A stretch of 64,000 nucleotides of DNA, taken from positions 5,302-69,301 of IMG/VR virus record IMGVR_UViG_3300033141_002688; one strand, given 5' to 3'. This DNA is from a virus. Below the pieces are notes generated by a model. It was not told where the DNA came from. It did no database searches and worked only from the letters and a program-made list of their open reading frames with translations. The translations under genes were made by a program, and so were the position numbers. This document shows, piece after piece, positions 1 to 64,000 of this stretch; the first letter of the stretch is position 1; every line of letters begins with the position of its first letter.

Positions 1-1
1 T

Positions 2-1486
2 GTAATATCTTTATATACAGAGCGTCAAGGAGAAGATGATTATCTCAATATGCTCATTGCTCTTGGAGAAGGAGAAATAGAAGGAATCTGTTGTGCCACA
101 AATTACAATCATGTATGTCAAACATCAAATCAAAATGAAGCATCTTACTGTACACCCGCAATTGACATTGATGACCAACCGATTGATATATATTCAGATT
201 TACAATGGTGGTATAGAACTGGGACAAATGCTAGTGATGTAAGTAAAAGTGAATATTACCCATTTGCTCAAAATATTATACCCTACTTTGGTGGAGCTAT
301 AGCTCAATATGACGATGGAAGAGAAATAACTTCAGATGGAGTAGTCTACAGAACAACTAAAGAAGTAGATATGGCTACCGTCCAAGTAAATGCTCCAACA
401 TTGTATGAAGTTAGCGGTGCTAATATAGTCAGTCGAAGTGTAGTCTTCAGAGTAGCATTTAGAAAAGAGGGAGACTCCACCTGGATTGATTACCATAGTG
501 ATAAATGGACTATTGATCAGAGTACATACCTCGAAATTGAGAGTTATTCTGATGGTGATACTGAAAAATTAGTATCTCCTGATAGTTGGAATCCTGGAAC
601 AGTAACTATAAAGATATTAGATATCTGGCCTGATACTAAACTAGATTTCTATGATTATTATTATTCTGTTAATGGTAATTCAATTACTGATCAAGGAAAA
701 TTGACAAAAGACTATTATATTACCATCCTTTTGACGGATAGTATAACAGGAAAAACAGAGCAAAAAACTATAAAACATTCATTATCTAGAAAAGAATTAC
801 CTAAAGAAGTTTGGGTTGGTGATTCATACAGTACTACATGGGAATGGGGACCTACTGAACATCATCCAGAGAAATTTAGTTTTGGTAATTATAGTGGAAT
901 TACGTTATGTAAAAAGGGAGAAGTAGCAGATAAATATGGTAATCAAACTATTGGATACTACAAACCTAACATCAGTATTGGAAGTAGTTATACAATTTCC
1001 TCTAGTTCTCAATCAATAACTGATCTAACAATTACTGGAACTACTAAGACAGGTCTGTGGAAATCTGTAACTTTAGATTTTAATACTTTATCTGGAGCTT
1101 CAGGAAAACAGGTATATGAAATAAAAGTATGGAGACCATATGGTGACAGAACTACTTCAATGCAGGCAGAAGATAATATAATACTTAAATCTATAATTGA
1201 GAGAATAAATGGTAATTTCATATATCCGAATACAGCATTGCTAGGCTTGAGAATAAAGGCTACAGAACAATTATCTGGACAACCACCAAATGTTACCACC
1301 GTAGTAAAGGGAATCAAGGTAAAAGTACCCGACTTGGAACGCTCTTCTCCAAGTGGAACTGATATAACATTCAATGATTGTTATTATAACAAATCATTGG
1401 ATAGGTGGGAAACTGTGAATGCAACTGAAGTATATTGGAATGATACAGATAGTTGGAGAACAGAATACTCAAATAATCGAAGATGA
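2..1486 (+). CDS. Tail tip / host-specificity protein (lambda J/TipJ-like), N-terminal part; 5'-truncated by the window edge and broken at ~1476
   Basis: Frame open from base 2. TipJ-like motifs LGEGEIEG, YPNTALLGLRIKATEQLSGQPPNVTTVVKG and W..EYSNN. Confidence 0.8.
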   Translation, partial: VISLYTERQGEDDYLNMLIALGEGEIEGICCATNYNHVCQTSNQNEASYCTPAIDIDDQPIDIYSDLQWWYRTGTNASDVSKSEYYPFAQNIIPYFGGAIAQYDDGREITSDGVVYRTTKEVDMATVQVNAPTLYEVSGANIVSRSVVFRVAFRKEGDSTWIDYHSDKWTIDQSTYLEIESYSDGDTEKLVSPDSWNPGTVTIKILDIWPDTKLDFYDYYYSVNGNSITDQGKLTKDYYITILLTDSITGKTEQKTIKHSLSRKELPKEVWVGDSYSTTWEWGPTEHHPEKFSFGNYSGITLCKKGEVADKYGNQTIGYYKPNISIGSSYTISSSSQSITDLTITGTTKTGLWKSVTLDFNTLSGASGKQVYEIKVWRPYGDRTTSMQAEDNIILKSIIERINGNFIYPNTALLGLRIKATEQLSGQPPNVTTVVKGIKVKVPDLERSSPSGTDITFNDCYYNKSLDRWETVNATEVYWNDTDSWRTEYSNNRR

Positions 1487-3944
1487 TCTGCATACTACTA
1501 CAGTGACTAATGTGATTCAAGAGTGTTCTGCTACCTATACCCCATATGAGAAGGATTATCTAGATTGGTGGAACAATGGAGATGCTAGTGAATTTGGTGA
1601 AAAAATACAATTCACCACCGTTTCTGGGAGTGGAATAGTTAATACAGCAAGTAGATTAGTGCAAGGTTCTTCAGCACAAATTTATCAGTTGATAGTTGAT
1701 CTTAACTCTCCATTAATTACCAATCAAGATTATGATCTAAACTTTACAATAAACAACAGCTCATCAAATGTAAATGTCTCTCTCTATCTATATGATGATT
1801 CAAATGCAGCTTATCTTATAAATATTAAATCTGGGAACTTAACTAATATTGGAGATGGTACTCATTCAGTTACATTTACTCCATCATTATTTGGCAAAAG
1901 TAAGATAAAAATATTAATTGAAGGAGTATCTGGCAATGTTGACCTGAAGGTAACAGATGTATCAATTACAAAATCATCCGGTCTAATGCATTGGCACGAA
2001 TGGGATGGTGTTCTAGATAGAAAACAGGCAGCACTAAGTCTATTATTAGAAATGTGTGACTCATTTAGGACTTGGCCTGTATGGTATGGTGGAAAATTTG
2101 GATTCATCTATGATTCCGATGATACACCAATTCACACTCTCACTGTATCCAATATGAATGACTTTAACCAACAATTCATGTCGTTATCTGAAATCCCATA
2201 TAGATTGATTGGCCAATTCTCTGATGCTGATAATAAATGGGAATTGAGATCATTGATGGCAAAGGCATCACCAAATTTGGGATTGAGTAAAATAAATGAG
2301 AAAACCATTGGTCTAAAGGGTATAACAAACAGAAAAAGAGCCAGCAGAGAACTAAAATGGAAATTAGACAATGTAATAAACAGAAATCTGACTGTTAATT
2401 TCAAAACTGGTCTAGATGCTATTCATGCCAATGCTGGTGATATAGTCTATGTTCAGGATGACCTGCCATCATGGGGGCAGGGTGGGAGAATAACTAACTA
2501 CAACGCTACGGATAAGAAATTCACTTTAACGGAAGAAATAACAGTAGCATCAGTAAGTGCAGATAATATAATACGCTATCAGTTACCAGATAACTCATTC
2601 GCTACTGCTTCTGTAGATGCTTCTAATCTGAGCAATGGTGATTCAACAAGAATAATCTCTCTAAAAAACGTAACCGCAACTCCAGTAGATGATGCCTATT
2701 TTGCATTTGGAGAAATTGGTTCTGAAGCTAAAAAATTCAGGATAATAAGTACTTCAAGAAACTCAGAAGATAGTGTAGAAGTAACAGCATTGGAACACAT
2801 CTCATCTCTTTACTCTTCTTCACATGCCAGTATTATTGTTGAAGATATCAAAATGAGTAAACCAGTCAACGAAATGCAGAAACCACATGCTCCAGTTGAT
2901 GTATCAGTATTATCCATTGAGCCATCAGAAGGATTGGGATTCTGGTTAACAGCAAATCCAGACTCACAGGATACTATGGCTAATGAAGTAGTAGTCCAAA
3001 TGAGAAGAGTTGGCTCAGATGATGATTTCAATACAATAGCCATAATTCCTAGAGGACAGAATAAAACGAAATATGTTGATAATAACCTGAAACCAAATTC
3101 AACTTATGAGTTCAAATTTTTCAGCAGAACAAAATATAAGACTGGAATACCAACAATATTAACTCATACTCTGGCTGCAACTGGGTATCAACCCGATCCG
3201 CCATCAGGATTGAGGATAAAAGGAGCAGACCCAAATACTTCAACATTCAGTGGAAAAGATGTGACTATCGAGTGGAATCCTGTGGGAATTGGTGGGCAAA
3301 CGGATTTAGTAGATGGATATGTAGTTAAAGTTTATCATACAAGTTTCTCCGAAAGCAATAAGCTGAGAGAGAGTTTTGTTAAAAACGAATATTTCAAATA
3401 TACATACGAAATGATGATTGAAGACAGTGGTGGAACAATATATGGAACCGAATCTGATAATCTCATTTTCACTGTTCAGACTAAAGCAACAAATGGTGTT
3501 TTATCTATAGCAAGTGATCCTTTATTTGTATATAACACTATTCCAGCAAATATTAGTTCACTGAGTTCTGAGTCTACTGTTGGAGGAGTTAAGTTCTATT
3601 GGAGAAAAAGCAATGAAGATGACCATAAGGCTTACCAATACAAATTGAAAGTAGGTTCTGGAAATTGGAGTGCTGTTAGTAATACTGAAGATAATAGTTT
3701 AATTAGGACATTAAATGCTACTGAAATTGATTCATATGGGAATAGAGCAGGTATTGCTTTTAAGGTTAAGGATTTGGATTGGTTTGGGCAAAGTTCTGAC
3801 AATTGGGCAAGCACTTGTGCTAGTGCGAATACGATTAGTTGTGATATTTTTAGACTTTCAATTTCTCTTAGTGCAAGTATATCAGGGACATCTGCAAGTT
3901 TAATTGATGGTGAGACTAATTCTGGAGGAGTTTTAATTCCATAA
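1419..3944 (+). CDS. Tail tip protein (TipJ-like), central/C-terminal part with FN3-like domains
   Basis: Phage-tail_3-like region (GITNRKRASRE...F.TGLDA...GDIVYVQD...WG.GGRI), KFRIIST...VEVTALEH, then FN3-like repeats (LKPNSTYEFK, PDPPSGL). Continues the previous ORF. Confidence 0.8.
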   Translation: MQLKYIGMIQIVGEQNTQIIEDDLHTTTVTNVIQECSATYTPYEKDYLDWWNNGDASEFGEKIQFTTVSGSGIVNTASRLVQGSSAQIYQLIVDLNSPLITNQDYDLNFTINNSSSNVNVSLYLYDDSNAAYLINIKSGNLTNIGDGTHSVTFTPSLFGKSKIKILIEGVSGNVDLKVTDVSITKSSGLMHWHEWDGVLDRKQAALSLLLEMCDSFRTWPVWYGGKFGFIYDSDDTPIHTLTVSNMNDFNQQFMSLSEIPYRLIGQFSDADNKWELRSLMAKASPNLGLSKINEKTIGLKGITNRKRASRELKWKLDNVINRNLTVNFKTGLDAIHANAGDIVYVQDDLPSWGQGGRITNYNATDKKFTLTEEITVASVSADNIIRYQLPDNSFATASVDASNLSNGDSTRIISLKNVTATPVDDAYFAFGEIGSEAKKFRIISTSRNSEDSVEVTALEHISSLYSSSHASIIVEDIKMSKPVNEMQKPHAPVDVSVLSIEPSEGLGFWLTANPDSQDTMANEVVVQMRRVGSDDDFNTIAIIPRGQNKTKYVDNNLKPNSTYEFKFFSRTKYKTGIPTILTHTLAATGYQPDPPSGLRIKGADPNTSTFSGKDVTIEWNPVGIGGQTDLVDGYVVKVYHTSFSESNKLRESFVKNEYFKYTYEMMIEDSGGTIYGTESDNLIFTVQTKATNGVLSIASDPLFVYNTIPANISSLSSESTVGGVKFYWRKSNEDDHKAYQYKLKVGSGNWSAVSNTEDNSLIRTLNATEIDSYGNRAGIAFKVKDLDWFGQSSDNWASTCASANTISCDIFRLSISLSASISGTSASLIDGETNSGGVLIP

Positions 3945-5227
3945 TGTCTAGGAAATTGACTTATGAATTTGTGAAATCACAATTTGAAAAAGAAGGTTAT
4001 ACTCTACTAACTAAAGAGTATAAAAATACTAAACAGAAGTTAGAATATATTTGTCCTAAAGGACACAAGCATTCAATAACTTGGGATGCTTGGCAACAAG
4101 GACATAGATGTTTATATTGTTCAGGTAAAGCCAAGAAAACAATTGAAGAAGTTAGAGAAGCATTTGAATCTGAAGGTTATACTTTACTAACCAAGGAGTA
4201 TAAAAATAATCAACAAAAGCTCAAATACATTTGTCCAAATGGACACAAGCATTCAATAAAATGGCATAATTGGTATCATGGTTATAGATGTCCCTATTGC
4301 TCAGGAAATACTAAGAAAACAATTGAAGAAGTAAGAGAAGCATTTAAATCTGAAAATTATATTCTATTAACTAAGGAATATAAGAACGCTTTTCAAAAGC
4401 TTAAATTTATATGTCCAAATGGGCACAAGCACTCTATAACTTGGGCTAATTTTCAACGAGGTCAAAGATGTCCTTATTGTATAAATAAGAATATCAAGAA
4501 GACAATAGAAGAAATCAGAGAAGCATTTGAATCTGAAGGTTATACACTCTTAACTAAGGAATATAAGAATAATTCTCAGAAACTAAAATATATTTGTCCT
4601 CAAGGACACAGACATTCTATAAGTTGGCATGAATGGCAACAAGGTACAAGGTGCTCTTATTGTGCTCATATTAAGATTGCTAATAAGCGGAAATTAGATT
4701 ATGAATTTGTTAAAAGTGAATTTGAAAAAGAAGGTTGCAAGTTATTAACTAAAGAATATAAAAATTGTTATCAAAAATTAGATTATATTTGTCCTAGAGG
4801 ACATAGACATTCAATAAAATGGAATAGTTGGCAACAAGGCAGAAGATGCCCTTATTGTTATCATGAAAGTAGAATCAAATACTACACTAAAAAAGATTTA
4901 GAGAGATACAATAGTTATAGAGAAGCAGTAGACAATCTAACCAATAGAATATATAAAAAGTATAGAAATTATATCAATCCAAGTAAACATAGAAGAGGAA
5001 AACGTTCTTACCATCTAGATCATATTTATTCAGTGATAGATGGATTCGAGAATAATATTCCAATAGATATAATTTCAAACCCCAATAATCTGAGAATAAT
5101 TCCTACAAAAGAGAATTTAAATAAGAATGGAACTTCTTATATCTCTAAAATGATGCTATATCATATATCTACCTCAGAGGTGATAATAAGTGGGCTGGCA
5201 GACGGTCGCATACGAATACGAAAATAG
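3944..5227 (+). mobile_element. Free-standing HNH homing endonuclease with five tandem zinc-ribbon repeats
   Basis: Five ~59-aa repeats FE.EGY.LLTKEYKN..QKL.YICP.GH.HSI.W..W..G.RC.YC; C-terminal YHLDHIYS...NLRIIPTKENLNK HNH motif; lies between tail genes. Confidence 0.85.
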
Positions 5228-8200
5228 CTACCTCTTTCATAAGTTCCTATTGTGGGCTTCCACTAATGGAAATATATATTTTTCATTAAAAGAAAAATTG
5301 AATGATGGATGGAAATGGTTTGCTGGAGATGCCTCTCATAAATTAATTACCGACCAGAAACTTACAGAATATGGTAGTGAAAGTTCAGCTCAGACTAATT
5401 ATTTGGCTATGACCAGTGGAAAATTCCTCGCAGTTCTTCCTCAAATCTATCAAGCAAAATTTATTCGCCTTCATGTCCAATCAGGAAATAATGTACAAAT
5501 CCATGAGTTTAGGCCTAGTACATATTTTTCATGCCATGAATTAATTTCAGGTGAATTACATATTACAGATAAGCTTTCAGATGCTCCATTAATAAGAATA
5601 ACTAAATCTGATATAGATAGAGTTAAATTGGGTAATTTTGAGAGCAGTTTTTATGGTATTGTAGGATATGATGCAAGCTCAAATAAAATTTTTGAGCTGA
5701 GTGATAATCAGCAGATAATAGCGGGTTGGGATTTTGATACAACTTCCCTAAGCGCAGGTAATATAACACTAGACAGTTCTACTCCCAGTATTAAGCTAGG
5801 TTCTGCTACTGATTACATGACAGGCACAGGAATATGGATGGGTAATGATAGCGGAACCTATAAATTACATATTGGCAATCCAAATGATAAATATTTAAAG
5901 TGGGATGGTACTGACCTAACTATAACAGGTCACTTTATTGGCACTTCAGAAATAGGAGCTACTTCTTCTAACTCCTTCACTATCAATGATGATGCTGATG
6001 ATGTTACTGTTCAGTTGATTTTGGACAGAACTACAGGCGGGGCAGCTACCCTGAGCTGGGACGGTGCTGAGCTGACATCAGATGTCACTGTTGACGTTGA
6101 TGGGAGCTTGCTGCAATTAGCCACCAAGGAATATGTTGATCTCGCTGTCACTAGCCTTGGGGCTTCCTACTACATGCTGGATACGGCTTCTGGCATTAGC
6201 GATTACAAGTTGTGCTCCCTGACACCATCGGGTGATGCTGAGACTTATCTGGAATCTGCCGATTTAAGCGATAACGATTATATTGGTGGTTGGATTTCCG
6301 CTTCAGGAGAAACACCAGATGTGCTTCTGACTGGTGACTTTAACTTCTACCTTACGGCGGAGAAAACCACAGGCACAAAAACCCTGAAACTGTACTGGAA
6401 GATGTACGAGAGGAAGTCGGATACATCAGAGACACTGATAGCGACATCTTCTGTCAGCAATGAAGTTGACAGTAAAGACACTTTTGTTATACCCTTGGTG
6501 CTCACCTCAGACTATGAGCCTGATAGTGGTTCCAGGATTGTAGGTAAACTGTATGCCTCTGTGACGGGTAGCGGTAATGCCCCCACTGTGCGCATTTACT
6601 ATCGGGGCAGCACAGGCTCCAGGTGGGATATTCCTGCCAACAGTGAAGTATTCCGTAGTATTTTTGTGCCTTATGATGGGGCAGTGCAAGATGTTGATTT
6701 GGGTAGTTACACATTGACCGCACCAACTGTCAAACTCTCCAATCTCACTGACGGCTACATCCCTTATCACGTATCTGATGCCTCTGGGCTGGCTAATAGT
6801 CCTATTTATACTAATGGGACAGATATCAGAATTGGGACTGCCGGAAGTCTAACAAGAGCATTAGAGATAATTAGAGACGATCATATTGCAATTCAACTAA
6901 AGACAACAGCAAACTCCAAACATACTGAGGTGATCTTCATTTCTAAGGCTGCTGACGGTTCGGATCATTGGTGGACTATTGGTAGTCCATATGGAACTCC
7001 TGAGAGATTTGTAATAAGCCCAAGTGGTATGGAGGTTGGAGATGAGTTTGTAATTTTGGAAAGTGGCAACGTAGGCTTCCGAACCACCACTCCCAAGGCC
7101 AATGTAGAAATTGAAGACGGCGGAACTAGCAATAGTGTATTGTTGAAGATTACTCAGGATGATGTAAATGTCTGGGGTTTGATGATTGGGAATGACACCT
7201 ATTCCACTGATGATACAAAAGGCCTTGGATTTTTAGTTGCGGATACTGGAAACACGCACATTCAAAGTACCGCAAGTGGGGATCTCTCAATTATTGCAAA
7301 AGGCACCGTAGATACTTCAAGTGTGCGAATTCAAGCAGAAAACAAAATCTACTTCCAAGACTACAACTCCGGCTCCACAAGTACCAAGATCACTATGGAT
7401 ATGCAGAATGGTAGATTGGGAATTGGAGGAACAGCGCCCTACCCTTTCTATGTAAAAAGTAGTGTTGACTATGTGGCAGCCTTTGAGTCAAATGATGCCT
7501 TTGCAGGTATTCTTCTTACTGATCCTAATCATACTTTTGGAGTCGCTACCCTTTCTGATTTCTTTATTATACGTGATTATAACACTGGTAATGATATACT
7601 TCGGATTAGAGCTGGTGCAGAAGCTAATACTCTCAAGATTGCGTCTAGTAGCTGTGTCCTCATTGGCACTGACACAGACAACGCAGGCAAATTACAAGTC
7701 CTCTCCACCTCAGAACAATTGAGATTGGAGTATGACAATACCCACTATGCTAGTTTCACGGTAAACTCAAATGGCACTCTGACCTTGGCTCCTACTGGAG
7801 ATTTTATCCTCAACCCCACTGGCAATGACGTTTACCCAAACACCAACTACGATATAAACCTTGGCCTGCTGACTAAGAAGTTTCTTACCCTGCACGCAGC
7901 AGAATTGTGGGTTGAGACTCTGGTTGCTCAAAACACAATGGCTACTATTGGCGGTAGGATACTTGTGGCCCCCACCACAGAGCTAACAAGCGACCTGTCT
8001 GACACAGCTACTACAATCTACGTAAAACACAACAATCTAGCCAGCGGAGACAGAGTTTACCTAGAGTCCAATGGCAAAGTGGAGTTTATGAGTATTGACT
8101 CGGCCCCTAGCGGCTCCGGCCCCTATTCTTACACAGTCACCAGAAACTTAGACGGCTCAGGAGCCAACCAGTGGTATGCGGGGGATGCAGTGCTGAACAC

Positions 8201-10823
8201 TGGCACTACAGGAGACGGTTTTATAGACATCTACTCAGTCAGGGGAGTAAAATCTTCCTCTCAATATGGCCCAACCATAGTAGGCAATGTCAGAAACAGC
8301 AGCACTTACAACGATTGGACAGAAGTGTGGGCAGTTGGCAACCTGAACGGCTTGTACGGGTATAGTAGTAATACCTACGGGGCCGCTTTTGGGAAATACT
8401 CCGCTGCTGATTACATTACGATTGACCCAAGCAATGGCATCAGATTTTTCGATAGCGGAGATGTGGTGCAGGCGCAATTGAGCAGCAGCGTGTGGACGCT
8501 GGGCGAGGTGGCCGCTGCTAAGAGCAACATCCAGATCACCGCCGGAACAATCAAGTTACGCACCAACACCACAAGCCACTTGGAGCTGTCCACAGCGGGG
8601 GCCTTTTGGGCAGGGGACACTTCTTCCACAGAGCGCATAGAGTGGAACAGCTCAGACGGACTGTTCATTACCGACTCCAGCAATAACAAAGTGTTCCAGG
8701 CCGACCCCTCTGGCAATGTGAATATTGCCGGCACAGTGGACATAGGGGTAGGGGCGTTTGCTGATTTGCCCAGTGATGAAAATCTGGTTGGATATTGGAG
8801 TTTTGATGATGGCACGGGTACAGTGGCGGTTGACGGCTCAGGAAACGGGAATGATGGAACTCTCTACAACATGGAAGAGGCTGACTGGGTTGATGGTGCT
8901 GTTGGAAAAGCTTTAAGTTTTGATGGCGTGGATGAATTTGTCGAGATTGATGATCCAGTATTGGGCGAAGCAGCCATTACAATTTCAGCCTGGGTAAAGA
9001 AAACAGCTTATACACGGTATCAAGGAATCGTGGCCGATTATTATGGAGGATATAAGAACTTTATCTTAGGATATGAAACTCCAGAAAATTCAGTAGCATT
9101 CTATGTTGGTGATGGAACATCTAGGGATTCCATATTTATAACAGGTTTCACACAAGATGAATGGCATCATATCGTAGGTGTGTTTGATGGTAGTGCAGGC
9201 ACTTTAGCAATATATCTTGATGGAAATAAACAGGAGAAGAACACCTCAATCACAAATGTTGGTTCTTCACAATCACCTTATTGCTCTATAGGTAGATATA
9301 GTTCTTATTACTTTAACGGCCTCATAGACGAAGTCCGCATCTACAACAGAGCACTCACACCCTCAGAGATCAAAGCCCTCTATCTCTACCCCGCAGGCAA
9401 CAGAGGCACACGCATAAGCGGAAACCGCATACGCACCGGCATTATCCAATCGGACAACTATGCTGCCAGCGCAGGCTCAATGCTCAACCTGAATGACGGC
9501 ACATTTAAGCTAGGCGGTTCCAGTACTCCTGAGTTTGAATTTGACGGTAGCAATTTGTATGTCGGTTTGCAGGCTGGAGAGCATGTAAAGGTAAGCTCCA
9601 CAGCAGTCCAAATCAAAAATGGAGCCACTGTCTACACTGACCTGACAAACGGAGTGCTCACGCTGGGGGACTCTAGCAGCGGTGAATATATCTTGCTTAA
9701 TGGAACCGATGGCATTCAGATGTATTCAGGTGCTATGCAACGGATGAGATTAAACATAGATGGCAGTGGGTGGTTTGTTGGTGCAAATGTTTTTTCTTGG
9801 GATACAAGCGGAAATCTCAGCGTATCTGGCAATATCACTTCAGCCTCCATTACCAGCAGCACCATAGACGGAAGCATCATTACAGGAGGTACTTTTAGAA
9901 CTTCGAGCACAGGAAAGAAAATTATTATTACTTCTGATGGTCTTGTTTTTGATACAGGAGCTACAACTGGGAAATATGGTACTTTCAAGTACGGTGACGG
10001 CACTAAGTATGGCTCTGGGGCATTGGCCTATATTCATCACTCAGCCTACGATGTTCCCTTTTATATTGCTTCAGAACAAAGTGTAGCAGATTTTCATTTC
10101 TACAACAGAGCATCCTGGCCTTCCGGTGCTGCTGAAATAGGGGACGTTGCTGTTAAGAGTGGGGTTCTTGGGGTTTGTACTTCCGCTGGTACTCCTGGAA
10201 CTTGGAAAGGGTTTGCTTATGATGACCATAACCACGATTCAGATTATGCTTCTCTTAACCATGAGCATACTAATATTTCAGATGCAGATGGTGATACTAA
10301 AATCCAAACGGAGGAATCTGCAGATGAAGATCACATCCGCATGGATGTAGCAGGAACCGAAGCCTTCGACTTAAGCAACAATGGAGTTTTAACTCTTGCT
10401 AAACAGGCTAGGGCTAGGGCGTATCAAAGCGGAACTGGACAAACTATAACCTCTGGTACTGACACAAAAGTCACTCTTAATTCTGAGACTTATGATGAGC
10501 AGAATGAGTTTGATTCTAGTACCAATTACCGCTTTACTGCAACGGAAGCCGGTTATTATTTACTAATTGGTAGTGTGCTTTTAGCATCACCAGCAGACAA
10601 TCAGCGTCTCACAATTATGTTTTACAAAAATGGAACACAGATTACAAATAACCAAACAACAGTAGCAGGCACTCCTGCATTTTCTGGTTGTAATGGGGCA
10701 GAGATTGTATATCTTGCTGCTAGTGATTATGTTGAGATGTGGATTTATCAAAACGCAGGTGTTAATAAACAGTTACATCCAAGCTCAAGTGGTACTTATT
10801 TTGCAGTACATAAGCTCTCATAG
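5190..10823 (+). CDS. Large mosaic tail fibre / receptor-binding protein with LamG (concanavalin-like) domain and C-terminal C1q-like domain
   Basis: 1877 aa, G/S/T-rich beta repeats; LamG signature LVGYWSFDDG...FNGLIDEVRIYNRAL (~8775-9390); C1q-like end (YDEQNEFD...RFTATEAGYY...YLAASDYVE); GAGGTG SD before the GTG start. Confidence 0.85.
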   Translation: MGWQTVAYEYENSYLFHKFLLWASTNGNIYFSLKEKLNDGWKWFAGDASHKLITDQKLTEYGSESSAQTNYLAMTSGKFLAVLPQIYQAKFIRLHVQSGNNVQIHEFRPSTYFSCHELISGELHITDKLSDAPLIRITKSDIDRVKLGNFESSFYGIVGYDASSNKIFELSDNQQIIAGWDFDTTSLSAGNITLDSSTPSIKLGSATDYMTGTGIWMGNDSGTYKLHIGNPNDKYLKWDGTDLTITGHFIGTSEIGATSSNSFTINDDADDVTVQLILDRTTGGAATLSWDGAELTSDVTVDVDGSLLQLATKEYVDLAVTSLGASYYMLDTASGISDYKLCSLTPSGDAETYLESADLSDNDYIGGWISASGETPDVLLTGDFNFYLTAEKTTGTKTLKLYWKMYERKSDTSETLIATSSVSNEVDSKDTFVIPLVLTSDYEPDSGSRIVGKLYASVTGSGNAPTVRIYYRGSTGSRWDIPANSEVFRSIFVPYDGAVQDVDLGSYTLTAPTVKLSNLTDGYIPYHVSDASGLANSPIYTNGTDIRIGTAGSLTRALEIIRDDHIAIQLKTTANSKHTEVIFISKAADGSDHWWTIGSPYGTPERFVISPSGMEVGDEFVILESGNVGFRTTTPKANVEIEDGGTSNSVLLKITQDDVNVWGLMIGNDTYSTDDTKGLGFLVADTGNTHIQSTASGDLSIIAKGTVDTSSVRIQAENKIYFQDYNSGSTSTKITMDMQNGRLGIGGTAPYPFYVKSSVDYVAAFESNDAFAGILLTDPNHTFGVATLSDFFIIRDYNTGNDILRIRAGAEANTLKIASSSCVLIGTDTDNAGKLQVLSTSEQLRLEYDNTHYASFTVNSNGTLTLAPTGDFILNPTGNDVYPNTNYDINLGLLTKKFLTLHAAELWVETLVAQNTMATIGGRILVAPTTELTSDLSDTATTIYVKHNNLASGDRVYLESNGKVEFMSIDSAPSGSGPYSYTVTRNLDGSGANQWYAGDAVLNTGTTGDGFIDIYSVRGVKSSSQYGPTIVGNVRNSSTYNDWTEVWAVGNLNGLYGYSSNTYGAAFGKYSAADYITIDPSNGIRFFDSGDVVQAQLSSSVWTLGEVAAAKSNIQITAGTIKLRTNTTSHLELSTAGAFWAGDTSSTERIEWNSSDGLFITDSSNNKVFQADPSGNVNIAGTVDIGVGAFADLPSDENLVGYWSFDDGTGTVAVDGSGNGNDGTLYNMEEADWVDGAVGKALSFDGVDEFVEIDDPVLGEAAITISAWVKKTAYTRYQGIVADYYGGYKNFILGYETPENSVAFYVGDGTSRDSIFITGFTQDEWHHIVGVFDGSAGTLAIYLDGNKQEKNTSITNVGSSQSPYCSIGRYSSYYFNGLIDEVRIYNRALTPSEIKALYLYPAGNRGTRISGNRIRTGIIQSDNYAASAGSMLNLNDGTFKLGGSSTPEFEFDGSNLYVGLQAGEHVKVSSTAVQIKNGATVYTDLTNGVLTLGDSSSGEYILLNGTDGIQMYSGAMQRMRLNIDGSGWFVGANVFSWDTSGNLSVSGNITSASITSSTIDGSIITGGTFRTSSTGKKIIITSDGLVFDTGATTGKYGTFKYGDGTKYGSGALAYIHHSAYDVPFYIASEQSVADFHFYNRASWPSGAAEIGDVAVKSGVLGVCTSAGTPGTWKGFAYDDHNHDSDYASLNHEHTNISDADGDTKIQTEESADEDHIRMDVAGTEAFDLSNNGVLTLAKQARARAYQSGTGQTITSGTDTKVTLNSETYDEQNEFDSSTNYRFTATEAGYYLLIGSVLLASPADNQRLTIMFYKNGTQITNNQTTVAGTPAFSGCNGAEIVYLAASDYVEMWIYQNAGVNKQLHPSSSGTYFAVHKLS

Positions 10824-10838
10824 AGGAGGTAATAGGTA

Positions 10839-11207
10839 ATGGTAAAAGAGAATCTTTCATTAGAAACGATTCAAAAGATTGAGGATGTAATTTTGGCAAT
10901 TGGAAAAGATGCCGGAGTCAAAGCCTTTGATCATGTTGCTCTTGACCGTGTGGAATGGGTTGCAAATGCTATTTACCAGCGTATTCGGCGTGCAAAGGAT
11001 GAAGTAGTAGAAAAGATTTTTGACCCAAGCGATAAAGATTGTACTATAGATGAAGTCAGTAAGGAAGAGATATTAAGTAACCTAGTTTCTAGAGAAGACG
11101 ATCCACTAGAAAAGAAAAAGTTTTGGTCTGAGGAGACGAAAGATGAAATTATCGCTAGAGCCAAAGTAAAATCTGCCAAGGAAAAAGAGGTAGAAAACAA
11201 GAGGTAG
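10839..11207 (+). CDS. Hypothetical protein, possible tail fibre chaperone
   Basis: GGAGG SD; directly downstream of the fibre gene. Function inferred from position only. Confidence 0.55.
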   Translation: MVKENLSLETIQKIEDVILAIGKDAGVKAFDHVALDRVEWVANAIYQRIRRAKDEVVEKIFDPSDKDCTIDEVSKEEILSNLVSREDDPLEKKKFWSEETKDEIIARAKVKSAKEKEVENKR

Positions 11208-11219
11208 GAGGAGGTTATA

Positions 11220-11804
11220 ATGGCAATCAATTATCCAACATCATTAGACACATTTACTGATAAAACAGATAATGTAGATAATGTCCAAGCTGTTGATATG
11301 AATGATGTCCAAGACGCAGTAGAAGCTTTAGAAGCCAAAGTTGGTATAGATAGTTCTGCCGACACATCCAGTTTAGACTACAAAGTGAACAACTTTTTTG
11401 CTACAGGTAGAACTCTGTTATTGTATGAGGATAGTGCTCCAACAGGTTGGACAATACAGAACACGCTGGATGACAAGTTGGTATTTGTAACTAAAGGTAG
11501 TGCTGCTGGTGGGCAAACTGGTGGTACAGTTCATAGTAGTGGAACGTGGACACAGCCCAATCATAGCCATTCCCATAGCCATAAATGGTATGATTATGTA
11601 AGTGGTGCTAACCATAAAGATGGTGCTGGTAATAATATTTCAGTGAATACTGAAAACAGCGGTTCAACTGGAATTACAGGAGCAGGCGGTGCTGCTACTT
11701 ATGTAAATTTAGACTTATATACTGATACAGACACTACAGGAAGTGCGACCGCCAACACATGGCGTCCGGCAGCGTACTGCTGCATAATGGTAAAGAAGGA
11801 TTAG
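11220..11804 (+). CDS. Tail-associated structural protein (short fibre/collar-like)
   Basis: N-terminus YPTSLD...MNDVQDAVEALEAKVG typical of phage tail proteins; APTGW and H-x-H motifs of collar/fibre tips; GGAGG SD. Confidence 0.65.
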   Translation: MAINYPTSLDTFTDKTDNVDNVQAVDMNDVQDAVEALEAKVGIDSSADTSSLDYKVNNFFATGRTLLLYEDSAPTGWTIQNTLDDKLVFVTKGSAAGGQTGGTVHSSGTWTQPNHSHSHSHKWYDYVSGANHKDGAGNNISVNTENSGSTGITGAGGAATYVNLDLYTDTDTTGSATANTWRPAAYCCIMVKKD

Positions 11805-11808
11805 TGAA

Positions 11809-12165
11809 ATGGAAAATACATGCAACAAAGATTGTCATCTCTGGAAGAAGTACAAAGAAAAATGCCCTAATTATATCAAATCGGGGTGGAAGCCGGAGAA
11901 TAGCACTGAAATAAAGTACATAGAAGATTGTGCTCCAAAACGAACCATGTTAATGATTCAGGAGTTGTACAACCGCTTAATTGGGGTGGAAAAAGCTCAG
12001 GAAGAAATGAGAAACGAGGCTGCCTGGGTTCAGGTGGTAGCTGAAGTAATGGGTAGGAATTCTGGCATTGACTTGCAAGCTTTTGTGGAAGAGAGGCAAA
12101 GACGACTGAGGCTTTCCAATATGAAAGAGAAGCTATTGATAGGAGACAAACAAAATGAATCCTAA
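11809..12165 (+). CDS. Hypothetical Cys-containing protein in the tail module
   Basis: Intact ORF, C-x3-C-x9-C...C pattern, tightly packed in the operon. Confidence 0.55.
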   Translation: MENTCNKDCHLWKKYKEKCPNYIKSGWKPENSTEIKYIEDCAPKRTMLMIQELYNRLIGVEKAQEEMRNEAAWVQVVAEVMGRNSGIDLQAFVEERQRRLRLSNMKEKLLIGDKQNES

Positions 12166-12256
12166 AACAAAAGCTTGGATATGGGGAATAGTAGGAGCTG
12201 CTATAGCAGTGACTATTATGATATTGTCTATTCTGCCAAGTCTTTTCTGGTGTTAA
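12155..12256 (+). CDS. Small single-TM membrane peptide (33 aa), not in the ORF track
   Basis: MNPKTKAWIWGIVGAAIAVTIMILSILPSLFWC*, with AGGAG upstream; overlaps the previous stop. Confidence 0.55.
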   Translation: MNPKTKAWIWGIVGAAIAVTIMILSILPSLFWC

Positions 12257-12273
12257 CAATTAAGGAGGAGAAA

Positions 12274-12675
12274 ATGAAAATTAAAAATATGATTCTGGAT
12301 TTAATGGTAACAACTGATACACTACAGAGATTCTATGATACAAAACTTCCAATCAGGTATGCCTTTAAACTTAAAAGGCAGAGAACGAAACTTCAGGAAG
12401 TATTAAAAGATTTCTCAGAATCAAAAAAAGAATTGATAGAAAGATTCTGTGATAAAGATGAAGATGGTAATCCAATATCAAGTGGAGTTGGGTCTTATCA
12501 ATTCAACCAACACCCAGAGAATCTTCAGTTATTCAACGATGAGTTTGTAAAATTTCTTGGAGAAGAAACAGAAGTTGATTTTGAGAAAGTGGAAATTCCA
12601 GAAAATATGCTTGGGGATTCCTGGAGTGCAAATGATATTGAAATAATAGAAAATCTAATAAAATTAGGTGATTAA
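12274..12675 (+). CDS. Hypothetical phage protein (DUF1617-like, common next to tail fibre genes); true start likely 12274
   Basis: AAGGAGGAG SD before ATG 12274; KLPIRYAFKL...LIERFCDKDEDG pattern. Confidence 0.6.
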   Translation: MKIKNMILDLMVTTDTLQRFYDTKLPIRYAFKLKRQRTKLQEVLKDFSESKKELIERFCDKDEDGNPISSGVGSYQFNQHPENLQLFNDEFVKFLGEETEVDFEKVEIPENMLGDSWSANDIEIIENLIKLGD

Positions 12676-12677
12676 AC

Positions 12678-13568
12678 ATGAGCGTCTATGCGAGCGGATC
12701 GTGTAATCTTAGAGCCGGAAGTTCAAAAATAATAGGGAACAATACTGATTTTCTAACCAGAGTATCAGTGGGGAATCTATTTAAAGTAACATCTGAAAAT
12801 GTATTCTACACTGTGGCAGCCATAAATACAGCTACAAGAATGCAGTTGAGTTCTAGATATCAAAATACTTCCTATGAGACTGCCAAAACGGAAAATGTTG
12901 CAACTGCCAATTCAGCCACCAAGATATACTCTGGAACTGTAAGTAATACTCCAGTTATTCAGGACAGATTTGTATTAAATGCCAGTGTTGAGAAGTTTAC
13001 CGATGATGGTGGTGGTACTCTTAGTGGAGACCAAGGTGGTTCTGGAACTATTGGATATGATGATGGAAGTTGGTCAATTACTTTAGGTACTAATCTCACT
13101 GCTACTGTTACTGTTGAAGCTAGTTATTATTACGGTGAAAGTTTAAATGGTGTAAGTTATCAAGTTATCAAAGATTATACTCCAAATTACAGTTGGCCAG
13201 AACAAAATGCAGGAGACCTAAATCCAGAAGCTATTTTTACAAAGGCTCTTAGAAGTATTGATTCTGATTTATATGATTCAACTAAAAAGATCACTACCGT
13301 AGCTACAAGCTATACTGCTACCAGCACGGATTTCACCGTTGTGGCCAGTTTAATTTCCTCAAATATAAGAATAGTCTTACCTACAACTGGATTAAACAAT
13401 AGAGGTAAAACATTGCGTATTATAAACAATTCTGCTAGTTATAATGTAACAGCTACATGCAACGCTTCATCAGATTCTATAGAAGGAAATGTTTCTAGTA
13501 CACTTACATCCACTTATAGCTCAATGCAACTTCAATGTGTAGCTACAGGATTGTGGGTATTTTTGTAA
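12678..13568 (+). CDS. Tail/virion structural protein
   Basis: N-terminal YASGS...GSSKIIGNNTDF motif seen in tail proteins; S/T-rich; last gene of the + strand operon. Confidence 0.6.
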   Translation: MSVYASGSCNLRAGSSKIIGNNTDFLTRVSVGNLFKVTSENVFYTVAAINTATRMQLSSRYQNTSYETAKTENVATANSATKIYSGTVSNTPVIQDRFVLNASVEKFTDDGGGTLSGDQGGSGTIGYDDGSWSITLGTNLTATVTVEASYYYGESLNGVSYQVIKDYTPNYSWPEQNAGDLNPEAIFTKALRSIDSDLYDSTKKITTVATSYTATSTDFTVVASLISSNIRIVLPTTGLNNRGKTLRIINNSASYNVTATCNASSDSIEGNVSSTLTSTYSSMQLQCVATGLWVFL

Positions 13569-13578
13569 TATAAATTAA

Positions 13579-13602
13579 TGGTCGGAGGGTGAGGATTTGA
13601 AC
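13579..13602 (-). pseudogene. 3' fragment of a tRNA-Pro-like gene (T-loop, acceptor 3' strand, CCA)
   Basis: Minus strand reads GTTCAAATCCTCACCCTCCGACCA. Confidence 0.7.
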
Positions 13603-13651
13603 TTGTAATTCATCTTGTGTTAGAAAGAATATCTCTAAAGTCATCAGATGA

Positions 13652-14200
13652 CTATATAGATACTCCTAATTTAAGTACTCGATCTCTCCTTTTCTGTCCA
13701 ACATTTTTAGATGGTATATATAAAATCTTAATTCTTGAGTCTTTATTTCCTAGTTTTTCAAATCTTCGTATTGCATCACTTGTTCCCTTGCCATAATCAA
13801 ATGTGAAATCTATTATATATTTATCATTACAAAAATCAAAAGCAGTATTGTTTATTATCTCCTTCTTCAAAGAACCATATATTTTAGATAATTTATTACC
13901 AACTTCCTCTTCATAAGATTGGAACGATAATCTTGAAATATTAATTGCTTCTGGTGTTAAACGTGGAGTAAAACAATCACTACAAAGTTCCTTACCTGAT
14001 ATTCCCTTCTTTCCACAAAGTGAACATACTCTCTCTTCTCGTGCAATACCTTCTCCACCTAGAGAACTACTAATCTTTCTTTTAGTTTCAATAGTATGTT
14101 TCCTTCTTTTGTTATTATAAGTCGCTGCACAGGATTTTGAACAAAATTTATTTCCCTTTTTTATACCATTCTTGTTGCAATTAAGACACCTCATTCTCAT
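13652..14200 (-). mobile_element. Putative homing endonuclease (zinc finger + NUMOD3-like + PD-(D/E)xK-like domain) between tRNA fragments
   Basis: CxxC...FCSKSCA, HTIETKRKIS (NUMOD3-like), a second CxxC pair, and a C-terminal S.EE...FDF.....IIDF nuclease-like segment. Confidence 0.6.
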
Positions 14201-14202
14201 TT

Positions 14203-14224
14203 CCCCTGACTGAGCTACACTCCG
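14203..14224 (-). pseudogene. 5' fragment of a tRNA-Pro-like gene (acceptor 5' strand and D-arm start)
   Basis: Minus strand reads CGGAGTGTAGCTCAGTCAGGGG. Confidence 0.65.
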
Positions 14225-14706
14225 ACTAAATTCTCATATTTCTTAATCAATAAATTTAAATCATCATTCATTTTACTTAATTTATCTAAACTACTAGATT
14301 TCAAATCAATATTATTTCCTCTCAGAGTATTGCATAGAATCTGTAATCTATCCTGAATCTTGAATATCTCATCAAATATACTCGGAGTATCAAATTCTAT
14401 TCTTCTATAGTAGAATGTAAAATCCTCCGAGAAAATCTCAAATAGATATTTCTCCTTCATAGAGCTATCTCTGACAACTCCAACATAATTAATATCATCA
14501 TACGGTATTTCCTTATCAGCGGGAAAGAGCTGAAAATTCCTGATAGTATTTTCCATATAGGAACTGTCAAAAAGTATTACCATATCAATTTTGGCAGTTT
14601 CATTGTTATAATAGATATCTAGAATACTACAATTTGATGGTAAGTATACACTTGTACCGCTTACCAATAGTGCAGGGTCTAATTGGATTTTTGATATCTG
14701 TAACAT
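14215..14706 (-). CDS. Hypothetical protein
   Basis: Intact 163-aa ORF with AGGAG SD. Confidence 0.55.
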   Translation of the reverse strand: MLQISKIQLDPALLVSGTSVYLPSNCSILDIYYNNETAKIDMVILFDSSYMENTIRNFQLFPADKEIPYDDINYVGVVRDSSMKEKYLFEIFSEDFTFYYRRIEFDTPSIFDEIFKIQDRLQILCNTLRGNNIDLKSSSLDKLSKMNDDLNLLIKKYENLVGV

Positions 14707-14717
14707 CGTAATCTCCT

Positions 14718-15917
14718 TTAACTGTGATCAGTATATATTCCATGTTTATCTGGCTTTAAAATAGTTGGTTCATCTAAATAAATACTACTCTCCCTATTAA
14801 TCATTCCTTTACCTGGATGAAAATAAAATATCTTTTGACTTGGTAAATTTGTGAGTCCCATTTTATTTATACTTAAATCATCTCCACCAACCAACGACCC
14901 ATTTATAATTACTTGGTTTGATAAAGTAGAAGGATTATGGAAATGGGCCATCAATTCAAAATCAATTATCATATTATACAAACTATGTAATCTTCTAAAA
15001 TGTCTCTCAATTCCATAGAATGGAACTCCAGACCATCCCTTTACTGAATCTCCATGATTTAATAGGAAATTTTTCCTAGCATGTTTAACTATCATGGTTG
15101 GTGATTCTGATATATACATTTTAACATTTTGCTGTTTTTGAAGAGCCATCTTTAGTATCTTATAAAAGAAGTAATCCCAATTAGTTTTTGGATGATGTTG
15201 TCCTTTTTTACCAACTCTTCCATGATTACCAACTACTGCAAATATTTCAATTTCTGGAAAATGTTCTGCTAAAAATAGAATTATATTTGCTTCAGTTTCT
15301 AATGAAAAAAATATTTGATCCATTGCAAACGCATCTAATTGAAATTGTTGTCCAGGAAAAATGTTGCCTTCACCAGTCAATTGATCTCCCAATAGATTTA
15401 ATACCAACTTATTAAGAGCATGAGAATTTTTATCTTGCTCTCTAAATTTAACTATCAGCTCTGCCCATCTTTTAACTCTTTTTTCATAAGTTTCCATATT
15501 ATAGATATTTATTCCACCAATCCAACTCTTATCAACCTTCTCTCCAACATGAGCATCACTTCTAAGTGCAAAAAAATCTTGATCGTTTTTAGCCTTTTCT
15601 CTAACAGGAATTCTAGCTGGTGAAAAGGATATTTTTGTCATTGAAGACATACAATTTTCAATGAAAACTTGATTTAAATGACGTTGTTTATCTAATTGTT
15701 TTAGTAATCTCTCGTTCTGTTTAACTAAATACGATTTTTGATGGCTTTTTTCTCCACCCATAGCCAGAATTTTAAGTTCATTCCAACTTTTTCCATATTT
15801 GCTTTCCAAAGTTCTTCTTCCTGGTTTATTTGGAATTTTGAGTGAGTCATACTTTGCTGCTGATAATCCCTCACCATGACTTAATAAAATATTTTTAAAT
15901 CTCTCTAATTCATCCAT
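14718..15917 (-). CDS. Calcineurin-like metallophosphoesterase with N-terminal coiled/helical domain
   Basis: SDAHVG, LGD, GNHGR, HGD and AHFH motifs. Confidence 0.8.
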   Translation of the reverse strand: MDELERFKNILLSHGEGLSAAKYDSLKIPNKPGRRTLESKYGKSWNELKILAMGGEKSHQKSYLVKQNERLLKQLDKQRHLNQVFIENCMSSMTKISFSPARIPVREKAKNDQDFFALRSDAHVGEKVDKSWIGGINIYNMETYEKRVKRWAELIVKFREQDKNSHALNKLVLNLLGDQLTGEGNIFPGQQFQLDAFAMDQIFFSLETEANIILFLAEHFPEIEIFAVVGNHGRVGKKGQHHPKTNWDYFFYKILKMALQKQQNVKMYISESPTMIVKHARKNFLLNHGDSVKGWSGVPFYGIERHFRRLHSLYNMIIDFELMAHFHNPSTLSNQVIINGSLVGGDDLSINKMGLTNLPSQKIFYFHPGKGMINRESSIYLDEPTILKPDKHGIYTDHS

Positions 15918-15919
15918 AT

Positions 15920-16399
15920 TTAACTCCTTCGATTAATGTTTTTAATAACTTCATCAAATGAAACAGGATAATAATCCCAACAGTCAACGCCAACGTCCAA
16001 CTGATTTGGCAATGGAGTCAATCTTCCATGAACATGAGCATGAAGCTGAATACTTCCATGAAAAGATCTTGGCCACGATCTCATAGGATAATGACATACT
16101 ACAACGTAGCAATCATCAATCTTCTTTTGCCATAAATATTTTCCAGTTGACATCCAGTGATCATGGCATCCTCTTATAAAAATATGATTTCCATTTAACT
16201 GTTTAATAATTTCAGCAGTTTGTTGCTTAGTACCAAATGAGAAATCACCAGCATGAACTGTAATATCTTCCTTAAAAACTTTGCTATTAAATCGCTTTAT
16301 CAATTCAAAATGCATTTCTTCAATTGAACTAAATGGTCTATTACAATATTTAATTATATTTTCATGGAAAAAGTGTTGATCCCCAGAAAAGAACCACAT
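15920..16399 (-). CDS. Small calcineurin-like phosphoesterase
   Basis: GDQHFFHENII..CNRPF, GDF, GCHD, CHYP, HAHVH, DVGVD. Confidence 0.85.
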   Translation of the reverse strand: MWFFSGDQHFFHENIIKYCNRPFSSIEEMHFELIKRFNSKVFKEDITVHAGDFSFGTKQQTAEIIKQLNGNHIFIRGCHDHWMSTGKYLWQKKIDDCYVVVCHYPMRSWPRSFHGSIQLHAHVHGRLTPLPNQLDVGVDCWDYYPVSFDEVIKNINRRS

Positions 16400-16603
16400 T
16401 TATTCATCATCTCCGATTTGTATTTTCTCTACCACATCTGGTGGAAAACTAATAGCAAGTAAAAAACGTTTAAAGATATCTACCAACTCATATACATCAA
16501 TATCTTCATATATTTGCATTTCAATTTTTTCTACCAAATCAGATTCTCTATATATCTGGTCTTTTCCTTCTTTCTCATTCGGCTCTCTTATAAAATAAAT
16601 CAT
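16400..16603 (-). CDS. Hypothetical protein
   Basis: Short acidic ORF with GGAG SD, abutting its neighbours. Confidence 0.5.
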   Translation of the reverse strand: MIYFIREPNEKEGKDQIYRESDLVEKIEMQIYEDIDVYELVDIFKRFLLAISFPPDVVEKIQIGDDE

Positions 16604-16616
16604 ACTATTCTCCTCT

Positions 16617-17473
16617 TCATAAATATTTCATTAAGATATTGGCTATTTGACTACCTACATTATAAATTTTCTTCAATTCTTTCTTATCCATACCTTTCAT
16701 CTCATCACCAAAATCTTTCAAAAAATCTCCCTTTGCATCTTCTAATATCAATTTTATATATTTTCCTATCTCTTTTGGCTCTTGAATTATACCTTCTTTT
16801 GAGAATATATTCTGAACTCTCTGCTCGGTAATATAACTCCTGAATTCAGTATTTAACCTGACTATATTTGAATCTTCAGCTTGTTTTGGTTTTTTGGGTT
16901 CTCTAGACTTTTCCTTGAACTTTTCATTCTTCTTTTTTAAATAAAATATTTGCCCAACCTTATTATAGAATACTTTATCAAATGGTTTGATAACTATCCC
17001 CTCACAAATGTTATCTGGATATTCCAATGGATTCACAATCTCAGATGGTCTTTCTGTATTGAAGTTTAATGCTTCTCCAAGAGAATTAACAACTGCAAAT
17101 AATGGAACTACTTGATTGAAATGTTTTCTACCAAACTCAAAAAACGCATCCTGAGTTAGAAATTCATCATTTACAGCCATATCAAAGAAACTTATATTTC
17201 TCTCTTCACCATAGTAGACTCCTTTCTGAATCTTAGGGCCATATAATTCACCAAAAAGTCTAATTATTCTTTTATTTGGATAAGAGTTAATGAAATGTTG
17301 TAAAAACGAGATCGTATCTCCAATTTTATCCAATACTTCCCATACTCCAAAGAACTCTTCACCATCCGAAAGAATCCTATTTCTGGAACACACCTTTAAT
17401 TTTTTATCTGGCTCAAAGACTAATTGAATATTAGACCCATGAATTTTTTCAGTTCAGGATATTTTTTTAACAT
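16617..17473 (-). CDS. rnl2: RNA ligase 2 (T4 Rnl2 family); N-terminus frameshifted/deleted near 17455
   Basis: In frame upstream of the called ORF: TEKIHGSNIQL (motif I). Also GELYG..IQKGVYY, FFD, CEGIVIKP, KKKNEKFKE. MLKKYPE start is in another frame. Confidence 0.8.
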
Positions 17474-17923
17474 TTAATCCCACCACTCTTCAACATTCTT
17501 CTTCAACAAATCAAATAAATTATTTATATCATCATTTCTCAGTTTATACTCTTCTTTAAGAATATTGAAAAATTCATACCGTTCTTCTTCTCTATCTTTT
17601 TCAGTTAGAACATTCTTTCTGTCTATTTCAAGATTACCGTCATCTAGATTAAGCCTGATCTCTCCCCACTTCTCATCATGTTTTTTATAAGATTCACTGG
17701 CGTAGTCATCTTCAATTAATCTGTCTAATATATCAATACATTTACTAATATTATTCTTTATATTTTCAGAATCAGCAGCCAAACTATCAGTTTCAAAATA
17801 CTTTTTCATCTTATATAATTTGAATCTTAAAATTTTATAGAAGAAAAAATGATCCCAATCTCTATCTTTCCAAATAATAGGAATCCAAGATATAATATTT
17901 TTAATTCCCTGAACAATCTTCAT
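17474..17923 (-). CDS. Conserved phage hypothetical protein (W.DRDWD...WWD type)
   Basis: IWKDRDWDHFF...EEWWD pattern common in phage genomes. Confidence 0.6.
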   Translation of the reverse strand: MKIVQGIKNIISWIPIIWKDRDWDHFFFYKILRFKLYKMKKYFETDSLAADSENIKNNISKCIDILDRLIEDDYASESYKKHDEKWGEIRLNLDDGNLEIDRKNVLTEKDREEERYEFFNILKEEYKLRNDDINNLFDLLKKNVEEWWD

Positions 17924-18188
17924 TTACACCACATTCCTTTACTTGGTCCCATAATAAACTCATAGGAAGCCCTATCTCATCAGCAGTTAATTTTATTTTA
18001 GTCTTCACATCTATCCATTCCCGTTCTCTATTTAAATCCCAATCTCCTTTTTCTAAAAAAGCACAATAGCCATTGTATTGTTCTGGAAAATCTGAATTTA
18101 TACTCCAGTAAGGACATATACCATTTTTATCATAACAATAAGAACCATATGGTATTTTTGATCTATCTTTAATTTCTTCCATCTTCAA
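17901..18188 (-). CDS. Hypothetical Cys-rich protein
   Basis: IP.G.YCY...CPYW...GYC..L...LLWDQVKECG pattern. Confidence 0.55.
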   Translation of the reverse strand: MKMEEIKDRSKIPYGSYCYDKNGICPYWSINSDFPEQYNGYCAFLEKGDWDLNREREWIDVKTKIKLTADEIGLPMSLLWDQVKECGVNEDCSGN

Positions 18189-18283
18189 TATAACCTTTGC
18201 CTTTACATTTGGGACAAGTTATCTTAATCCTTCTTGTAACATCTGGATCTACCCAATCATAAAATATCTTACCTTCTGGATCA

Positions 18284-18634
18284 TCAATTAGTTTTTTTCC
18301 CCCGCACACCGGACATACTATCTTTTTCATCTGATTCCTCTTCTGGAATTGTAATTATTAGTTGATTAGTATAAAGATTTATTCTAGGTCCTATTGTATC
18401 AGTTGATATTTTGGAGACCACAGATTGTGGTGCATACTTATTAACTAAATATTCAATACCAGCTTGATACTCAACGGATAATTCTACATATTTATTGAAC
18501 CACTTTTCCCTTTCTTCCATAGAAATGTAGGGATTTAATAATACCTTATCCAAAGCACGCAACTCAAAATCTATCATAACAATTTTACCAGTTTCTTCTG
18601 GATCAATTTGATATTTTAATGTTTCAATTTTCAT
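18284..18634 (-). CDS. Hypothetical protein
   Basis: Intact ORF overlapping its neighbours in the operon. Confidence 0.5.
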   Translation of the reverse strand: MKIETLKYQIDPEETGKIVMIDFELRALDKVLLNPYISMEEREKWFNKYVELSVEYQAGIEYLVNKYAPQSVVSKISTDTIGPRINLYTNQLIITIPEEESDEKDSMSGVRGKKTN

Positions 18635-18813
18635 TTTTTCTCATAAAATGGACAATTATTATCCTTATTTTGAGATTCAGGAGTCCACTTTCTAACTCCA
18701 TGTTTACTCCAATAGGTCTCTTTCCAATTATCTGGATGCTTGCATTCCTCCCAAAATGTTAAAAAATCTTTATAAAAATACTTACACTCTGAACAATATA
18801 CTTTATTCATCAT
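18631..18813 (-). CDS. Small Cys-rich hypothetical protein
   Basis: CxxC...C...C pattern; SD upstream. Confidence 0.5.
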   Translation of the reverse strand: MMNKVYCSECKYFYKDFLTFWEECKHPDNWKETYWSKHGVRKWTPESQNKDNNCPFYEKK

Positions 18814-18941
18814 CCTCTCCTACATATCCTGTGCCAAAACAATTCTGGCACGGTTCAGTATCATCTTCAAAAATGTCGGATAATCCCAATTTTTCAAAAA
18901 GTTTCCTTTTTTCTTCTGAAATTGGTACAACCATAGCTCCA

Positions 18942-19472
18942 TTACACACTGGACAGACTCTCTTCGTCCCCATATACCCTCACTTTCAAATTTGATTTTT
19001 CTAATAACCATCTGCTTAATTCATCATAAAATTTATATTCAATAACAGTCACAGTTTTAATTCCAGCATTTATTATAGCAGCCATGCAATCTTTACATGG
19101 TATTGGACAACTTAAATACATATCACATCCTTTAGTAATAACTCCTTCTCTCGCTGCATTTATCAAGCAGTTAACTTCTGCATGAACAGCGGGGCACAAA
19201 TGTAAACCTTCTCCCGACTTATATCCTAGTACTTGACGTGGACATTTACCACTATAAAATTCTCTTCTTCTTTTTGATACAAAATCATGTACATATGGAT
19301 AATCATATAATCTAGTATCACAATGTGGTATTCCTCTTGGTGGCCCATTATATCCAGTAGCTAAAATACTTTTATCTCTCACTAAAATAGCACCTATTTT
19401 TCTAGAAAAACAAGAGGAATTTTCTGCTACAGTTTTAACCACGCTTAAATAGTATTCATCCCATTTATTCAT
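18942..19472 (-). CDS. dCMP deaminase
   Basis: GYNGPPRG, HAEVN and PCKDC zinc-deaminase motifs. Confidence 0.92.
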   Translation of the reverse strand: MNKWDEYYLSVVKTVAENSSCFSRKIGAILVRDKSILATGYNGPPRGIPHCDTRLYDYPYVHDFVSKRRREFYSGKCPRQVLGYKSGEGLHLCPAVHAEVNCLINAAREGVITKGCDMYLSCPIPCKDCMAAIINAGIKTVTVIEYKFYDELSRWLLEKSNLKVRVYGDEESLSSV

Positions 19473-19678
19473 TTCGTAAGTTCTCCAATAATCTTCTTGG
19501 TCAAGACTAATGCTCCATCATCTCTTTTGTGTAATACTCTATTGCCCTTTTTTAACTCAGCTTTATCAATGTCATAATAATCAAATCTATATCTACATTT
19601 GCCATTAACATATCCTTCGTTTACTGCATAGATATGACCAATGAGACATCCATTTATTTTTATTTCCACAGTCATCAT
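19469..19678 (-). CDS. Hypothetical protein
   Basis: Intact ORF, overlapping stop/start. Confidence 0.5.
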   Translation of the reverse strand: MMTVEIKINGCLIGHIYAVNEGYVNGKCRYRFDYYDIDKAELKKGNRVLHKRDDGALVLTKKIIGELTK

Positions 19679-19690
19679 AATTCTAATTCC

Positions 19691-19766
19691 TGGAGCGGGA
19701 GACAGAGATCGAATCTGTATCTTTCAGTCTGGTGAACTGAGGCTCTACCATTTGAGCTACTCCCGC
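19691..19766 (-). tRNA. tRNA-Gly with ACC anticodon (atypical C33 and A53-U61)
   Basis: GCGGGAG TA GCTC AAATGGTA GAGC C TCAGT TCACCAG ACTGA AAGAT ACAGA TTCGATC TCTGT CTCCCGC T CCA: full cloverleaf, Gly identity elements G1-C72, C2-G71, U73. Confidence 0.85.
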
Positions 19767-19857
19767 TTCGTAATATTCTTTTACCTATTACAAAATCTGG
19801 TGGTGGAATTATCCTTCTGACTTTCTTATAAGGATCTTCAACCATTAGATTTACCTC

Positions 19858-20085
19858 CTAAAATTTTAATCTATTACCATCTTTATCTTCTATGGCGTAG
19901 TCATATTCATTAGTAACAAACTTCTTTAGTGTATCACTCAGATTATCAGCACTATAAAATCCTTTTTTTGAATACCTTCTATCTATTTCTTTTTTTATTT
20001 CGTCAGACATCTCTTTTATACTTTTATTATGAAAATCAAGTTCCAGTTCCTGCATTATCTGTACTAATTCTGCCCTACTTGCCAT
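19858..20085 (-). CDS. Hypothetical protein
   Basis: AGGAG SD, intact ORF. Confidence 0.5.
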   Translation of the reverse strand: MASRAELVQIMQELELDFHNKSIKEMSDEIKKEIDRRYSKKGFYSADNLSDTLKKFVTNEYDYAIEDKDGNRLKF

Positions 20086-20094
20086 TTGATACTC

Positions 20095-20373
20095 CTATAT
20101 TGTTATTACATATGCTCCGTATAATGCTATAAAATAGTCTATTTTTGGATGCTCAATTCGTTTTCTTAAGATTAAACCTTTAATTATTCTAATATCCTCT
20201 TCAGAATGAGCGTGGTAAGAGTAAACCTGTGAATCACTCATATAAGTTACTGTAAAAAATTCTCTCTTGCCAATTTTTACTGGCCAAATTGTAACTCTCC
20301 TTCCTTCTCTTAAAATATTGCGTAAAGATTTACTTTTTTTCATCAAACACTGCAAATCTTCCAATTGCTTCAT
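20095..20373 (-). CDS. Small LRxKLE-motif protein (family B)
   Basis: IIKGLILRKRIEH. Confidence 0.6.
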   Translation of the reverse strand: MKQLEDLQCLMKKSKSLRNILREGRRVTIWPVKIGKREFFTVTYMSDSQVYSYHAHSEEDIRIIKGLILRKRIEHPKIDYFIALYGAYVITI

Positions 20374-20836
20374 ACACCTTCTTTACATATGATTTTGAAC
20401 CACCAACATATTTTAATAAAGCATTTTCCATATTATTGGTTCTACTATAATATAATTTAATTATTTTTGTGCCGTTGTCAATACCAATATCTACTTCGTG
20501 CAAGTCAAATCTACTTTTTATTCCCAGTTTTCTATTCCATATTGACCATCTAACTTGCATCAAGCCCCTTGCACCCTTTGAACTAACAGCCATAGGATTA
20601 AAACTTGATTCTACTTCTATCACTCCCAAGATAATCATATAGGGAATATCATATTTTTTGGATTTCTTGATTATTTCAATAGAAATTTCTCTAGTCAAGA
20701 CAGACGGAACTCTTCGATAATTTGCTTCTATATACTGTTCAATTTTACGAGATTGATCAGCATAAACTGGGACAGTAAAAGATAACAATGTAACTATTAA
20801 GATTACTCTTGAGAGCATATTGTCCAACCAAACCAT
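20330..20836 (-). CDS. Lytic transglycosylase (SLT domain) with N-terminal signal/anchor
   Basis: VESSFNPMAVSSKGARGLMQV, ALLKY; hydrophobic N-terminus. Confidence 0.9.
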   Translation of the reverse strand: MVWLDNMLSRVILIVTLLSFTVPVYADQSRKIEQYIEANYRRVPSVLTREISIEIIKKSKKYDIPYMIILGVIEVESSFNPMAVSSKGARGLMQVRWSIWNRKLGIKSRFDLHEVDIGIDNGTKIIKLYYSRTNNMENALLKYVGGSKSYVKKVYEAIGRFAVFDEKK

Positions 20837-21051
20837 TTCTTAGTTTTGTTCTCTAGTTGCTTCCTAAGTAAAAATCCTTTTATGATTTCTCTACCACCTT
20901 CACCAAAATCATCTATAAAGTAGAACTCTCCATCACGTATCATTATATAGTCTATATCCAAATTGACCCATATGGAAGGAGAACCTTCTAATGAAGTCTT
21001 TAGCATTTCCATGTTATATTTCACAAGTACCTCTTGTACACGACACATCAT
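20803..21051 (-). CDS. Small LRxKLE-motif protein (family B)
   Basis: IIKGFLLRKQLENK. Confidence 0.6.
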   Translation of the reverse strand: MMCRVQEVLVKYNMEMLKTSLEGSPSIWVNLDIDYIMIRDGEFYFIDDFGEGGREIIKGFLLRKQLENKTKKWFGWTICSQE

Positions 21052-22729
21052 CTTCGGAAAGAGATGATGTTGATTTACTTAATAATTTTTTAGCTTCTGA
21101 AAGTGAAAGTTTCTGTAATACCTGCCCCTCTCTTGAGCCATCAACATATACTGTTACACCCTTTAAGTCATAAGCGTACTCTAAGAGCCAATCAGATAAT
21201 TGAATTTTAGTTGTTCCTTTTGGAAAGTTAATTGTTTTTGACACTCCTCCATCCGTAAACCTTTGAAATGCCGTCTGAATTTCAAGATGATCCTTAGGAC
21301 TTAAATCTGAAGTATCTACTAACCAATCCGGTAATTTTTTATTCTGTTCAATACACTCTCTAACTAATGGATGAATATAGATTCTCTCACTAACCCTATC
21401 TTTTCTAATATAAGCCTTAGAAAATAATGGTTCAATAGAGGGGCATACCTCAGGAGTTACCAATAAACTTATTGTACCAGTTGGAGCAATTGCTTGAGCC
21501 GTTACGTTCCTAGTTCCATATCTTTTAATATCCCGTCTTAGAGTTGCTGGTAACTTTCTAACAAAAGATGCTTTTCCATAAGCATGAGAATCAAATGCTG
21601 GAAATGGCCCTTTTTCTCTTGATAACTTTATACTAGATTCATATACTTTATCCCTTATAAATCTAGCTAATCTTTCTGCTTCTGCTATTGATTTTTCCGA
21701 TCCATATTTTATCCCCTTCTTAAAAAGGAAATCTGCAAAGCCAATCACACCTATGCCGATTTTACGACCTTTTTTGGAATTTAATTCTATTTTTTGAACT
21801 GAGAAATTATTGACATCAATTACATTATCCAGAAACCTAACAATAATTTCTATACTATTTTCCAGTTTTTTCCAGTTTGTTTGAGTACCAGACAAGAAGT
21901 TTGGTAAAACTAAACTTCCTAAAATACATGATTCCCAAGGAGCTAAAATTGCTTCTCCACAAGGATTACTTGATATTGGTGGTGCAAAATAATAACCATT
22001 ATTCTTGGTTAGGTTAGTAAAATTGAGCAGACCTGGCTCACCACATTTTATCATATTAGATAATATTAGATTCCACAATTTTCTAGCAGGTTTTGAATGA
22101 GTCTCTTGTGCTAAAAATTTAAAAGTCCACAATTCATCTTCTTCTACAGCTTCCAAAAATTCATTTGTAATAGCTACAGATATATTATAGTGACTAATTA
22201 TCTTATCAACCAGTTTAGCGTTAATAAAATTTTCCACTTCTGGATGTTCTACTGAAACGCATACAAGTCCTGCTGCCCTGCGTGAACCCCCACTTTGAAT
22301 TGTAGAGGCAACTGAATCTGAAGCCTTTAAGAAGCTGACTAATCCAGTTGACTCACCCCCTTTTCCACGAATAGGGAATCCTTTTGGCCTAAGTGGTGAG
22401 AAATTGCACCCTACTCCCCCTCCCCCACTCCAACAAATAAGAGAATTCTTAATATAATCACCTATTTCCTCAATTGAGTCTCCAATAGGGATGACAAAAC
22501 AATTTGCCAGTTCTCCTTTTAATCTTCCAGCATTTCTAAGTATCCTTCCACCAGGGATAAAATTCATATCAAATATCTCTTGAGAAAAAATATTTGCCCA
22601 CTTATCTTTATCATTCTCATTTACTGCAATAGCATTTCCCACTCTATTACATAATTTCTCCCAATTTTCTCCTTCCATAAAATATCTAGCTTCAGCTATT
22701 TTTTGAGCATTTTCACTTAATTCTGTCAC
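21014..22729 (-). CDS. nrdJ: Class II (adenosylcobalamin-dependent) ribonucleotide reductase
   Basis: PGGRIL.NAG, NCFV, GGGVG, RRAA, NPCGE, APTGTIS, SKTINFP, GVTVYVDGSR and C-terminal Cys pair; no beta subunit nearby. Confidence 0.88.
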   Translation of the reverse strand: MTELSENAQKIAEARYFMEGENWEKLCNRVGNAIAVNENDKDKWANIFSQEIFDMNFIPGGRILRNAGRLKGELANCFVIPIGDSIEEIGDYIKNSLICWSGGGGVGCNFSPLRPKGFPIRGKGGESTGLVSFLKASDSVASTIQSGGSRRAAGLVCVSVEHPEVENFINAKLVDKIISHYNISVAITNEFLEAVEEDELWTFKFLAQETHSKPARKLWNLILSNMIKCGEPGLLNFTNLTKNNGYYFAPPISSNPCGEAILAPWESCILGSLVLPNFLSGTQTNWKKLENSIEIIVRFLDNVIDVNNFSVQKIELNSKKGRKIGIGVIGFADFLFKKGIKYGSEKSIAEAERLARFIRDKVYESSIKLSREKGPFPAFDSHAYGKASFVRKLPATLRRDIKRYGTRNVTAQAIAPTGTISLLVTPEVCPSIEPLFSKAYIRKDRVSERIYIHPLVRECIEQNKKLPDWLVDTSDLSPKDHLEIQTAFQRFTDGGVSKTINFPKGTTKIQLSDWLLEYAYDLKGVTVYVDGSREGQVLQKLSLSEAKKLLSKSTSSLSEDDVSCTRGTCEI

Positions 22730-22742
22730 TGTGATTCTCCTT

Positions 22743-23120
22743 TCATAGTCTATTCTCTAGTTTATCTCTTAATCGTTTAGCTTGCTCAAGCCTTTTTCTC
22801 TTTTTTCTATTGAAATATCTCAATACTAATAGAGTTATATAGATAATAATGGCTACACTCGTAGCTAACCATAAAAATGCCAAACCTATCCATATAACAA
22901 GACTTAGCCATAAATACATCCATATTTCTGAATCAAAGTCAACCCACCGACCACCTGGTATTTTCTTAATCACAAATAAAACTGGTGAATCTAAAGATTC
23001 TTTCTCGACTACAAATTTATACATATGATATATAGCCTGAGTGATCATCAGAATTATAATATAACCCCAACCTATCATTAAGAACCAACTAGCAATCTCT
23101 AAATATAATTTACCAGTCAT
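22743..23120 (-). CDS. Membrane protein with C-terminal LRxKLE tag
   Basis: Two to three hydrophobic segments; ends RLRDKLENRL. Confidence 0.6.
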   Translation of the reverse strand: MTGKLYLEIASWFLMIGWGYIIILMITQAIYHMYKFVVEKESLDSPVLFVIKKIPGGRWVDFDSEIWMYLWLSLVIWIGLAFLWLATSVAIIIYITLLVLRYFNRKKRKRLEQAKRLRDKLENRL

Positions 23121-23568
23121 AATGTTTATTCTCCAATTTAGCTCTTAAGTTTTGTACCATAAGAGATCTTGCTTCTTCTTCCGAAACTACATATATTTCA
23201 AATGAAGAGAATGCAGATCCACATGTTATTTTGTGACCATTGAGTGCAAATACTCTTAATAGACCACTCTTTGGTAAACAATCTATAGACCATCCAGATG
23301 GGGGGATTGCCTCTGGTACTGTACCATATTTTTTTAACCAGTTGAACCCATTTCCCCCAATACCATCTAAATGTAGTACATCGGACATTCCAGATAGTAA
23401 ACATTTTGGTTCATTTCCAACAACTGCAACAAAATCCATACAACGAAAACCAGAATCATGTTTACGTCTAGTTGGAAGTATTACTATAGAATCACAGATT
23501 ATCATATCATTTCGTTTTCTATAAGGTAAAGACTCAAAATCCTTGCGTGTCATATCTACTATATCCAT
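23110..23568 (-). CDS. Hypothetical protein with C-terminal LRxKLE tag
   Basis: HDSGFRCMDFV...SDVLHLDGIGG core; ends NLRAKLENKHYDW. Confidence 0.6.
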   Translation of the reverse strand: MDIVDMTRKDFESLPYRKRNDMIICDSIVILPTRRKHDSGFRCMDFVAVVGNEPKCLLSGMSDVLHLDGIGGNGFNWLKKYGTVPEAIPPSGWSIDCLPKSGLLRVFALNGHKITCGSAFSSFEIYVVSEEEARSLMVQNLRAKLENKHYDW

Positions 23569-23645
23569 TACTTCTCCCTTAGTTGTTTAATTATCTTTAT
23601 CTACTCTCCATAGTCTATTGAAGTGTCTAATAGATTGGCTATAGT

Positions 23646-23876
23646 CTACTTAGTCTCAATTTCTATTTTCCCCTCTTTTATATCTTCAATTGCATGTTTA
23701 TAAAAGTGAATACCAATTTGTTTATACCACTCTCCCCAAAATTTCTTAGCCAACCAAAATTTTCTGGAACTAGTATTAATGAAAATAGGGAGAATTATAT
23801 CATGGTATTCCCAATGCTGATCTACTAACTGTTTAGCTCTGTCTTTCCAATTAATCTTCATAGATACAAAACTCAC
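23646..23876 (-). CDS. Hypothetical protein
   Basis: Intact ORF within the operon. Confidence 0.45.
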   Translation of the reverse strand: MSFVSMKINWKDRAKQLVDQHWEYHDIILPIFINTSSRKFWLAKKFWGEWYKQIGIHFYKHAIEDIKEGKIEIETK

Positions 23877-24084
23877 CTATTAATTCATAAAGACATTTTT
23901 GACATAAATCACATGAAACTCTACTACCATCTCCAAAAACAGAACCATACCCCCCAATAAAATCAATTGAATATAATTCTTGCCACTCAACAAAGTCATC
24001 TTCTGTGATCTTCTTTCCACATCTATCACATGTAATTGAGTCTAGTTCCTTAGCTTCAACTTGTGTTATTTTATAGTTTCTCAT
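23851..24084 (-). CDS. Small zinc-ribbon phage protein
   Basis: CDRCG...GGYGSVFGDG...DLCQKC. Confidence 0.65.
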   Translation of the reverse strand: MRNYKITQVEAKELDSITCDRCGKKITEDDFVEWQELYSIDFIGGYGSVFGDGSRVSCDLCQKCLYELIGEFCIYED

Positions 24085-24640
24085 AGTTTAAAAACCTTTC
24101 ATTAAGAATAAATTCACTTATTTCCTTCCAATTGTACATTCTAATTCCTCTACAATTCTTATTCCAGGGTCTATCGAATATTATCACATCAGCACTGGTA
24201 TTATCTGATATATCCTTTATTATATCAGGACGATCCTCAACCATAATATTGATACCAAGATCATTAATAATTGAAGATTTATCTGGAATTGAAACAATCT
24301 TATCTGGTGTCAGTATTAGTTTAAAATTTTTAAGTTTAGCATTCTTCAATGTAGAAAGTGTGTGATTATATAAATAATTTTTACGGTGAGAAATTATATA
24401 TAACTCATTCTCCAACCCTATCTGATTTAAAACATCAACTGCATCAGGAAAAAATTTGAGATTATCACTTTCCAAAACTCTATTTATATATTTTCTCACA
24501 ATATCAGGATCAATTCCATAATCTTCTATCTTATAAGAACTCCTATCTCCAAAGTCAACATTCATCTCTTCAGATATCAAATCAAATATAATATTTCCAG
24601 TATCAATAATACAATCATCTAAATCAGTAGCAAATTTCAT
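24071..24640 (-). CDS. HAD-family 5'(3')-deoxyribonucleotidase
   Basis: DLDD motif I, ISHR, K, VEDR, FDRPWN. Confidence 0.85.
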   Translation of the reverse strand: MKFATDLDDCIIDTGNIIFDLISEEMNVDFGDRSSYKIEDYGIDPDIVRKYINRVLESDNLKFFPDAVDVLNQIGLENELYIISHRKNYLYNHTLSTLKNAKLKNFKLILTPDKIVSIPDKSSIINDLGINIMVEDRPDIIKDISDNTSADVIIFDRPWNKNCRGIRMYNWKEISEFILNERFLNYEKL

Positions 24641-24759
24641 CTCTCAAAATTCCCCATAATTGCAAGACCTATAACAAAGAATAAAATACCACAAGGAATC
24701 CCAATCATAAAACCAACCATAAAAGTCATTTTTCTCCCCTAGAGAGTTTTTTACATTTA

Positions 24760-24999
24760 TTACTTTGTTTTCTTATCTCGTCTTTTCTTCCAACCTTCCA
24801 ATTCAATAATAAGATCTAATTCATGTCTAATCTTTTCTAAATCTTCCAAACCATGACCTGTGGGATGGTCATATCTCAAAATTCTCCTAATAATAGCAGC
24901 CTTATGATGTGGTATCTTATTATATAAGAAAAATTCATATGGCTGTATTTTATACTGCTTGTAGTGGTTTCCTCCTACCTGCTTATCCAATGCACTCAT
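24760..24999 (-). CDS. DUF3310 / SaV-like protein
   Basis: QVGGNHYK...IQP.EF...EDLEK..H. Confidence 0.8.
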   Translation of the reverse strand: MSALDKQVGGNHYKQYKIQPYEFFLYNKIPHHKAAIIRRILRYDHPTGHGLEDLEKIRHELDLIIELEGWKKRRDKKTK

Positions 25000-25176
25000 T
25001 TTACATCTCCCTCTATCAACATTGCTTTTCCTCTTCTTATATCTTAGTGAGGGCTGCGTAATTTGTACGCTCTTTCAATCACTATGTGCACCTAATGATG
25101 AAAGGGCAACTACCAAAACTAATTATTCCCAGTCTTGGCCTTCCTGGGCACCCCCATCACAATAGCTACAAAGTCT

Positions 25177-25542
25177 TCACCCAATCTTGCCCTCCGCCTC
25201 AAGTTCAGCACAGGCTTCGACAACAATACTAGGTTCTATTCTCAATTTCTCAATTAATTCATCATAACCAATTTCTCGTCCATCATTCTCTCGAAAATAG
25301 CAGGCAATCTCTTCTTTAGCCTTCTTCAATGGAAGTGAGCGAACTATAATTGGATTATTCTTGTCTTCCTGTCTTATTTCTTTTTCCTCACAAGTTCCTG
25401 TATGTCCCTTTAATCTCCAATCAAGGGCTTGATCCATTTCGATCCAAATATGAGCACCGCATTTGTAGTAAGCCTGATAGCGGGGGCCACCAACTAAAGG
25501 CTTCCTACAGAAAGGGCATCTATCTGGTGCGTGGAGTTTCAT
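25177..25542 (-). CDS. Hypothetical protein (N-terminal Zn finger, C-terminal HTH-like)
   Basis: CPFC...C; C-terminal EEIACYF...ELIEKLRI...VVEACAELEAEGKI resembles a winged helix. Confidence 0.5.
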   Translation of the reverse strand: MKLHAPDRCPFCRKPLVGGPRYQAYYKCGAHIWIEMDQALDWRLKGHTGTCEEKEIRQEDKNNPIIVRSLPLKKAKEEIACYFRENDGREIGYDELIEKLRIEPSIVVEACAELEAEGKIG

Positions 25543-25751
25543 TTCCTTTCTCCTCTCCCTCTTTTACTCTCTCTTGAGTCCACTAAAAGCATAAAGTATC
25601 CCTTACTCAAAACAAGAACTATTAAAATCTCTCCTAACCAGATATCATAAGAGGGGAGCACTTTTAGATGTGTCGTAACCCAAGACCCATAGTATAAAGC
25701 TCCCCAAGCTAAAATAGTCATCGCACCCACTATTAATTTCTCAAACAGCAT
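25539..25751 (-). CDS. Small two-TM membrane protein
   Basis: Two hydrophobic segments, basic tail. Confidence 0.5.
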   Translation of the reverse strand: MLFEKLIVGAMTILAWGALYYGSWVTTHLKVLPSYDIWLGEILIVLVLSKGYFMLLVDSRESKRGRGERK

Positions 25752-25778
25752 TTCCTTCTTCCCCCTTTTTCCTCTATA

Positions 25779-25982
25779 TTACTTCTGGCTCTGACGTGGC
25801 GTCACTTTTACCATCCAATCATCGAGCCTGTTTATAAACTCTTCATATGTGTCTATCCAATCCAACCAAGTCTCTAAAGTAATCTCTATGTCGTTTTGGA
25901 TGATTGTAGGCAGAGTTACTATAGCTTGATCCAAGAGGCTTTTTCCTTCGTTGAGTAATTGTTCATTAGCCTTTATTTTCAT
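25779..25982 (-). CDS. Hypothetical acidic protein
   Basis: AAGGAGG SD; intact ORF. Confidence 0.55.
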   Translation of the reverse strand: MKIKANEQLLNEGKSLLDQAIVTLPTIIQNDIEITLETWLDWIDTYEEFINRLDDWMVKVTPRQSQK

Positions 25983-26008
25983 TTTTGTTTTCCTCCTTAC
26001 TCAGAATG

Positions 26009-26151
26009 TGGCCGCAGCTAGGACTCGAACCTAGATTCCCTTTCCTAGTTAGCCGATAGTCACCATGTATACTTGGCAGGAATCTGCTATCGGTCAGTGC
26101 GTCTACCGAGTGATAAGCTAACAGTACCTATCACATTCCGCCACTACGGCC
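26009..26151 (-). ncRNA. tRNA-like RNA (~141 nt) with a hairpin inserted in the D-loop and a branched, extended anticodon arm
   Basis: Acceptor (G)GCCGTAG/CTGCGGC(C); Leu-type D-arm TGGCGGAAT...GGTAGACGC; perfect T-arm CTAGG TTCGAGT CCTAG; inserted stems GTGATAG/TTATCAC and CCGATAG/CTATCGG. Confidence 0.7.
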
Positions 26152-26158
26152 GTAAAAA

Positions 26159-26422
26159 TCACCATTGAGGAAATGATTTGTATTTTCCATCCTCCCCAAG
26201 AAAATGTTTCTTTCTCCCATCGTCAGGTTGAAAATAAGCTCCCATTACGAGAGATTGGTAAACGCCATACCTAGCTCCACAATGCTCGCACATTACAGTC
26301 TGTGGGTCTTGTAGTTCATCCAAAATAAGAAAGGGAGAATCGGAATTAGATTTCGGAGAATATCCACAAGCAGGACAAATTCCATCAACAATCATTATTT
26401 TACGCAGGCAGGCCCTCTCCAT
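26159..26422 (-). CDS. Double zinc-ribbon hypothetical protein
   Basis: CPAC and CEHC motifs. Confidence 0.5.
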   Translation of the reverse strand: MERACLRKIMIVDGICPACGYSPKSNSDSPFLILDELQDPQTVMCEHCGARYGVYQSLVMGAYFQPDDGRKKHFLGEDGKYKSFPQW

Positions 26423-26843
26423 CCAATTAGAAGAATCAATCGGAATGAGCTTCTTAGACTTTCTATTTACCTCCTTTTTTGTAGCATGACCACAGCTACA
26501 ACACTACCTATATCTTTTGACTGCAAACCAAATCCCTTGAGTATTTTTTGCCATCATATATAGCCCAGACTTCTAAGGCACCAGAATGGATACATTCATA
26601 CTCCATAATTTCCCGCCCATCATTCTCTCGAAAGTAGCGAGCGATCTCCTCCATAGCTTCCTCCAATGAAAGTGAACGGAGAGTGATTAGATTATTCTTA
26701 CCTTTTTGCTTCATTTCTTTTTCTCCTGTCTTCGGATTTCTGCCATTAATTTTTGAAGAACTAAATCAATTTCCATTTTCACTTGCATTATTGCAGCAAC
26801 TTCATCTTGAGCGTTCCTACATGAACTTTCATACACTATTAAA

Positions 26844-27260
26844 TCAACTATTTGCTGAATTGTTTTCATCCTTTATTTCTGGATAAAGCCAATTTATATA
26901 AGCCTCATAAATTCCAAAGAATACTTCTGCATCCAATAGAACAACAGGTTTCTCATTGTTTCTTTTAAAAAATAAGAGCCAATCAGTTCCTTCTTTCTGA
27001 TTACTACGTGCCTGTTTTATTTTCTGATGAACTGCCCATTTTTCAGAATTTGAGCATTCAATGCTAAATGGAAATAATTCAAGAGCTTCACCACGCAATG
27101 GTACATCAATTCCAGATTGCCCCATTGTTCTTGAACTGATCAATTCATCCTTACCCCAGGGAATATTGAGTATGTTAGATATTTTTTCTGCTACCCAATT
27201 CTGGAGTTTTCTTCCCTTGTTTTTCCTTGACTTTACTGATATTGGCTTTTGTGATTTCAT
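26844..27260 (-). CDS. Holliday-junction resolvase-like PD-(D/E)xK nuclease
   Basis: SRKNKGRKLQNWV...G.D....FPFSIEC.N.EKW...QA...LLFFKRN. Start approximate. Confidence 0.75.
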   Translation of the reverse strand: MKSQKPISVKSRKNKGRKLQNWVAEKISNILNIPWGKDELISSRTMGQSGIDVPLRGEALELFPFSIECSNSEKWAVHQKIKQARSNQKEGTDWLLFFKRNNEKPVVLLDAEVFFGIYEAYINWLYPEIKDENNSANS

Positions 27261-27395
27261 TAATAATAAGCTCCTGTATTTTTTCAATTTCTATCAAAGA
27301 ATCTTCTACACTTCTTCTATAGCCTGCTCTAAATCCTACCAAATAAATAATTATACTAAATACCACTAATACAACTATTTGTAAAAAGGACATGA

Positions 27396-27950
27396 TTAAT
27401 CACCTAAATTTAATAAATCAATATCACTTTCCACTTCATTTCCCCAAACATCCCATCCTTGATGTTTTTCTCTAGCAAAAAGTTCTATCCTATTTCTAAA
27501 TGGCATTGATAGTGTGGCACGCTCTATTAATTTTCTAAATTCATCTGGTTTTTGGCTATGTCTTAAAGACTTACATTGAATAAAATTGGCTTCTTGTAAT
27601 CTAAACGCTTTCACTTTCCCTTTAATACCAAACAACAAATGCTCACATTGACCTCTAAACCAAAAACCCATTCCAAGAGACATAATTTTTCTCCATGTTA
27701 TCATTGTTTTATATTTAAATCCCCATTCCTTCATAACTATAAAAGCTTCTTCAATCAATGGCACAGTAGCCCATAAGAAAAGTACACTATCCTTCGCAGT
27801 AATCTTTTTTACAGGTAGACTACATATTTCTGAAAGAGACATTGTGGGATATTTGGAAGCAGACCCACTTTTAAAACTCCCACCAGTCCTCTTATTTTTA
27901 TAACTCCACGGTGGATCTGCATAAATTATATTATATTTTTTAATCTCCAA
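27396..27950 (-). CDS. MT-A70 family N6-adenine methyltransferase
   Basis: IIYADPPWSY, LFLW, WGF.YKT, HSQKP, RIELFAR, GWDVWGNE. Confidence 0.92.
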   Translation of the reverse strand: MEIKKYNIIYADPPWSYKNKRTGGSFKSGSASKYPTMSLSEICSLPVKKITAKDSVLFLWATVPLIEEAFIVMKEWGFKYKTMITWRKIMSLGMGFWFRGQCEHLLFGIKGKVKAFRLQEANFIQCKSLRHSQKPDEFRKLIERATLSMPFRNRIELFAREKHQGWDVWGNEVESDIDLLNLGD

Positions 27951-28419
27951 TCCCTAACTCTTCCCCTTTCTTCTCATCATATCGCAAAACTCCACCCACT
28001 ATTGGAATTATAAATTTACTCCAGTATTTCTTCCATTTACCTTGATTTGCCCAAAAACCCTTCTGAACAAAATTTCTCGGAATACCAAGAGAAAACTCAC
28101 CGACATCCTTAAACTCCGATAAAAAAACTGCTCTATTAAAACGGTTTAATTTACATTCAGTGTTCAGACAAGAATAAGCTCGCTCACAGTACTTCTCAGG
28201 CGGAGCAACCTTAATAGTAGTCAGCATAGTAGGAATATCATAATCCAGTGGAGTAACTGCAAAAACCCCTTCACTAAAATGACATATTCCGTACCAGAAT
28301 TTTGAGTATTTATTTGTATGCTTAAATACTATCCTACCGTCCAACCAGGTAATTCCCACACTAATAACATTAGTAATTTTGATTGATTTGTCAATAATAT
28401 ATTTGGTTTCATCTTTCAT
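27940..28419 (-). CDS. Hypothetical protein
   Basis: Intact ORF in the operon. Confidence 0.5.
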   Translation of the reverse strand: MKDETKYIIDKSIKITNVISVGITWLDGRIVFKHTNKYSKFWYGICHFSEGVFAVTPLDYDIPTMLTTIKVAPPEKYCERAYSCLNTECKLNRFNRAVFLSEFKDVGEFSLGIPRNFVQKGFWANQGKWKKYWSKFIIPIVGGVLRYDEKKGEELGIGD

Positions 28420-28594
28420 CTTTTATTTCCTCTTTGCTTTTTGTTGTCCGATTCTTTTCTTTTTAGACTTAGGTTTGGGTCTTGATGGCCCGTCATCAAT
28501 AATCGGACAATAACCCATTCTATCTCTGAACTTCATACCTTCAATAGAATACTTTTCACACTTACCTTCTTTTAAATACTGACATTTCAAATCT

Positions 28595-30403
28595 TCACAC
28601 AACAATTTTAGAGATACCTCCCCTCATCTCAATATCTATAATTGAATCAAACTTATCCTTGATCTGCTGACTATGGCTTATTACAAAAATACTATCCAAC
28701 TTTGAAGTCATTGAACGCAAAAAAGTCATCACATCTTCTTTTCCACTCTCATCTAAACTCAACTCTAAAATTTCATCCAAAATCATAAAATTAAAATTAC
28801 TGATAAGCTCATTGAACGCAAAAATATCTGCTATTTTTATACGCTGTCTTTGACCTGCTGAATAAGACTTAAAATCGGTTATATTTGGCCTGTCTGGAGA
28901 AAACACTTTATATGATATTTTCTCTCTTATATCGCCAGACTGAAGTTTTGATTGTGAATCTATTTTAACATACAAATTTTTATCCAGCATACTCAATATC
29001 TTATTTGTTCTATTTTCTACTTCGATCAAAAAATTTTCAGCCTTGAGATTCGGTATACCTTTCTTTGAAAATCCTGTTTCCCAGTATTTATAATATTGAA
29101 TTTCATCTTCCAAATTCTTTATCTTGTCCAGATATTCCTTTCTGGTAGATTCATCTTCTATTAACTTAACTGCCGTGTTCTTCATCAATGACAAATACGG
29201 GTTTTCTTCCTTTTCTATTTCATTAATCCTGTTTATTAAATCTTGTTTTCTATCTTCAATATTAGAGTTATTCAGTTCAATCTCTCTTTTCTGCTGTTCC
29301 AATTTCTCCATTTTACTGGTTAACTCAGAATTTTTTTCTACCTGACTATTCAATGTTGCTAAACCCTCAACTATTTCATTCAATTTTCTTCTTTCATTTT
29401 CATAACTTAACTCTAATCTATCAAGTTGTGGTTTATATTTATTGTATAACTCATTGTTATGCTCCTCTAATTCTTTACACTCCTTTTCTAATAATGGACA
29501 CTGATTAGTACCATTTTCAATATCTTCTACAGTTTTCCTTAAATTCATTAACTCTTGTTTTAATTCTATTACCTTATTGTTTATTCTGGCTCTTTTCTCT
29601 TCCAGAATACTTATTTTTTCATTATCAACAGTGAAAAATCTTTCCTTCAACCTCTTTATCTTTTTATCATATGGTTCTGTATCTAACACTTTAAGGTCTA
29701 ATAATCTGCCCTTTAAACCCTTAATATCATTTTCATTCTTACTTTCCCATTTTTTAATCTTATTCTTAAAATCTTTCAACTGGTCTTTCTTATCCCTAAT
29801 ACTGTTATCTATTATTATAATCTTGTTTTTGTATTTGTCAATCTCTTTTTCTATTTCAAGTCTCTTAGTTTTAGCTCTCTCATAATATTTATTATACTTG
29901 TGCAAATCCAATGTGTCGTATAAGATGTCTTTTCTACTCGATTCTGGTAAGGCTGGGAAGGATGGAGAATTGCTTGAGAAAATAGTAGATACAAAAAGAG
30001 AATATTTATCAATTCCAAGAACTTGCTCAATTCGTTTTTGAACTTCTGATAAGTTTCCTTCTTTCACAGACTCATCTGGAAATTGATTACCATTGACTAT
30101 CAGATACTTATTGTTCCCTTTCTTCTTGTGATTTCGATATCTTATGATCTCAATCTCATCTCCATCCTTTTCTAACTTACAGGAAATTTTGCATTCGGTA
30201 TTCCCGTTTCGAGGAATCTCTCGGACTGGGATTTCGTCTGAAATAGTATCCAATAATAAATATTCGAGAGCTTGTCTGACGCTTGATTTGCCGGAACCGT
30301 TGATGCCATTTATCAAACATAAGCCCTTCTGGTCTAGGTTTGTCAAGTGAAGATTCTCCCAAGACCGAAAATTTTCAAGATGGAGTTCTTTAAGTTTAAT
30401 CAT
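28595..30403 (-). CDS. sbcC: Rad50/SbcC (T4 gp46-like) recombination ATPase
   Basis: LENFRS, GINGSGKS Walker A, long coiled coil with central CPLLEKEC, YSAGQRQR signature, ILDE Walker B, ISH. Confidence 0.92.
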   Translation of the reverse strand: MIKLKELHLENFRSWENLHLTNLDQKGLCLINGINGSGKSSVRQALEYLLLDTISDEIPVREIPRNGNTECKISCKLEKDGDEIEIIRYRNHKKKGNNKYLIVNGNQFPDESVKEGNLSEVQKRIEQVLGIDKYSLFVSTIFSSNSPSFPALPESSRKDILYDTLDLHKYNKYYERAKTKRLEIEKEIDKYKNKIIIIDNSIRDKKDQLKDFKNKIKKWESKNENDIKGLKGRLLDLKVLDTEPYDKKIKRLKERFFTVDNEKISILEEKRARINNKVIELKQELMNLRKTVEDIENGTNQCPLLEKECKELEEHNNELYNKYKPQLDRLELSYENERRKLNEIVEGLATLNSQVEKNSELTSKMEKLEQQKREIELNNSNIEDRKQDLINRINEIEKEENPYLSLMKNTAVKLIEDESTRKEYLDKIKNLEDEIQYYKYWETGFSKKGIPNLKAENFLIEVENRTNKILSMLDKNLYVKIDSQSKLQSGDIREKISYKVFSPDRPNITDFKSYSAGQRQRIKIADIFAFNELISNFNFMILDEILELSLDESGKEDVMTFLRSMTSKLDSIFVISHSQQIKDKFDSIIDIEMRGGISKIVV

Positions 30404-30453
30404 TTTAAACGCTTCGCTTTCATAGGTTTCTTAGCTTGTATGGCTTGTTTATC

Positions 30454-30780
30454 TTAACTTGAATCAATTTTTTTTACATAGATAATCACAGATTGATCAG
30501 ATGATATACCAACCGTTAGCTCATGCTTGATATTAACAACTTCAATCTCATTGTAGATATCTTTATTATCCAATTCGTTCAACAAATCAACTACTCTAAT
30601 CCTATCTCCGATTTTATAGATATATGAAGGATTTATAATGGGTGGAATTTTCAGGTCTTCATCATCTGTACACACAAACTCGATTCGGTGATCCGCTAGT
30701 AGTTGCATAATTTTCTCCTTTCTTTTTAAACGCTTGAGCTTTTTAGGTTTCTTATTTATTGTGGCTAATTTTTCTTCCAA
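30454..30780 (-). CDS. Hypothetical protein
   Basis: ORF between the sbcD- and sbcC-like genes; start uncertain. Confidence 0.45.
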   Translation of the reverse strand: MEEKLATINKKPKKLKRLKRKEKIMQLLADHRIEFVCTDDEDLKIPPIINPSYIYKIGDRIRVVDLLNELDNKDIYNEIEVVNIKHELTVGISSDQSVIIYVKKIDSS

Positions 30781-31735
30781 TTTTCAATAGATAGTTTCTA
30801 TCTAAATTCTCAGGAACTCCCATAATTTCCATATACTGCTCTAGTTCATCACTTCTTTCATCTCTAAATCTTATCTTTCTCACTTCCTTCTTTATAATAT
30901 TAGGCTGTGCATTAAACCGCTTAAAAATATCATCCCCTAGTTGTTCTGGAGAAATACTAATTCGATAGAAGTTTCTATTATCATTCTCAATTCTTTCCTT
31001 AATACCATCATTCAACTTATCTATTTCATAGAACTGCGGACATTCGATAGAAACTGGTGTTATGTGGTCATCTTCATAATAAATGAACCTTTTCTGTTCA
31101 TCCTTCTCTCCCCAATCCTGAATCATAGGACTACCAATATTGATAATATTAACCAGTTCTTGTGGTTTGTGGATGTGACCATTGAATACATAAGTCCAAT
31201 CACCAAATATTTGATGTTTGTAAGGAGAGCTGCTGGTATAATCCATTGACCCGTGTTTGAGTCCTGCAATATCTTCATGAGTAAACAATAGATAGGATTT
31301 ATATTTTTCTTTCGGCAATCCTAAATTTCCATCTAACATTCCATATGGGATTATTCGCATAAAAATATCATCAATAATATAGTCTGTTGGTTTGTCAACT
31401 ACAGTACAGATATCTGAAAATGGTTGGAGAGATGAATATTCTCTCTTTAAAATTCGGTCGTGATTTCCAGTATTCAGAATAATCTTGAAATCTTTACTAT
31501 AATTTTTAAACTGCATCCATACTGTATTATATAAATCTTGTGGAATACGATTCTTCTCTTCAAATAGGTCACCGTTGTGGATTACATATTGAATATTATA
31601 CTCTTTTGCAAAGTCAAGAATCTGGTCTACAATTCTTAACTGCTCAATTAACCATGAAGAGTATCCCCAATCCGTAATATAAGATTTAGATGGATTCTTA
31701 TAAAAATGAATATCACTGAATACTATGAATCTCAT
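30752..31735 (-). CDS. sbcD: Mre11/SbcD (T4 gp47-like) nuclease
   Basis: SDIH, GDLF, GNHD, GHIH, GSP.IQDWGE. Confidence 0.9.
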   Translation of the reverse strand: MRFIVFSDIHFYKNPSKSYITDWGYSSWLIEQLRIVDQILDFAKEYNIQYVIHNGDLFEEKNRIPQDLYNTVWMQFKNYSKDFKIILNTGNHDRILKREYSSLQPFSDICTVVDKPTDYIIDDIFMRIIPYGMLDGNLGLPKEKYKSYLLFTHEDIAGLKHGSMDYTSSSPYKHQIFGDWTYVFNGHIHKPQELVNIINIGSPMIQDWGEKDEQKRFIYYEDDHITPVSIECPQFYEIDKLNDGIKERIENDNRNFYRISISPEQLGDDIFKRFNAQPNIIKKEVRKIRFRDERSDELEQYMEIMGVPENLDRNYLLKIGRKISHNK

Positions 31736-31756
31736 TATTATTTCCTAACAAATCTT

Positions 31757-31963
31757 TCAATTATAGAGTTCCAATGGAAACCAGCAACCATTTCTACAGG
31801 TTCCATCACTCTTAACAGGTTCACCACAAACTGGACAGTTCTGAATATATCCTGTTCCTTCACATACAGGACAATCATCACCCTTGCTTGGATCACAACC
31901 TGAAAAAATAGATGTCTCAATCTCGAATCCAGGACATTTATATCTGATTTGTTTTTCCATCAC
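31757..31963 (-). CDS. Small Cys-rich protein
   Basis: CPVCEGTG and CPVC motifs. Confidence 0.45.
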   Translation of the reverse strand: MMEKQIRYKCPGFEIETSIFSGCDPSKGDDCPVCEGTGYIQNCPVCGEPVKSDGTCRNGCWFPLELYN

Positions 31964-32010
31964 TCTTCTCTTAAAATTGTTAACTTTATTTTACCACAAT
32001 AATTCCAAAA

Positions 32011-32214
32011 TCAATTAAAACTTTCTCTATATTTCTGCCCACAGTTGATGCACCGCAAAGGGTAAAATGGTATTACCAATAACCACAATCCCCCAGTTAG
32101 AAGTACCATAAGCAACGTACCAATCCCTAAATCTCTTTTGAATCCTGAATTTCTTCTGCAATTACCACAATATTCAAATTTCATTTTTCTTCTCCCACCA
32201 TGACCATAAACCAT
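32011..32214 (-). CDS. LITAF-like zinc-ribbon membrane peptide
   Basis: CxxC - hydrophobic LTGGLWL - CxxC. Confidence 0.55.
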   Translation of the reverse strand: MVYGHGGRRKMKFEYCGNCRRNSGFKRDLGIGTLLMVLLTGGLWLLVIPFYPLRCINCGQKYRESFN

Positions 32215-32455
32215 TCTCGTGAGGTATCCATTTATCTTTTTCCTTTAGATGTACAAAATTCTGTTCATGGATACCAATAAGATAACAACAAACAAGCCAA
32301 CCTCCAAATTCTCCATCCCAAAATACATTTCGAACTACCTGTTCAATTATTCCTTGCTTAGAAGGAAATAGAACAATATCTCCTTGAGCAAAACGTGGAG
32401 AACCATTAGGTATCTCACCTGCATTAGAATAATAAGTTTCTTGCGTGTTTCTCAT
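32174..32455 (-). CDS. Hypothetical protein
   Basis: GGAGG SD, intact ORF. Confidence 0.5.
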   Translation of the reverse strand: MRNTQETYYSNAGEIPNGSPRFAQGDIVLFPSKQGIIEQVVRNVFWDGEFGGWLVCCYLIGIHEQNFVHLKEKDKWIPHENGLWSWWEKKNEI

Positions 32456-32502
32456 TCTTCCTCCATAGTCTATAAATAGACATCATAAAAGGAATACAAG
32501 TT

Positions 32503-32856
32503 CTACCTTTCTACTAAACAACTTTTAGGTAGTCCTTTAAATCTAAGTAATCTATCAATCTGCTTCTTAGTCCAAGTATTTGGTATTTTATCCCATTTAG
32601 ACCTAACATAATCACAATTTTTCTGTTTAACCAATGCTTTCACTGCTCTACCTGCTGCTTTATTTTTTCCAACTCTCTGATCGAATTCATCTTTAATACT
32701 ACAGATAGCATATCCTACTCCAACCCTACCATCTTTTGTTTTGATCTTGCATCGTGTATAAATTGGATAATGAAATTCAAAATCTACATCTTCTGGTTCC
32801 AACTGATAAATTTGATTTACTAGTTTTTTGTTTAACCTTTTTCTCCAATTCTTCAT
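32503..32856 (-). CDS. Conserved phage protein (G.A.CS..D.F....G...A..RA family)
   Basis: GVGYAICSIKDEFDQRVGKNKAAGRA motif. Confidence 0.65.
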   Translation of the reverse strand: MKNWRKRLNKKLVNQIYQLEPEDVDFEFHYPIYTRCKIKTKDGRVGVGYAICSIKDEFDQRVGKNKAAGRAVKALVKQKNCDYVRSKWDKIPNTWTKKQIDRLLRFKGLPKSCLVER

Positions 32857-33872
32857 TTTTCACCTCCTTGATAATACTCTGGATACTTATCAAATAAAAG
32901 CTCAGGGTGATCTTCCAGTAACTTCTCAACATTAAATTCATTATAAGATTTGTCTTTGTAAATCACAGTCTGTTGCCTAAACTTAGAAAACTCTTGCTTG
33001 TTTTTAGGTTTTAAATATCCCCGTTGTACCAAGAACCTGATATATCCACCATAATAAGGAATACCTTCTTTATAGAAAAATGGGATATAACATGTCCGAT
33101 AACATGGGCCTAATCTAGTCTTCTGAACTTCAATTCCTATCCAGTTTCCTACAACTTCACCTCCCTTCTTTGAATCCATAATTTTAAGTTTATCTTCCAA
33201 TGCAAACCTGTTAGTATTAAAATATCTCAACCCTTCTCCCCCTGCAACTCTCTTTGGATCACCAAACATCTGTCCAACATTATAATAAAAATGATTTGCA
33301 ATTAATAACATTACTTTTTTATCAATTATTGGAAAGAGCTTTCTGAGACCATCCTTAATTGATTTAGCACGTCTACCACTATCTGATTTATCAAGATCAA
33401 CATCCTTATCAAATGCCTGAATAGAATCTATAATACCAACAATATAAGTGTCCCCATCTTCTTTCCTAATTAAGTTTATAGTATCTATAAGGAAATTGAA
33501 TGCATCAACTACCAATGGAGTATCTTGTGGGCCAACTTTAATCATCTTATCAGTATCTATACCAAGTTCGGTTGCACGTTTATTCGTAAGAGCACTCTCT
33601 CTATCCACTATAACACCAACAGCATCATACTTTTTCTGAGCATTCGCTAGAATCTGCTGAACAAAAAGACTCTTCCCACTCTGTGAAAATCCAACAAACT
33701 CAGTCATAACCCCAAATGGAATTCCACCTTCACTTATCAAATCAAATGTCAGATTACCGGTGGATACGAAATCGGATGGATCTTCGCTTTCTGATACTAC
33801 ATTGACATCCTTATACTTTTGCTTTAACTGGTTAACAACCTTGGTTATATCCATCAGTACATTCTCCATCAT
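32853..33872 (-). CDS. recA: RecA/UvsX-like recombinase
   Basis: VSTGNLTFDLI.GGIP.G..TEFVG.SQSGKS, D.E.AL, IDSI, GGEGLRYF. Confidence 0.9.
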   Translation of the reverse strand: MMENVLMDITKVVNQLKQKYKDVNVVSESEDPSDFVSTGNLTFDLISEGGIPFGVMTEFVGFSQSGKSLFVQQILANAQKKYDAVGVIVDRESALTNKRATELGIDTDKMIKVGPQDTPLVVDAFNFLIDTINLIRKEDGDTYIVGIIDSIQAFDKDVDLDKSDSGRRAKSIKDGLRKLFPIIDKKVMLLIANHFYYNVGQMFGDPKRVAGGEGLRYFNTNRFALEDKLKIMDSKKGGEVVGNWIGIEVQKTRLGPCYRTCYIPFFYKEGIPYYGGYIRFLVQRGYLKPKNKQEFSKFRQQTVIYKDKSYNEFNVEKLLEDHPELLFDKYPEYYQGGEK

Positions 33873-34239
33873 ATCTATCTTCTAGTTTATCTCTTAGTTG
33901 TTTTGCTAATCGTTGTCTAATACTCTTGTATGACTCATAGGAATGCAACAGGTGTTCAAGATTCCACAATGAGAAGTATAGAGAAATAATAACCCAGGAA
34001 AGGGTAGAGATACCAAGAAAAAGTATACCATAATTTTTAGATTTAACAAAACAACTAATTGATAATGTTAATAAAGCAATAAATATAATCATAAATCCAA
34101 TACCACATAATGAATGAATAACATCATGCCTTAGCTGATCTTTCATAGTATCCAAATGGTTTTTCTCCCATTCAGTCTCAGCAGTAAGAACCAAATTAGG
34201 TCTTTTAATATGAAGTCTAGCATTCGGTGAAATAGTCAT
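33832..34239 (-). CDS. Two-TM membrane protein with C-terminal LRxKLE tag
   Basis: Two hydrophobic helices; AKQLRDKLEDR. Confidence 0.6.
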   Translation of the reverse strand: MTISPNARLHIKRPNLVLTAETEWEKNHLDTMKDQLRHDVIHSLCGIGFMIIFIALLTLSISCFVKSKNYGILFLGISTLSWVIISLYFSLWNLEHLLHSYESYKSIRQRLAKQLRDKLEDRYDGECTDGYNQGC

Positions 34240-34240
34240 C

Positions 34241-35155
34241 CTACCTCATACTCCTCTTAATTTCACTAACACATTCCTTCCTATCTGGACACTCAATGCA
34301 CATTTGATCTTCTGAATCATACAAATCTTCTTTACCAAAACAGCGTCTTCTTGTTTTAGGTTTCTCTTGTAATTCTGGCATAGAAAATTCTTTATCTTCT
34401 ATAACATTTGGCTCATCAGATGTTACCAGACCAGATTCTTCAATTTCCTCTGGTACTGAAAGATCAAGCATTTCCTTGCCATCCACTTCTTCCTGTGTAA
34501 CCCCACCCCAATGTCTAAAGACGGCAGTCATAATCCTTCTATTCTTATCACCAAGTTTACCATTTCTCCAAGGAGGGCATATTCTGAATGACATAGTTTC
34601 ATCGGCTTTCATTTTTGAAACTTTATAAATATCCACAGTTCCTTCTTGGAGAATCTTGATGAGATTTTCTTCATCTAGATTATAAAGATTGTTCAATGCT
34701 TCTTCTGGAATATCCCAATCAGCATGTTCTAACATTGGGGAAATACTATACTTGGGATAGTTATCTCCACCGATTGTCTTGGTAATTTCCATTTCTCTTC
34801 CTTTGCCAGCTTTAGGATGAGCAATATCTAACCACTTGTCTTTTTCATTGTTGTGGATTATTACATTTCCAGCATCTTTTCCTATCTGCATTAATACTAC
34901 CTTTTCAGGATTTTCTGGAAAGACTACGTTTAGAAAATACGCAGCCTTTGCTGCCTTTTTAGCTGCTAGTTTCCATTTAGGACTTCCTTTAGTAGTTGTT
35001 TGGAATATTTTAGCTAATGCATCACAAACATAACATCTTCTCCCAATTGATAAATTTCTTTTTGGACAAATAATCCCATTACTTACTAGTTCTTGTTCTC
35101 TTGCCTGTTTCTTTGCTTCTTCTGAACTTAACATATAAGGGTCTCTCTTACTCAT
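34241..35155 (-). CDS. Single-stranded DNA-binding protein (T4 gp32-like), putative
   Basis: CP......CYVC zinc site, YFLNV, GREMEITK...YPKY; position next to recA; acidic stretch near the C-terminus. Confidence 0.65.
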   Translation of the reverse strand: MSKRDPYMLSSEEAKKQAREQELVSNGIICPKRNLSIGRRCYVCDALAKIFQTTTKGSPKWKLAAKKAAKAAYFLNVVFPENPEKVVLMQIGKDAGNVIIHNNEKDKWLDIAHPKAGKGREMEITKTIGGDNYPKYSISPMLEHADWDIPEEALNNLYNLDEENLIKILQEGTVDIYKVSKMKADETMSFRICPPWRNGKLGDKNRRIMTAVFRHWGGVTQEEVDGKEMLDLSVPEEIEESGLVTSDEPNVIEDKEFSMPELQEKPKTRRRCFGKEDLYDSEDQMCIECPDRKECVSEIKRSMR

Positions 35156-35169
35156 AATCTATTCCTCCT

Positions 35170-35637
35170 TTAATAAATTAGTTTTTCTCCTACTTCATTT
35201 AATAAATCATTAACACTCTGTTTCTTATCTAAATCTAATCCATATTTTGCTAATGTTACCAATTCTTGTAATCTATATCCCCTAGCTTCCCAGGATTTGA
35301 CCAATCCATCAATATAATCCTTATCCTCTGTCGCTCTGTTTAATTCCTTCATCTTTTTCTGAAAATCTTTATCTAAAAATATCCTACTTTTTCTGATCTC
35401 TCCTAATGCTGAAGGTGGTATCTTTTCTTCCTTCCTGATTCTCTCTATTATTTTGGCTGATAAAATCTTAAGTTCCAAAGTTAAATCATTTACTCGTGTA
35501 GTAGCTTCCTTCGCCAATCTTAGATACTCATTGTATTTTCTTGAATAAGTTCTCAACTCTCTTTCTAAATCATAAACTGAATCAAACTTAATTTCAAATT
35601 CTAAATCATCTTTCATTTCTTCTGCCTCTTTATACAT
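35170..35637 (-). CDS. UvsY-like recombination mediator, putative
   Basis: Helical protein ending ...LVKSWEARGYRLQEL; position beside SSB/recA. Confidence 0.55.
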   Translation of the reverse strand: MYKEAEEMKDDLEFEIKFDSVYDLERELRTYSRKYNEYLRLAKEATTRVNDLTLELKILSAKIIERIRKEEKIPPSALGEIRKSRIFLDKDFQKKMKELNRATEDKDYIDGLVKSWEARGYRLQELVTLAKYGLDLDKKQSVNDLLNEVGEKLIY

Positions 35638-35738
35638 TTCCTACATTCAAATGCCTTTTCTCTAATCTTCTTTTCACAAACCTTTTTATGAATTCTAACA
35701 TTTAAAATTGAACAATAAAAATAATCACTCTCTTCTTT

Positions 35739-35766
35739 ATTATAATCCTTTTTCATTTTTTGTCAA
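35739..35766 (-). promoter_or_regulatory. Sigma70-type promoter TTGACA-N16-TATAAT
   Basis: Minus strand TTGACA aaaaatgaaaaaggat TATAAT. Confidence 0.7.
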
Positions 35767-36109
35767 TATTATATTTTTTAAAAATGTTCAAACATTCGTT
35801 CCTAACATACACTTTTTTCCTATTATAGAGTGTGTAATATCTTTGTTTTGGCGAATAACCTAATAAAGTCAACATTTTACTCTTTGTCAAATTTGGCAGG
35901 TAAGATTTATAATATTTAAACAATTTATTAACCTCTTCAGGAAGAATATATACATAGGTAGTTTTATCTAAATACCTTACTAGTGATTCTAAGACATCCT
36001 TATTCAACAAGATTAAAGTTTTTCTGCCAATAGTCTTTAATCCTTCAAGTTTCATCCTCAACAATATAACATCCCTGTATTTTTTTAAATCTTCGACTGT
36101 ATAGTTCAT
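35753..36109 (-). CDS. LRxKLE family A protein
   Basis: MNYTVEDLKKYRDVILLRMKLEG...YYKSYLPNLTK..L.LLGYS. Confidence 0.7.
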   Translation of the reverse strand: MNYTVEDLKKYRDVILLRMKLEGLKTIGRKTLILLNKDVLESLVRYLDKTTYVYILPEEVNKLFKYYKSYLPNLTKSKMLTLLGYSPKQRYYTLYNRKKVYVRNECLNIFKKYNIDKK

Positions 36110-36396
36110 TTGACTACTAACTTAAAATAAGGATGATTATTTGTTTCCCTCATTCTAAAGTTGTATCTTTTCAACAATTCAGTAGCAACTTTAGCCTTCC
36201 TATCATCTGCCATTAAATGGAGTAATATCGGTAGTTTAATATCAATATGAGGTGTATAGTTGGAACAAGATGACCGCAATTCATCAACAGATAAATAATG
36301 AGTAGACCTTAATTCAGGCCAGGCAGAATTTACTTTCCTACATTTAAATGTCTCACATTCGTTGCATTCTCTCATAATACTCTCCAATATAATCAT
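36106..36396 (-). CDS. Hypothetical Cys-containing protein
   Basis: CNEC...C motif; true start may be the downstream ATG (MREC). Confidence 0.45.
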   Translation of the reverse strand: MIILESIMRECNECETFKCRKVNSAWPELRSTHYLSVDELRSSCSNYTPHIDIKLPILLHLMADDRKAKVATELLKRYNFRMRETNNHPYFKLVVK

Positions 36397-36413
36397 CTTT
36401 TTTTATTTGTCAA
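36386..36413 (-). promoter_or_regulatory. Sigma70-type promoter TTGACA-N16-TATATT
   Basis: Minus strand TTGACA aataaaaaaagatgat TATATT. Confidence 0.6.
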
Positions 36414-38824
36414 CAAATATTTTCAATTTTCTTCAAATCGGCAAGGTTGTTTCCTACTTCTATATCAACCTTCAGTTTAACTTTATTCAGTCTATCAAAT
36501 GGTTTATTAACGTCTTCCATAATCTGTTTCATAATAGGAATCATTTCATCAATCTCTTCATCAGGAGATTCAATTACAATAGAATCATATACTTGCATAA
36601 CCAATCTGGATTTTACTTTCTTACTCTCTAATTCCTTATTAATCTGTATCAATGCTAATTGAAGGATATTCCATGCTAAGCTTTGGACTAAGAAATTAAC
36701 TGCTTCTCTATGAGTATTATAATCCTTGACCCCATGATCTTTCCATCTTCTACAAAATCCAAAATAATTCTTCAAATATCCATCATTTATAACCTTCTTG
36801 ATAGTTAATTGAATATTCTTCTTGAGATCAGGAAAATTTTCATAGTAGGAATCAATGAATTCTTTTGCTTTCTTAACACTAATTCCCAGATCATAGGCCA
36901 AACTATATGGGCCTTCTTGATATATAACTCCAAACTGAACTGCCTTTCCTCTTACTCTCAATTCAGTTATTTTAGGATCTCCATTATCATAACCAGTATA
37001 AATTTCATCATAATCTCTATTAAATGCCTGAGCAGTGATTCTACAATGAATATCCTTTGAAAAATCATTACATATCTCTATTAATCTTGGTTCATTATAC
37101 ACTACACTAGAAATTCTTACTTCAAGCTGAGAATAATCTGCACATATAAACTTATTACCATCTCTTGCTATAATACACCGTTTAATATCTTTCTCTCTAG
37201 GGATATTCTGGAGATTTGGGTTTTCACTTGTTGGTCTCCCAGTTGCAGTATTATGTAAAGAATACTTAGTATGAGCAATGCCATCAATCAATTTAGGTAG
37301 AACACCAGACAGAAAATTAGCTCGCACCCCTTGAAGAGACCTATAATTTGTCATAGCCCTACAATAAGGATTTTTATATTTTCTGGCATATATCTTCATC
37401 TCATCTTTACTGATTGATGGGTTGTTCTTCTTTGTATATTTTAAAATAGGTAGTTCATAATAATCCAATAACAAGTATTTCAACATTAAAGGAGAACGTG
37501 GATTAAATTCTCTACCAAATTTTTTCTCTGTAGCTTTCACTCCATCTAAGGATTGAACCTTCTTCCATGCTTTCTCAGCCTTCTGTTTATAGATTTTATC
37601 AACTCGTTTAACTTCATCAATATCATACTTAACACCATGAAGAGCCATCTTGGTAAGAATATAATTTGTAGGCATCATCAAATTTTCATAAACCCAATCA
37701 TATTTCTCACTTATTATTCTTTTAAACTGCTTTTTTCTAATTGGATATAAAACTCCAACATCATTAGCACCATACTGATATAAAACTTCTTTATCAGTAA
37801 CTTTATGTGCTCCACCAGCCTGTTTTACTTCCTCCCAATACCCCAAATACTCTGGAACGTATTTGCTGACTAAATAATTTAAATTATTATCCTTCATTCC
37901 AGTAAGTATATACTCAGCAAGGCATGTATCAAATTCCCACTTTCTTGGTAATATTCCCAAATTGGAATATAAAAATTTCATATCGAAAGAAAAATCCTGT
38001 CCTATTATATTAGAGTTTTCAAATAGTTTTTTAAGCTTATCTCTAATACTCATCAATATTGTGTTTGGCAGTATGTAAATTGGCTCTTTTCCATCACTCA
38101 ACTGAATAATATTTATCTTATCTTCAAATGGATCAAGACCAGTAGTCTCCAAATCAAAATAAATATTTCTACCGATTAACAGGTCAAATATTTTATCAAA
38201 ATCATTAATATTATCAATTATTTTATACCTAAAATTTTTAGTTTCCTGTGGTTCTTTATCCAATAAAGATTTGATTTTCTTGAAATCTTCTTCAACTTTA
38301 CCTTTTTTCGATTGATCATATCCTATTGCCATTGGATGGTAAGTAGCAAACACTTTCCTATTTATTTTCCTACTAAATAAAAGTTTTCCTCTGTAAATCT
38401 CAATACCTTCCAAATCAGTAAGCTGGTAAAGAGCGGTTGTCCCCAAGGCTATTACCAATTTAGGATTTATTTGATCCAATTCCCTTAACGTATGTTCAAA
38501 ACACAAATCCAATTCTCTTTTGGTTGGTTTGGTATTTCCTTTCTTCCAACAACGTAAGGCATTTGCTATTGCTATCTCTTGTCTACTCAATCCTGCTATT
38601 TCTAGTAATTTATCTAGTATTTTTCCGGCTTTTCCAATAAAGTGTCTTTTGTAAATTGCTTCATTCCTGCCGGCCATTTCTCCCAGAAAATAAAACTCAG
38701 CATTTGGATTACCCGAGAATGGATGGCAATTCAAACCATATTCATTCTTATAGGCTGAACACTTAGTACATTTCTTCTTTTCTATTGTATCCTGCACAAT
38801 AAGCCTCTTCCTGACAATACTCAC
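36410..38824 (-). CDS. polA: Family A DNA polymerase with N-terminal family-4 uracil-DNA glycosylase domain and 3'-5' exonuclease
   Basis: UDG: CTKC, GE..G..E....HFIGKAG, TYHP. Exonuclease: DLETTGLD. Polymerase: TGR.TS.NPNLQNIPR, DYSQLEVR, R..GKAVQFGVIY, QVYDS. Confidence 0.93.
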   Translation of the reverse strand: MSIVRKRLIVQDTIEKKKCTKCSAYKNEYGLNCHPFSGNPNAEFYFLGEMAGRNEAIYKRHFIGKAGKILDKLLEIAGLSRQEIAIANALRCWKKGNTKPTKRELDLCFEHTLRELDQINPKLVIALGTTALYQLTDLEGIEIYRGKLLFSRKINRKVFATYHPMAIGYDQSKKGKVEEDFKKIKSLLDKEPQETKNFRYKIIDNINDFDKIFDLLIGRNIYFDLETTGLDPFEDKINIIQLSDGKEPIYILPNTILMSIRDKLKKLFENSNIIGQDFSFDMKFLYSNLGILPRKWEFDTCLAEYILTGMKDNNLNYLVSKYVPEYLGYWEEVKQAGGAHKVTDKEVLYQYGANDVGVLYPIRKKQFKRIISEKYDWVYENLMMPTNYILTKMALHGVKYDIDEVKRVDKIYKQKAEKAWKKVQSLDGVKATEKKFGREFNPRSPLMLKYLLLDYYELPILKYTKKNNPSISKDEMKIYARKYKNPYCRAMTNYRSLQGVRANFLSGVLPKLIDGIAHTKYSLHNTATGRPTSENPNLQNIPREKDIKRCIIARDGNKFICADYSQLEVRISSVVYNEPRLIEICNDFSKDIHCRITAQAFNRDYDEIYTGYDNGDPKITELRVRGKAVQFGVIYQEGPYSLAYDLGISVKKAKEFIDSYYENFPDLKKNIQLTIKKVINDGYLKNYFGFCRRWKDHGVKDYNTHREAVNFLVQSLAWNILQLALIQINKELESKKVKSRLVMQVYDSIVIESPDEEIDEMIPIMKQIMEDVNKPFDRLNKVKLKVDIEVGNNLADLKKIENIC

Positions 38825-38907
38825 ATGGTTTTACCAAGATTTCATTATTATCCTCATCAATTTCTATTTCTAATCTTTTCATGTGTATAGCACATAACAC
38901 TGTAACT

Positions 38908-39189
38908 TCAGTCATATAATTCTCTCAACGATTTATTAAAATATTTCATTTCAAGAAATAAATCAAACTCAACATCAGATTTATACATCCACTTCCTACC
39001 ATATAAATTTCTCTTACTCTCTATCTTATTTCTCAATATAAATCCTTCTATAATTCGCAATTCCTTATCTGATAAATTTTCTAATATATAATATTCAAAA
39101 TCATATATAAGAGATATAAAGTAAATTTCATCTCTCAAATAATGAATCCATATAGCTTCACTCTTTTCCAAAATCTTACTTAATTCCAT
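38908..39189 (-). CDS. LRxKLE family B protein
   Basis: NLSDKELRIIEGFILRNKIES. Confidence 0.65.
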   Translation of the reverse strand: MELSKILEKSEAIWIHYLRDEIYFISLIYDFEYYILENLSDKELRIIEGFILRNKIESKRNLYGRKWMYKSDVEFDLFLEMKYFNKSLRELYD

Positions 39190-39497
39190 TTTATCTCTAT
39201 AATAGAAAGAGATTGACTTACTTTTTCCAAAAGATTATCTAAATAATTTTTATTTTTCTGATACCAATACCAGTGACTAATTTTAAACCTACCTTTTCCT
39301 TCTATTTTCATTCGCAATAACCATCCTTTAATAATTTTTATTTCTTCTTCAGATAGATTCCTAAACATATATAAAGAGTGGTAATTTGTCTTTCCATTTC
39401 TTACTCTTATAGTAACACTATAAATCTCATTATCTAAAAAGTCAATATATAATGCTGAGGAATTTTCCTTTAAAAATTTAATTAATTCTTTTCTCAT
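39180..39497 (-). CDS. LRxKLE family B protein
   Basis: NLSEEEIKIIKGWLLRMKIEG. Confidence 0.65.
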   Translation of the reverse strand: MRKELIKFLKENSSALYIDFLDNEIYSVTIRVRNGKTNYHSLYMFRNLSEEEIKIIKGWLLRMKIEGKGRFKISHWYWYQKNKNYLDNLLEKVSQSLSIIEIKWN

Positions 39498-39765
39498 AGC
39501 CTTCCGACCTAAAAGTATCAGAACTTCTCCCTCTCTTTTTAATAATACAAATCACTCTTTGGTTATTTTCAAGTCTATCCCTTAGAAGAAAACCATTAAT
39601 AAATGCTAATTCTTTTTTCGAAAATTTACCATTTAATTTGTATTTTTGCAAAAAGCTATCTTCAACTGTAAAGAATCTAACATATTCTAATCTACCTTTT
39701 GTATTAATTGATAAATGTACTCTAATTGCATCATCCAACTTTTTCAACTTATCTATTCTTTTCAT
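39478..39765 (-). CDS. LRxKLE family B protein
   Basis: FSKKELAFINGFLLRDRLEN. Confidence 0.65.
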   Translation of the reverse strand: MKRIDKLKKLDDAIRVHLSINTKGRLEYVRFFTVEDSFLQKYKLNGKFSKKELAFINGFLLRDRLENNQRVICIIKKRGRSSDTFRSEGYEKRIN

Positions 39766-39767
39766 AC

Positions 39768-40088
39768 TTAAGTCCGCTTAATAATCTGATCAAATTGTTC
39801 ATCAAATTTAACCAAATTGAAATTTCTCAAATCTCTCTTCAATTTCTCTTCAGAACTCCATTCTACTTCTTCAATCTCAACTCCAGTATTCTCAAGTTTC
39901 TGTCTCAATAACCACCCTCTGATATATTTTCTTTCTCTTAACGTAAAATCATCAATGATATAATAATCTCTATTTGTACAGAATACCACAGTATATAACT
40001 TAGATTCCACATAGTCAAACCATAAAATATGATATGTAGGGTCTATTTCTACCATTCTTAATAAATATTTCAAGCTTTCTCTAATCAT
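39768..40088 (-). CDS. LRxKLE family B protein
   Basis: FTLRERKYIRGWLLRQKLEN. Confidence 0.65.
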   Translation of the reverse strand: MIRESLKYLLRMVEIDPTYHILWFDYVESKLYTVVFCTNRDYYIIDDFTLRERKYIRGWLLRQKLENTGVEIEEVEWSSEEKLKRDLRNFNLVKFDEQFDQIIKRT

Positions 40089-40408
40089 TTTAAGACCAAC
40101 TCCACAAGGTCTGAAGATGATATATCTTTTTGTAGACCTTTAAAGAAATCAGATTTCGTTTCCCAACCGAATTCGTAAATATAAAACGAATTATTTTCAA
40201 GTTTATTTCTCAACACAAACCCATTTACACAATTTAACACTTTATTAGAAACCTTAATAAAATAATACATTTTTGGCCAAACATCATCACCACAACCATA
40301 AAAACCAATAGCATATAATTTATCATTCACATTATCAAAATAAATCTCACTATTTCTTGCTTTCTCCAACAATCCGATAAATTCTTTTTTAGATATCTGT
40401 TTCCTCAT
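40085..40408 (-). CDS. LRxKLE family B protein
   Basis: VSNKVLNCVNGFVLRNKLEN. Confidence 0.65.
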   Translation of the reverse strand: MRKQISKKEFIGLLEKARNSEIYFDNVNDKLYAIGFYGCGDDVWPKMYYFIKVSNKVLNCVNGFVLRNKLENNSFYIYEFGWETKSDFFKGLQKDISSSDLVELVLK

Positions 40409-40411
40409 ATC

Positions 40412-42055
40412 CTAAATTGTCAATTCAAATTTCATATTTCCACAATCAAATATTCTATAATAACCATTCTCATTCATATTCTCAACTTCTGTTTTATTCG
40501 GATTGAATGTTTTTAATTTTTTATTCAATACACTCTTTCTAAAATTGAATCTATGAATCAAATTATAAGGATTTTTTAATGAGAAATACCAATAATTAGG
40601 ATCAGTATAATGTACAAAATTAAAACCTAATCTCTTATAAAGATTACCATCACTCCAGCGTCTATCTGCATAAGAGATTATTTTAATAGGATTGTAATTA
40701 CTAATGAAATATTTCAATAGCTTAGATGCTACTCCAACTACCCTAAAATTATAATTAGAACAGAATCGGTCAAGTTCATAAGTGTTAATTTCACTTTTGG
40801 AACCCTTAGCAATATTAAGTTTTCTAAAAGTCATAACTGATACTAACTCATCATTATGAAAAGCACCTAGTTTCACTGTTGAACCGTTGTATCCTTGAAG
40901 ATGAAACTTATCAATAAAATTTCTGGCTGATTTAGCGTCTATCTTTCTTACTGTACAATTTCTAGCAAAGATTACTTCAGCTTCACTAATATTTAGAATA
41001 TCTTTTAACCTTCTTTTTACTATTTCTTTTTTCAACATCCATTCATTTTCAAATATAGTGATGAGTCTATAATTATTAGAATTACATCTTTCCAATTTGT
41101 CCAATTGACATTTCTTATTCTTTCTAACTTCATTAGAGTGCCAATACAAACCACAAAACTCAATAGCCGTCTTTTTGCTTGGGATCACTATATCTAGTTC
41201 AAGTGGTTTGATTAAAGTTCTGTCATTGTTTACTATGTCTGAGAAATTAGGTTTTAGGAAATTAAATAGTTCGTGTTCCATCTGTGAAGTATTTGAATTA
41301 CACTGAGGGCATCTTCTGCCTTGTTGCCACTCGTTCCACCGAATATCGTGTTGATGACCATTAGGACAGACATATTTTAATTTCTCCTTACTATTGCTAT
41401 ATTCCTTAGTTAATAATTTGTAACCTTCCTTTTCAAATGATTTTCCTATTTCTTCTATAGTTTTTCTCATATTTCCTGCACAATAAGGACACCTGACTCC
41501 TCGTTGCCAGGCACTCCATTTTATTAAATGTTTGTGTCCCTGAGGACAGATATACTCTAATTTTTGCCTACTATTTTTGTATTCTTGAGTCAGTAGAGTA
41601 TATCCTTCCTTTTCAAACGCTTGTTTTACAGAATCCAATCCTAATCTAGTTTCATTCATTTTACAATATTTACACCTACTTCCTTGTTTCCACCTTTTCC
41701 AAGTAATATAATATCTATGACCATTTGAACATATAAATTCAAGTTTTTGATATTGATTTTCATATTTCCTAGTTAGAAGTTTATACCCTTCTTTTTCAAA
41801 TTCCTTTCTTATAAAATCAATTGTTAATTTCTTCTTATCTGATCTTTCTATCACCCCACAAATGTTACATCTATGACCTTGTTGCCACTCATTCCATCGT
41901 ATTAAACCTATATGATTATTAGGACAAATATATTTCAACTTTTGTTTATTATTTTCATATTCTTCGGTTAGAAGAACATAACCTTCATTATTAAATTGAG
42001 ATTTTATAAATTCCAGATCAAGTCTCTTCATAAAACCTACTTCTAGCTCCATCAA
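40412..42055 (-). mobile_element. Putative homing endonuclease: four zinc-ribbon repeats + very-short-patch/Hef-like nuclease + C-terminal GNAT-like domain
   Basis: Same repeats as 3944-5227; S..E.EL...ELDI...AIEFCGLYWHS...K...C...LITIFENEW; C-terminal SYADRRWS.G.LY..LGF...IFDCG. Confidence 0.8.
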
Positions 42056-43697
42056 ATGTCAAGATTGATTTTCCTCCCTGTGAAAATCTACTTTTTGGAA
42101 TTACAATAGAAGTTTCTGGAGAAAATACTTCATTAGATAAATTAGATTTAGTTTTGGCTCTATACATCAGGATAATATCATCAGCATCAGCAGGTATTGC
42201 TGCACTTCCTTTCAAGTCATCCATTATTAACTCTCTACCCCCTGTTTTACGAGGTTGAGATACTAATAAAAATGGAATATCTAAATCCATAGTTATATCT
42301 TTGAACATACCACTAGCCTTTGCCATATCAGATTCTTCACCGGTTCTAATCATTCTTTGAAGATTATCAAATATACCAAATTCAACTCCATATCTATTCC
42401 TAACTTCTTTCATTGTTTCGTAGAATACTGAAGGTTTTATTCTAGGAGAATAACCAAAATAAAGTGGTAAGTCTTTTAATTCTTGTTGATAAATCAGAGC
42501 ATCTGAATAATCAACTTCTTCAAGTGTAAAACCATAATGGAGTTGTATGATCTTTGTTACTAAACTGATCTCTGACATCTCCAGACAGAATACAAGTGAT
42601 GGTAATTTATATTCCTTGGCAAAATGGTATGCTATTTGAATTGACATACTTGTTTTTCCTACACCAGGACTGCCACCGAGTACAGTTAACCTACTCCTAG
42701 CAAACCCCCCATTGAGAAGTCTATTAATATTTTTCCAAGGCAAAGCAAACTTCTCCTGTATATCCTCATCTTGAGATTTTTCATACATTTGAAGGAAGAC
42801 TTCTTTGATAGATGAAACACCAACTACTTCAAATCTTTTTGCCTCTTTTATTAGTTTTTCAAAATCTTCCTTTGTATATGACATGAAAAATTTATTAACA
42901 TCATATCCCTTTGGTAAAAGAACATTCCAGCATTTTCCTCTTCCAAGTCGTGTAGCCCACACTTTCTCTGCTGCTTTCTGACCTGGGAGATCTGGATCGA
43001 AAATCAAATAGAGTTTTTCTTTTAACCTTAATCTCTCCTGCCATTCTGGTAGTAAAGTACCAGCACCACCGGTAATTCCCACCACGTTTTCATAGCCATT
43101 CTGTATTAATGTTATAGTATCAATTTCCCCTTCCTGAATAAACAGTTCATTATATTTTTCTATAACATCTCCATTAAATAATATACTCTTACCACCTTTT
43201 TCTCTTTTATATTTATCCATTTCGGGATTCTCAGGTGGAATCTGGCGATATTTGATGTTTTTTGGTATTCCATCTTCATAAATCGGAATAGATATCCAAT
43301 CATGGTTATCAAAATGAATAAAACCAAGTTTAAATCTTTTTATCATTTCATCTGATATATTCCTTGAATAAATATATTTCATACCTTTGCTTGACTTTAA
43401 AAGATTTTTATGATATCTCTCAACTTGTATTGAATAATCTGGATCATCTGTTTTTTGTTTTACTAATCTTGAGATTGGGACTATATCTCCCCAAAGTTCC
43501 TTTAACTTTGAAAAATGCCCACGTGCATATACATTCTCAGGCTCTTTAGCTTCACATCTAAAACAATGGTATACTAAACTCTCAGTATTAATATAAAGCT
43601 TCTCTTTTCCACAATTTGGGCATTTAATTATTACTTCCTTACCACTTATTTTGTATTCTATATTTTTTTTATCAAGATAAGATATTACTTCTTCCAT
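42018..43697 (-). CDS. Primase-helicase fusion (zinc finger + TOPRIM + DnaB-type SF4 helicase)
   Basis: CPNC...CFRC, EGEIDT and FDPD (TOPRIM), GSPGVGKT Walker A, CLEMS, DNLQ, LVSQ, DLKGSAAI..DAD, KSRF. Confidence 0.92.
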   Translation of the reverse strand: MEEVISYLDKKNIEYKISGKEVIIKCPNCGKEKLYINTESLVYHCFRCEAKEPENVYARGHFSKLKELWGDIVPISRLVKQKTDDPDYSIQVERYHKNLLKSSKGMKYIYSRNISDEMIKRFKLGFIHFDNHDWISIPIYEDGIPKNIKYRQIPPENPEMDKYKREKGGKSILFNGDVIEKYNELFIQEGEIDTITLIQNGYENVVGITGGAGTLLPEWQERLRLKEKLYLIFDPDLPGQKAAEKVWATRLGRGKCWNVLLPKGYDVNKFFMSYTKEDFEKLIKEAKRFEVVGVSSIKEVFLQMYEKSQDEDIQEKFALPWKNINRLLNGGFARSRLTVLGGSPGVGKTSMSIQIAYHFAKEYKLPSLVFCLEMSEISLVTKIIQLHYGFTLEEVDYSDALIYQQELKDLPLYFGYSPRIKPSVFYETMKEVRNRYGVEFGIFDNLQRMIRTGEESDMAKASGMFKDITMDLDIPFLLVSQPRKTGGRELIMDDLKGSAAIPADADDIILMYRAKTKSNLSNEVFSPETSIVIPKSRFSQGGKSILTFDGARSRFYEET

Positions 43698-44044
43698 TCA
43701 AGTTTTCTCCTTAATTCTACACCTAATTCTTTTCTTTTTATTATATGATGTGCTAAAAGTAGAATCACCTTCTGCATTAACATTTTATAACCTTCAGAAG
43801 AGAAATCATGGAGACTGGAAAATACAAAATTGTCATCTTTTGAAAAAAGAGTACTTTCGGAAAAATCAAACTGTAAATATAAATATGGAAGATCAACATA
43901 TAATATGTCCCATTTAATATTGTAAGACCTACATAATTCTTTAAATATCATGTCTAAATCATCTTCAGGCAGACTATCAAATGGAGATAGAATATCATCT
44001 TTCAATCTATATAAATCATCTAATTTATCAAGGTTGTATTTCAT
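43685..44044 (-). CDS. Hypothetical protein with C-terminal LRxKLE tag
   Basis: Ends GVELRRKLEWKK. Confidence 0.55.
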   Translation of the reverse strand: MKYNLDKLDDLYRLKDDILSPFDSLPEDDLDMIFKELCRSYNIKWDILYVDLPYLYLQFDFSESTLFSKDDNFVFSSLHDFSSEGYKMLMQKVILLLAHHIIKRKELGVELRRKLEWKK

Positions 44045-44291
44045 ATAAACCCAAGTTTTTTATTAGTTCTTTTCTAGTTAAATTTGGTAAATAAGATTTA
44101 TAATATATGAATAGGAAATCAATCTCCAAAGAATATAATAATGGTGGTGTCTTTTTCAATAAAACATTTTCTATTTCTACAGGAGAAAAAAAGAAATGGC
44201 GTTTTGAGAAGATATTCTCTAACCGCATCCTTAATAAAACTGCATCCCTATATCTTGTTAAGTCATTTAAAGTATAATTATATTTCTTCAT
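44028..44291 (-). CDS. LRxKLE family A protein
   Basis: YTLNDLTRYRDAVLLRMRLEN...YYKSYLPNLTRKELIKNLG. Confidence 0.7.
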   Translation of the reverse strand: MKKYNYTLNDLTRYRDAVLLRMRLENIFSKRHFFFSPVEIENVLLKKTPPLLYSLEIDFLFIYYKSYLPNLTRKELIKNLGLYEIQP

Positions 44292-45489
44292 TTAAGATTT
44301 TCAGCCATTTATTTTTGTTTTCTTGCCAGTATTGAAATAATTTATCAGCTTCTCTATAATATTCACTTTTTTGCTGTCTGAAAAGTAATGCTACTATACT
44401 ATACTCAATTTTATCAATCTGGAACTTATCCTTTACTTTTTTATTTCCATAAACATAATATTTAAGCACATCTCTAATATCCTGATCTGAATACTCTATT
44501 TCAGACATATCATAGTCATAATATCTATAGTTATCTTTGTCATACGGATGGTTAGGGTTATATTTTCCTTCTGTTAATATTGGATGGAAATGTTGCTTAA
44601 TATAGTTGATTATTTTATCTGTAGCTTTAAATTTATTTAAGTCTTTATTTGGCAGAAACAATTTGAATCCTCCACCATTCTGTAAACCTTTCTCAATAAA
44701 ATGAATTAAATTTTTGTATTTGTATTTGTAATAATAATTGTCATCTAATAGAATTTTTTTATAGTTTTTAATAGATGAAATAATATCATCTGAAGAGTAT
44801 TCTTTAAGAGCTTTAATTAAGATATTAGGAGGCTGATGATGGCCATGGATTCCTGTTGTGTTCTGAAAAGATTCATTCCAAACTTGGAGTATATTTTCTA
44901 TTTCTGGAGTAGTATTAATATCTACTGACTCTGTTATGAAACGGTCATCAAAAAAAGTCGAATTTTCGACATCGCCAGATGTCGAATTTTCTTTTATATT
45001 TTCTTTTATACTTTTCTTTAAAGTTTCTTTTAGGCTCTGGAAATCCTTACCAATATTGGCTCTCCGCCGATTTCTGTTATCATTTTGATAACTTTTGTTA
45101 TCATTTTGATAACTAGAGTTATCATTTTGATAACTAGAGTTATCATTTTGATAACTTGTATCATTTTGATAACTGTCACATTGTGGTATCCATTCCTTGT
45201 AATGTTCATTAAATTGGTAAACATTTTTTTCTCTTAATTTTAACTTTTTCTCTTTTACCATTTTGTTTATTATTCTACTGCAATTACCTTTTTTCATATC
45301 AATATCAAGAGCTATTTTTGAAATTGGAATTGGTTGTGTCCAATCTTGTCGCCTATTTTTCCAATCAAATCCCCAAGACCACCTAATAATATATAGTGCA
45401 ATTTGCATCTCATTTTTAGTAAGTAAACCTTTTGCAAAGATATTAATAAGAACATCATTTTTTATTGGAGTTGAATTTTTAGGTATCAT
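44278..45489 (-). CDS. Replication initiator, lambda O / Phage_rep_O-like, containing the iteron array
   Basis: N-terminal L.K.E..I..YIIR.SWGF...wHTH...Y.FN..Y..W; central SYQND repeats; KET.KK.IKEN linker. Confidence 0.8.
   Translation of the reverse strand: MIPKNSTPIKNDVLINIFAKGLLTKNEMQIALYIIRWSWGFDWKNRRQDWTQPIPISKIALDIDMKKGNCSRIINKMVKEKKLKLREKNVYQFNEHYKEWIPQCDSYQNDTSYQNDNSSYQNDNSSYQNDNKSYQNDNRNRRRANIGKDFQSLKETLKKSIKENIKENSTSGDVENSTFFDDRFITESVDINTTPEIENILQVWNESFQNTTGIHGHHQPPNILIKALKEYSSDDIISSIKNYKKILLDDNYYYKYKYKNLIHFIEKGLQNGGGFKLFLPNKDLNKFKATDKIINYIKQHFHPILTEGKYNPNHPYDKDNYRYYDYDMSEIEYSDQDIRDVLKYYVYGNKKVKDKFQIDKIEYSIVALLFRQQKSEYYREADKLFQYWQENKNKWLKILNEEI
45076..45173. repeat. Five palindromic iterons GTTATCA-TTT-TGATAAC (21-bp period); probable replication origin
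   Basis: Copies start at 45076, 45097, 45118, 45139, with a variant at 45157; inside the O-like gene and next to an A/T-rich tract. Confidence 0.85.
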
Positions 45490-45564
45490 AGCATTCGTTT
45501 TTAAAAAACTCCTTTAATTTTTCAAAAATTGGTGCTGTGTATTGTGAGTTATAAGAAGATTTGG

Positions 45565-45756
45565 TTACTTTTCAAATTCCTTTCTAAACTCCTCTTGTAT
45601 TTCATAATATTTTTTATTTTCCAATTTCATTCTCAGAATAAATCCTTTAAGTTGTTCTTTAGTTATTTCTTGAGAAGTAGGGAATTGATAAGAGTCATTT
45701 CCAATATTGAATAATATATATTTCTCATCAAAATCTATTGGAATATTACGAGTCAT
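45565..45756 (-). CDS. LRxKLE family B protein (minimal, 63 aa)
   Basis: ITKEQLKGFILRMKLENK. Confidence 0.6.
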   Translation of the reverse strand: MTRNIPIDFDEKYILFNIGNDSYQFPTSQEITKEQLKGFILRMKLENKKYYEIQEEFRKEFEK

Positions 45757-45930
45757 TATCTTTTAAAGTGTGACCTTAATAAATCCATTGTTTCTTTTAA
45801 ATAGTTTACTACATCTTCTTTAGGTTTCTTTTCATCATCATAATAGATTTTAATTTCAAATGAATATTCTCCTTTAGTATTTCTAATTACCTTTACTGAA
45901 CTTTGTTTTTCAAATTGCTTTTCTTCCATT

Positions 45931-46239
45931 TTAACCTCCTTGCTTTCTAGCATAAACTTTTCTATCTATAGATCTGTCTATGGATAATTTGGTGGAATAC
46001 CCTAATAAATTTAATAACTTCTTTCTATTTAGTTTTGGTAAGTAAGATTTATAATATTTATATAGTATCTTGATTTCTTCAGGGAAAAGAAATCCCATGG
46101 GCTTTTCTGGATATTTAAGCGTACGTTCTATGAAATCTATATTTATTGAGGGATTCTTTTGACGTTCTAATCCTTCAAGTTTCATCCTCAATAGTATAAC
46201 ATCTTTATATTTTCTTAAATCTTCGATTACGTAATTCAT
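45931..46239 (-). CDS. LRxKLE family A protein
   Basis: MNYVIEDLRKYKDVILLRMKLEG...YYKSYLPKLNRKKLLNLLGYS. Confidence 0.7.
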   Translation of the reverse strand: MNYVIEDLRKYKDVILLRMKLEGLERQKNPSINIDFIERTLKYPEKPMGFLFPEEIKILYKYYKSYLPKLNRKKLLNLLGYSTKLSIDRSIDRKVYARKQGG

Positions 46240-46702
46240 TCAGATTTGTATATTTGGGACTTAATCTAGATCTATCCATATACCTATGTCTTAAGTAATT
46301 CTCTCTTAACTTTGATTCTGTTTTATATCTTTCTCTTTTAGGATATAGAATCTCTTCAGGCAATCCTAAAGATTTATTCTCTAATTTAGACCTTAATAAA
46401 TATCCTTGTAATTCTTTTCCTAGTTTACTATTTTTCTTTATTTTTCTATACTTAAAGGCTTTTTCTGAATCTGTAGCAATACTCATAGCGTTGAATGTTT
46501 CCAACTGTCTTAGAAAGAATCTCATACAATTGATACAGATGTTTTCATATCGTGGTTTCTTAAATTCGGTTCCTTGATTACCTACAAAGTATATAAAACC
46601 TCTCCAACCATTTAGCATTGACAGATGGTATTCGTGTGGAAAAATTTTATTACCACAATAGTGACATTTTCTAGTTCGTTTTGCTTTACATAGACTAAGC
46701 AT
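46205..46702 (-). CDS. Zinc-finger protein carrying the LRxKLE motif
   Basis: CHYC...CINC; ELQGYLLRSKLENK. Confidence 0.6.
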   Translation of the reverse strand: MLSLCKAKRTRKCHYCGNKIFPHEYHLSMLNGWRGFIYFVGNQGTEFKKPRYENICINCMRFFLRQLETFNAMSIATDSEKAFKYRKIKKNSKLGKELQGYLLRSKLENKSLGLPEEILYPKRERYKTESKLRENYLRHRYMDRSRLSPKYTNLNELRNRRFKKI

Positions 46703-46904
46703 AGACTCTTACCTTTCCTTCCAATTTCTTTCTTAAAATTATACCATCTAGTTTCTTTTTGATTCTACCAAATTTAGGGATTCTTTCTATCACATGATGC
46801 ATTGTTTCATTACTAGTATTGACTTGCCAAACTATATAATTAATAGTAGGATCAATAAATACTCTACTTGAATCTTCAATCTGTCTTAAATCATTATCAT
46901 TCAT
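46695..46904 (-). CDS. LRxKLE family B protein
   Basis: KLDGIILRKKLEGK. Confidence 0.6.
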   Translation of the reverse strand: MNDNDLRQIEDSSRVFIDPTINYIVWQVNTSNETMHHVIERIPKFGRIKKKLDGIILRKKLEGKVRVYA

Positions 46905-48328
46905 TTTAAGAATCTATTAGCTCCATACTTTAAAATCATATCTGCAACTTTTTTATTACCTTCCAAGGTTTTCAATATCTTCTCATCAATTGTATTTTTC
47001 ATTATTAAGTCAATATATACACAATGACTTTTTTGTCCTATCCTATGGATTCTACCAGTAGCTTGTTGCCTGACATCCAATGACCAGGTATTTTCATAGA
47101 ATATCATATATTGATTTTTACTGATAGAATTTTCTTTGAATAATTCTATTCCTAATCCACCACTTTCAATTTGTCCTATAAATACTTTAATTTCTTTACT
47201 TTTCTGAAATGTCTTCCATTTAATATATTTATTTTTATCTTGACCTGACATAGTAATACATTTGATTCCCTCATTTTTTAATCGTTTTTTGATCATATCA
47301 ATTGAGTGAAGGAATCTGCACCATACTATTACTGATTCTTCTGCATCTAGTACTATTTGGATCTGCTCAATTAAGGCATCAAGTTTAGGCTTAAGTTCTA
47401 GTTCCTGAATAGCTCCACTTACTTCATCTCTTATAAATCCACTTGTAACCTGCTGTAATCTTAATAATTTGGTTAATATATTATTAACTCTAAATTGAGC
47501 AGATCCTTCAAGTGTTCTGATTTCTCCTAAAACCTCACTTTGAATTTTCTTATAGATTTTTTCTAGTTCGTAAGGCATCTGGAGTTCATATTTATTAAAT
47601 ATCTGTTTAGGTAAATCAATACATTCCTTTTTTGATTTCATTACACAACATGAGAAGATGGCTTCATTTAGAGCTTTTGAATATTGTGGTTTAAATATCC
47701 ATTTAGGCCACCTTCTTCCTCTACCCACTAAAACCTTTCTGAAGAATAAATTGCGGTATTTATAAAAATTTCTACCTAAAGTTTTACCACCATCCAGAAT
47801 TCTGAGTTGTGACCATACATCTAAAGGTCTATTTGCTATTGGAGTAGCAGTTAATAGTAATCTGTATGGAGTAATATCTGCAAGTTTAATAGCTGCTCTT
47901 GTTCTTTTTGCTCCAATATTTTTAATATATCTTGCAGATTCATCAAAGATTATCCCATCTGCTTTTAGTTTAAGTATCTCTTCAAAAAATAGATGTAAAG
48001 CTTCATAATTAATAATAAAAAACTGGTAATTACTCTTCTGCCTGAATTTTTGTAATCTTGATTCTCTTAAGCCATGTAGAACTATTGAAGAATATTCAGA
48101 ATGTAGTTTAACTTCTTTATCCCAGTTATAGAGGATGGATGTAGGACATACTATAAGAACACGGTTTACTTGTCCCTGCTGAATTCTATACCTCATTATA
48201 TCTATTGAACATTTTGTCTTACCTAATCCAAGATCAAGTAATAATCCTAGTGAGTTGTTCTCTATCCCTTTCTTCCATACTTCATATTGAAAACTATATG
48301 GTTCAGTAATAAATTTAAAATCTGTCAT
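46901..48328 (-). CDS. SNF2-family helicase
   Basis: DLGLGKT, NYE, DES, TATPI.N, RLQQ, GGLGI.L, QATGRIHRIGQ. Confidence 0.92.
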   Translation of the reverse strand: MTDFKFITEPYSFQYEVWKKGIENNSLGLLLDLGLGKTKCSIDIMRYRIQQGQVNRVLIVCPTSILYNWDKEVKLHSEYSSIVLHGLRESRLQKFRQKSNYQFFIINYEALHLFFEEILKLKADGIIFDESARYIKNIGAKRTRAAIKLADITPYRLLLTATPIANRPLDVWSQLRILDGGKTLGRNFYKYRNLFFRKVLVGRGRRWPKWIFKPQYSKALNEAIFSCCVMKSKKECIDLPKQIFNKYELQMPYELEKIYKKIQSEVLGEIRTLEGSAQFRVNNILTKLLRLQQVTSGFIRDEVSGAIQELELKPKLDALIEQIQIVLDAEESVIVWCRFLHSIDMIKKRLKNEGIKCITMSGQDKNKYIKWKTFQKSKEIKVFIGQIESGGLGIELFKENSISKNQYMIFYENTWSLDVRQQATGRIHRIGQKSHCVYIDLIMKNTIDEKILKTLEGNKKVADMILKYGANRFLK

Positions 48329-48336
48329 TCTGTTTC

Positions 48337-48364
48337 ATTATAATCATTATTTTTGATTTGTCAA
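48337..48364 (-). promoter_or_regulatory. Sigma70-type promoter TTGACA-N16-TATAAT; SNF2 gene likely leaderless
   Basis: TTGACA aatcaaaaataatgat TATAAT, 8 nt before ATG 48328, no SD. Confidence 0.75.
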
Positions 48365-48372
48365 TAACAAAT

Positions 48373-48412
48373 TGAGCTACCTGAGTTTGGGCCGCTAAAC
48401 TCAGGTAGCTCA
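48373..48412. terminator. Perfect 16-bp hairpin (terminator or small-RNA 3' stem)
   Basis: TGAGCTACCTGAGTTT-GGGCCGCT-AAACTCAGGTAGCTCA. Confidence 0.75.
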
Positions 48413-48454
48413 GTTAGATGGTGATGACTCCCTTGCAAAGGAAAAGTTATTAAT

Positions 48455-48482
48455 AATATAATCATCGTAGTTTATTTGTCAA
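48455..48482 (-). promoter_or_regulatory. Sigma70-type promoter TTGACA-N16-TATATT upstream of a non-coding hairpin region
   Basis: TTGACA aataaactacgatgat TATATT. Confidence 0.6.
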
Positions 48483-49162
48483 GAGTTGCATACTATTTTA
48501 AATCCTCTTTCTGTTTTCAATAGATAAAAGTGAAAATATGTTGATATTTTTGAATATTTGCTAATAGTCTGAGAATCTGCCTGGAATTTTTGTTTAATAA
48601 ATCTTTGAAGATAACGAGAATATTCAGTATGAGTAAGTGGCCATAGACGTTTTGAATTATCTATAAGTCTATTATTTCCTCTTTTCTTTCTTATACTATT
48701 GTACTCTTTAAATATTCGTGCTAACATTGTTTTACTCAGTCTTGGTAAATGAGTCTTATAACTTTTTATTACTATATCAGGAATTGCTGAATAATCCCAA
48801 TAGGTATATTTTGTTGGATCTTGAAGAAAGTTAATAATCACTTCATTCTCTTTTAATTTTGGAGATAACTGATAGTTTAGGAGTGCAACTTTTCTATACT
48901 TCATTATATCAGTCATTGTATAATCTTTTCTCTTTTTCTTTGGTACGTAAGCTGACATCTTCTGATAGCAGTTTGAGCATTTTATAAACTTCTTTGGAGG
49001 ATTCCATCGGCATAATTTATAGTAAGCTTCTCCCTTCTCAATTCTCTCTTTACATACATCGCAATAAATTTCTTCTGATCCTCCCCAATTAATTCTATAA
49101 CTATACCCCATCTTATTTCTCCTTAATATATTTTGATTACTTCTCCAAATGGAGTTTTCCAA
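48479..49162 (-). CDS. Zinc-finger protein fused to a degenerate family A domain
   Basis: CDVC...CSNC, then DYTMTDIMKYRKVALL...SYKTHLPRLSK; likely start at MGYSY (~49111). Confidence 0.55.
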   Translation of the reverse strand: MENSIWRSNQNILRRNKMGYSYRINWGGSEEIYCDVCKERIEKGEAYYKLCRWNPPKKFIKCSNCYQKMSAYVPKKKRKDYTMTDIMKYRKVALLNYQLSPKLKENEVIINFLQDPTKYTYWDYSAIPDIVIKSYKTHLPRLSKTMLARIFKEYNSIRKKRGNNRLIDNSKRLWPLTHTEYSRYLQRFIKQKFQADSQTISKYSKISTYFHFYLLKTERGFKIVCNS

Positions 49163-50265
49163 TTGGTTTCGTCATTGGAAGTAGTAGATCCCAAAATCCA
49201 CAATACTGGATAATCAGGAATTTCTCTTGGGAATGAATCACAATAACCATCAGTATAATAAATAACACATAGTGGTTCGATTCCCTGTTCTTGTAGCCAT
49301 TCAAACCCAGGTTTATAATCAGTTCCACCACCACCTTTAGGATGAAGGTTTAAAGGTACGTCATTTTGAGTAATAACTTCGTGGCCTGCAACATGAGAAT
49401 CTACATAAATTATTAGTAACTCAAGCTTTGGAAACATTGATAAAATTCCCATTATTTCGGATGCACACTCAGTAATTTCTTTTTTTCCTTGACTCCCTGA
49501 AGTATCCGCAAGGAAAACTATTTTTCCAACTTCTTGAGAATATAAACTAGGTAAATAGAAACCCTGCTGAATCCATTTTTTATTCGGGAGTTTCCAACTA
49601 TAATCATCTTTGACAGTAGTGGTTATAAATCTGGCTAAAATTTCTCTCCAAGGTAATCTAGCTCTCCTCAGTCTATCCATCAGTCTTTCTACTTCTGCTG
49701 GTACACTTCCTTGCATCTTAGATGCTGCATAAGCTTGAGATACCATCATGTCAACTTGTTGAGATGCCTTTTTTAAATCTCCATTTCCCTTTTTTGGATA
49801 TGGTTTTACCATACCATGCTGATTCATTTTTTCACTTGCTACAAGAATTTGTTTGATATTGTTACGTTGTAGGAGTAATTCATAGATTTCTTCTGCTGTT
49901 TTTCCTTCTACTTCTGATAATCTTATATTAAAAGATTTAACTATTTTTTCAAGGTTTGGATTGTTCAGTAAACCTGCCTTATGAAGAACAGGGTCTATTG
50001 TTAAATCTGCTGCTATATTCCATATTTCTAAAGCGAATTCATGTTTGTTAGAACATAATTCGGCAAATCTTATATGATGTTTAGCTATAATGTGCCAGGC
50101 TTCATGGATAAGAACTCCTCTTATTTCCTCTACTGTTTTTCCTTCTATCCATCTTGGGTCAATTAATATAGATAATCCGTCTGTAGCCATTGTTGGAATT
50201 TCTTTTTCTACTTCTTTTCCATTCTCTATTGTTAATACCTTAAAATCTGTCTTTTCAATTTTCAT
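49123..50265 (-). CDS. DUF2201-type HExxH metallopeptidase + vWA domain protein
   Basis: TMATDG, HEAWH, WNIAAD, LPWREIL, DTSGS (MIDAS), GGGGTDY, YYTDG, PVLW. Homology extends in frame to ~50350 without a start codon. Confidence 0.85.
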   Translation of the reverse strand: MKIEKTDFKVLTIENGKEVEKEIPTMATDGLSILIDPRWIEGKTVEEIRGVLIHEAWHIIAKHHIRFAELCSNKHEFALEIWNIAADLTIDPVLHKAGLLNNPNLEKIVKSFNIRLSEVEGKTAEEIYELLLQRNNIKQILVASEKMNQHGMVKPYPKKGNGDLKKASQQVDMMVSQAYAASKMQGSVPAEVERLMDRLRRARLPWREILARFITTTVKDDYSWKLPNKKWIQQGFYLPSLYSQEVGKIVFLADTSGSQGKKEITECASEIMGILSMFPKLELLIIYVDSHVAGHEVITQNDVPLNLHPKGGGGTDYKPGFEWLQEQGIEPLCVIYYTDGYCDSFPREIPDYPVLWILGSTTSNDETNWKTPFGEVIKIY

Positions 50266-50345
50266 ATCAAGTCTATAGAGAATTGTTGCATAAAAGGAAA
50301 GAACAGAATCTAAGATTAAAGAAGATTTAGCTTTTTGAATTTTAT

Positions 50346-50684
50346 CTAAATCCTTATTTCTCTAAAGTATACGATGTGATGATTATCAAATAATCTAATA
50401 GTTTTAGTGGAAAATCCCAATGATTTCAATAGCTTAGTCTTAGTTAATTTAGGTAAATGTGGTTTATAACACTTCAATAGAAAGTCTACTTCCCAAGTAT
50501 AAAGATAACTAATATCACAACTTTCAGGTTCCCATATAATATCCTTAATCATTTCACTAGGGAGTCTTAGTTTACCACCATATTCATGGTATCCTTTGAA
50601 ATTTTCAAGTTTGAGTCTCAAAAGTATAGCTTCTCTACATCTTTTTAAATCTTTTATAGTATATCTAATTATATTTCGGTGCAT
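50346..50684 (-). CDS. LRxKLE family A protein; close paralogue of 63259-63579
   Basis: YTIKDLKRCREAILLRLKLENFKG...LLKCYKPHLPKLTKT. Confidence 0.7.
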   Translation of the reverse strand: MHRNIIRYTIKDLKRCREAILLRLKLENFKGYHEYGGKLRLPSEMIKDIIWEPESCDISYLYTWEVDFLLKCYKPHLPKLTKTKLLKSLGFSTKTIRLFDNHHIVYFREIRI

Positions 50685-51762
50685 ACTTTTCAGCCCATTT
50701 GTGATATGCGGAGTGTCCAGCTAGTTCAGGATGCCTAGCAAGAGTATCTTTAAAAAATGCTAATACATATTCGGCATGAGCAATACCATTTTCAAAATTT
50801 TTATGGTTATACCACCTTTCAAAATATTTAATAATATTACTTAAGTTTTTCTTACTAGCATAATTAGCTAAGGCTGCACAAATAGCCCATTCTACTGTGG
50901 GATCTTGTGGTATGATTCCCTTTTCTGGATTTTCAATAATTTTTTTGACATCAGGAAGTTCTTTATAAATCTTGTAAAATCCCAATACTTCGCCAGCAAA
51001 ACCCTGTCCTGCTATTCCTGTAAAAACATCAAACCACAAATGTTCAGGCCATTTTTCGTTTACTACTTCTCCACAAGCTGCAATTGTTCTAGGACATGGA
51101 CTACCAATAATATCGTTTGTTGGTTCCCAATCAGTTAGAAAATTAGGTCTATATCTTATTGCTCCTATCAACCAAGCTGGTAAACCTTTTCTATGTGCCC
51201 ATTTACACCATCCTTCAACGTCTACCTCAAGATGATATATTCCACCTAGCATTCTAGATTTAATAGGTTCTAATATTCCTGTAACTGCTGCCTTATCTTG
51301 TCTTCTGTTAGTGTTTATTCCAAAGACTACATTAGGGCCAATAGGTTTATTGTCAAGCTTTCTTTCTAGAGTTAATTGCATAGCTGCTGCTTGAGTAGAT
51401 GGTGCTGACTGTCCAAAATCTTCGAGTCTAACATAAAGAATGTCTTTAGAGTGAATTAAGTCTCTTAAGAATCCTATTGGCAAAAATTCAGCCACCTTAG
51501 TAGTCTTTCCATCTTCCGTGATATTGTCAACTACCCAAGGCAAACCAGAATAATTAGATGGATCATGGACTACCGGATGTGCAACGATGGATTTTATTTT
51601 CATTTCTTCTACTATTTGCTGATCCAGTTCCGATTTTCCAATTCCAGGTCTACCTACCTTCATATGTGGTCTTCGTGTTTCAATACATTTTCTAATAATT
51701 TCCAACATAGTATCATGGTTTACAGTTACGATGTTGCTTATTCTCTCACTTTTTTTACTCAT
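50665..51762 (-). CDS. MoxR-like AAA+ ATPase
   Basis: GRPGIGKS Walker A, LED Walker B variant, QAA..QL.LER, NR..D, PCPRT; adjacent to the vWA gene. Confidence 0.85.
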   Translation of the reverse strand: MSKKSERISNIVTVNHDTMLEIIRKCIETRRPHMKVGRPGIGKSELDQQIVEEMKIKSIVAHPVVHDPSNYSGLPWVVDNITEDGKTTKVAEFLPIGFLRDLIHSKDILYVRLEDFGQSAPSTQAAAMQLTLERKLDNKPIGPNVVFGINTNRRQDKAAVTGILEPIKSRMLGGIYHLEVDVEGWCKWAHRKGLPAWLIGAIRYRPNFLTDWEPTNDIIGSPCPRTIAACGEVVNEKWPEHLWFDVFTGIAGQGFAGEVLGFYKIYKELPDVKKIIENPEKGIIPQDPTVEWAICAALANYASKKNLSNIIKYFERWYNHKNFENGIAHAEYVLAFFKDTLARHPELAGHSAYHKWAEKYAPKYN

Positions 51763-51895
51763 TTCAAATCTCCTTTCTTATTTTAATAATAATGTTGGTT
51801 TATAGGTTAAGAGTTTAATTGATTTAGGTTTAAAGAGTAAATTAAATTTTAACCAATAATACTTGTAGATTATTAAACTTTTCATATTACCTCCT

Positions 51896-52135
51896 TTAAT
51901 CACCAGAACAGTTTAGTAGTTTAAGTAATTCCTTTTTAGTTAAATGAGTTAAGTATGGTTTGTAATAGTTGAATAGTAAATTCAGTTCATCCTTATATAG
52001 AGATCTCCAAAGGTCATGTGCTTCTGATGGATATTTAATAATTAATTTTATTACTTTACTATTATTATTTTCTAATTTCATTTTTAGCAATATAATATCT
52101 TTATACTTTTCTAAATCTTTAATAGTGTAATTCAT
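51896..52135 (-). CDS. LRxKLE family A protein
   Basis: MNYTIKDLEKYKDIILLKMKLEN...YYKPYLTHLTKKELLKLL. Confidence 0.7.
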   Translation of the reverse strand: MNYTIKDLEKYKDIILLKMKLENNNSKVIKLIIKYPSEAHDLWRSLYKDELNLLFNYYKPYLTHLTKKELLKLLNCSGD

Positions 52136-52704
52136 TCCATTTTTGCTCCTTTTGGAATAGGTTTATCACCATAATTCTTAATTTTAATCCAATCAATAGA
52201 TGATCCATCCCAATATTTTGAGTTTGAGTTCCTGATAACCAATCCTTCCCATCCTTCACTGAAGATTCTATTTTTCAATATTAAAAGATCTCTTTCATTT
52301 TCAATTATCCAATTAGGAACTACTGACAGGTATTTAGTTTGTGGATCAATCTGGTTGAGTATTTCAAATATTTTGAAGGGAGATTCATTACTGTAATCTT
52401 TATTTTCTAATAATATAATATTCCATAGTCTCAATTTCAAGTTATCAGAGCATTTATTTCTCAATAATCCATAAAAATCTTTGTAGGTTCTACCATCTTT
52501 ATAAATCAGTTCACCTAGATAAATGCCATCTGGTAATCTTCGCCTAGCAATTTCAGTAATAGGGCATTCAATTCTTATTCTACCATATTTTGGTTTGTTT
52601 ATTAGTAAGGCTTTGGTGTTTTTCACGATTAGATATTCCATTTCACCGTTGTATCTGAACTTTAATACAGGCATTTTGAAAGATTTATCCATTTTGTATT
52701 TCAT
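52132..52704 (-). CDS. ATP-dependent DNA ligase-like nucleotidyltransferase domain (degenerate motif I, no OB domain)
   Basis: RYNGE in place of KxDG; GELI, LWNII, GWEGLVIR...Y, WIKIK. Confidence 0.65.
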   Translation of the reverse strand: MKYKMDKSFKMPVLKFRYNGEMEYLIVKNTKALLINKPKYGRIRIECPITEIARRRLPDGIYLGELIYKDGRTYKDFYGLLRNKCSDNLKLRLWNIILLENKDYSNESPFKIFEILNQIDPQTKYLSVVPNWIIENERDLLILKNRIFSEGWEGLVIRNSNSKYWDGSSIDWIKIKNYGDKPIPKGAKME

Positions 52705-52988
52705 TTTATCTCCTTCGCTCTTTTTGATTTTAGGTCTTTTTCTATTATACTGTTTGCACGACCTTTATTTGACCAATTAAAAGATTCAATTGTAGGTTTC
52801 TTATTTTCAAGCTTCATTCTAAATAGCCATCCTTTAATATATCTTTTTTCTTCTCTGGTTAAATTCCTAATAATATAGAAATTTTCTTTATGGTCTATAC
52901 ATATATTATACATCTTATGGTTTGAATAATCAATAATTATACTAGAATCAGGGAGATCTAGTAATTCTTTAAGTTTGTTTATTCTCAT
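52701..52988 (-). CDS. LRxKLE family B protein
   Basis: NLTREEKRYIKGWLFRMKLENK. Confidence 0.65.
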   Translation of the reverse strand: MRINKLKELLDLPDSSIIIDYSNHKMYNICIDHKENFYIIRNLTREEKRYIKGWLFRMKLENKKPTIESFNWSNKGRANSIIEKDLKSKRAKEIK

Positions 52989-53178
52989 ATGTTAAATTTT
53001 TCCCTTCCAATTGCTTTCTCAAAATGAAAATTTTGATAATTTTTTTGTAGTCAAAACTTAAATTAATTATTATTGGGATGCTGTATTCCTTATTATAGCA
53101 TTTTATCTCTATAAAATCATTGTTAAATACTATCTGCAGTTTATCATATTTCTCTAAAACATTTATTATTTTTCTCAT
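52969..53178 (-). CDS. LRxKLE family B protein
   Basis: KKIIKIFILRKQLEGK. Confidence 0.6.
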   Translation of the reverse strand: MRKIINVLEKYDKLQIVFNNDFIEIKCYNKEYSIPIIINLSFDYKKIIKIFILRKQLEGKNLTYENKQT

Positions 53179-53510
53179 AAGTATTCTTCAAACTGTTTCA
53201 TTAAATTTTTAGGTGGTTTTTCGTGTTTGGCATCCCAATTAAGTATAGGAGCAATAGCTTTTCTCTTACCTTTAATACCAAACCCTACATACTGGCTCCA
53301 GGCTTCTTCTGCTCTTTCTTGAGCATCAGGATAACGTTTCCAATAGTAACCGTAAATCAATGGTCTAATTTTAGATTCTTGTGCTGCCAATATTTCATCT
53401 CTTGAGTAACCTTCTTTTCTCCAATCTTCTTCATTCTCTTTTAGTTGTGTTAACATTTCTTCTGTTGACATATTAGCCTTCAATCTTATTGCTCTACCTT
53501 TCAAAGACAT
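53175..53510 (-). CDS. Hypothetical protein
   Basis: AGGAG SD; intact ORF. Confidence 0.5.
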   Translation of the reverse strand: MSLKGRAIRLKANMSTEEMLTQLKENEEDWRKEGYSRDEILAAQESKIRPLIYGYYWKRYPDAQERAEEAWSQYVGFGIKGKRKAIAPILNWDAKHEKPPKNLMKQFEEYL

Positions 53511-53524
53511 ATTAAATCTCCTTT

Positions 53525-54101
53525 CTATTCATAATATTTATCTTCAAATAGCTTTAATTGTTTATTATCCAATTCAAAATCAATCATTGATTTAGCGGAT
53601 TCCAATAGACCATTAGTTTCAAAATCATTACCATAAAAACCTCCACAATTGTCAATTATTTCTCCATCTTTATTTATAACATTATAGCAATAGATATTTC
53701 CCATTAGATAATCATTGTATATCTTTACTTCATTTCTCAATATTTCTTTTACTTTTTCTTCTAATTTCTTGGATATTCTTTTCACGTTAAATTCATTCCT
53801 TATTTTCTCTTTATCCGCTACAATCCAGCCTATTTGGGCCACTATCCCAAGGATCTTGAAAATCGTTAATACTCATTATTAATCCGGAATGATCAAGAAG
53901 ATACAAGGGATAAGAGATATTTTCCTTTGCATATTCTCTAGCTTCTTCAACTAAAAAATTATGCTTGTCTCCTAGTAAATATCTTTTATGAAAGCAAATC
54001 ATTTCTCCTAAATTATCCCATTCTCTAGGTGATTCTAGTATGTCATCCTGGTAGATCTTAATACTATATCCTTTATAATCTATTTCTTTTATAGCTTCCA
54101 T
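53525..54101 (-). CDS. Conserved phage early protein (SPREWDNLG...DHSG...WDSGQIGW family), one gene split by a 1-nt frameshift at ~53838
   Basis: Minus strand TGG GAT AGT GGC C CAA ATA GGC TGG: removing one C restores WDSGQIGWI and joins 53811-54101 with 53525-53842. Confidence 0.75.
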
Positions 54102-54103
54102 TT

Positions 54104-54628
54104 TTAACCTCCATTAATTGATTCTTCGATTTTTCTTCTGAGATATTGACCTTGAATCTTTTTGCCTTCTTCTGAATTCGGATCAATTTTCTTTATTCTC
54201 ATGTATTCTTGGGGGTTGTTATATTTAGTTATACCTTTGATTTTCAAATAGAGATTAGGATAAACATCTTGAAGAAGTGGGGTGTCACAAGTACCATTAT
54301 TAAGGTCTATTATCATATTATCCTTGAAAAGCCATAAAGTTATAGGATGTGATCTTTTTTGGACTATCCATACATCATAAAATTGAAATACAGAATAATT
54401 AAGAGGCAGAAAAGTACTAATTCTCTCTTTTGTAGTAGAAGTTTTTCGACCACCACTATTCAATATTATTTTATTGTCAGGTAAGTATTTAATTATATCT
54501 GTATAATAATATCTAATTACTCTTTCTTTTTTGGAGTTCCAGTATTCTACTGTATTATTTCTAACAGTGAATCTGCTTTTTTGGATATCATCAATTCCTT
54601 TCAATATCTCAGATTTCTTAAGTCTCAT
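54104..54628 (-). CDS. Conserved phage early protein with C-terminal LRxKLE tag
   Basis: YYTDII...IILNSGG.KT.TTKERI; ends KIQGQYLRRKIEE. Confidence 0.6.
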   Translation of the reverse strand: MRLKKSEILKGIDDIQKSRFTVRNNTVEYWNSKKERVIRYYYTDIIKYLPDNKIILNSGGRKTSTTKERISTFLPLNYSVFQFYDVWIVQKRSHPITLWLFKDNMIIDLNNGTCDTPLLQDVYPNLYLKIKGITKYNNPQEYMRIKKIDPNSEEGKKIQGQYLRRKIEESINGG

Positions 54629-54698
54629 TGTCCAACTCCCTTTATTTTTGATGAATAGTTCCCTGTAATTCTATTGTTTCATTGAACAACTTGGTTTT

Positions 54699-55244
54699 TT
54701 AGCTGTCATTAAATATTACTTTTATCCCTCTTATTATACTCTCAGGCAAAGGCTTAATAAGCCAAAGGCTACCAAACCTATATCCTCTATCCTCATATAG
54801 ACCTATTCTTTTCAAATATTTACAGCAAGCTTCATACCAATCATTTTTAAACTCTTCTGGATATTTATGTTGAAAAGGTCTTAAAGCAAATTGTTGCTTC
54901 ATGGTTCCTGCTTGCATGTCATTTAGATGGTATTCCTTCCATATTTCGAGTAAATCTAAAACCTTATCTTGTGAAAGGTAGAACTTGAAATTATCAATAT
55001 TCTCTAGAATAGCATTATTAATCTGCCCTCCACATATAGTTTTTATTTCTCCTACTATGGACAAGGTTAAGAATTCTGAAATAGGTTCCAATCTCCAAGT
55101 TAACCTGTTTTCACTACGTAATTTTATACTTGCTGTTATAAAAATATCATTCTTTTCTGTGTCATTACCTAATAAAATTGTTCTTTCCCAAGATTCTTTT
55201 TTCATTTTCAATCCTCCTTTTAATAGATTAAAAATCTTCATCAT
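54699..55244 (-). CDS. Conserved phage early protein (W..YHLNDM.AG family)
   Basis: GQI...IWKEYHLNDMQAGT..Q...GY.FGS.W...LP. Confidence 0.6.
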   Translation of the reverse strand: MMKIFNLLKGGLKMKKESWERTILLGNDTEKNDIFITASIKLRSENRLTWRLEPISEFLTLSIVGEIKTICGGQINNAILENIDNFKFYLSQDKVLDLLEIWKEYHLNDMQAGTMKQQFALRPFQHKYPEEFKNDWYEACCKYLKRIGLYEDRGYRFGSLWLIKPLPESIIRGIKVIFNDS

Positions 55245-55415
55245 TAACAGGATAAGCTCTTGTTAATATAGTAAACATTAAATTGGCTAAGTCTCTCCTT
55301 TCATCTAATCTGAATGGTTTATCATCTAATTCATAAAGCCTTTTATTAATTTGCTTTAATTTCTCAAAATCTTCTATATCTATTAGCATCCCTATTGTTG
55401 TTTTTGTAGACATTA

Positions 55416-55802
55416 TTACTCCTCCATATTGTAAGCTTTACAAAAATAAACGTCTGTGGGATCCCCTTCTCCTGATTCATACCAAAGATCATATCGGTCT
55501 AAAACATTTTCTAGTGTTTCCAAATAAACTTGATCCTTTATTGCCTCTTTCATGGTAAAGTTTGAACACCAGAGCATGTAGTATTTACCACTTGGAATAA
55601 TACTCAACCAGGAGCAGATATATAGTGCCTTGTATTTATTATCATCATCACCTAGTAACTCCAAATCAGGGTCTTTGTCAAGCTCATTATTAATACTATC
55701 GAAATCAAATTCCTCATTAATCTGTTTTTCATATTTTTCTGATAGTTTCTCAAATACATCGTGTCTCTCCCAAACTTCATTTAGTTTGCTATAACTTAAC
55801 AT
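55416..55802 (-). CDS. Acidic hypothetical early protein
   Basis: D/E-rich; PSGKYY..W and GEGDPTD motifs; AGGAG SD. Confidence 0.55.
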   Translation of the reverse strand: MLSYSKLNEVWERHDVFEKLSEKYEKQINEEFDFDSINNELDKDPDLELLGDDDNKYKALYICSWLSIIPSGKYYMLWCSNFTMKEAIKDQVYLETLENVLDRYDLWYESGEGDPTDVYFCKAYNMEE

Positions 55803-55832
55803 GATTAATCTCCTTGGTCTAGTGTTAATTGC

Positions 55833-55873
55833 TTAATCCTACTCCCTAAACTCTTTACAGGGAGTAGGATTAA
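55833..55873. terminator. 15-bp hairpin (terminator or RNase III site)
   Basis: TTAATCCTACTCCCT-N11-AGGGAGTAGGATTAA in an intergenic gap. Confidence 0.7.
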
Positions 55874-56028
55874 AAGTTAGGCGTATTCTTTGATCCAGTT
55901 AAGAATTTCTCTCATTAATACATCTTCAACATACTTTTGTGCAGTTTCATGATAGATGCTTGCAATCTCCCTCATAATCTCCGCCAAATAACCATCAATT
56001 ACTATTGTATCATCCTTTTTCTTAGTCA

Positions 56029-56406
56029 TTATTTCACCTCCTTTCTTATTTTGATTTGCCTTGTTGCACCTATTATTAAATTCAATAGTTCGCTTCTTGA
56101 GTAGCAGGCCAAAAACTTATTATAGGTGTCAAGGCAATCTACAGCAAAACTATCAAAAAGCCAATACCAGTTCGGCTTGATACACTTCCTGGCATATTTC
56201 CAGGCATCAATTTCTTGTTGCCAAACCTGAAACGGCTCCTTTTCCTTGAGCGTTGCTCTAAGTCCTAAGTGTTGAAAATGAGCATGCCCAAACTCATGAA
56301 GCAAACTAAATAGATCATAGTAATCTCTTAGGTCAGTATAGTGGATAGTCTTATTCTCCGGTATATAAGAGAAAGTTTTGTCTCTTTGGATTTTACAGTT
56401 AGGCAT
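56029..56406 (-). CDS. HExxH zinc metallopeptidase-like protein
   Basis: LLHEFGHAH...QEIDAWKYA. Confidence 0.65.
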   Translation of the reverse strand: MPNCKIQRDKTFSYIPENKTIHYTDLRDYYDLFSLLHEFGHAHFQHLGLRATLKEKEPFQVWQQEIDAWKYARKCIKPNWYWLFDSFAVDCLDTYNKFLACYSRSELLNLIIGATRQIKIRKEVK

Positions 56407-56719
56407 TATTACCTCATAAATACTTCATTACATCTAGGACATCTGAACACTATCCTAGTTCTAGGAATAGGTACAGCAATAACAAAATTGCATTTAGGAC
56501 AAGGGATGCTTTCAAAGCACCAAAGTAAATTCCTATACAGCTTGAAATACTTTCTCATTTTTTCTATCTCCCATTATAAAGCAAGTGAAAAGTTAGTTTT
56601 TCCCAAAGACTAGCTAAAAGTTTAGCTTGCCTTCTGGATAGACCTAAATTTCTAAGCCTACAGTAAAGAACTAAGCAATTAAGGTTATGTTGTAGTGTTG
56701 CTTTTAACATTACCTTTTT

Positions 56720-56926
56720 CTAAATCTTATCAAGTAGATATTTACAGTTGGAAAAATCTCCCTTTTCATATGCCTTGGTATATTTTGTAGCCAAAGCTTC
56801 ATCTCCTCCAACAAGATCTAAAATGGCAGTTTCAATATCTTTTCCATATCCAGAATTAGAAGACATACCTATACCTGTCTTGTCGAAAAACTTTACTTCT
56901 ATCATTTTTCTCTCTCCTTTTTTCAT
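56720..56926 (-). CDS. Hypothetical protein
   Basis: Intact ORF; SD before an internal ATG. Confidence 0.45.
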   Translation of the reverse strand: MKKGERKMIEVKFFDKTGIGMSSNSGYGKDIETAILDLVGGDEALATKYTKAYEKGDFSNCKYLLDKI

Positions 56927-57648
56927 ATTTCATCAAACTCTTTGTTGCATTCAAAACAGTAATACTTGTTACTGTTTTCAATCTGCAAAACTTCCTCTGA
57001 CTCACAAAATGGACAGAGTTTTTCAACATGGTACGGGTTCCAATTATCATCTAGAAACCAATTCTTTATGTCGAATTGTGGTTTGACCTTTTTATACGAG
57101 TCATTAGAAAAATAGTTCCCTTTGTATTTTTCAAACTTCCCAAACAAATATACTTTTCCTTGGTCTGCAAGAATAATCTTACTCCCTGTTGTAATAGACC
57201 TTATAGCGTTTTCAATTGCAGGGTCTTTTCTGAGATATGGCAAAAGTGGAGTCATTATATCTTTTACGAAAATCATAGTATCAGTTAAATCTCTCTCTCC
57301 CTGTCCTAATACTCCATTATGTAGCAGGGCAGACTCACATATAATATCCAGAGCTTTTAAATCCTTTATCTTTTTACTAATAGGGAAGGGATGGCATTCT
57401 GACTTGAAATCCTTAAAACCGGAAGTTGCAATTCTGAAATGATAAAAAACTTCATTTCTCTTATTTAGTCTTTGGTTTTTGTAATCTTCCCAAAAACTAT
57501 CAAAAGTTAAAAATCCCTTTCTGATATGATATTTACCATTTTCCTCATACATATAACCTATCCCATCTGGATTATTAGCAAAACAAACTTCCAGTGTTTT
57601 CCTTTGCGGCAATCTAGTTCCCTTTGGACTATAAATGGCTATGCACAT
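56923..57648 (-). CDS. Class II (Ntn) glutamine amidotransferase
   Basis: N-terminal MC, NPDGIG, HFRIATSG, CHPF, HNGV, DT, YFSN. Confidence 0.88.
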   Translation of the reverse strand: MCIAIYSPKGTRLPQRKTLEVCFANNPDGIGYMYEENGKYHIRKGFLTFDSFWEDYKNQRLNKRNEVFYHFRIATSGFKDFKSECHPFPISKKIKDLKALDIICESALLHNGVLGQGERDLTDTMIFVKDIMTPLLPYLRKDPAIENAIRSITTGSKIILADQGKVYLFGKFEKYKGNYFSNDSYKKVKPQFDIKNWFLDDNWNPYHVEKLCPFCESEEVLQIENSNKYYCFECNKEFDEI

Positions 57649-58877
57649 AGTAAATCCTTTCTATCCATAAAATCATACAGATTCATATAGCTTTTCCTAT
57701 TCTCATTCACGTACTTAGCGAATACTTCCCAAGTCATTTCCTTAATTCCCTTTACTCTGGTAAACTCATAAATTGCCTTGCAAAACTCCATGTTTTTACA
57801 AAAACTCTTAAAATTAAGAGTACCTCTGAATATTCTAATTTCAATAGTGTTGGAATTCTGGACATTCACGGCGCTATACCTATTAAATGAATGGGATTTA
57901 GCCTTTCTCACTAAATCTTTGTGCTCTGTATCCTGAATGCTTGCATAACTCTCCAATTGTGACTCTTTTCTTTGGGAAATGATCCTTATAAAATCCTTGT
58001 TTTCATCCTCATAGAACAGTTTCAGTAATTTATACAGTTGGATACTGGAAAAAGCTTCCCTAGACATATGAACATGCATACCACATGTTCCAGCATCATA
58101 TGAAATATACCTTTTTTCCTTGAGAAAATTGAGCATATTCTCAAATCGGTGCTTGTTCTCTTTGTACCATTTCCAGGAAAGTGGATGGAAAACAATTTCA
58201 AATCCATTATTTAGACTCCCATCATATTTGCAATATATCTCATCTTCTGAAAAGTAATCATATAATTCTTTAACAGTATCAAAATGATTAACATAACTTT
58301 TTCCTTCAACTTCAAGTTCTATCCCAAAAAACAGATTAGTCTTTTCGTTTTTTCCATTTTTAAATTTCAACTCAGGAGTAAAACCATATGGTTTTATAGG
58401 AGCATTTTCAGCACAATATTGGCAATAGAAATTTCCATCAATTTCAATAGCATCATCCATACTAATTAAGTCCCCGCAATCAAAGCATGAAGTAAATAGT
58501 TCGTTGAAGCAAGACTCACAGTATTCATTTCCGCAATTGTCGCAAAGTGCTTGTTCTCTATCAACTATATCCAGACAGTTATAGCATCTAGTAAATAGTT
58601 CGTTGAAGCAAATTTCACAATATAAATTTCCTTCAGCTTCAAAACTCTCCTCAATGGGTATTATCTCTGAGCAATATGAGCATTCAGTAAATAACTCGTT
58701 GAAGCACTTCTCACAATAATACTTATCGTCATTAGCCGTGAAAGCATCTTCTCTAAATATGATATTTCCACAATTTTCACATGGGAGAGTTAACTTATCA
58801 AAGCACTCCTCACAATAGGGTTTACCTTGAAAAATCAAGCAATCTTCTTTTTCTTTACCGCAATTTGAGCATTTCAT
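57639..58877 (-). CDS. Amidoligase (COOH-NH2 ligase, Amidoligase_2-like) with N-terminal Cys-rich zinc-ribbon repeats
   Basis: About five CxxC-x15-YCxxC repeats; GIELEVE, DGSL..GFEIV.HP, CGMHVH, RYSAVN, TIEIRIFRGT. Confidence 0.88.
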   Translation of the reverse strand: MKCSNCGKEKEDCLIFQGKPYCEECFDKLTLPCENCGNIIFREDAFTANDDKYYCEKCFNELFTECSYCSEIIPIEESFEAEGNLYCEICFNELFTRCYNCLDIVDREQALCDNCGNEYCESCFNELFTSCFDCGDLISMDDAIEIDGNFYCQYCAENAPIKPYGFTPELKFKNGKNEKTNLFFGIELEVEGKSYVNHFDTVKELYDYFSEDEIYCKYDGSLNNGFEIVFHPLSWKWYKENKHRFENMLNFLKEKRYISYDAGTCGMHVHMSREAFSSIQLYKLLKLFYEDENKDFIRIISQRKESQLESYASIQDTEHKDLVRKAKSHSFNRYSAVNVQNSNTIEIRIFRGTLNFKSFCKNMEFCKAIYEFTRVKGIKEMTWEVFAKYVNENRKSYMNLYDFMDRKDLLCA

Positions 58878-59334
58878 TTCTAATCTCCCTTTCTCATATG
58901 TAGGAGTTTTTCAACATCTTCTAGGACACTTTCCCATACCTCCTTTTCCATTAAGACTAGGTACAAAAATAAGGACATAAGGAATGTCCTTATTATAATC
59001 ACCTCTAAATCCTAACACTTTACCTTTCCTACCATGCAATACAGAATTAGGATTATTTATTCTTACAATTTTGTTTAAATTTCTTTTATTTCTTTTTATC
59101 ATTTTTCTCTCCTCCCTATAGATACTAGGTGCCCTTTGTACCTGCCTGCATGAAAACCACAATTAGGGCATCCTTTGGGGTTTTTTCTATCGTATGTAAA
59201 CTCTTGTTTACACTTAGCACATGTTACCTTATAGTATCTTTGCATTTTTCTGTCTCCTTTCTCTTTTTAAATCCTTGAATTTGCTAGGTTTTTTATGAGC
59301 TTAGTGAGCAAAAAAAGCCTGTTATTCTAATGAC

Positions 59335-59421
59335 TTACACGAATAACAGGCTAATAGCAGTAATGACCAGGAAACCAAGGCAAAAGGCTATAAAGTTTAC
59401 AATACTAAGATAGTGTTTCAT
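59335..59421 (-). CDS. Small membrane peptide (28 aa)
   Basis: MKHYLSIVNFIAFCLGFLVITAISLLFV with GGAG SD. Confidence 0.45.
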   Translation of the reverse strand: MKHYLSIVNFIAFCLGFLVITAISLLFV

Positions 59422-59435
59422 TTTCCTTTCTCCCT

Positions 59436-59658
59436 CCAGTTTAAGGTTAATCCCTAAGCCTTTTAGCAGCAGAAAAAGCTTCTTTGGCAGTGGGATAATT
59501 CCAGTGAAAAATCCATTCACCGGTAGAAGCCGAAAAATAAAGGCTGAAATGTCGGCTATATGGTCGGTTATCGTGTTCCACTACCTTATACTTATCATTC
59601 TCTGCTAATACGGTTACTCTCTCCATGATCATCCTCCCAGTTTAAGGTTAACCCCTAA
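59436..59658. repeat. 22-bp direct repeat CCAGTTTAAGGTTAA(T/C)CCCTAA upstream of the first two leftward genes
   Basis: Copies at 59436-59457 and 59637-59658, one mismatch, each abutting an SD. Confidence 0.75.
59447..59632 (-). CDS. First leftward small ORF, hypothetical
   Basis: GGAGG SD; just downstream of a sigma54 site. Confidence 0.5.
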   Translation of the reverse strand: MIMERVTVLAENDKYKVVEHDNRPYSRHFSLYFSASTGEWIFHWNYPTAKEAFSAAKRLRD

Positions 59659-59673
59659 TCCTGCCTTGATATG

Positions 59674-59691
59674 TTGCATATTCCATGCCAA
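59674..59691 (-). promoter_or_regulatory. Sigma54 (-24/-12) promoter facing the leftward early genes
   Basis: TTGGCATGGAATATGCAA (GG-N10-GC). Confidence 0.6.
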
Positions 59692-60193
59692 TTGAATATC
59701 CCTAATCCTCTCTTAATTTAACCTAATTGAGCTTAAGGAATTTCCTGATCCAACCGACAATTTACGCCCCTAAATGACAAACTTTGTAATCCATAATGAT
59801 AACAGACACTTGAAACTTCCAAACTTGACAATTCTTGTCATTCAGTCTCTACCTTCCAGCTCGAATTTCTCAATCCTGAATCATACCATACCAAGTTTGA
59901 GCCTGTCAAGAAAAATCCTTCGGTGGGAACTGAAAATTCCCAATTCCACTCATATTTGACTTAATCAACTCTCAGTGCCGATAATCGGCTGTAATCGGGA
60001 TTGAGGTAAGCTATTGATATGATTGAGAATCCAAAATTTGCATGAAAATTTCCCTAAAGGGTCTTCTGAAATTTTCGACTCTGTAAACCCTTGATATTTA
60101 ATTGAAAATTCCGGATCACCGTGATTTTCAATGAAAAATGAAGGAAAATGGAGTTCGGAAACTGAGAGTTGCTTACCCAAAGGGCCATGAGAA

Positions 60194-60473
60194 TTGGCAT
60201 GTTATATGCTATAGCAAGAAGTGTGCCATTCGAGTTTGGCATTCATCTTGCATGCTTGCAATTCTCATGCCATAATATGGAATCTTAAGTTGGCAAAATT
60301 GAACTTAGTTTAACCTAATCCTCAATAGGCAAGCAAGAAGCATGCCAATTGAGTTTGGCTAATTCTAGCTTAGTTATTCTCAATTCTCAATATGGCACGC
60401 CGATTGCATACATGCAAGTTCTATGCCACTGGCAATTGGCACGCATTTTGCATACGGGAGCGATCATATGCCA
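60194..60473. promoter_or_regulatory. Array of eight exact plus one degenerate sigma54 -24/-12 sites in alternating orientation
   Basis: TGGCA-N7-(T)GC sites starting at 60194(+), 60214(-), 60236(+), 60256(-), 60333(-), 60393(+), 60413(-), 60436(+); a 9-nt-spacer variant at 60460(-). Confidence 0.8.
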
Positions 60474-60620
60474 ACACAATCCAGATACAAAAAATTCTAA
60501 AAAATCCTACTAATTTAGTATATTTAATTCTGAGTATGTATCATAAAAACTCAAGAATCTCCAGTATATATAATTCAACTCTCTCTTAAAAATTTCCAAA
60601 AAATTTCTAACATTTTAGAC

Positions 60621-60648
60621 TTGACAAATGAGAATTAATGGTTATAAT
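60621..60648 (+). promoter_or_regulatory. Sigma70-type promoter TTGACA-N16-TATAAT for rightward genes
   Basis: TTGACA aatgagaattaatggt TATAAT, then AAGGAG SD. Confidence 0.8.
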
Positions 60649-60669
60649 ACTATAAATAAGGAGAGAGAA

Positions 60670-61061
60670 ATGAAACTAATTGAAAAGCAAGCTTTGCTGG
60701 TGTTTTGACACTGAAAGACTCAATTAACATAGTGAGAAGCTCTTCCCCTTTTAGATTTAACAGTGAGCAGAGGAGAGCACTAGTGAATGAAATTAAAATG
60801 AAATTCGATATGTTTAGGAGAACCAAAACGAAACTTAACACACTTGAAGATTTAAATAAGGTTAATTTAAATGATTTCAACTCAGTTGTTATATTTTATT
60901 ATTCTGATGTTATATGCATATATTTCACAGGAACTCATTCAAAAGATATAGTGTTTTGCCATTCAGATACTTCTCTTAATGGATTCATTTTAAGATGTAG
61001 ATTACAGAATATCAATGTTTCTGAATTATTAATTGCAACTAGACTATTTCGGAATCAATAA
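60670..61061 (+). CDS. LRxKLE family B protein; probable start 60670 with a homopolymer frameshift at ~60704
   Basis: SLNGFILRCRLQN; paralogous to 62167-62421. Confidence 0.6.
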
Positions 61062-61082
61062 GTGATATAAAAGGAGATAGTT

Positions 61083-61268
61083 ATGAGTAGAGTGAACAAA
61101 TTTTTTGAGTGGTTTAGAGAGAAGTGGGATGCGATGTATTTAACCGACTGGGAATGGAAAAGGAAATATTGTCCTAATCTTTATAAATATTTATTTGAGA
61201 TGGATGATAAAGAGAGACGTAAAATGTGGGATAATTATATAAGACAAGTTACAAGTGGAAGTCAATGA
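61083..61268 (+). CDS. Hypothetical Trp-rich protein
   Basis: AAGGAG SD, intact ORF. Confidence 0.5.
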   Translation: MSRVNKFFEWFREKWDAMYLTDWEWKRKYCPNLYKYLFEMDDKERRKMWDNYIRQVTSGSQ

Positions 61269-61360
61269 AGAGAGAGGTGGTGTAAAGTTTGTGATTTTCT
61301 TGAGAGTATAATCAACTGGGTTGAAATACAACTTCTTATATATCCGAGAGGAGGATTAAA

Positions 61361-61933
61361 ATGAACAAACTCGAACTGGAAGACAGAATTATAAAAAGAG
61401 CTGATATGGAAAATATTGAGATTGTCAAATGTAATATTTACAGGAAAGGTAAAAACCGTATAAACATACTTCCTACAGTGGTGAATAATTATAAAGACGA
61501 GTGGATTTCCAAGTTTCAGATTGAATCGTTAATTGATGAAGTTGTTCCTTTTGATATTGAATATGAAATACCTTCGATAGACTTGGAGGGTAGGTATAGT
61601 ATATTTAAGGTTGGTGACATTGTTGAAGTAGATAATATATGGATTAGACTTGATGCCGATGAAGAGTGTAGTGACATGGTTGTAGGTGCTGGTTGTGGTC
61701 AGTGGAGAAAAGGATGGATGAAAGGTAAAGTTTTTGAGTTAAACGATGGGATGGTAGGCGTTAAATTTAATAGAGATGTATGGATTGAGAAACCTGATAT
61801 TGGTTGGATAAATGATGTGTCTGAACTCAAGCGACTTATAGCGAAAGGTGATATTTATAAAGTGGAGAAAGGTCAGCCAGTTTATATAGGAATCCAGAGC
61901 TGGAATTTGAGAAAGATAAGAAATAATAGATGA
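61361..61933 (+). CDS. Hypothetical protein with SH3/KOW-like C-terminal half
   Basis: FKVGDIVEV...GKV...GVKF; GGAGG SD. Confidence 0.55.
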   Translation: MNKLELEDRIIKRADMENIEIVKCNIYRKGKNRINILPTVVNNYKDEWISKFQIESLIDEVVPFDIEYEIPSIDLEGRYSIFKVGDIVEVDNIWIRLDADEECSDMVVGAGCGQWRKGWMKGKVFELNDGMVGVKFNRDVWIEKPDIGWINDVSELKRLIAKGDIYKVEKGQPVYIGIQSWNLRKIRNNR

Positions 61934-61934
61934 G

Positions 61935-62174
61935 ATGATGAAACTTAGAGATGTACTGGAGTGTTTTAGTTTTATAACTGCTAGCGAGGAATACCTAGAT
62001 TCAGATTTGAAAAGATTAGAAATATCAAGAAATTTTATTGCGATGGTAGTGGATTATCATGGTTGTAGACATATCCCCTTTTATATGTACACTCCGTGCA
62101 ATTTTAGCAACAAAACAAAGGCATTCATTTTAAGATGTCAATTAGAAGGAATTAAAGTTATTTGGCATGAGTAG
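61935..62174 (+). CDS. LRxKLE family B protein
   Basis: KTKAFILRCQLEG. Confidence 0.6.
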   Translation: MMKLRDVLECFSFITASEEYLDSDLKRLEISRNFIAMVVDYHGCRHIPFYMYTPCNFSNKTKAFILRCQLEGIKVIWHE

Positions 62175-62421
62175 AGAAGAAATGAAATTTAATAAGAAGA
62201 AATATTTGAATAAAATCAATTTGACCAATCTTAGATCAGTTATTGTTCATTATTATTTGAGATCAACATCTATGTACCTTTATACTGATAATGATATTAT
62301 ATATTTCATCCTTAAGCCTTCTGATAATGTTGATGGATTTCTACTTAGATGTAGACTACAAAATATAATCGTTGATGAGAGAGTAATTGATCCATCTTTC
62401 TGTGAAGGAGGTATAACATGA
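62167..62421 (+). CDS. LRxKLE family B protein
   Basis: NVDGFLLRCRLQN. Confidence 0.6.
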   Translation: MSREEMKFNKKKYLNKINLTNLRSVIVHYYLRSTSMYLYTDNDIIYFILKPSDNVDGFLLRCRLQNIIVDERVIDPSFCEGGIT

Positions 62422-62663
62422 CTTTAGAAATTGAAGAAGAACTTGATATAGATGAAGTTTGGAAGAATACTCCATATGATACTAGATTAGCTTGCACTGC
62501 ATATGTATTTAAGAAAATATGTGAACATGCTAGGGGAGGTGGTACTTATAGATATTTGATATATGACAGACTTGGATTTGACATGGATGCATATGCGGTA
62601 TTACTGGTAAATGGTGGGATGGATATTAGTAATGAGTTTAAACTAAAGAAAAGGAGGACATAA
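62418..62663 (+). CDS. Conserved phage hypothetical protein (G.YRYLIYD.LGF..DAY family)
   Basis: GGTYRYLIYDRLGFDMDAY...GGMDISN. Confidence 0.65.
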   Translation: MTLEIEEELDIDEVWKNTPYDTRLACTAYVFKKICEHARGGGTYRYLIYDRLGFDMDAYAVLLVNGGMDISNEFKLKKRRT

Positions 62664-62665
62664 AA

Positions 62666-63259
62666 ATGAAAAAAATACTTTTGATTATATTAGCACTTTT
62701 GTTTGCATTTAGCAGTTTGGCTTTTGCTGGTGGGGCAACTAAGCCGGAACAGAAACCACCCTATGTTCCTATAGAACACCAATCTTCACATATTCCTGAG
62801 ATAGTTTACATTGCCATTCGAGAAGTGCACTATGATGGAGGTGTAGAAGGCGTTATACACTCAACATTTGAAGAGTTAGTGAATTGTTGGACATCTGAAG
62901 GAAGTTTCTGCCCCCCTGTAGTTTTGGGAGAAGCAGCTATATTTAAGGCGTATAGAATGAGTTTTAGAGTAGAAAAACATCATGGGAATATAATAAATAA
63001 AGTGTGGACTGTAGATTCTTTTACTCCTGCTCCTCTAGTTCTGCGAGTGGAGGAAATAAGGGGTGCTTATTATGATGATATGTTGTGTGAATTTTCAGGT
63101 ACTGTTATAAAAATGGAAGAGATGAGTAACCAGATTTACTATCACTTTCTTGAAGCTCCACTTGAGTACACTCTAAAGAGAATAAAAGTGAGAAGCAGGA
63201 TGGTAGAAAGGTGTACAAAGAAGACCAAGCAGCTAGAATGGTTTGTAATTGATGAATAA
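62666..63259 (+). CDS. Exported/periplasmic hypothetical protein
   Basis: Sec signal peptide MKKILLIILALLFAFSSLAFA. Confidence 0.65.
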   Translation: MKKILLIILALLFAFSSLAFAGGATKPEQKPPYVPIEHQSSHIPEIVYIAIREVHYDGGVEGVIHSTFEELVNCWTSEGSFCPPVVLGEAAIFKAYRMSFRVEKHHGNIINKVWTVDSFTPAPLVLRVEEIRGAYYDDMLCEFSGTVIKMEEMSNQIYYHFLEAPLEYTLKRIKVRSRMVERCTKKTKQLEWFVIDE

Positions 63260-63579
63260 TGAATTATACTATAAAAGATTTAAAAAGATGTAGAGAAGCT
63301 ATACTTTTGAGACTCAAACTTGAGAATTTCAAAGGTTATTATGGTCAATTTGGTAAACCAAGGTTATCTAGTAATGTAGTAAAGGATATTATATGGGAAC
63401 CTGAAGGTTGGGGTATTGGTTATCTTTATACTTGGGAAGTAGATTTTTTATTAAAATGTTATAAACCACATCTACCAAAACTGACCAAGACTGAGTTATT
63501 GAAATTATTAGGATTTTCTACTAGAACTACTAGATTTGCTAATCATTATAATGTTTATCTTGAAAAGCGAGATGATTAG
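63259..63579 (+). CDS. LRxKLE family A protein; close paralogue of 50346-50684
   Basis: MNYTIKDLKRCREAILLRLKLENFKG...LLKCYKPHLPKLTKT. Confidence 0.75.
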   Translation: MNYTIKDLKRCREAILLRLKLENFKGYYGQFGKPRLSSNVVKDIIWEPEGWGIGYLYTWEVDFLLKCYKPHLPKLTKTELLKLLGFSTRTTRFANHYNVYLEKRDD

Positions 63580-63641
63580 ATTAAAATGAAATTTTTTTAT
63601 TAATAATTTTCATAACTTATAGCAGATGATTAATTTTTTAC

Positions 63642-63669
63642 TTGACAAATTAAAATTAATGATTATACT
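63642..63669 (+). promoter_or_regulatory. Sigma70-type promoter TTGACA-N16-TATACT
   Basis: TTGACA aattaaaattaatgat TATACT, 6 nt before ATG 63676. Confidence 0.75.
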
Positions 63670-63675
63670 AATTAT

Positions 63676-63852
63676 ATGAGCGAGATAGTTGAAATATTCA
63701 GTAGCATAATAGATGAAATGCCAGATTGGGCATTGGATGCAATGGAAAGAGGACAACTTTTCCATGAATGTTTTAAAAAGTTAAATGAATTGGAAAACAG
63801 AGTAAGATATTTGGAAAATAAGCTGGAGAAGCGAAATGACCACAAAAGCTGA
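63676..63852 (+). CDS. Small, probably leaderless hypothetical protein (58 aa)
   Basis: MSEIVEIFSSIIDEMPDWALDAMERG...; not in the ORF track (<60 aa). Confidence 0.5.
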   Translation: MSEIVEIFSSIIDEMPDWALDAMERGQLFHECFKKLNELENRVRYLENKLEKRNDHKS

Positions 63853-64000
63853 AATTTTAAGAGCAATAGGTAAACACTGTTTAGAATGTGTTGGTGGATC
63901 TTATGAAGCTAGAAAAGATTGTGGTGGAGATAAAACTCTGGGAGGAAAAGAGTGTAATTTATACCCCTTTAGATTTGGTAAAGACCCTAAACCAGCAAGA

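What the first reader, a model, noticed from the sequence alone, without database searches (positions are those of the whole stretch)
20095..63579. About 26 small phage proteins share one LRxKLE peptide motif: candidate docking/targeting system
Seen, by ORF low coordinate: 20095 GLILRKRIEH, 20803 GFLLRKQLEN, 22743 RLRDKLEN, 23110 NLRAKLEN, 33832 QLRDKLED, 35753 ILLRMKLEG, 38908 GFILRNKIES, 39180 GWLLRMKIEG, 39478 GFLLRDRLEN, 39768 GWLLRQKLEN, 40085 GFVLRNKLEN, 43685 ELRRKLEW, 44028 VLLRMRLEN, 45565 GFILRMKLEN, 45931 ILLRMKLEG, 46205 GYLLRSKLEN, 46695 GIILRKKLEG, 50346 ILLRLKLEN, 51896 ILLKMKLEN, 52701 GWLFRMKLEN, 52969 IFILRKQLEG, 54104 GQYLRRKIEE, 60705 GFILRCRLQN, 61935 AFILRCQLEG, 62167 GFLLRCRLQN, 63259 ILLRLKLEN. 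It occurs N-terminally (family A), sub-terminally (family B) and as a C-terminal tag on unrelated membrane, zinc-finger and conserved phage proteins, on both strands and with varied codons. I did not see it in the tail or core replication proteins. Inference: a short amphipathic helix binding one common hub (a phage scaffold or capsid-loading factor, the MoxR/vWA chaperone, or a host target such as RNA polymerase or a protease), giving a plug-in adaptor/effector system. I know of no description of this motif.
Basis: partly seen in the sequence, partly recalled or inferred. Interest (0 to 1): 0.92.

Follow-up and report, generated by a model that had tools for sequence, protein, structure and literature searches.

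The report
Shared helix motif on phage proteins
About a fifth of the genes of this uncultivated phage encode small proteins that share one short helix ending in L-R-x-K-L-E, which looks like a portable contact piece for a partner that is still unknown.

Summary
All 26 ORFs carry the quoted peptides. The loose motif occurs 27 times in 123 ORFs of the 69.3-kb contig, against 1.4 in residue shuffles. It is about 26 times rarer per residue in 80 other phage loci. Codons vary, so selection acts on the protein.

The motif is the last turn of an 18-20-residue capped helix. Sixteen carriers fall into two orphan paralogue families: A with 6 members and B with 10. Both are confined to this phage lineage. 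The other ten share only the helix with them.

Six carriers outside the families still exceed chance (P about 1e-6), and five of them carry the motif 3-15 residues from the C-terminus. For g23110, 22 of 23 aligned homologues end before the tail.

So a portable module is supported, but no hub is identified. The MoxR/vWA idea gained no support. My best reading is a shared protein-contact helix (0.42). The rivals are structural conservation plus fusion remnants, and a processing signal.

This scan has noted similar shared tags, with other peptides, in other phages.

The parts
35753..36109 (-). Family A member (118 aa). Motif LRMKLE at residues 17-22 (DNA 36061-36044).
   Evidence: AF2 model: the motif is the C-terminal end of helix 12-22.
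44028..44291 (-). Family A member (87 aa). Motif LRMRLE at residues 20-25.
45931..46239 (-). Family A member (102 aa). Motif LRMKLE at residues 17-22.
50346..50684 (-). Family A member (112 aa). Motif LRLKLE at residues 22-27. It lies between the MoxR-like ATPase gene and the DUF2201 vWA gene.
51896..52135 (-). Family A member (79 aa). Motif variant LKMKLE at residues 17-22.
63259..63579 (+). Family A member (106 aa). Motif LRLKLE at residues 17-22. 75% identical to the product of 50346-50684.
48479..49162 (-). Zinc-ribbon protein with an internal family-A domain. Its motif is degenerate (LLNYQLS): the domain is kept and the motif is lost.
20095..20373 (-). Family B core member (92 aa). LRKRIE at residues 69-74.
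20803..21051 (-). Family B core member (82 aa). LRKQLE at residues 62-67.
38908..39189 (-). Family B core member (93 aa), first gene of the tandem array next to the PolA gene. LRNKIE at residues 52-57.
39180..39497 (-). Family B core member (105 aa), in the array. LRMKIE at residues 61-66. This is the protein that was modelled.
   Evidence: AF2: helix 50-66 ends with the motif.
39478..39765 (-). Family B core member (95 aa), in the array. LRDRLE at residues 61-66.
39768..40088 (-). Family B core member (106 aa), in the array. LRQKLE at residues 61-66.
40085..40408 (-). Family B core member (107 aa), in the array. LRNKLE at residues 66-71.
45565..45756 (-). Family B core member (63 aa). LRMKLE at residues 41-46.
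52701..52988 (-). Family B core member (95 aa). Variant FRMKLE at residues 56-61.
52969..53178 (-). Family B core member (69 aa). LRKQLE at residues 53-58.
46695..46904 (-). Small protein (69 aa) with the module near its C-terminus (LRKKLE at residues 57-62). It has a B-like layout, but family membership is not demonstrable once the module is masked.
60705..61061 (+). Small protein (118 aa from a TTG start). Variant LRCRLQ at residues 96-101. Related to the product of 62167-62421. B membership is unproven.
61935..62174 (+). Small protein (79 aa). LRCQLE at residues 66-71. B membership is unproven.
62167..62421 (+). Small protein (84 aa). LRCRLQ at residues 60-65. Related to the product of 60705-61061.
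22743..23120 (-). Hydrophobic (membrane-like) protein (125 aa). Its basic C-terminal tail ends ...RLRDKLENRL, with the motif at residues 117-122.
33832..34239 (-). Hydrophobic (membrane-like) protein (135 aa). Tail motif LRDKLE at residues 115-120. Its C-terminal 50 aa are weakly similar to those of the 22743-23120 product.
23110..23568 (-). Member of a widespread uncharacterised phage family. Only here (and in the 95% relative) does it carry a roughly 25-aa C-terminal extension SEEEARSLMVQNLRAKLENKHYDW.
43685..44044 (-). Acidic protein (119 aa) upstream of the primase-helicase gene. It ends ...ELRRKLEWKK. The LRR codons also contain the AGGAGA ribosome-binding site of the next gene.
46205..46702 (-). 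Cys-rich (zinc-ribbon-like) protein (165 aa). Module LQGYLLRSKLENK at residues 98-110, followed by a 57-aa basic tail.
54104..54628 (-). Protein (174 aa) with an N-terminal domain of the Kyano_Gp96 / PHROG 554 type (residues 16-103). Its C-terminal extension ends with the module (LRRKIE at residues 163-168).

Best explanation
L-R-x-K-L-E-[N/G] is the last turn and cap of a portable helix of 18-20 residues. The helix usually opens with an S/T-x-E/D-E cap and has a small residue (G, A or V) three positions before the Leu.

In this phage lineage the helix occurs in three settings:
1. It is the best-conserved element of two orphan small-protein families found only in this lineage. Family A has 6 members, with the helix N-terminal to a helical domain that ends in a beta-hairpin. 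Family B has 10 members, with the helix after a helix plus three-strand sheet. Family B is changing fast between near relatives.
2. It is the only detectable similarity to four further small proteins.
3. It has been added as a C-terminal extension to about six otherwise unrelated proteins.

I infer that the conserved face (small residue, Leu, Leu, flanked by Arg/Glu and Lys) is a protein-protein contact. Through it, about 26 proteins of the early/replication region would engage one common partner, or one another. The bodies attached to the helix supply the varying functions.

What is shown: the enrichment, selection at the protein level, the helix context, restriction to this lineage, and that the helix is an addition in g23110 and g54104.

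What is inferred: that the module binds anything, and what it binds.
For: - Enrichment: 27 of 123 ORFs carry the loose motif, against 1.43 in shuffles. The rate is 1.22 per 1000 aa here and 0.047 per 1000 aa in 80 other phage loci.
- Outside families A and B: 6 strict hits in 102 proteins, against 0.165 in shuffles or 0.33 from real phage background (Poisson P = 1.4e-6). Five of the six lie 3-15 residues from the C-terminus.
- Added tail in g23110: 412 homologue clusters exist. In an alignment of 24 of them (the window protein plus 23), only the window protein and its 95% relative carry the tail. The other 22 end just after the SSFEIY core.
- Added tail in g54104: the Pfam and PHROG profiles cover residues 16-103 of 174.
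- No other similarity between groups: hhalign of A against B aligns only 17 columns over the motif. With the module removed or masked, profiles of A and of B find none of the tag carriers and none of the four loose small proteins.
- Helix context: the motif ends a confident helix and is followed by a low-confidence stretch in both AF2 models. In B the helix is 50-66 and in A it is 12-22.
- The charged residues are not needed for the A fold: the 48479-49162 product keeps the A domain but reads LLNYQLS in place of the motif.
- Stronger conservation than the rest of the protein: in 17 non-identical pairs with near relatives, the 10-residue core is identical at 140 of 150 positions and the rest at 976 of 1170 (Fisher p = 0.0011).
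- Stability in close variants: 10 variants of four tag carriers (at least 90% identical) have 1-14 changes each, none of them in LRxKLE.
- Protein-level selection: synonymous codons vary, and no DNA identity longer than 17 nt links tags to families.
Against: - No partner was found. The single complex job gave no verdict.
- In families A and B the helix belongs to a folded domain with pLDDT of about 87-94. Its conservation there could be purely structural.
- Sixteen of the 26 carriers are explained by descent within two families.
- Some tag carriers are related to each other over the tail. The 22743 and 33832 products match at E = 0.001, and the 46205 and 54104 products at E = 0.002. The number of independent grafts may therefore be as low as four.
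- The variants share ancestry, so the conservation statistics overstate independence.
- No relative beyond this narrow lineage carries the module, so there is no comparative test of function.
Confidence: 0.42

Rival explanations
1. Structural conservation plus fusion remnants. On this reading the helix is just a stable, well-capped structural element of expanded paralogue families. The C-terminal copies on other proteins are left-overs of in-frame deletions or recombination with the many dispersed family genes. There is no common reader.
For: - The helix is confidently packed in both models.
- Sixteen of the 26 carriers are paralogues.
- The family B array gains, loses and breaks copies between phages whose PolA is 98% identical: one extra paralogue and one frameshifted copy. 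Rearrangement around these genes is therefore frequent.
- The tail helix of g23110 has the same cap-to-cap length (19 residues) and the same SEEE start as helix 2 of family B.
Against: - Five of the six non-family copies keep only the helix and sit at the extreme C-terminus.
- They keep R, K and E, which the 48479-49162 product shows are dispensable for the A fold.
- There is no DNA trace of recent recombination; the longest shared DNA is 16-17 nt, inside the motif.
- LRxKLE is unchanged in all 10 close variants of the tags.
Confidence: 0.27
2. Processing or turnover signal. On this reading a protease cuts after the Glu, at the helix end and before N/G, or an unfoldase recognises the helix. 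Cutting would remove the N-terminal leader of family A and the variable C-terminal tails of family B and of the tagged proteins. Candidate readers are the phage's HExxH metallopeptidase-vWA protein (49123-50265) with its MoxR-like ATPase (50665-51762), or a prohead protease, as with the T4 capsid targeting sequence.
For: - In both models the motif ends exactly where a helix stops and a low-confidence stretch begins.
- The sequence after the motif varies greatly in length, from 3 to 57 residues outside family A.
- Three family-A-type genes interleave with the MoxR-like and DUF2201 genes.
- H90, E91 and H94 of the DUF2201 family, which I read as an HExxH site, are nearly invariant in 40 aligned sequences.
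- Passages of Kaur et al. 2020 (PMC7159879, sections 8 and 24) propose that vWA domains capture a substrate peptide. They also describe a zincin-like peptidase paired with small, fast-diverging proteins that carry a conserved peptide.
- T4 internal proteins share only a capsid targeting sequence (PMC3012670, section 6, passage).
Against: - The motif does not travel with DUF2201: in 80 viral loci with homologues, none of 2005 ORFs hits the module, A or B profiles, and the motif is at background rate.
- Two carriers have Gln at the Glu position.
- The T4 prohead protease site, as I recall it, is (L/I)-x-E. Here the position two before Glu is Lys, Arg or Gln.
- The head module is not on this contig, so no prohead protease can be examined.
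Confidence: 0.17
3. Nucleic-acid-binding helix. On this reading the basic R/K face contacts DNA or RNA, and the carriers are a set of small regulators.
For: - Family A has a helix-rich domain with a beta-hairpin. Its best, non-significant Foldseek rows are Fur/PerR winged-helix domains (E = 0.2-0.7).
- The protein-language-model neighbours of family A include HTH families, at scores below 0.9.
Against: - An invariant Glu and two Leu make a poor nucleic-acid contact surface.
- The motif helix is not the predicted recognition-helix region of family A.
- Membrane proteins also carry the motif, on their tails.
- No fold match is significant.
Confidence: 0.08
4. A signal in the nucleic acid itself (a ribosome-binding site, promoter or regulatory RNA site) that merely happens to translate as LRxKLE.
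For: - For 9 of the 26 carriers the motif ends 0-26 nt before the next start codon.
- In the 43685-44044 gene the LRR codons read TTAAGGAGA, a good ribosome-binding site for the primase-helicase gene. In the 23110-23568 gene the LE codons contain GGAG, 9 nt before the next ATG.
Against: - For 16 of the 26 the motif lies 57-339 nt from the next start, and one has no downstream gene in the set.
- Every Leu position uses 7 different codons and Glu uses both of its codons.
- The same peptide occurs on both strands.
Confidence: 0.02

Closest known systems
Capsid targeting sequence (CTS) of phage T4 internal proteins
   Same: One short conserved peptide is the only thing shared by a diverse set of phage proteins, several of which act against host defence (PMC3012670, section 6, passage read). 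Family A carries the module at its N-terminus, as the T4 proteins carry the CTS.
   Different: As I recall, the T4 CTS is N-terminal, about 10 residues long, and removed by the prohead protease. Here 20 of the 26 copies are internal or C-terminal. The module is a full 18-20-residue helix of folded domains. Nothing shows packaging or cleavage, and the head genes are not on this contig.
Peptide-processing systems coupled to vWA-MoxR conflict systems (Kaur, Burroughs, Iyer, Aravind 2020, PMC7159879)
   Same: A MoxR-type ATPase, a vWA protein and a zincin-like peptidase are encoded among small, fast-diverging proteins that keep one conserved peptide (sections 8 and 24, passages read; for the phage genes).
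   Different: In those systems the conserved peptide is at the extreme C-terminus (FxSxx, RxD, acidic types) of one precursor per system, in bacteria. Here the peptidase and vWA are fused in one DUF2201 protein that is common in phages without the motif. There are about 26 carriers, and the peptide is a helix inside or at the end of folded proteins.
Lineage-specific shared tags on small phage proteins noted earlier in this scan (e1-5468011, e1-5658787, e1-831089 and others)
   Same: A large share of the small genes near the replication module of an uncultivated phage carry one short peptide whose reader is unknown (these are AI notes and I did not check them).
   Different: Those are other peptides in other phages, mostly true terminal tails. 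Here most copies are the core helix of two paralogue families, and only about six are terminal additions.
Tandem arrays of diversifying small accessory genes in phage early regions (recalled as a general pattern, not from a call)
   Same: Family B forms a five-gene array beside the PolA gene. It differs in copy number, and by one broken copy, between phages whose PolA is 98% identical. One orthologue is only 69% identical.
   Different: Such arrays are not known to me to share a fixed helix with unrelated proteins of the same genome.

Membership tests
T4-type capsid targeting sequence | A short peptide at the extreme N-terminus of the carrier | tested here: not met
   Only the 6 family A members have the module N-terminal (motif at residues 17-27). 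The other 20 carry it internally or at the C-terminus.
T4-type capsid targeting sequence | Removal by the prohead protease and packaging of the carrier into the head | not testable with these tools
   This needs virion and terminomic mass spectrometry. The contig holds tail genes but no recognisable head module.
vWA-MoxR-coupled peptide-processing system (Kaur et al. 2020) | A MoxR AAA+ ATPase, a vWA protein and a zincin-like metallopeptidase encoded together | tested here: met
The 49123-50265 product has DUF2201_N (putative metallopeptidase) plus a VWA-like domain. H90, E91 and H94 are nearly invariant in 40 sequences.
vWA-MoxR-coupled peptide-processing system (Kaur et al. 2020) | A conserved peptide at the extreme C-terminus of a small variable precursor, released by the peptidase | tested here: inconclusive
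   Five carriers have the motif 3-15 residues from the C-terminus, but most have it internal or N-terminal. Cleavage cannot be tested here.
vWA-MoxR-coupled peptide-processing system (Kaur et al. 2020) | Co-occurrence of the peptide carriers with the enzyme genes across genomes | tested here: not met
   Across 80 viral loci with DUF2201 homologues (2005 ORFs), there is no hit to the module, A or B profiles at E <= 0.01. The motif rate is 0.047 per 1000 aa, against 1.22 here.
Single paralogous family (all carriers being one fold) | Detectable similarity outside the motif helix among all carriers | tested here: not met
   BLASTP gives separate clusters. hhalign of A against B aligns 17 columns only, with probability 4%. 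Profiles of A and B without the helix find no tag carrier. With the module masked, a profile of the 10 core B members fails to find the 46695, 60705, 61935 and 62167 products or any tag carrier.
Winged-helix / HTH DNA-binding proteins (for family A) | A significant sequence or fold match to an HTH family | tested here: inconclusive
   Pfam, PHROGs and NCBIfam have no family at threshold. The best Foldseek E is 0.23 (PerR/Fur). The best VIA-align Z is 3.8. The Atlas HTH leads score below 0.9.
IQ-type calmodulin-binding helix (a lead from the PDB sequence search) | A significant match to the IQ consensus | tested here: inconclusive
   The family B profile matches the myosin V IQ2-IQ3 peptide at E = 0.69 over 21 residues. 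This is not significant and I do not use it.

The most novel reading that the evidence does not exclude
This phage lineage runs an address-label system of its own. One reader protein, from the phage or the host, recognises the LRxKLE-capped helix. New clients would be recruited simply by grafting on the 19-residue helix.
Probability: 0.25. Interest if true: 0.8.

Novelty: new variant of a known kind. Interest (0 to 1): 0.55.

Why it matters
Short peptides that address many different proteins to one partner are well understood in eukaryotic cells. In phages they are known in only a few cases, such as the T4 capsid targeting sequence and clamp-binding tails.

Here about 12% of the coding capacity of a phage contig carries one helix. 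That is 26 proteins, 2,640 of 22,105 residues by my sum of the lengths. There is direct comparative evidence that the helix was added to a conserved protein that lacks it everywhere else.

If a reader exists, it would reveal how this phage organises its early proteins. It would also give a 19-residue handle for recruiting cargo. Together with similar tags seen elsewhere in this scan, it would point to a common but undescribed way of organising phage proteomes.

If no reader exists, the case still shows how a single helix can spread through a phage genome by paralogue expansion and fusion.

Tried and rejected
Ribosome-binding-site or other nucleic-acid signal: rejected as a general cause. Only 9 of 26 motifs lie within 26 nt of the next start, and the codons vary.

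Chance in K/L/E-rich ORFs: rejected.

Known families: Pfam, PHROGs, NCBIfam and PADLOC gave no family at threshold for 10 representative carriers. For tag carriers there were only weak or partial hits.

Fold searches. None is significant, so the folds stay unassigned, which is not evidence that they are new.
- Foldseek against PDB had no row at E <= 0.001 for B or A.
- VIA-align wide gave a best Z of 4.8 for B (ribosomal eL38, FtsH N-domain type) and 3.8 for A.
- BFVD gave nothing for B.
- The PDB sequence search gave an IQ peptide at E = 0.69 and a PH domain at E = 0.82 for B, and VPS28 at E = 0.12 for A.
- The ESM Atlas gave no usable hit for B and only leads below 0.9 for A.

Relatives:
- The family A profile against 5.8 billion proteins found 8 clusters, all near-copies of window genes.
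- The family B profile against 1.84 billion representatives found 14, all near-copies.
- A viral-contig scan with A found none.
- tblastn against the phage collection found no match for g23110, g46205 or g43685. For g54104 it found two Caulobacter phages covering residues 3-82 only.
- The nearest PolA in named phages is 25-27% identical.
- A 45%-identical PolA relative (L005) has no motif gene in the 2.1 kb upstream.

Complex prediction: I folded the DUF2201 protein (a relative's 416-aa form, P0143, with a 40-row alignment), the MoxR-like ATPase (no alignment) and family A as the partner. The tool's verdict was no answer: the score was 0.35, but the control with chain 1 replaced scored 0.43. 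I count this neither for nor against binding.

Literature:
- A full-text search for the strings LRxKLE, LLRxKLE, LRXKLEN, LRMKLE, LRKKLE and LRNKLE found 3 papers, all irrelevant from their listings.
- A search for 'short linear motif', 'bacteriophage', 'paralogous' and 'small proteins' listed nothing relevant (listing only).
- So I found no description of this motif in the held library. Subscription journals are not covered.
- I did not ask for supplements. Those of Kaur et al. may list DUF2201-type systems that I could not see.

I considered the T4 (L/I)-x-E protease site, FtsZ C-terminal peptide mimicry, MinD-type membrane-targeting helices and sigma region 4.1 likeness from memory only. 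None fitted well enough to pursue. The hydrophobic residues are spread around the helix, so it is not a clean amphipathic membrane helix.

Full report
WHAT IS THERE. The window is bases 5302-69301 of a single 69,301-bp contig. G+C is about 27-47% and the coding strand switches near 13.6 kb and 60 kb.

The + strand block at 1-13.6 kb encodes tail proteins: two J-like central fibre proteins and a 1877-aa protein.

The long - strand block encodes these functions:
- a family-A DNA polymerase with an N-terminal UDG-like domain and a 3'-5' exonuclease (36410-38824)
- a primase-helicase (42018-43697)
- a RepO-like protein and an SNF2 helicase
- RecA and SbcCD-like proteins
- ribonucleotide reductase and dCMP deaminase
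- an RNA ligase and an MT-A70 methylase
- a lytic transglycosylase
- an ATPase (50665-51762) next to a DUF2201 protein that joins a putative metallopeptidase domain to a VWA-like domain (49123-50265)

The polymerase is only 25-27% identical to the nearest named phages, which are SPO1-like Bacillus phages. The lineage is therefore poorly sampled. No head genes are on the contig. Database clusters show that identical proteins also lie on a 118,320-bp contig.

THE OBSERVATION. I called 123 ORFs greedily on the whole contig.

Counts against 1000 residue shuffles:
- Loose pattern [LF][RK].[KRQ][LI][EQ]: 27 ORFs, against a shuffle mean of 1.43 (max 6).
- LR.[KR][LI]E: 19, against 0.23.
- LR.KLE: 13, against 0.07.
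- The one extra loose hit, FRNRIE in the methylase, is at the level chance predicts.

Counts in real phage proteomes:
- 20 loci (71,009 aa) have 10 loose and 0 strict hits.
- 80 loci (364,257 aa) have 17 loose and 6 strict hits.
- The contig therefore carries the loose motif about 26 times, and the strict motif about 54 times, more densely than other phages.

A 21-residue profile built from the 26 copies finds only those 26 in all six frames of the contig. The weakest copy scores 16.4 bits and the best non-copy 7.8 bits. This check is circular by construction, but it shows a clean gap.

Synonymous codons vary freely: seven codons at each Leu position, and GAA 15 against GAG 9 for Glu. The longest DNA identity that links different contexts is 16-17 nt, inside the motif. 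Selection is therefore on the protein.

WHAT THE MOTIF BELONGS TO. When the copies are aligned on the motif, the similarity extends upstream to a unit of 18-20 residues. The unit has an S/T cap followed by acidic residues, then a hydrophobic pattern, then a small residue (G in most B copies, A or V in A) three positions before the Leu. It ends in L-R-x-K-L-E and an N or G cap.

AlphaFold models built on the family alignments place the motif at the very end of a helix that is followed by a low-confidence stretch:
- Family B member 39180-39497: mean pLDDT 76.8. Helix 3-10, strands 13-21, 24-33 and 40-46, then helix 50-66 with the motif at 61-66. The blocks after residue 70 have pLDDT 62-65.
- Family A member 35753-36109: mean pLDDT 82.9. 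Helices 5-10 and 12-22 with the motif at 17-22. A loop follows with pLDDT below 50 at 29-33, then three helices, a beta-hairpin and a last helix.

HOW MANY INDEPENDENT CONTEXTS. BLASTP gives these groups:
- Family A: 6 members, plus an internal domain of the zinc-ribbon protein 48479-49162.
- Family B: 10 members.
- A pair, 60705 and 62167.
- Weak tail-only matches between the two membrane-like proteins (22743 and 33832, E = 0.001) and between 46205 and 54104 (E = 0.002).

I first aligned 14 proteins as family B. With the module masked, however, a profile of the 10 core members' N-terminal parts does not find 46695, 60705, 61935 or 62167 (E = 3.7 or worse). Their membership is therefore unproven, and the helix is the only demonstrable link.

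A and B share only 17 aligned columns over the motif (hhalign probability 4%). Profiles of A without its N-terminal helix and of B without its helix find none of the six tag carriers.

The refutation condition 'all carriers are full-length paralogues of one fold' is therefore not met. Even so, 16 of the 26 are explained by descent within two families. The number of unrelated contexts is about 8-10.

THE TAGS. Outside the families, 6 of 102 proteins carry the strict motif. Shuffles give 0.165 (max 2 in 2000) and real phage background gives 0.33 (Poisson P = 1.4e-6). In five of the six the motif lies 3-15 residues from the C-terminus.

The clearest case is 23110-23568. It belongs to a widespread uncharacterised family of 412 clusters at E <= 0.001. 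I aligned 24 of them, the window protein plus 23 chosen across the list. Only the window protein and its 95% relative carry the 25-residue tail. The other 22 stop just after the conserved SSFEIY core. The tail, SEEEARSLMVQNLRAKLEN, has the same length and the same SEEE start as helix 2 of family B.

For 54104-54628, the Pfam and PHROG profiles (110 and 109 positions) cover residues 16-103 of 174, and two Caulobacter phages match residues 3-82 only. Here too the module sits on an extension. For 43685, 46205 and the two membrane-like proteins I found no outside relatives, so 'added' is not shown for them.

CONSTRAINT.
- The A-type domain of 48479-49162 keeps the conserved Y/K/L positions of the family but reads LLNYQLS where the others read LLRMKLEN. 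The Arg, Lys and Glu are therefore not needed for that fold.
- In 17 non-identical pairs between window proteins and their nearest database relatives, the 10-residue core is identical at 140 of 150 positions and the rest at 976 of 1170 (Fisher p = 0.0011). The most diverged pairs show it best: 9/10 against 24/58, 9/10 against 49/95, and 9/10 against 54/88. One pair has 5/10, with conservative changes.
- Ten close variants of four tag carriers have 1-14 changes each and none in LRxKLE.
- These sequences share ancestry, so the numbers are indicative only.

DYNAMICS. A metagenomic fragment whose PolA is 98% identical (L003) differs in the family B array:
- It has an extra family B paralogue, 60% identical to 38908.
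- One orthologue is only 69% identical.
- One copy is frameshifted.
- The other array members are 95-96% identical.

Both families are confined to near relatives of this phage. The searches found 8 clusters for A in 5.8 billion proteins and 14 for B in 1.84 billion representatives, all near-copies of window genes. Family B therefore behaves like a fast-turning accessory set built around a fixed helix.

MECHANISM. I commit to a protein-contact helix (0.42). On a helical wheel drawn by hand, the two invariant Leu and the small residue lie on one face, flanked by Arg/Glu on one side and Lys on the other. The aromatic and aliphatic residues before them face elsewhere and can pack on the domain's own sheet. 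That fits a helix with one face for its own domain and one for a partner, but I could not inspect model coordinates.

No partner is identified. Three A-type genes interleave with those two genes. Kaur et al. propose that vWA domains capture substrate peptides, and they describe zincin peptidases paired with small diverging proteins that keep a conserved peptide (PMC7159879, passages). Against it, the DUF2201 family is common in phages (1161 proteins at E <= 1e-10), and none of 80 loci with a homologue has the module.

The same facts also fit a processing signal at the helix end (0.17). They fit plain structural conservation with fusion remnants as well (0.27). A nucleic-acid-binding role (0.08) and a DNA/RNA-level signal (0.02) are less likely.

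COMPARISON AND NOVELTY. The nearest described principle is the T4 capsid targeting sequence. It is the only element shared by a diverse set of internal proteins (PMC3012670, section 6, passage). The position rule is not met here, and cleavage and packaging are untestable.

The vWA-MoxR peptide-processing systems share the cast of enzymes, but not the peptide's position or its co-occurrence with the enzymes.

I found no description of the motif in the held library. Earlier notes of this scan report similar shared tags, with other peptides, in other uncultivated phages. I did not check those notes, and they do not raise or lower this score.

I class this finding as a new variant of a known kind. 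The families are new and the helix is shown to be portable, but its function is not shown.

VERDICT.
- Observation: confirmed.
- Interest: 0.55.
- Boldest reading not excluded: a lineage-specific address-label system with one reader, probability about 0.25.

Noticed in passing
window 50266-50400 (upstream of the DUF2201 gene 49123-50265): The database form of this protein (P0143, 416 aa) starts MKEISSKDLDKIQ.... In the window the same conserved 30-odd residues are in frame but are preceded by a stop, with no ATG, GTG or TTG before the Met of the 380-aa ORF. This copy is either N-terminally shortened or uses an unusual start.
   Followed up: partly
window 3944-5227 (+) and 40412-42055 (-): Two HNH homing-endonuclease paralogues are up to 54% identical, with internal repeats, and match PHROG 559. 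One sits between two tail genes. The other sits between the family B array and the primase-helicase gene. They are the only parts of the 7.9-kb query (36410-44300) with DNA similarity to named phages, namely the Hef-like genes of Campylobacter phages.
   Followed up: partly
L003 1-1556, against window 38908-40088: A relative whose PolA is 98% identical has an extra family B paralogue between the orthologues of 39180 and 38908. It also has a frameshifted orthologue of 39478 and a 69%-identical orthologue of 39768.
   Followed up: yes
window 50346-50684 (-) and 63259-63579 (+): These two family A genes have patchy DNA identity. It is 90-98% over the first 90 aligned columns (the module), 60% over the next 45 (the loop after the motif), and 75-91% after that. 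The cause may be a recent duplication with a fast-changing loop, or partial gene conversion.
   Followed up: partly
window 23110-23568 (-): The body of this protein belongs to a large uncharacterised family (412 clusters). Its invariant residues (H37, D38, S39, D45, S62, D63, W93, D96, C97) suggest an enzyme or a metal site. It matches no Pfam, PHROG or NCBIfam model.
   Followed up: partly
window 36410-38824 (-): The family-A DNA polymerase has a uracil-DNA-glycosylase-superfamily domain fused at residues 37-180, ahead of the 3'-5' exonuclease. Many metagenomic relatives match only this N-terminal part.
   Followed up: no
It fits the chance expectation of about 1.4 hits and has no module context.
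   Followed up: yes

What the first reader, a model, noticed from the sequence alone, without database searches (positions are those of the whole stretch)
60194..60473. Dense array of face-to-face sigma54 binding sites: possible RNA-polymerase sponge or DNA-entry device
Seen in 280 bp of non-coding DNA: TGGCATGTTATATGC(+), TGGCACACTTCTTGC(-), TGGCATTCATCTTGC(+), TGGCATGAGAATTGC(-), TGGCATGCTTCTTGC(-), TGGCACGCCGATTGC(+), TGGCATAGAACTTGC(-), TGGCACGCATTTTGC(+), plus a degenerate partner. Spacers differ while GG-N10-GC is exact, so selection is on the motif, not on tandem duplication. In three exact pairs the -12 boxes face each other 4-6 bp apart, which precludes simultaneous normal initiation. 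Established: sigma54 holoenzyme forms stable closed complexes without activator. Inference: a decoy array titrating host sigma54-RNAP (silencing nitrogen, motility or phage-shock regulons), or a protein-bound structure at the genome end or entry point. It suggests a sigma54-rich host. I know of no described phage system like this.
Basis: partly seen in the sequence, partly recalled or inferred. Interest (0 to 1): 0.85.

Follow-up and report, generated by a model that had tools for sequence, protein, structure and literature searches.

The report
Paired sigma-54-type sites in phage control region
A phage's main non-coding control region carries a tight cluster of sequences that look exactly like docking sites for the bacterial sigma-54 RNA polymerase, arranged face to face, and the same arrangement recurs in many unrelated uncultured phages without having been described.

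Summary
The window holds 9 exact TGGCAY-N6-TGC sites (0.31 expected). Eight lie in 60195-60451 and the ninth at 59676-59690; there are none elsewhere in the 69.3-kb virus record.

They sit in an ORF-free gap where the genome switches from a leftward to a rightward gene arm, between two consensus sigma-70-type promoters.

The face-to-face unit (gap 4-6 bp) is not private to this phage:
- It hit the 120-locus limit in IMG/VR; I estimate roughly 1,100 loci.
- Complete control scans gave 54 loci for gap 10-12 and 74 for the tandem arrangement.

In those loci the unconstrained positions reproduce the sigma-54 consensus, and the box spacing is rigid (N6 662; N5 14; N7 21). In 13 genome records 79 of 101 sites fall in one cluster per genome. 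No enhancer-binding protein gene was found in 49 records.

Best reading (0.4): host sigma-54 holoenzyme docks here, and the pairs act as two-way promoters feeding both arms. A decoy, or operators for an unknown protein, remain possible.

My literature searches found no description of this.

The parts
60195..60228 (.). Pair 1: + site TGGCATGTTATATGC, 4-bp gap, - site TGGCACACTTCTTGC
   Evidence: Exact matches. As single-stranded DNA it folds no better than shuffles (z -1.68).
60237..60272 (.). Pair 2: + site TGGCATTCATCTTGC, 6-bp gap, - site TGGCATGAGAATTGC; 8 bp to the right of pair 1
   Evidence: fold z -1.65.
60333..60347 (-). Lone exact site TTGGCATGCTTCTTGCT (0 mismatches to the 17-nt consensus)
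60356..60370 (+). Decayed + site (TGGCTAATTCTAGCT), 8 bp from the lone - site; a diverged copy of the back-to-back unit at 60214-60251
   Evidence: Repeat family D1, 86% identity; sequence.
60393..60428 (.). Pair 3: + site TGGCACGCCGATTGC, 6-bp gap, - site TGGCATAGAACTTGC
   Evidence: fold z -1.45.
60437..60473 (.). Pair 4: exact + site TGGCACGCATTTTGC with a degenerate - partner at 60459-60473
   Evidence: fold z -0.33.
59676..59690 (-). Lone exact site 44 bp upstream of the ATG at 59632 that opens the left arm, with GGGAGG before the start
   Evidence: sequence read; ORF 59447..59632(-).
59880..59909 (-). Sigma-70-type promoter reading left (TTGACA, 18 nt, TG, TATGAT; 11 of 12)
   Evidence: a consensus match only.
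60621..60648 (+). Sigma-70-type promoter reading right (TTGACA, 16 nt, TATAAT; 12 of 12)
   Evidence: a consensus match only.
60085..60148 (.). 26-nt-arm imperfect palindrome just left of the array
   Evidence: Inverted repeat I2; DNA fold -12.2 kcal/mol, z -4.30, 0 of 200 shuffles as good. Role unknown.
60501..60650 (.). A+T-rich stretch (20-26% G+C in 50-bp bins) between the array and the rightward promoter

Best explanation
The array is a cluster of sigma-54 (RpoN)-type -24/-12 recognition elements in the phage's single divergent control region. Host sigma-54 RNA polymerase is inferred to dock on them as closed complexes. Each face-to-face pair offers the enzyme either orientation and so works as a compact two-way promoter. 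The - sites read into the long leftward replication/nucleotide-metabolism arm, and the + sites into the rightward arm of small genes. This would add a second, activator-gated input to arms that also have ordinary sigma-70-type promoters. The phage encodes no activator of its own, so firing would depend on a host enhancer-binding protein, possibly one that acts without an enhancer. Shown: the motif, its rigidity, its position and its recurrence in other phages. Inferred: sigma-54 binding, transcription from the sites, and activation.
For: Motif identity:
- In 609 distinct half-site contexts from 120 IMG/VR loci, the positions my pattern left free read T (61%) before TGGCA, G/A (95%) at position 7, T (72%) before TGC and A/T (85%) after it.
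- This equals the consensus YTGGCACGrNNNTTGCW (recalled) and resembles the ChIP-supported Salmonella sites printed in PMC3844500 (passages).
- The box spacing is rigid: N6 662 against N5 14 and N7 21.
- The same motif appears across loci of 30-68% G+C, which fits a conserved host factor.
- No shared small protein was found: among 13 genome records only PolA (10 of 13) and a portal-like family (9 of 13) are common.

Position:
- The window array lies between sigma-70-type promoters that read apart, at the strand switch.
- 59676-59690(-) is 44 bp upstream of the first left-arm start codon.

Other phages:
- Of 273 unpaired sites, SD-like words 0-40 nt downstream number 65, against 18 on the mirrored side.
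- SD plus start codon at 20-40 nt: 17 against 1.
- 405 of 662 sites are intergenic, although about 77% of the DNA is in crude ORF calls.
- Pairs lie in divergent gaps 35 of 90 times, against 169 of 1,083 junctions overall.
Against: - No sigma-54 activator domain (PF00158) passed the cut-off in 0 of 49 records, 14 of them at least 90% complete. None was found in this record either.
- I could recognise no enhancer.
- The array sites are about 200-770 nt from the nearest start codons, and both arms already have consensus sigma-70-type promoters.
- The overlapping face-to-face geometry is strongly preferred: about 1,100 loci estimated, against 54 for gap 10-12 and 74 for tandem. A plain promoter does not need that.
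- Sites are packed too tightly for several polymerases to sit at once (an inference from footprints I recall).
- In bacterial genomes the displayed hits look mostly like chance: 48 of 80 loci hold only the selecting pair. Bacteria themselves therefore seem not to use this unit.
- The host is unknown, so the presence of rpoN is untested.
Confidence: 0.4

Rival explanations
1. Operators or iterons for an unidentified dimeric DNA-binding protein (phage- or host-encoded) that happens to share the sigma-54 motif. The array would then be a repressor/operator set, a replication origin, a partition site or a packaging site.
For: - Dyad symmetry with a strongly preferred gap.
- One main cluster per genome: 79 of 101 sites in 13 records. 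That is typical of origins and operator sets.
- Location between divergent promoters.
- Perfect 41-bp tandem copies in G033.
- 20-24 of 120 loci have the array 300-900 bp upstream of a small-terminase-like gene and the large terminase.
- PolA is present in 10 of 13 records.
- A+T-rich DNA lies next to the window array.
Against: - The same 16-nt two-box half-site occurs in phages of 30-68% G+C with no shared candidate binder.
- Half-sites often stand alone: 342 of 662.
- The central gap varies from 4 to 7 bp, which a rigid dimer would not tolerate.
- There is no general A+T-rich flank around 72 clusters; the mean G+C difference is 0.003-0.024.
- No DnaA-box near-match lies in the control region: 0 of 24, all at chance level.
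Confidence: 0.22
2. Decoy ('sponge'): the array exists to hold host sigma-54 or its holoenzyme in unproductive closed complexes. As the genome replicates, this would drain sigma-54 from host regulons.
For: - Sigma-54 closed complexes are stable without an activator (PMC3844500, passages).
- No activator gene in 49 records.
- Dense, overlapping sites that cannot all fire.
- The unit appears to be phage-specific.
- One cluster per genome would suffice for a decoy.
Against: - Some complete genomes carry only one pair (G028: 2 sites; G020 and G016: 3 sites). That is a small sink.
- A decoy needs no particular position, yet clusters favour divergent gaps.
- Unpaired sites sit at promoter distance from genes, as does 59676-59690 here.
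Confidence: 0.15
3. A protein-bound structure at or near a genome end that controls DNA entry, like the T5 injection stop signal.
For: - The array is 3.5 kb from the right end of the record, followed only by small genes.
- 4 of 12 near-complete records have the cluster within 2 kb of a linear record end.
- T5 uses host DnaA boxes in a large untranslated region of its terminal repeat (abstract of 10.1101/866236).
Against: - The record is about 45% complete, so its ends are not genome ends.
- Repeats break assemblies, which would also put arrays near contig ends.
- In records classed as having direct terminal repeats, the arrays are internal.
- The polymerase is only about 26% identical to any cultured phage's and is not T5-like.
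- No DnaA-box near-match lies in the control region.
Confidence: 0.05

Closest known systems
Sigma-54-dependent bacterial promoters (e.g. the Salmonella sites for glnA, pspA, hypA listed in PMC3844500)
   Same: Same two-box element with GG and GC 10 bp apart, the same flanking preferences and the same rigid spacing.
   Different: No enhancer or activator gene was found. The sites are paired face to face at 4-6 bp and packed into one cluster per phage genome rather than one per operon.
Divergent sigma-54 promoter pairs in bacteria (hycA/hypA and zraP/hydH in the table of PMC3844500)
   Same: Two opposed sigma-54 promoters in one divergent intergenic region.
   Different: In that table the two sites start about 114-168 bp apart; that they read back to back with activator sites between them is recalled. 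Here the -12 boxes almost touch and the predicted transcripts would overlap at their 5' ends.
T5 injection stop signal region (Davison, bioRxiv 10.1101/866236; abstract only)
   Same: An ordered array of binding sites for a conserved host protein in a large untranslated region of a large virulent phage.
   Different: T5 uses DnaA boxes inside the left terminal repeat. Here the boxes are sigma-54-type, no DnaA box lies in the control region, and a terminal position is not shown.
Operator sets and iteron/centromere arrays (lambda OR, F sopC; recalled, not tested)
   Same: Several dyad-symmetric sites at a regular period between divergent promoters; periods of 41-44 bp resemble sopC.
   Different: Those sites are specific to each element's own protein. 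This motif is constant across unrelated phages, and its half-sites can stand alone.

Membership tests
Sigma-54 (-24/-12) promoter | TGGCAC-N5-TTGCW-type boxes, with GG and GC 10 bp apart | tested here: met
   9 exact sites, all with 0-1 mismatch to the 17-nt consensus. The free positions match in 609 contexts.
Sigma-54 (-24/-12) promoter | Rigid spacing between the two boxes | tested here: met
   N6 662 against N5 14 and N7 21 in 120 loci. In this record N6 is 9, N5 is 1 and all other spacings are 0.
Sigma-54 (-24/-12) promoter | Lies upstream of, and points towards, a gene at promoter distance | tested here: inconclusive
   Met for 59676-59690 (44 bp to the ATG) and for a subset of unpaired sites elsewhere. 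The array sites are about 200-770 nt from start codons.
Sigma-54 (-24/-12) promoter | An enhancer-binding AAA+ activator and its upstream binding site | tested here: not met
   No PF00158 match in this record, and 0 of 49 related-motif records passed the cut-off. No GAFTGA regex match in 7 records. A host activator cannot be excluded.
Sigma-54 (-24/-12) promoter | Bound and transcribed by sigma-54 holoenzyme; host carries rpoN | not testable with these tools
   The host is unknown. No RNA run was listed.
T5-type injection stop signal | Ordered DnaA boxes in the untranslated part of a terminal repeat | tested here: not met
   0 of 24 near-matches to TTATCCACA lie in 59000-60700, and the total is at chance. 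Whether a terminal repeat exists cannot be tested in a 45%-complete record.
Iteron-type replication origin | Repeated initiator sites beside an A+T-rich unwinding stretch and an initiator gene | tested here: inconclusive
   An A+T-rich 60501-60650 is present here, but there is no general A+T-rich flank in 72 clusters. No shared initiator-like family was found.
Hairpin/cruciform element | Arms fully complementary, with a stable fold | tested here: not met
   The four pairs fold at z -0.33 to -1.68; only the conserved boxes pair.

The most novel reading that the evidence does not exclude
Many unrelated phages carry one dedicated 'sigma-54 landing pad' per genome. It is made of dyad pairs that capture host sigma-54 polymerase without any enhancer-binding protein. 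Its purpose would not be ordinary gene expression but a phage-specific act: draining sigma-54 from host stress or defence regulons, or using poised, pre-melted closed complexes to start two-way replication or transcription in PolA-type phages.
Probability: 0.22. Interest if true: 0.9.

Novelty: new variant of a known kind. Interest (0 to 1): 0.78.

Why it matters
Phage use of sigma-54 is almost undocumented, because this polymerase form is silent without an ATP-driven activator.

If roughly a thousand uncultured phage contigs really carry one cluster of face-to-face sigma-54 sites and no activator gene, one of three things follows:
- phages tap host activators that work without enhancers;
- they have an unknown way to fire sigma-54 polymerase;
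- they exploit its silent, stable binding for something else.

Any of the three would be new biology. It would also give a simple sequence marker for the control region of uncultured phages, and a hint that their hosts carry rpoN.

Tried and rejected
- **Close relatives of this phage.** No DNA match among cultured phages for 59000-61500. Two single-protein scans of IMG/VR found none, and a specific array pattern found none.
- **Amidoligase neighbour gene.** A profile of this gene found 80 loci, but they hold only chance-level sites (19 in 829 kb, 12.6 expected). The array is not linked to that gene, and these loci served as a negative control.
- **Phage-encoded sigma-54, activator or T7-type polymerase.** None found. 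The T7-polymerase search also rang in none of its control genomes, so it proves nothing.
- **Cultured relatives of array-bearing phages.** The large terminase gave only distant hits. The small-terminase-like protein gave none, and the Leptospira contig gave none.
- **Bacterial genomes.** Of the 80 loci shown, 48 held only the selecting pair, so it gives no clear host signal.
- **Flanking small proteins.** No family above its cut-off.
- **Cyanophage marker psbA.** 0 of 5 records; this says little.
- **Sequencing runs.** No RNA holder was listed. Contigs from runs labelled hydrothermal vent metagenome cover the array at 80-100% likeness. Only 40 of 193 variant rows were printed, so I could not test whether boxes are conserved and spacers vary.
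- **Supplementary files of papers.** Not requested. The Salmonella paper's supplements might hold a fuller site list.

Full report
**What is there.** The window is bases 5302-69301 of a 69,301-bp IMG/VR virus record that CheckV rates 45% complete. Its G+C is about 32%.
- Genes run rightward (tail-fibre-like proteins and an HNH endonuclease) to about 13.6 kb.
- They then run leftward for 45 kb. This arm includes ribonucleotide reductase, an SbcC-like nuclease, a family A DNA polymerase, a primase-helicase and a helicase.
- From 60.7 kb they run rightward again as small genes of no known family.
- The polymerase is at most about 27% identical to any cultured phage's.
- Small leftward genes continue up to the ATG at 59632. 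The ORF-free control region is therefore about 59633-60670.

TGGCAY-N6-TGC occurs 9 times in the window against 0.31 expected, and 0 of 100 shuffles reached 9.
- All 9 matches in the whole record are here, and the pattern read backwards gives none.
- Eight lie in 60195-60451: three exact face-to-face pairs (gaps 4, 6, 6), one lone - site, and one + site with a degenerate partner.
- Weaker matches elsewhere are at chance: 14 outside the region, with 12.3 expected overall.
- Back-to-back gaps of 8 bp separate neighbouring units, which gives a 42-44-bp period.
- Part of the array is an old duplication (86% identity over 28 nt).
- The pairs do not fold as hairpins (z -0.33 to -1.68). The symmetry therefore lies in the boxes, not in the spacers.

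**Setting within the window.**
- A sigma-70-type promoter reads left at 59909-59880 (11 of 12, with TG). A perfect one reads right at 60621-60648. The array lies between them, upstream of both.
- The lone site 59676-59690(-) is 44 bp upstream of the first left-arm start codon, with GGGAGG before the ATG. The left arm thus has a distal sigma-70-type site and a proximal sigma-54-type site.
- A strong imperfect palindrome lies just left of the array at 60085-60148 (z -4.30).
- An A+T-rich stretch lies to the right at 60501-60650.
- No DnaA-box near-match lies in the region.

**The unit is widespread in uncultured phages.**

| Scan of IMG/VR | Result |
|---|---|
| TGGCAY-N6-TGC, gap 4-6, mirror image (face to face) | stopped at the 120-locus limit |
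| Face to face, gap 10-12 | 54 loci (complete scan) |
| Tandem, gap 4-6, both strands | 74 loci (complete scan) |
| Strict sub-pattern TGGCAC-N5-TTGC-N4-GCAA-N5-GTGCCA | 76 loci in the whole collection |

- Eight of the 76 strict loci were among the first 120. The full pattern should therefore number roughly 1,100 loci, or about 600-2,600 by the Poisson range on 8. This assumes the first 120 were an unbiased sample, and some contigs are near-duplicates.
- The 120 loci span 30-68% G+C, and about 35 of them hold two to seven pairs.
- Two metagenome contigs share the exact two-pair geometry of 60195-60272 but have no sequence or protein similarity to the window.

**The motif is sigma-54-like in every respect I could test.**
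- The 120 loci (994 kb) hold 662 half-sites against about 15 expected: 320 in strict pairs and 342 outside them.
- A control set of 80 phage loci, chosen by an unrelated gene, holds 19 half-sites in 829 kb against 12.6 expected.
- The positions left free by the pattern read T before TGGCA (61%), G or A at position 7 (95%), T before TGC (72%) and A or T after it (85%).
- The spacing is rigid: N6 662 against N5 14 and N7 21.
- The Salmonella sites supported by ChIP in PMC3844500 (passages read) have the same form, including frequent TGGCAT.

**One cluster per genome, in the big non-coding gap.**
- In 12 near-complete records plus this one, 79 of 101 sites fall in a single cluster per record, inside an ORF-free gap of 525-2,131 bp.
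- A clear switch from leftward to rightward genes flanks the cluster in G016, G028, G020, G013 and this record.
- Over all loci, pairs that could be classified lie in divergent gaps 35 of 90 times, against 169 of 1,083 junctions in general. These gene calls are crude.
- Four of the 12 records have the cluster within 2 kb of a linear record end. That may reflect assembly breaks at repeats.
- In some larger phages (G035, G051, G006) the sites are spread over 3-4 kb of small genes instead.

**Do they act as promoters?**

*For:*
- Downstream of 273 unpaired sites, Shine-Dalgarno-like words within 40 nt number 65, against 18 on the mirrored side. SD plus start codon at 20-40 nt numbers 17 against 1.
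- 405 of 662 sites are intergenic, although about 77% of the DNA is in crude ORF calls.
- The window's lone site sits at promoter distance from a gene.

*Against:*
- No sigma-54 activator domain passed the cut-off in any of 49 records, 14 of them at least 90% complete, nor in this record.
- No sigma-54 DNA-binding domain was found in 5 records, and no RpoN-box or GAFTGA regex match in 7.
- The favoured overlapping geometry is not what a simple promoter needs.
- Bacterial genomes seem not to use it: 48 of 80 displayed loci hold only the selecting pair.

PMC3844500 notes that a few bacteria have activators without a DNA-binding domain that can fire any sigma-54 closed complex. That would remove the need for a phage activator or an enhancer. 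Whether this phage's host is of that kind is unknown.

**Is the binder a phage protein?**
- Clustering the ORFs of 13 records (phmmer plus one profile round) found only PolA (10 of 13) and a portal-like family (9 of 13) in common, and no small DNA-binding family.
- Within 3 kb of the pairs, the commonest neighbours are a large terminase (24 of 120 loci) and a small-terminase-like protein (20 of 120). This is one lineage, not a universal partner.
- These results, the constant motif across a wide G+C range, the free-standing half-sites and the variable 4-7-bp gap all point to a conserved host factor. BLAST-level methods could still miss a fast-evolving binder.

**Verdict.** The sequence feature is real, non-random and part of a recurrent class that, so far as I could find, is undescribed.
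- Most likely (0.4): it is a docking cluster for host sigma-54 polymerase that serves as a set of two-way promoters for the two gene arms.
- Rivals: operators or iterons for an unknown protein (0.22), a sigma-54 decoy (0.15) and an entry or terminal structure (0.05).
- Four full-text searches returned no paper describing sigma-54 site arrays in phages. I read passages of two candidates (PMC3391216; 10.64898/2026.10.06.757011), and neither bears on it.

Noticed in passing
L289, L278, L326 and other Leptospira contigs: A conserved element of about 70 bp recurs every 1-2 co-oriented genes on many small contigs of saprophytic Leptospira. It holds a face-to-face pair followed by CCCTAAC and a short GTCCC...GGGAC hairpin. 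It looks like a gene-cassette array with attC-like sites. That resemblance is recalled, not tested.
   Followed up: partly
window 60085-60148: A strong imperfect palindrome (26-nt arms, z -4.30) sits just left of the array. No T-run follows it on either strand, so it is not a classic terminator.
   Followed up: partly
window 59431-59461 and 59632-59662: A 31-nt leader with a ribosome-binding site is repeated (87% identity) in front of two successive small leftward genes.
   Followed up: no
G033:C1:49424-49662 (locus L078): Six identical 41-bp tandem copies of one face-to-face pair in a 61-kb record classed as having direct terminal repeats.
   Followed up: partly
L091 (e.g. 6288, 6357, 6759, 7442, 8278): Sigma-54-type sites here are followed directly by runs of about 20-28 C. 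This could be an assembly artefact or a real homopolymer tract.
   Followed up: no
window 3944-5227 and 40412-42055: Two HNH/homing-endonuclease-like genes. One lies among the tail genes and one lies beside the primase-helicase gene.
   Followed up: no
window 57639-58877: A protein with repeated zinc ribbons and an amidoligase domain. It has about 500 homologues at E no greater than 1e-5 among metagenome proteins. Its own cluster is seen on 5 contigs, the longest 118 kb.
   Followed up: partly
L067 7138-8603: About 15 same-strand sigma-54-type sites lie in 1.5 kb, some only 26-28 bp apart start to start. This tandem form of tight packing differs from the dyad form.
   Followed up: no
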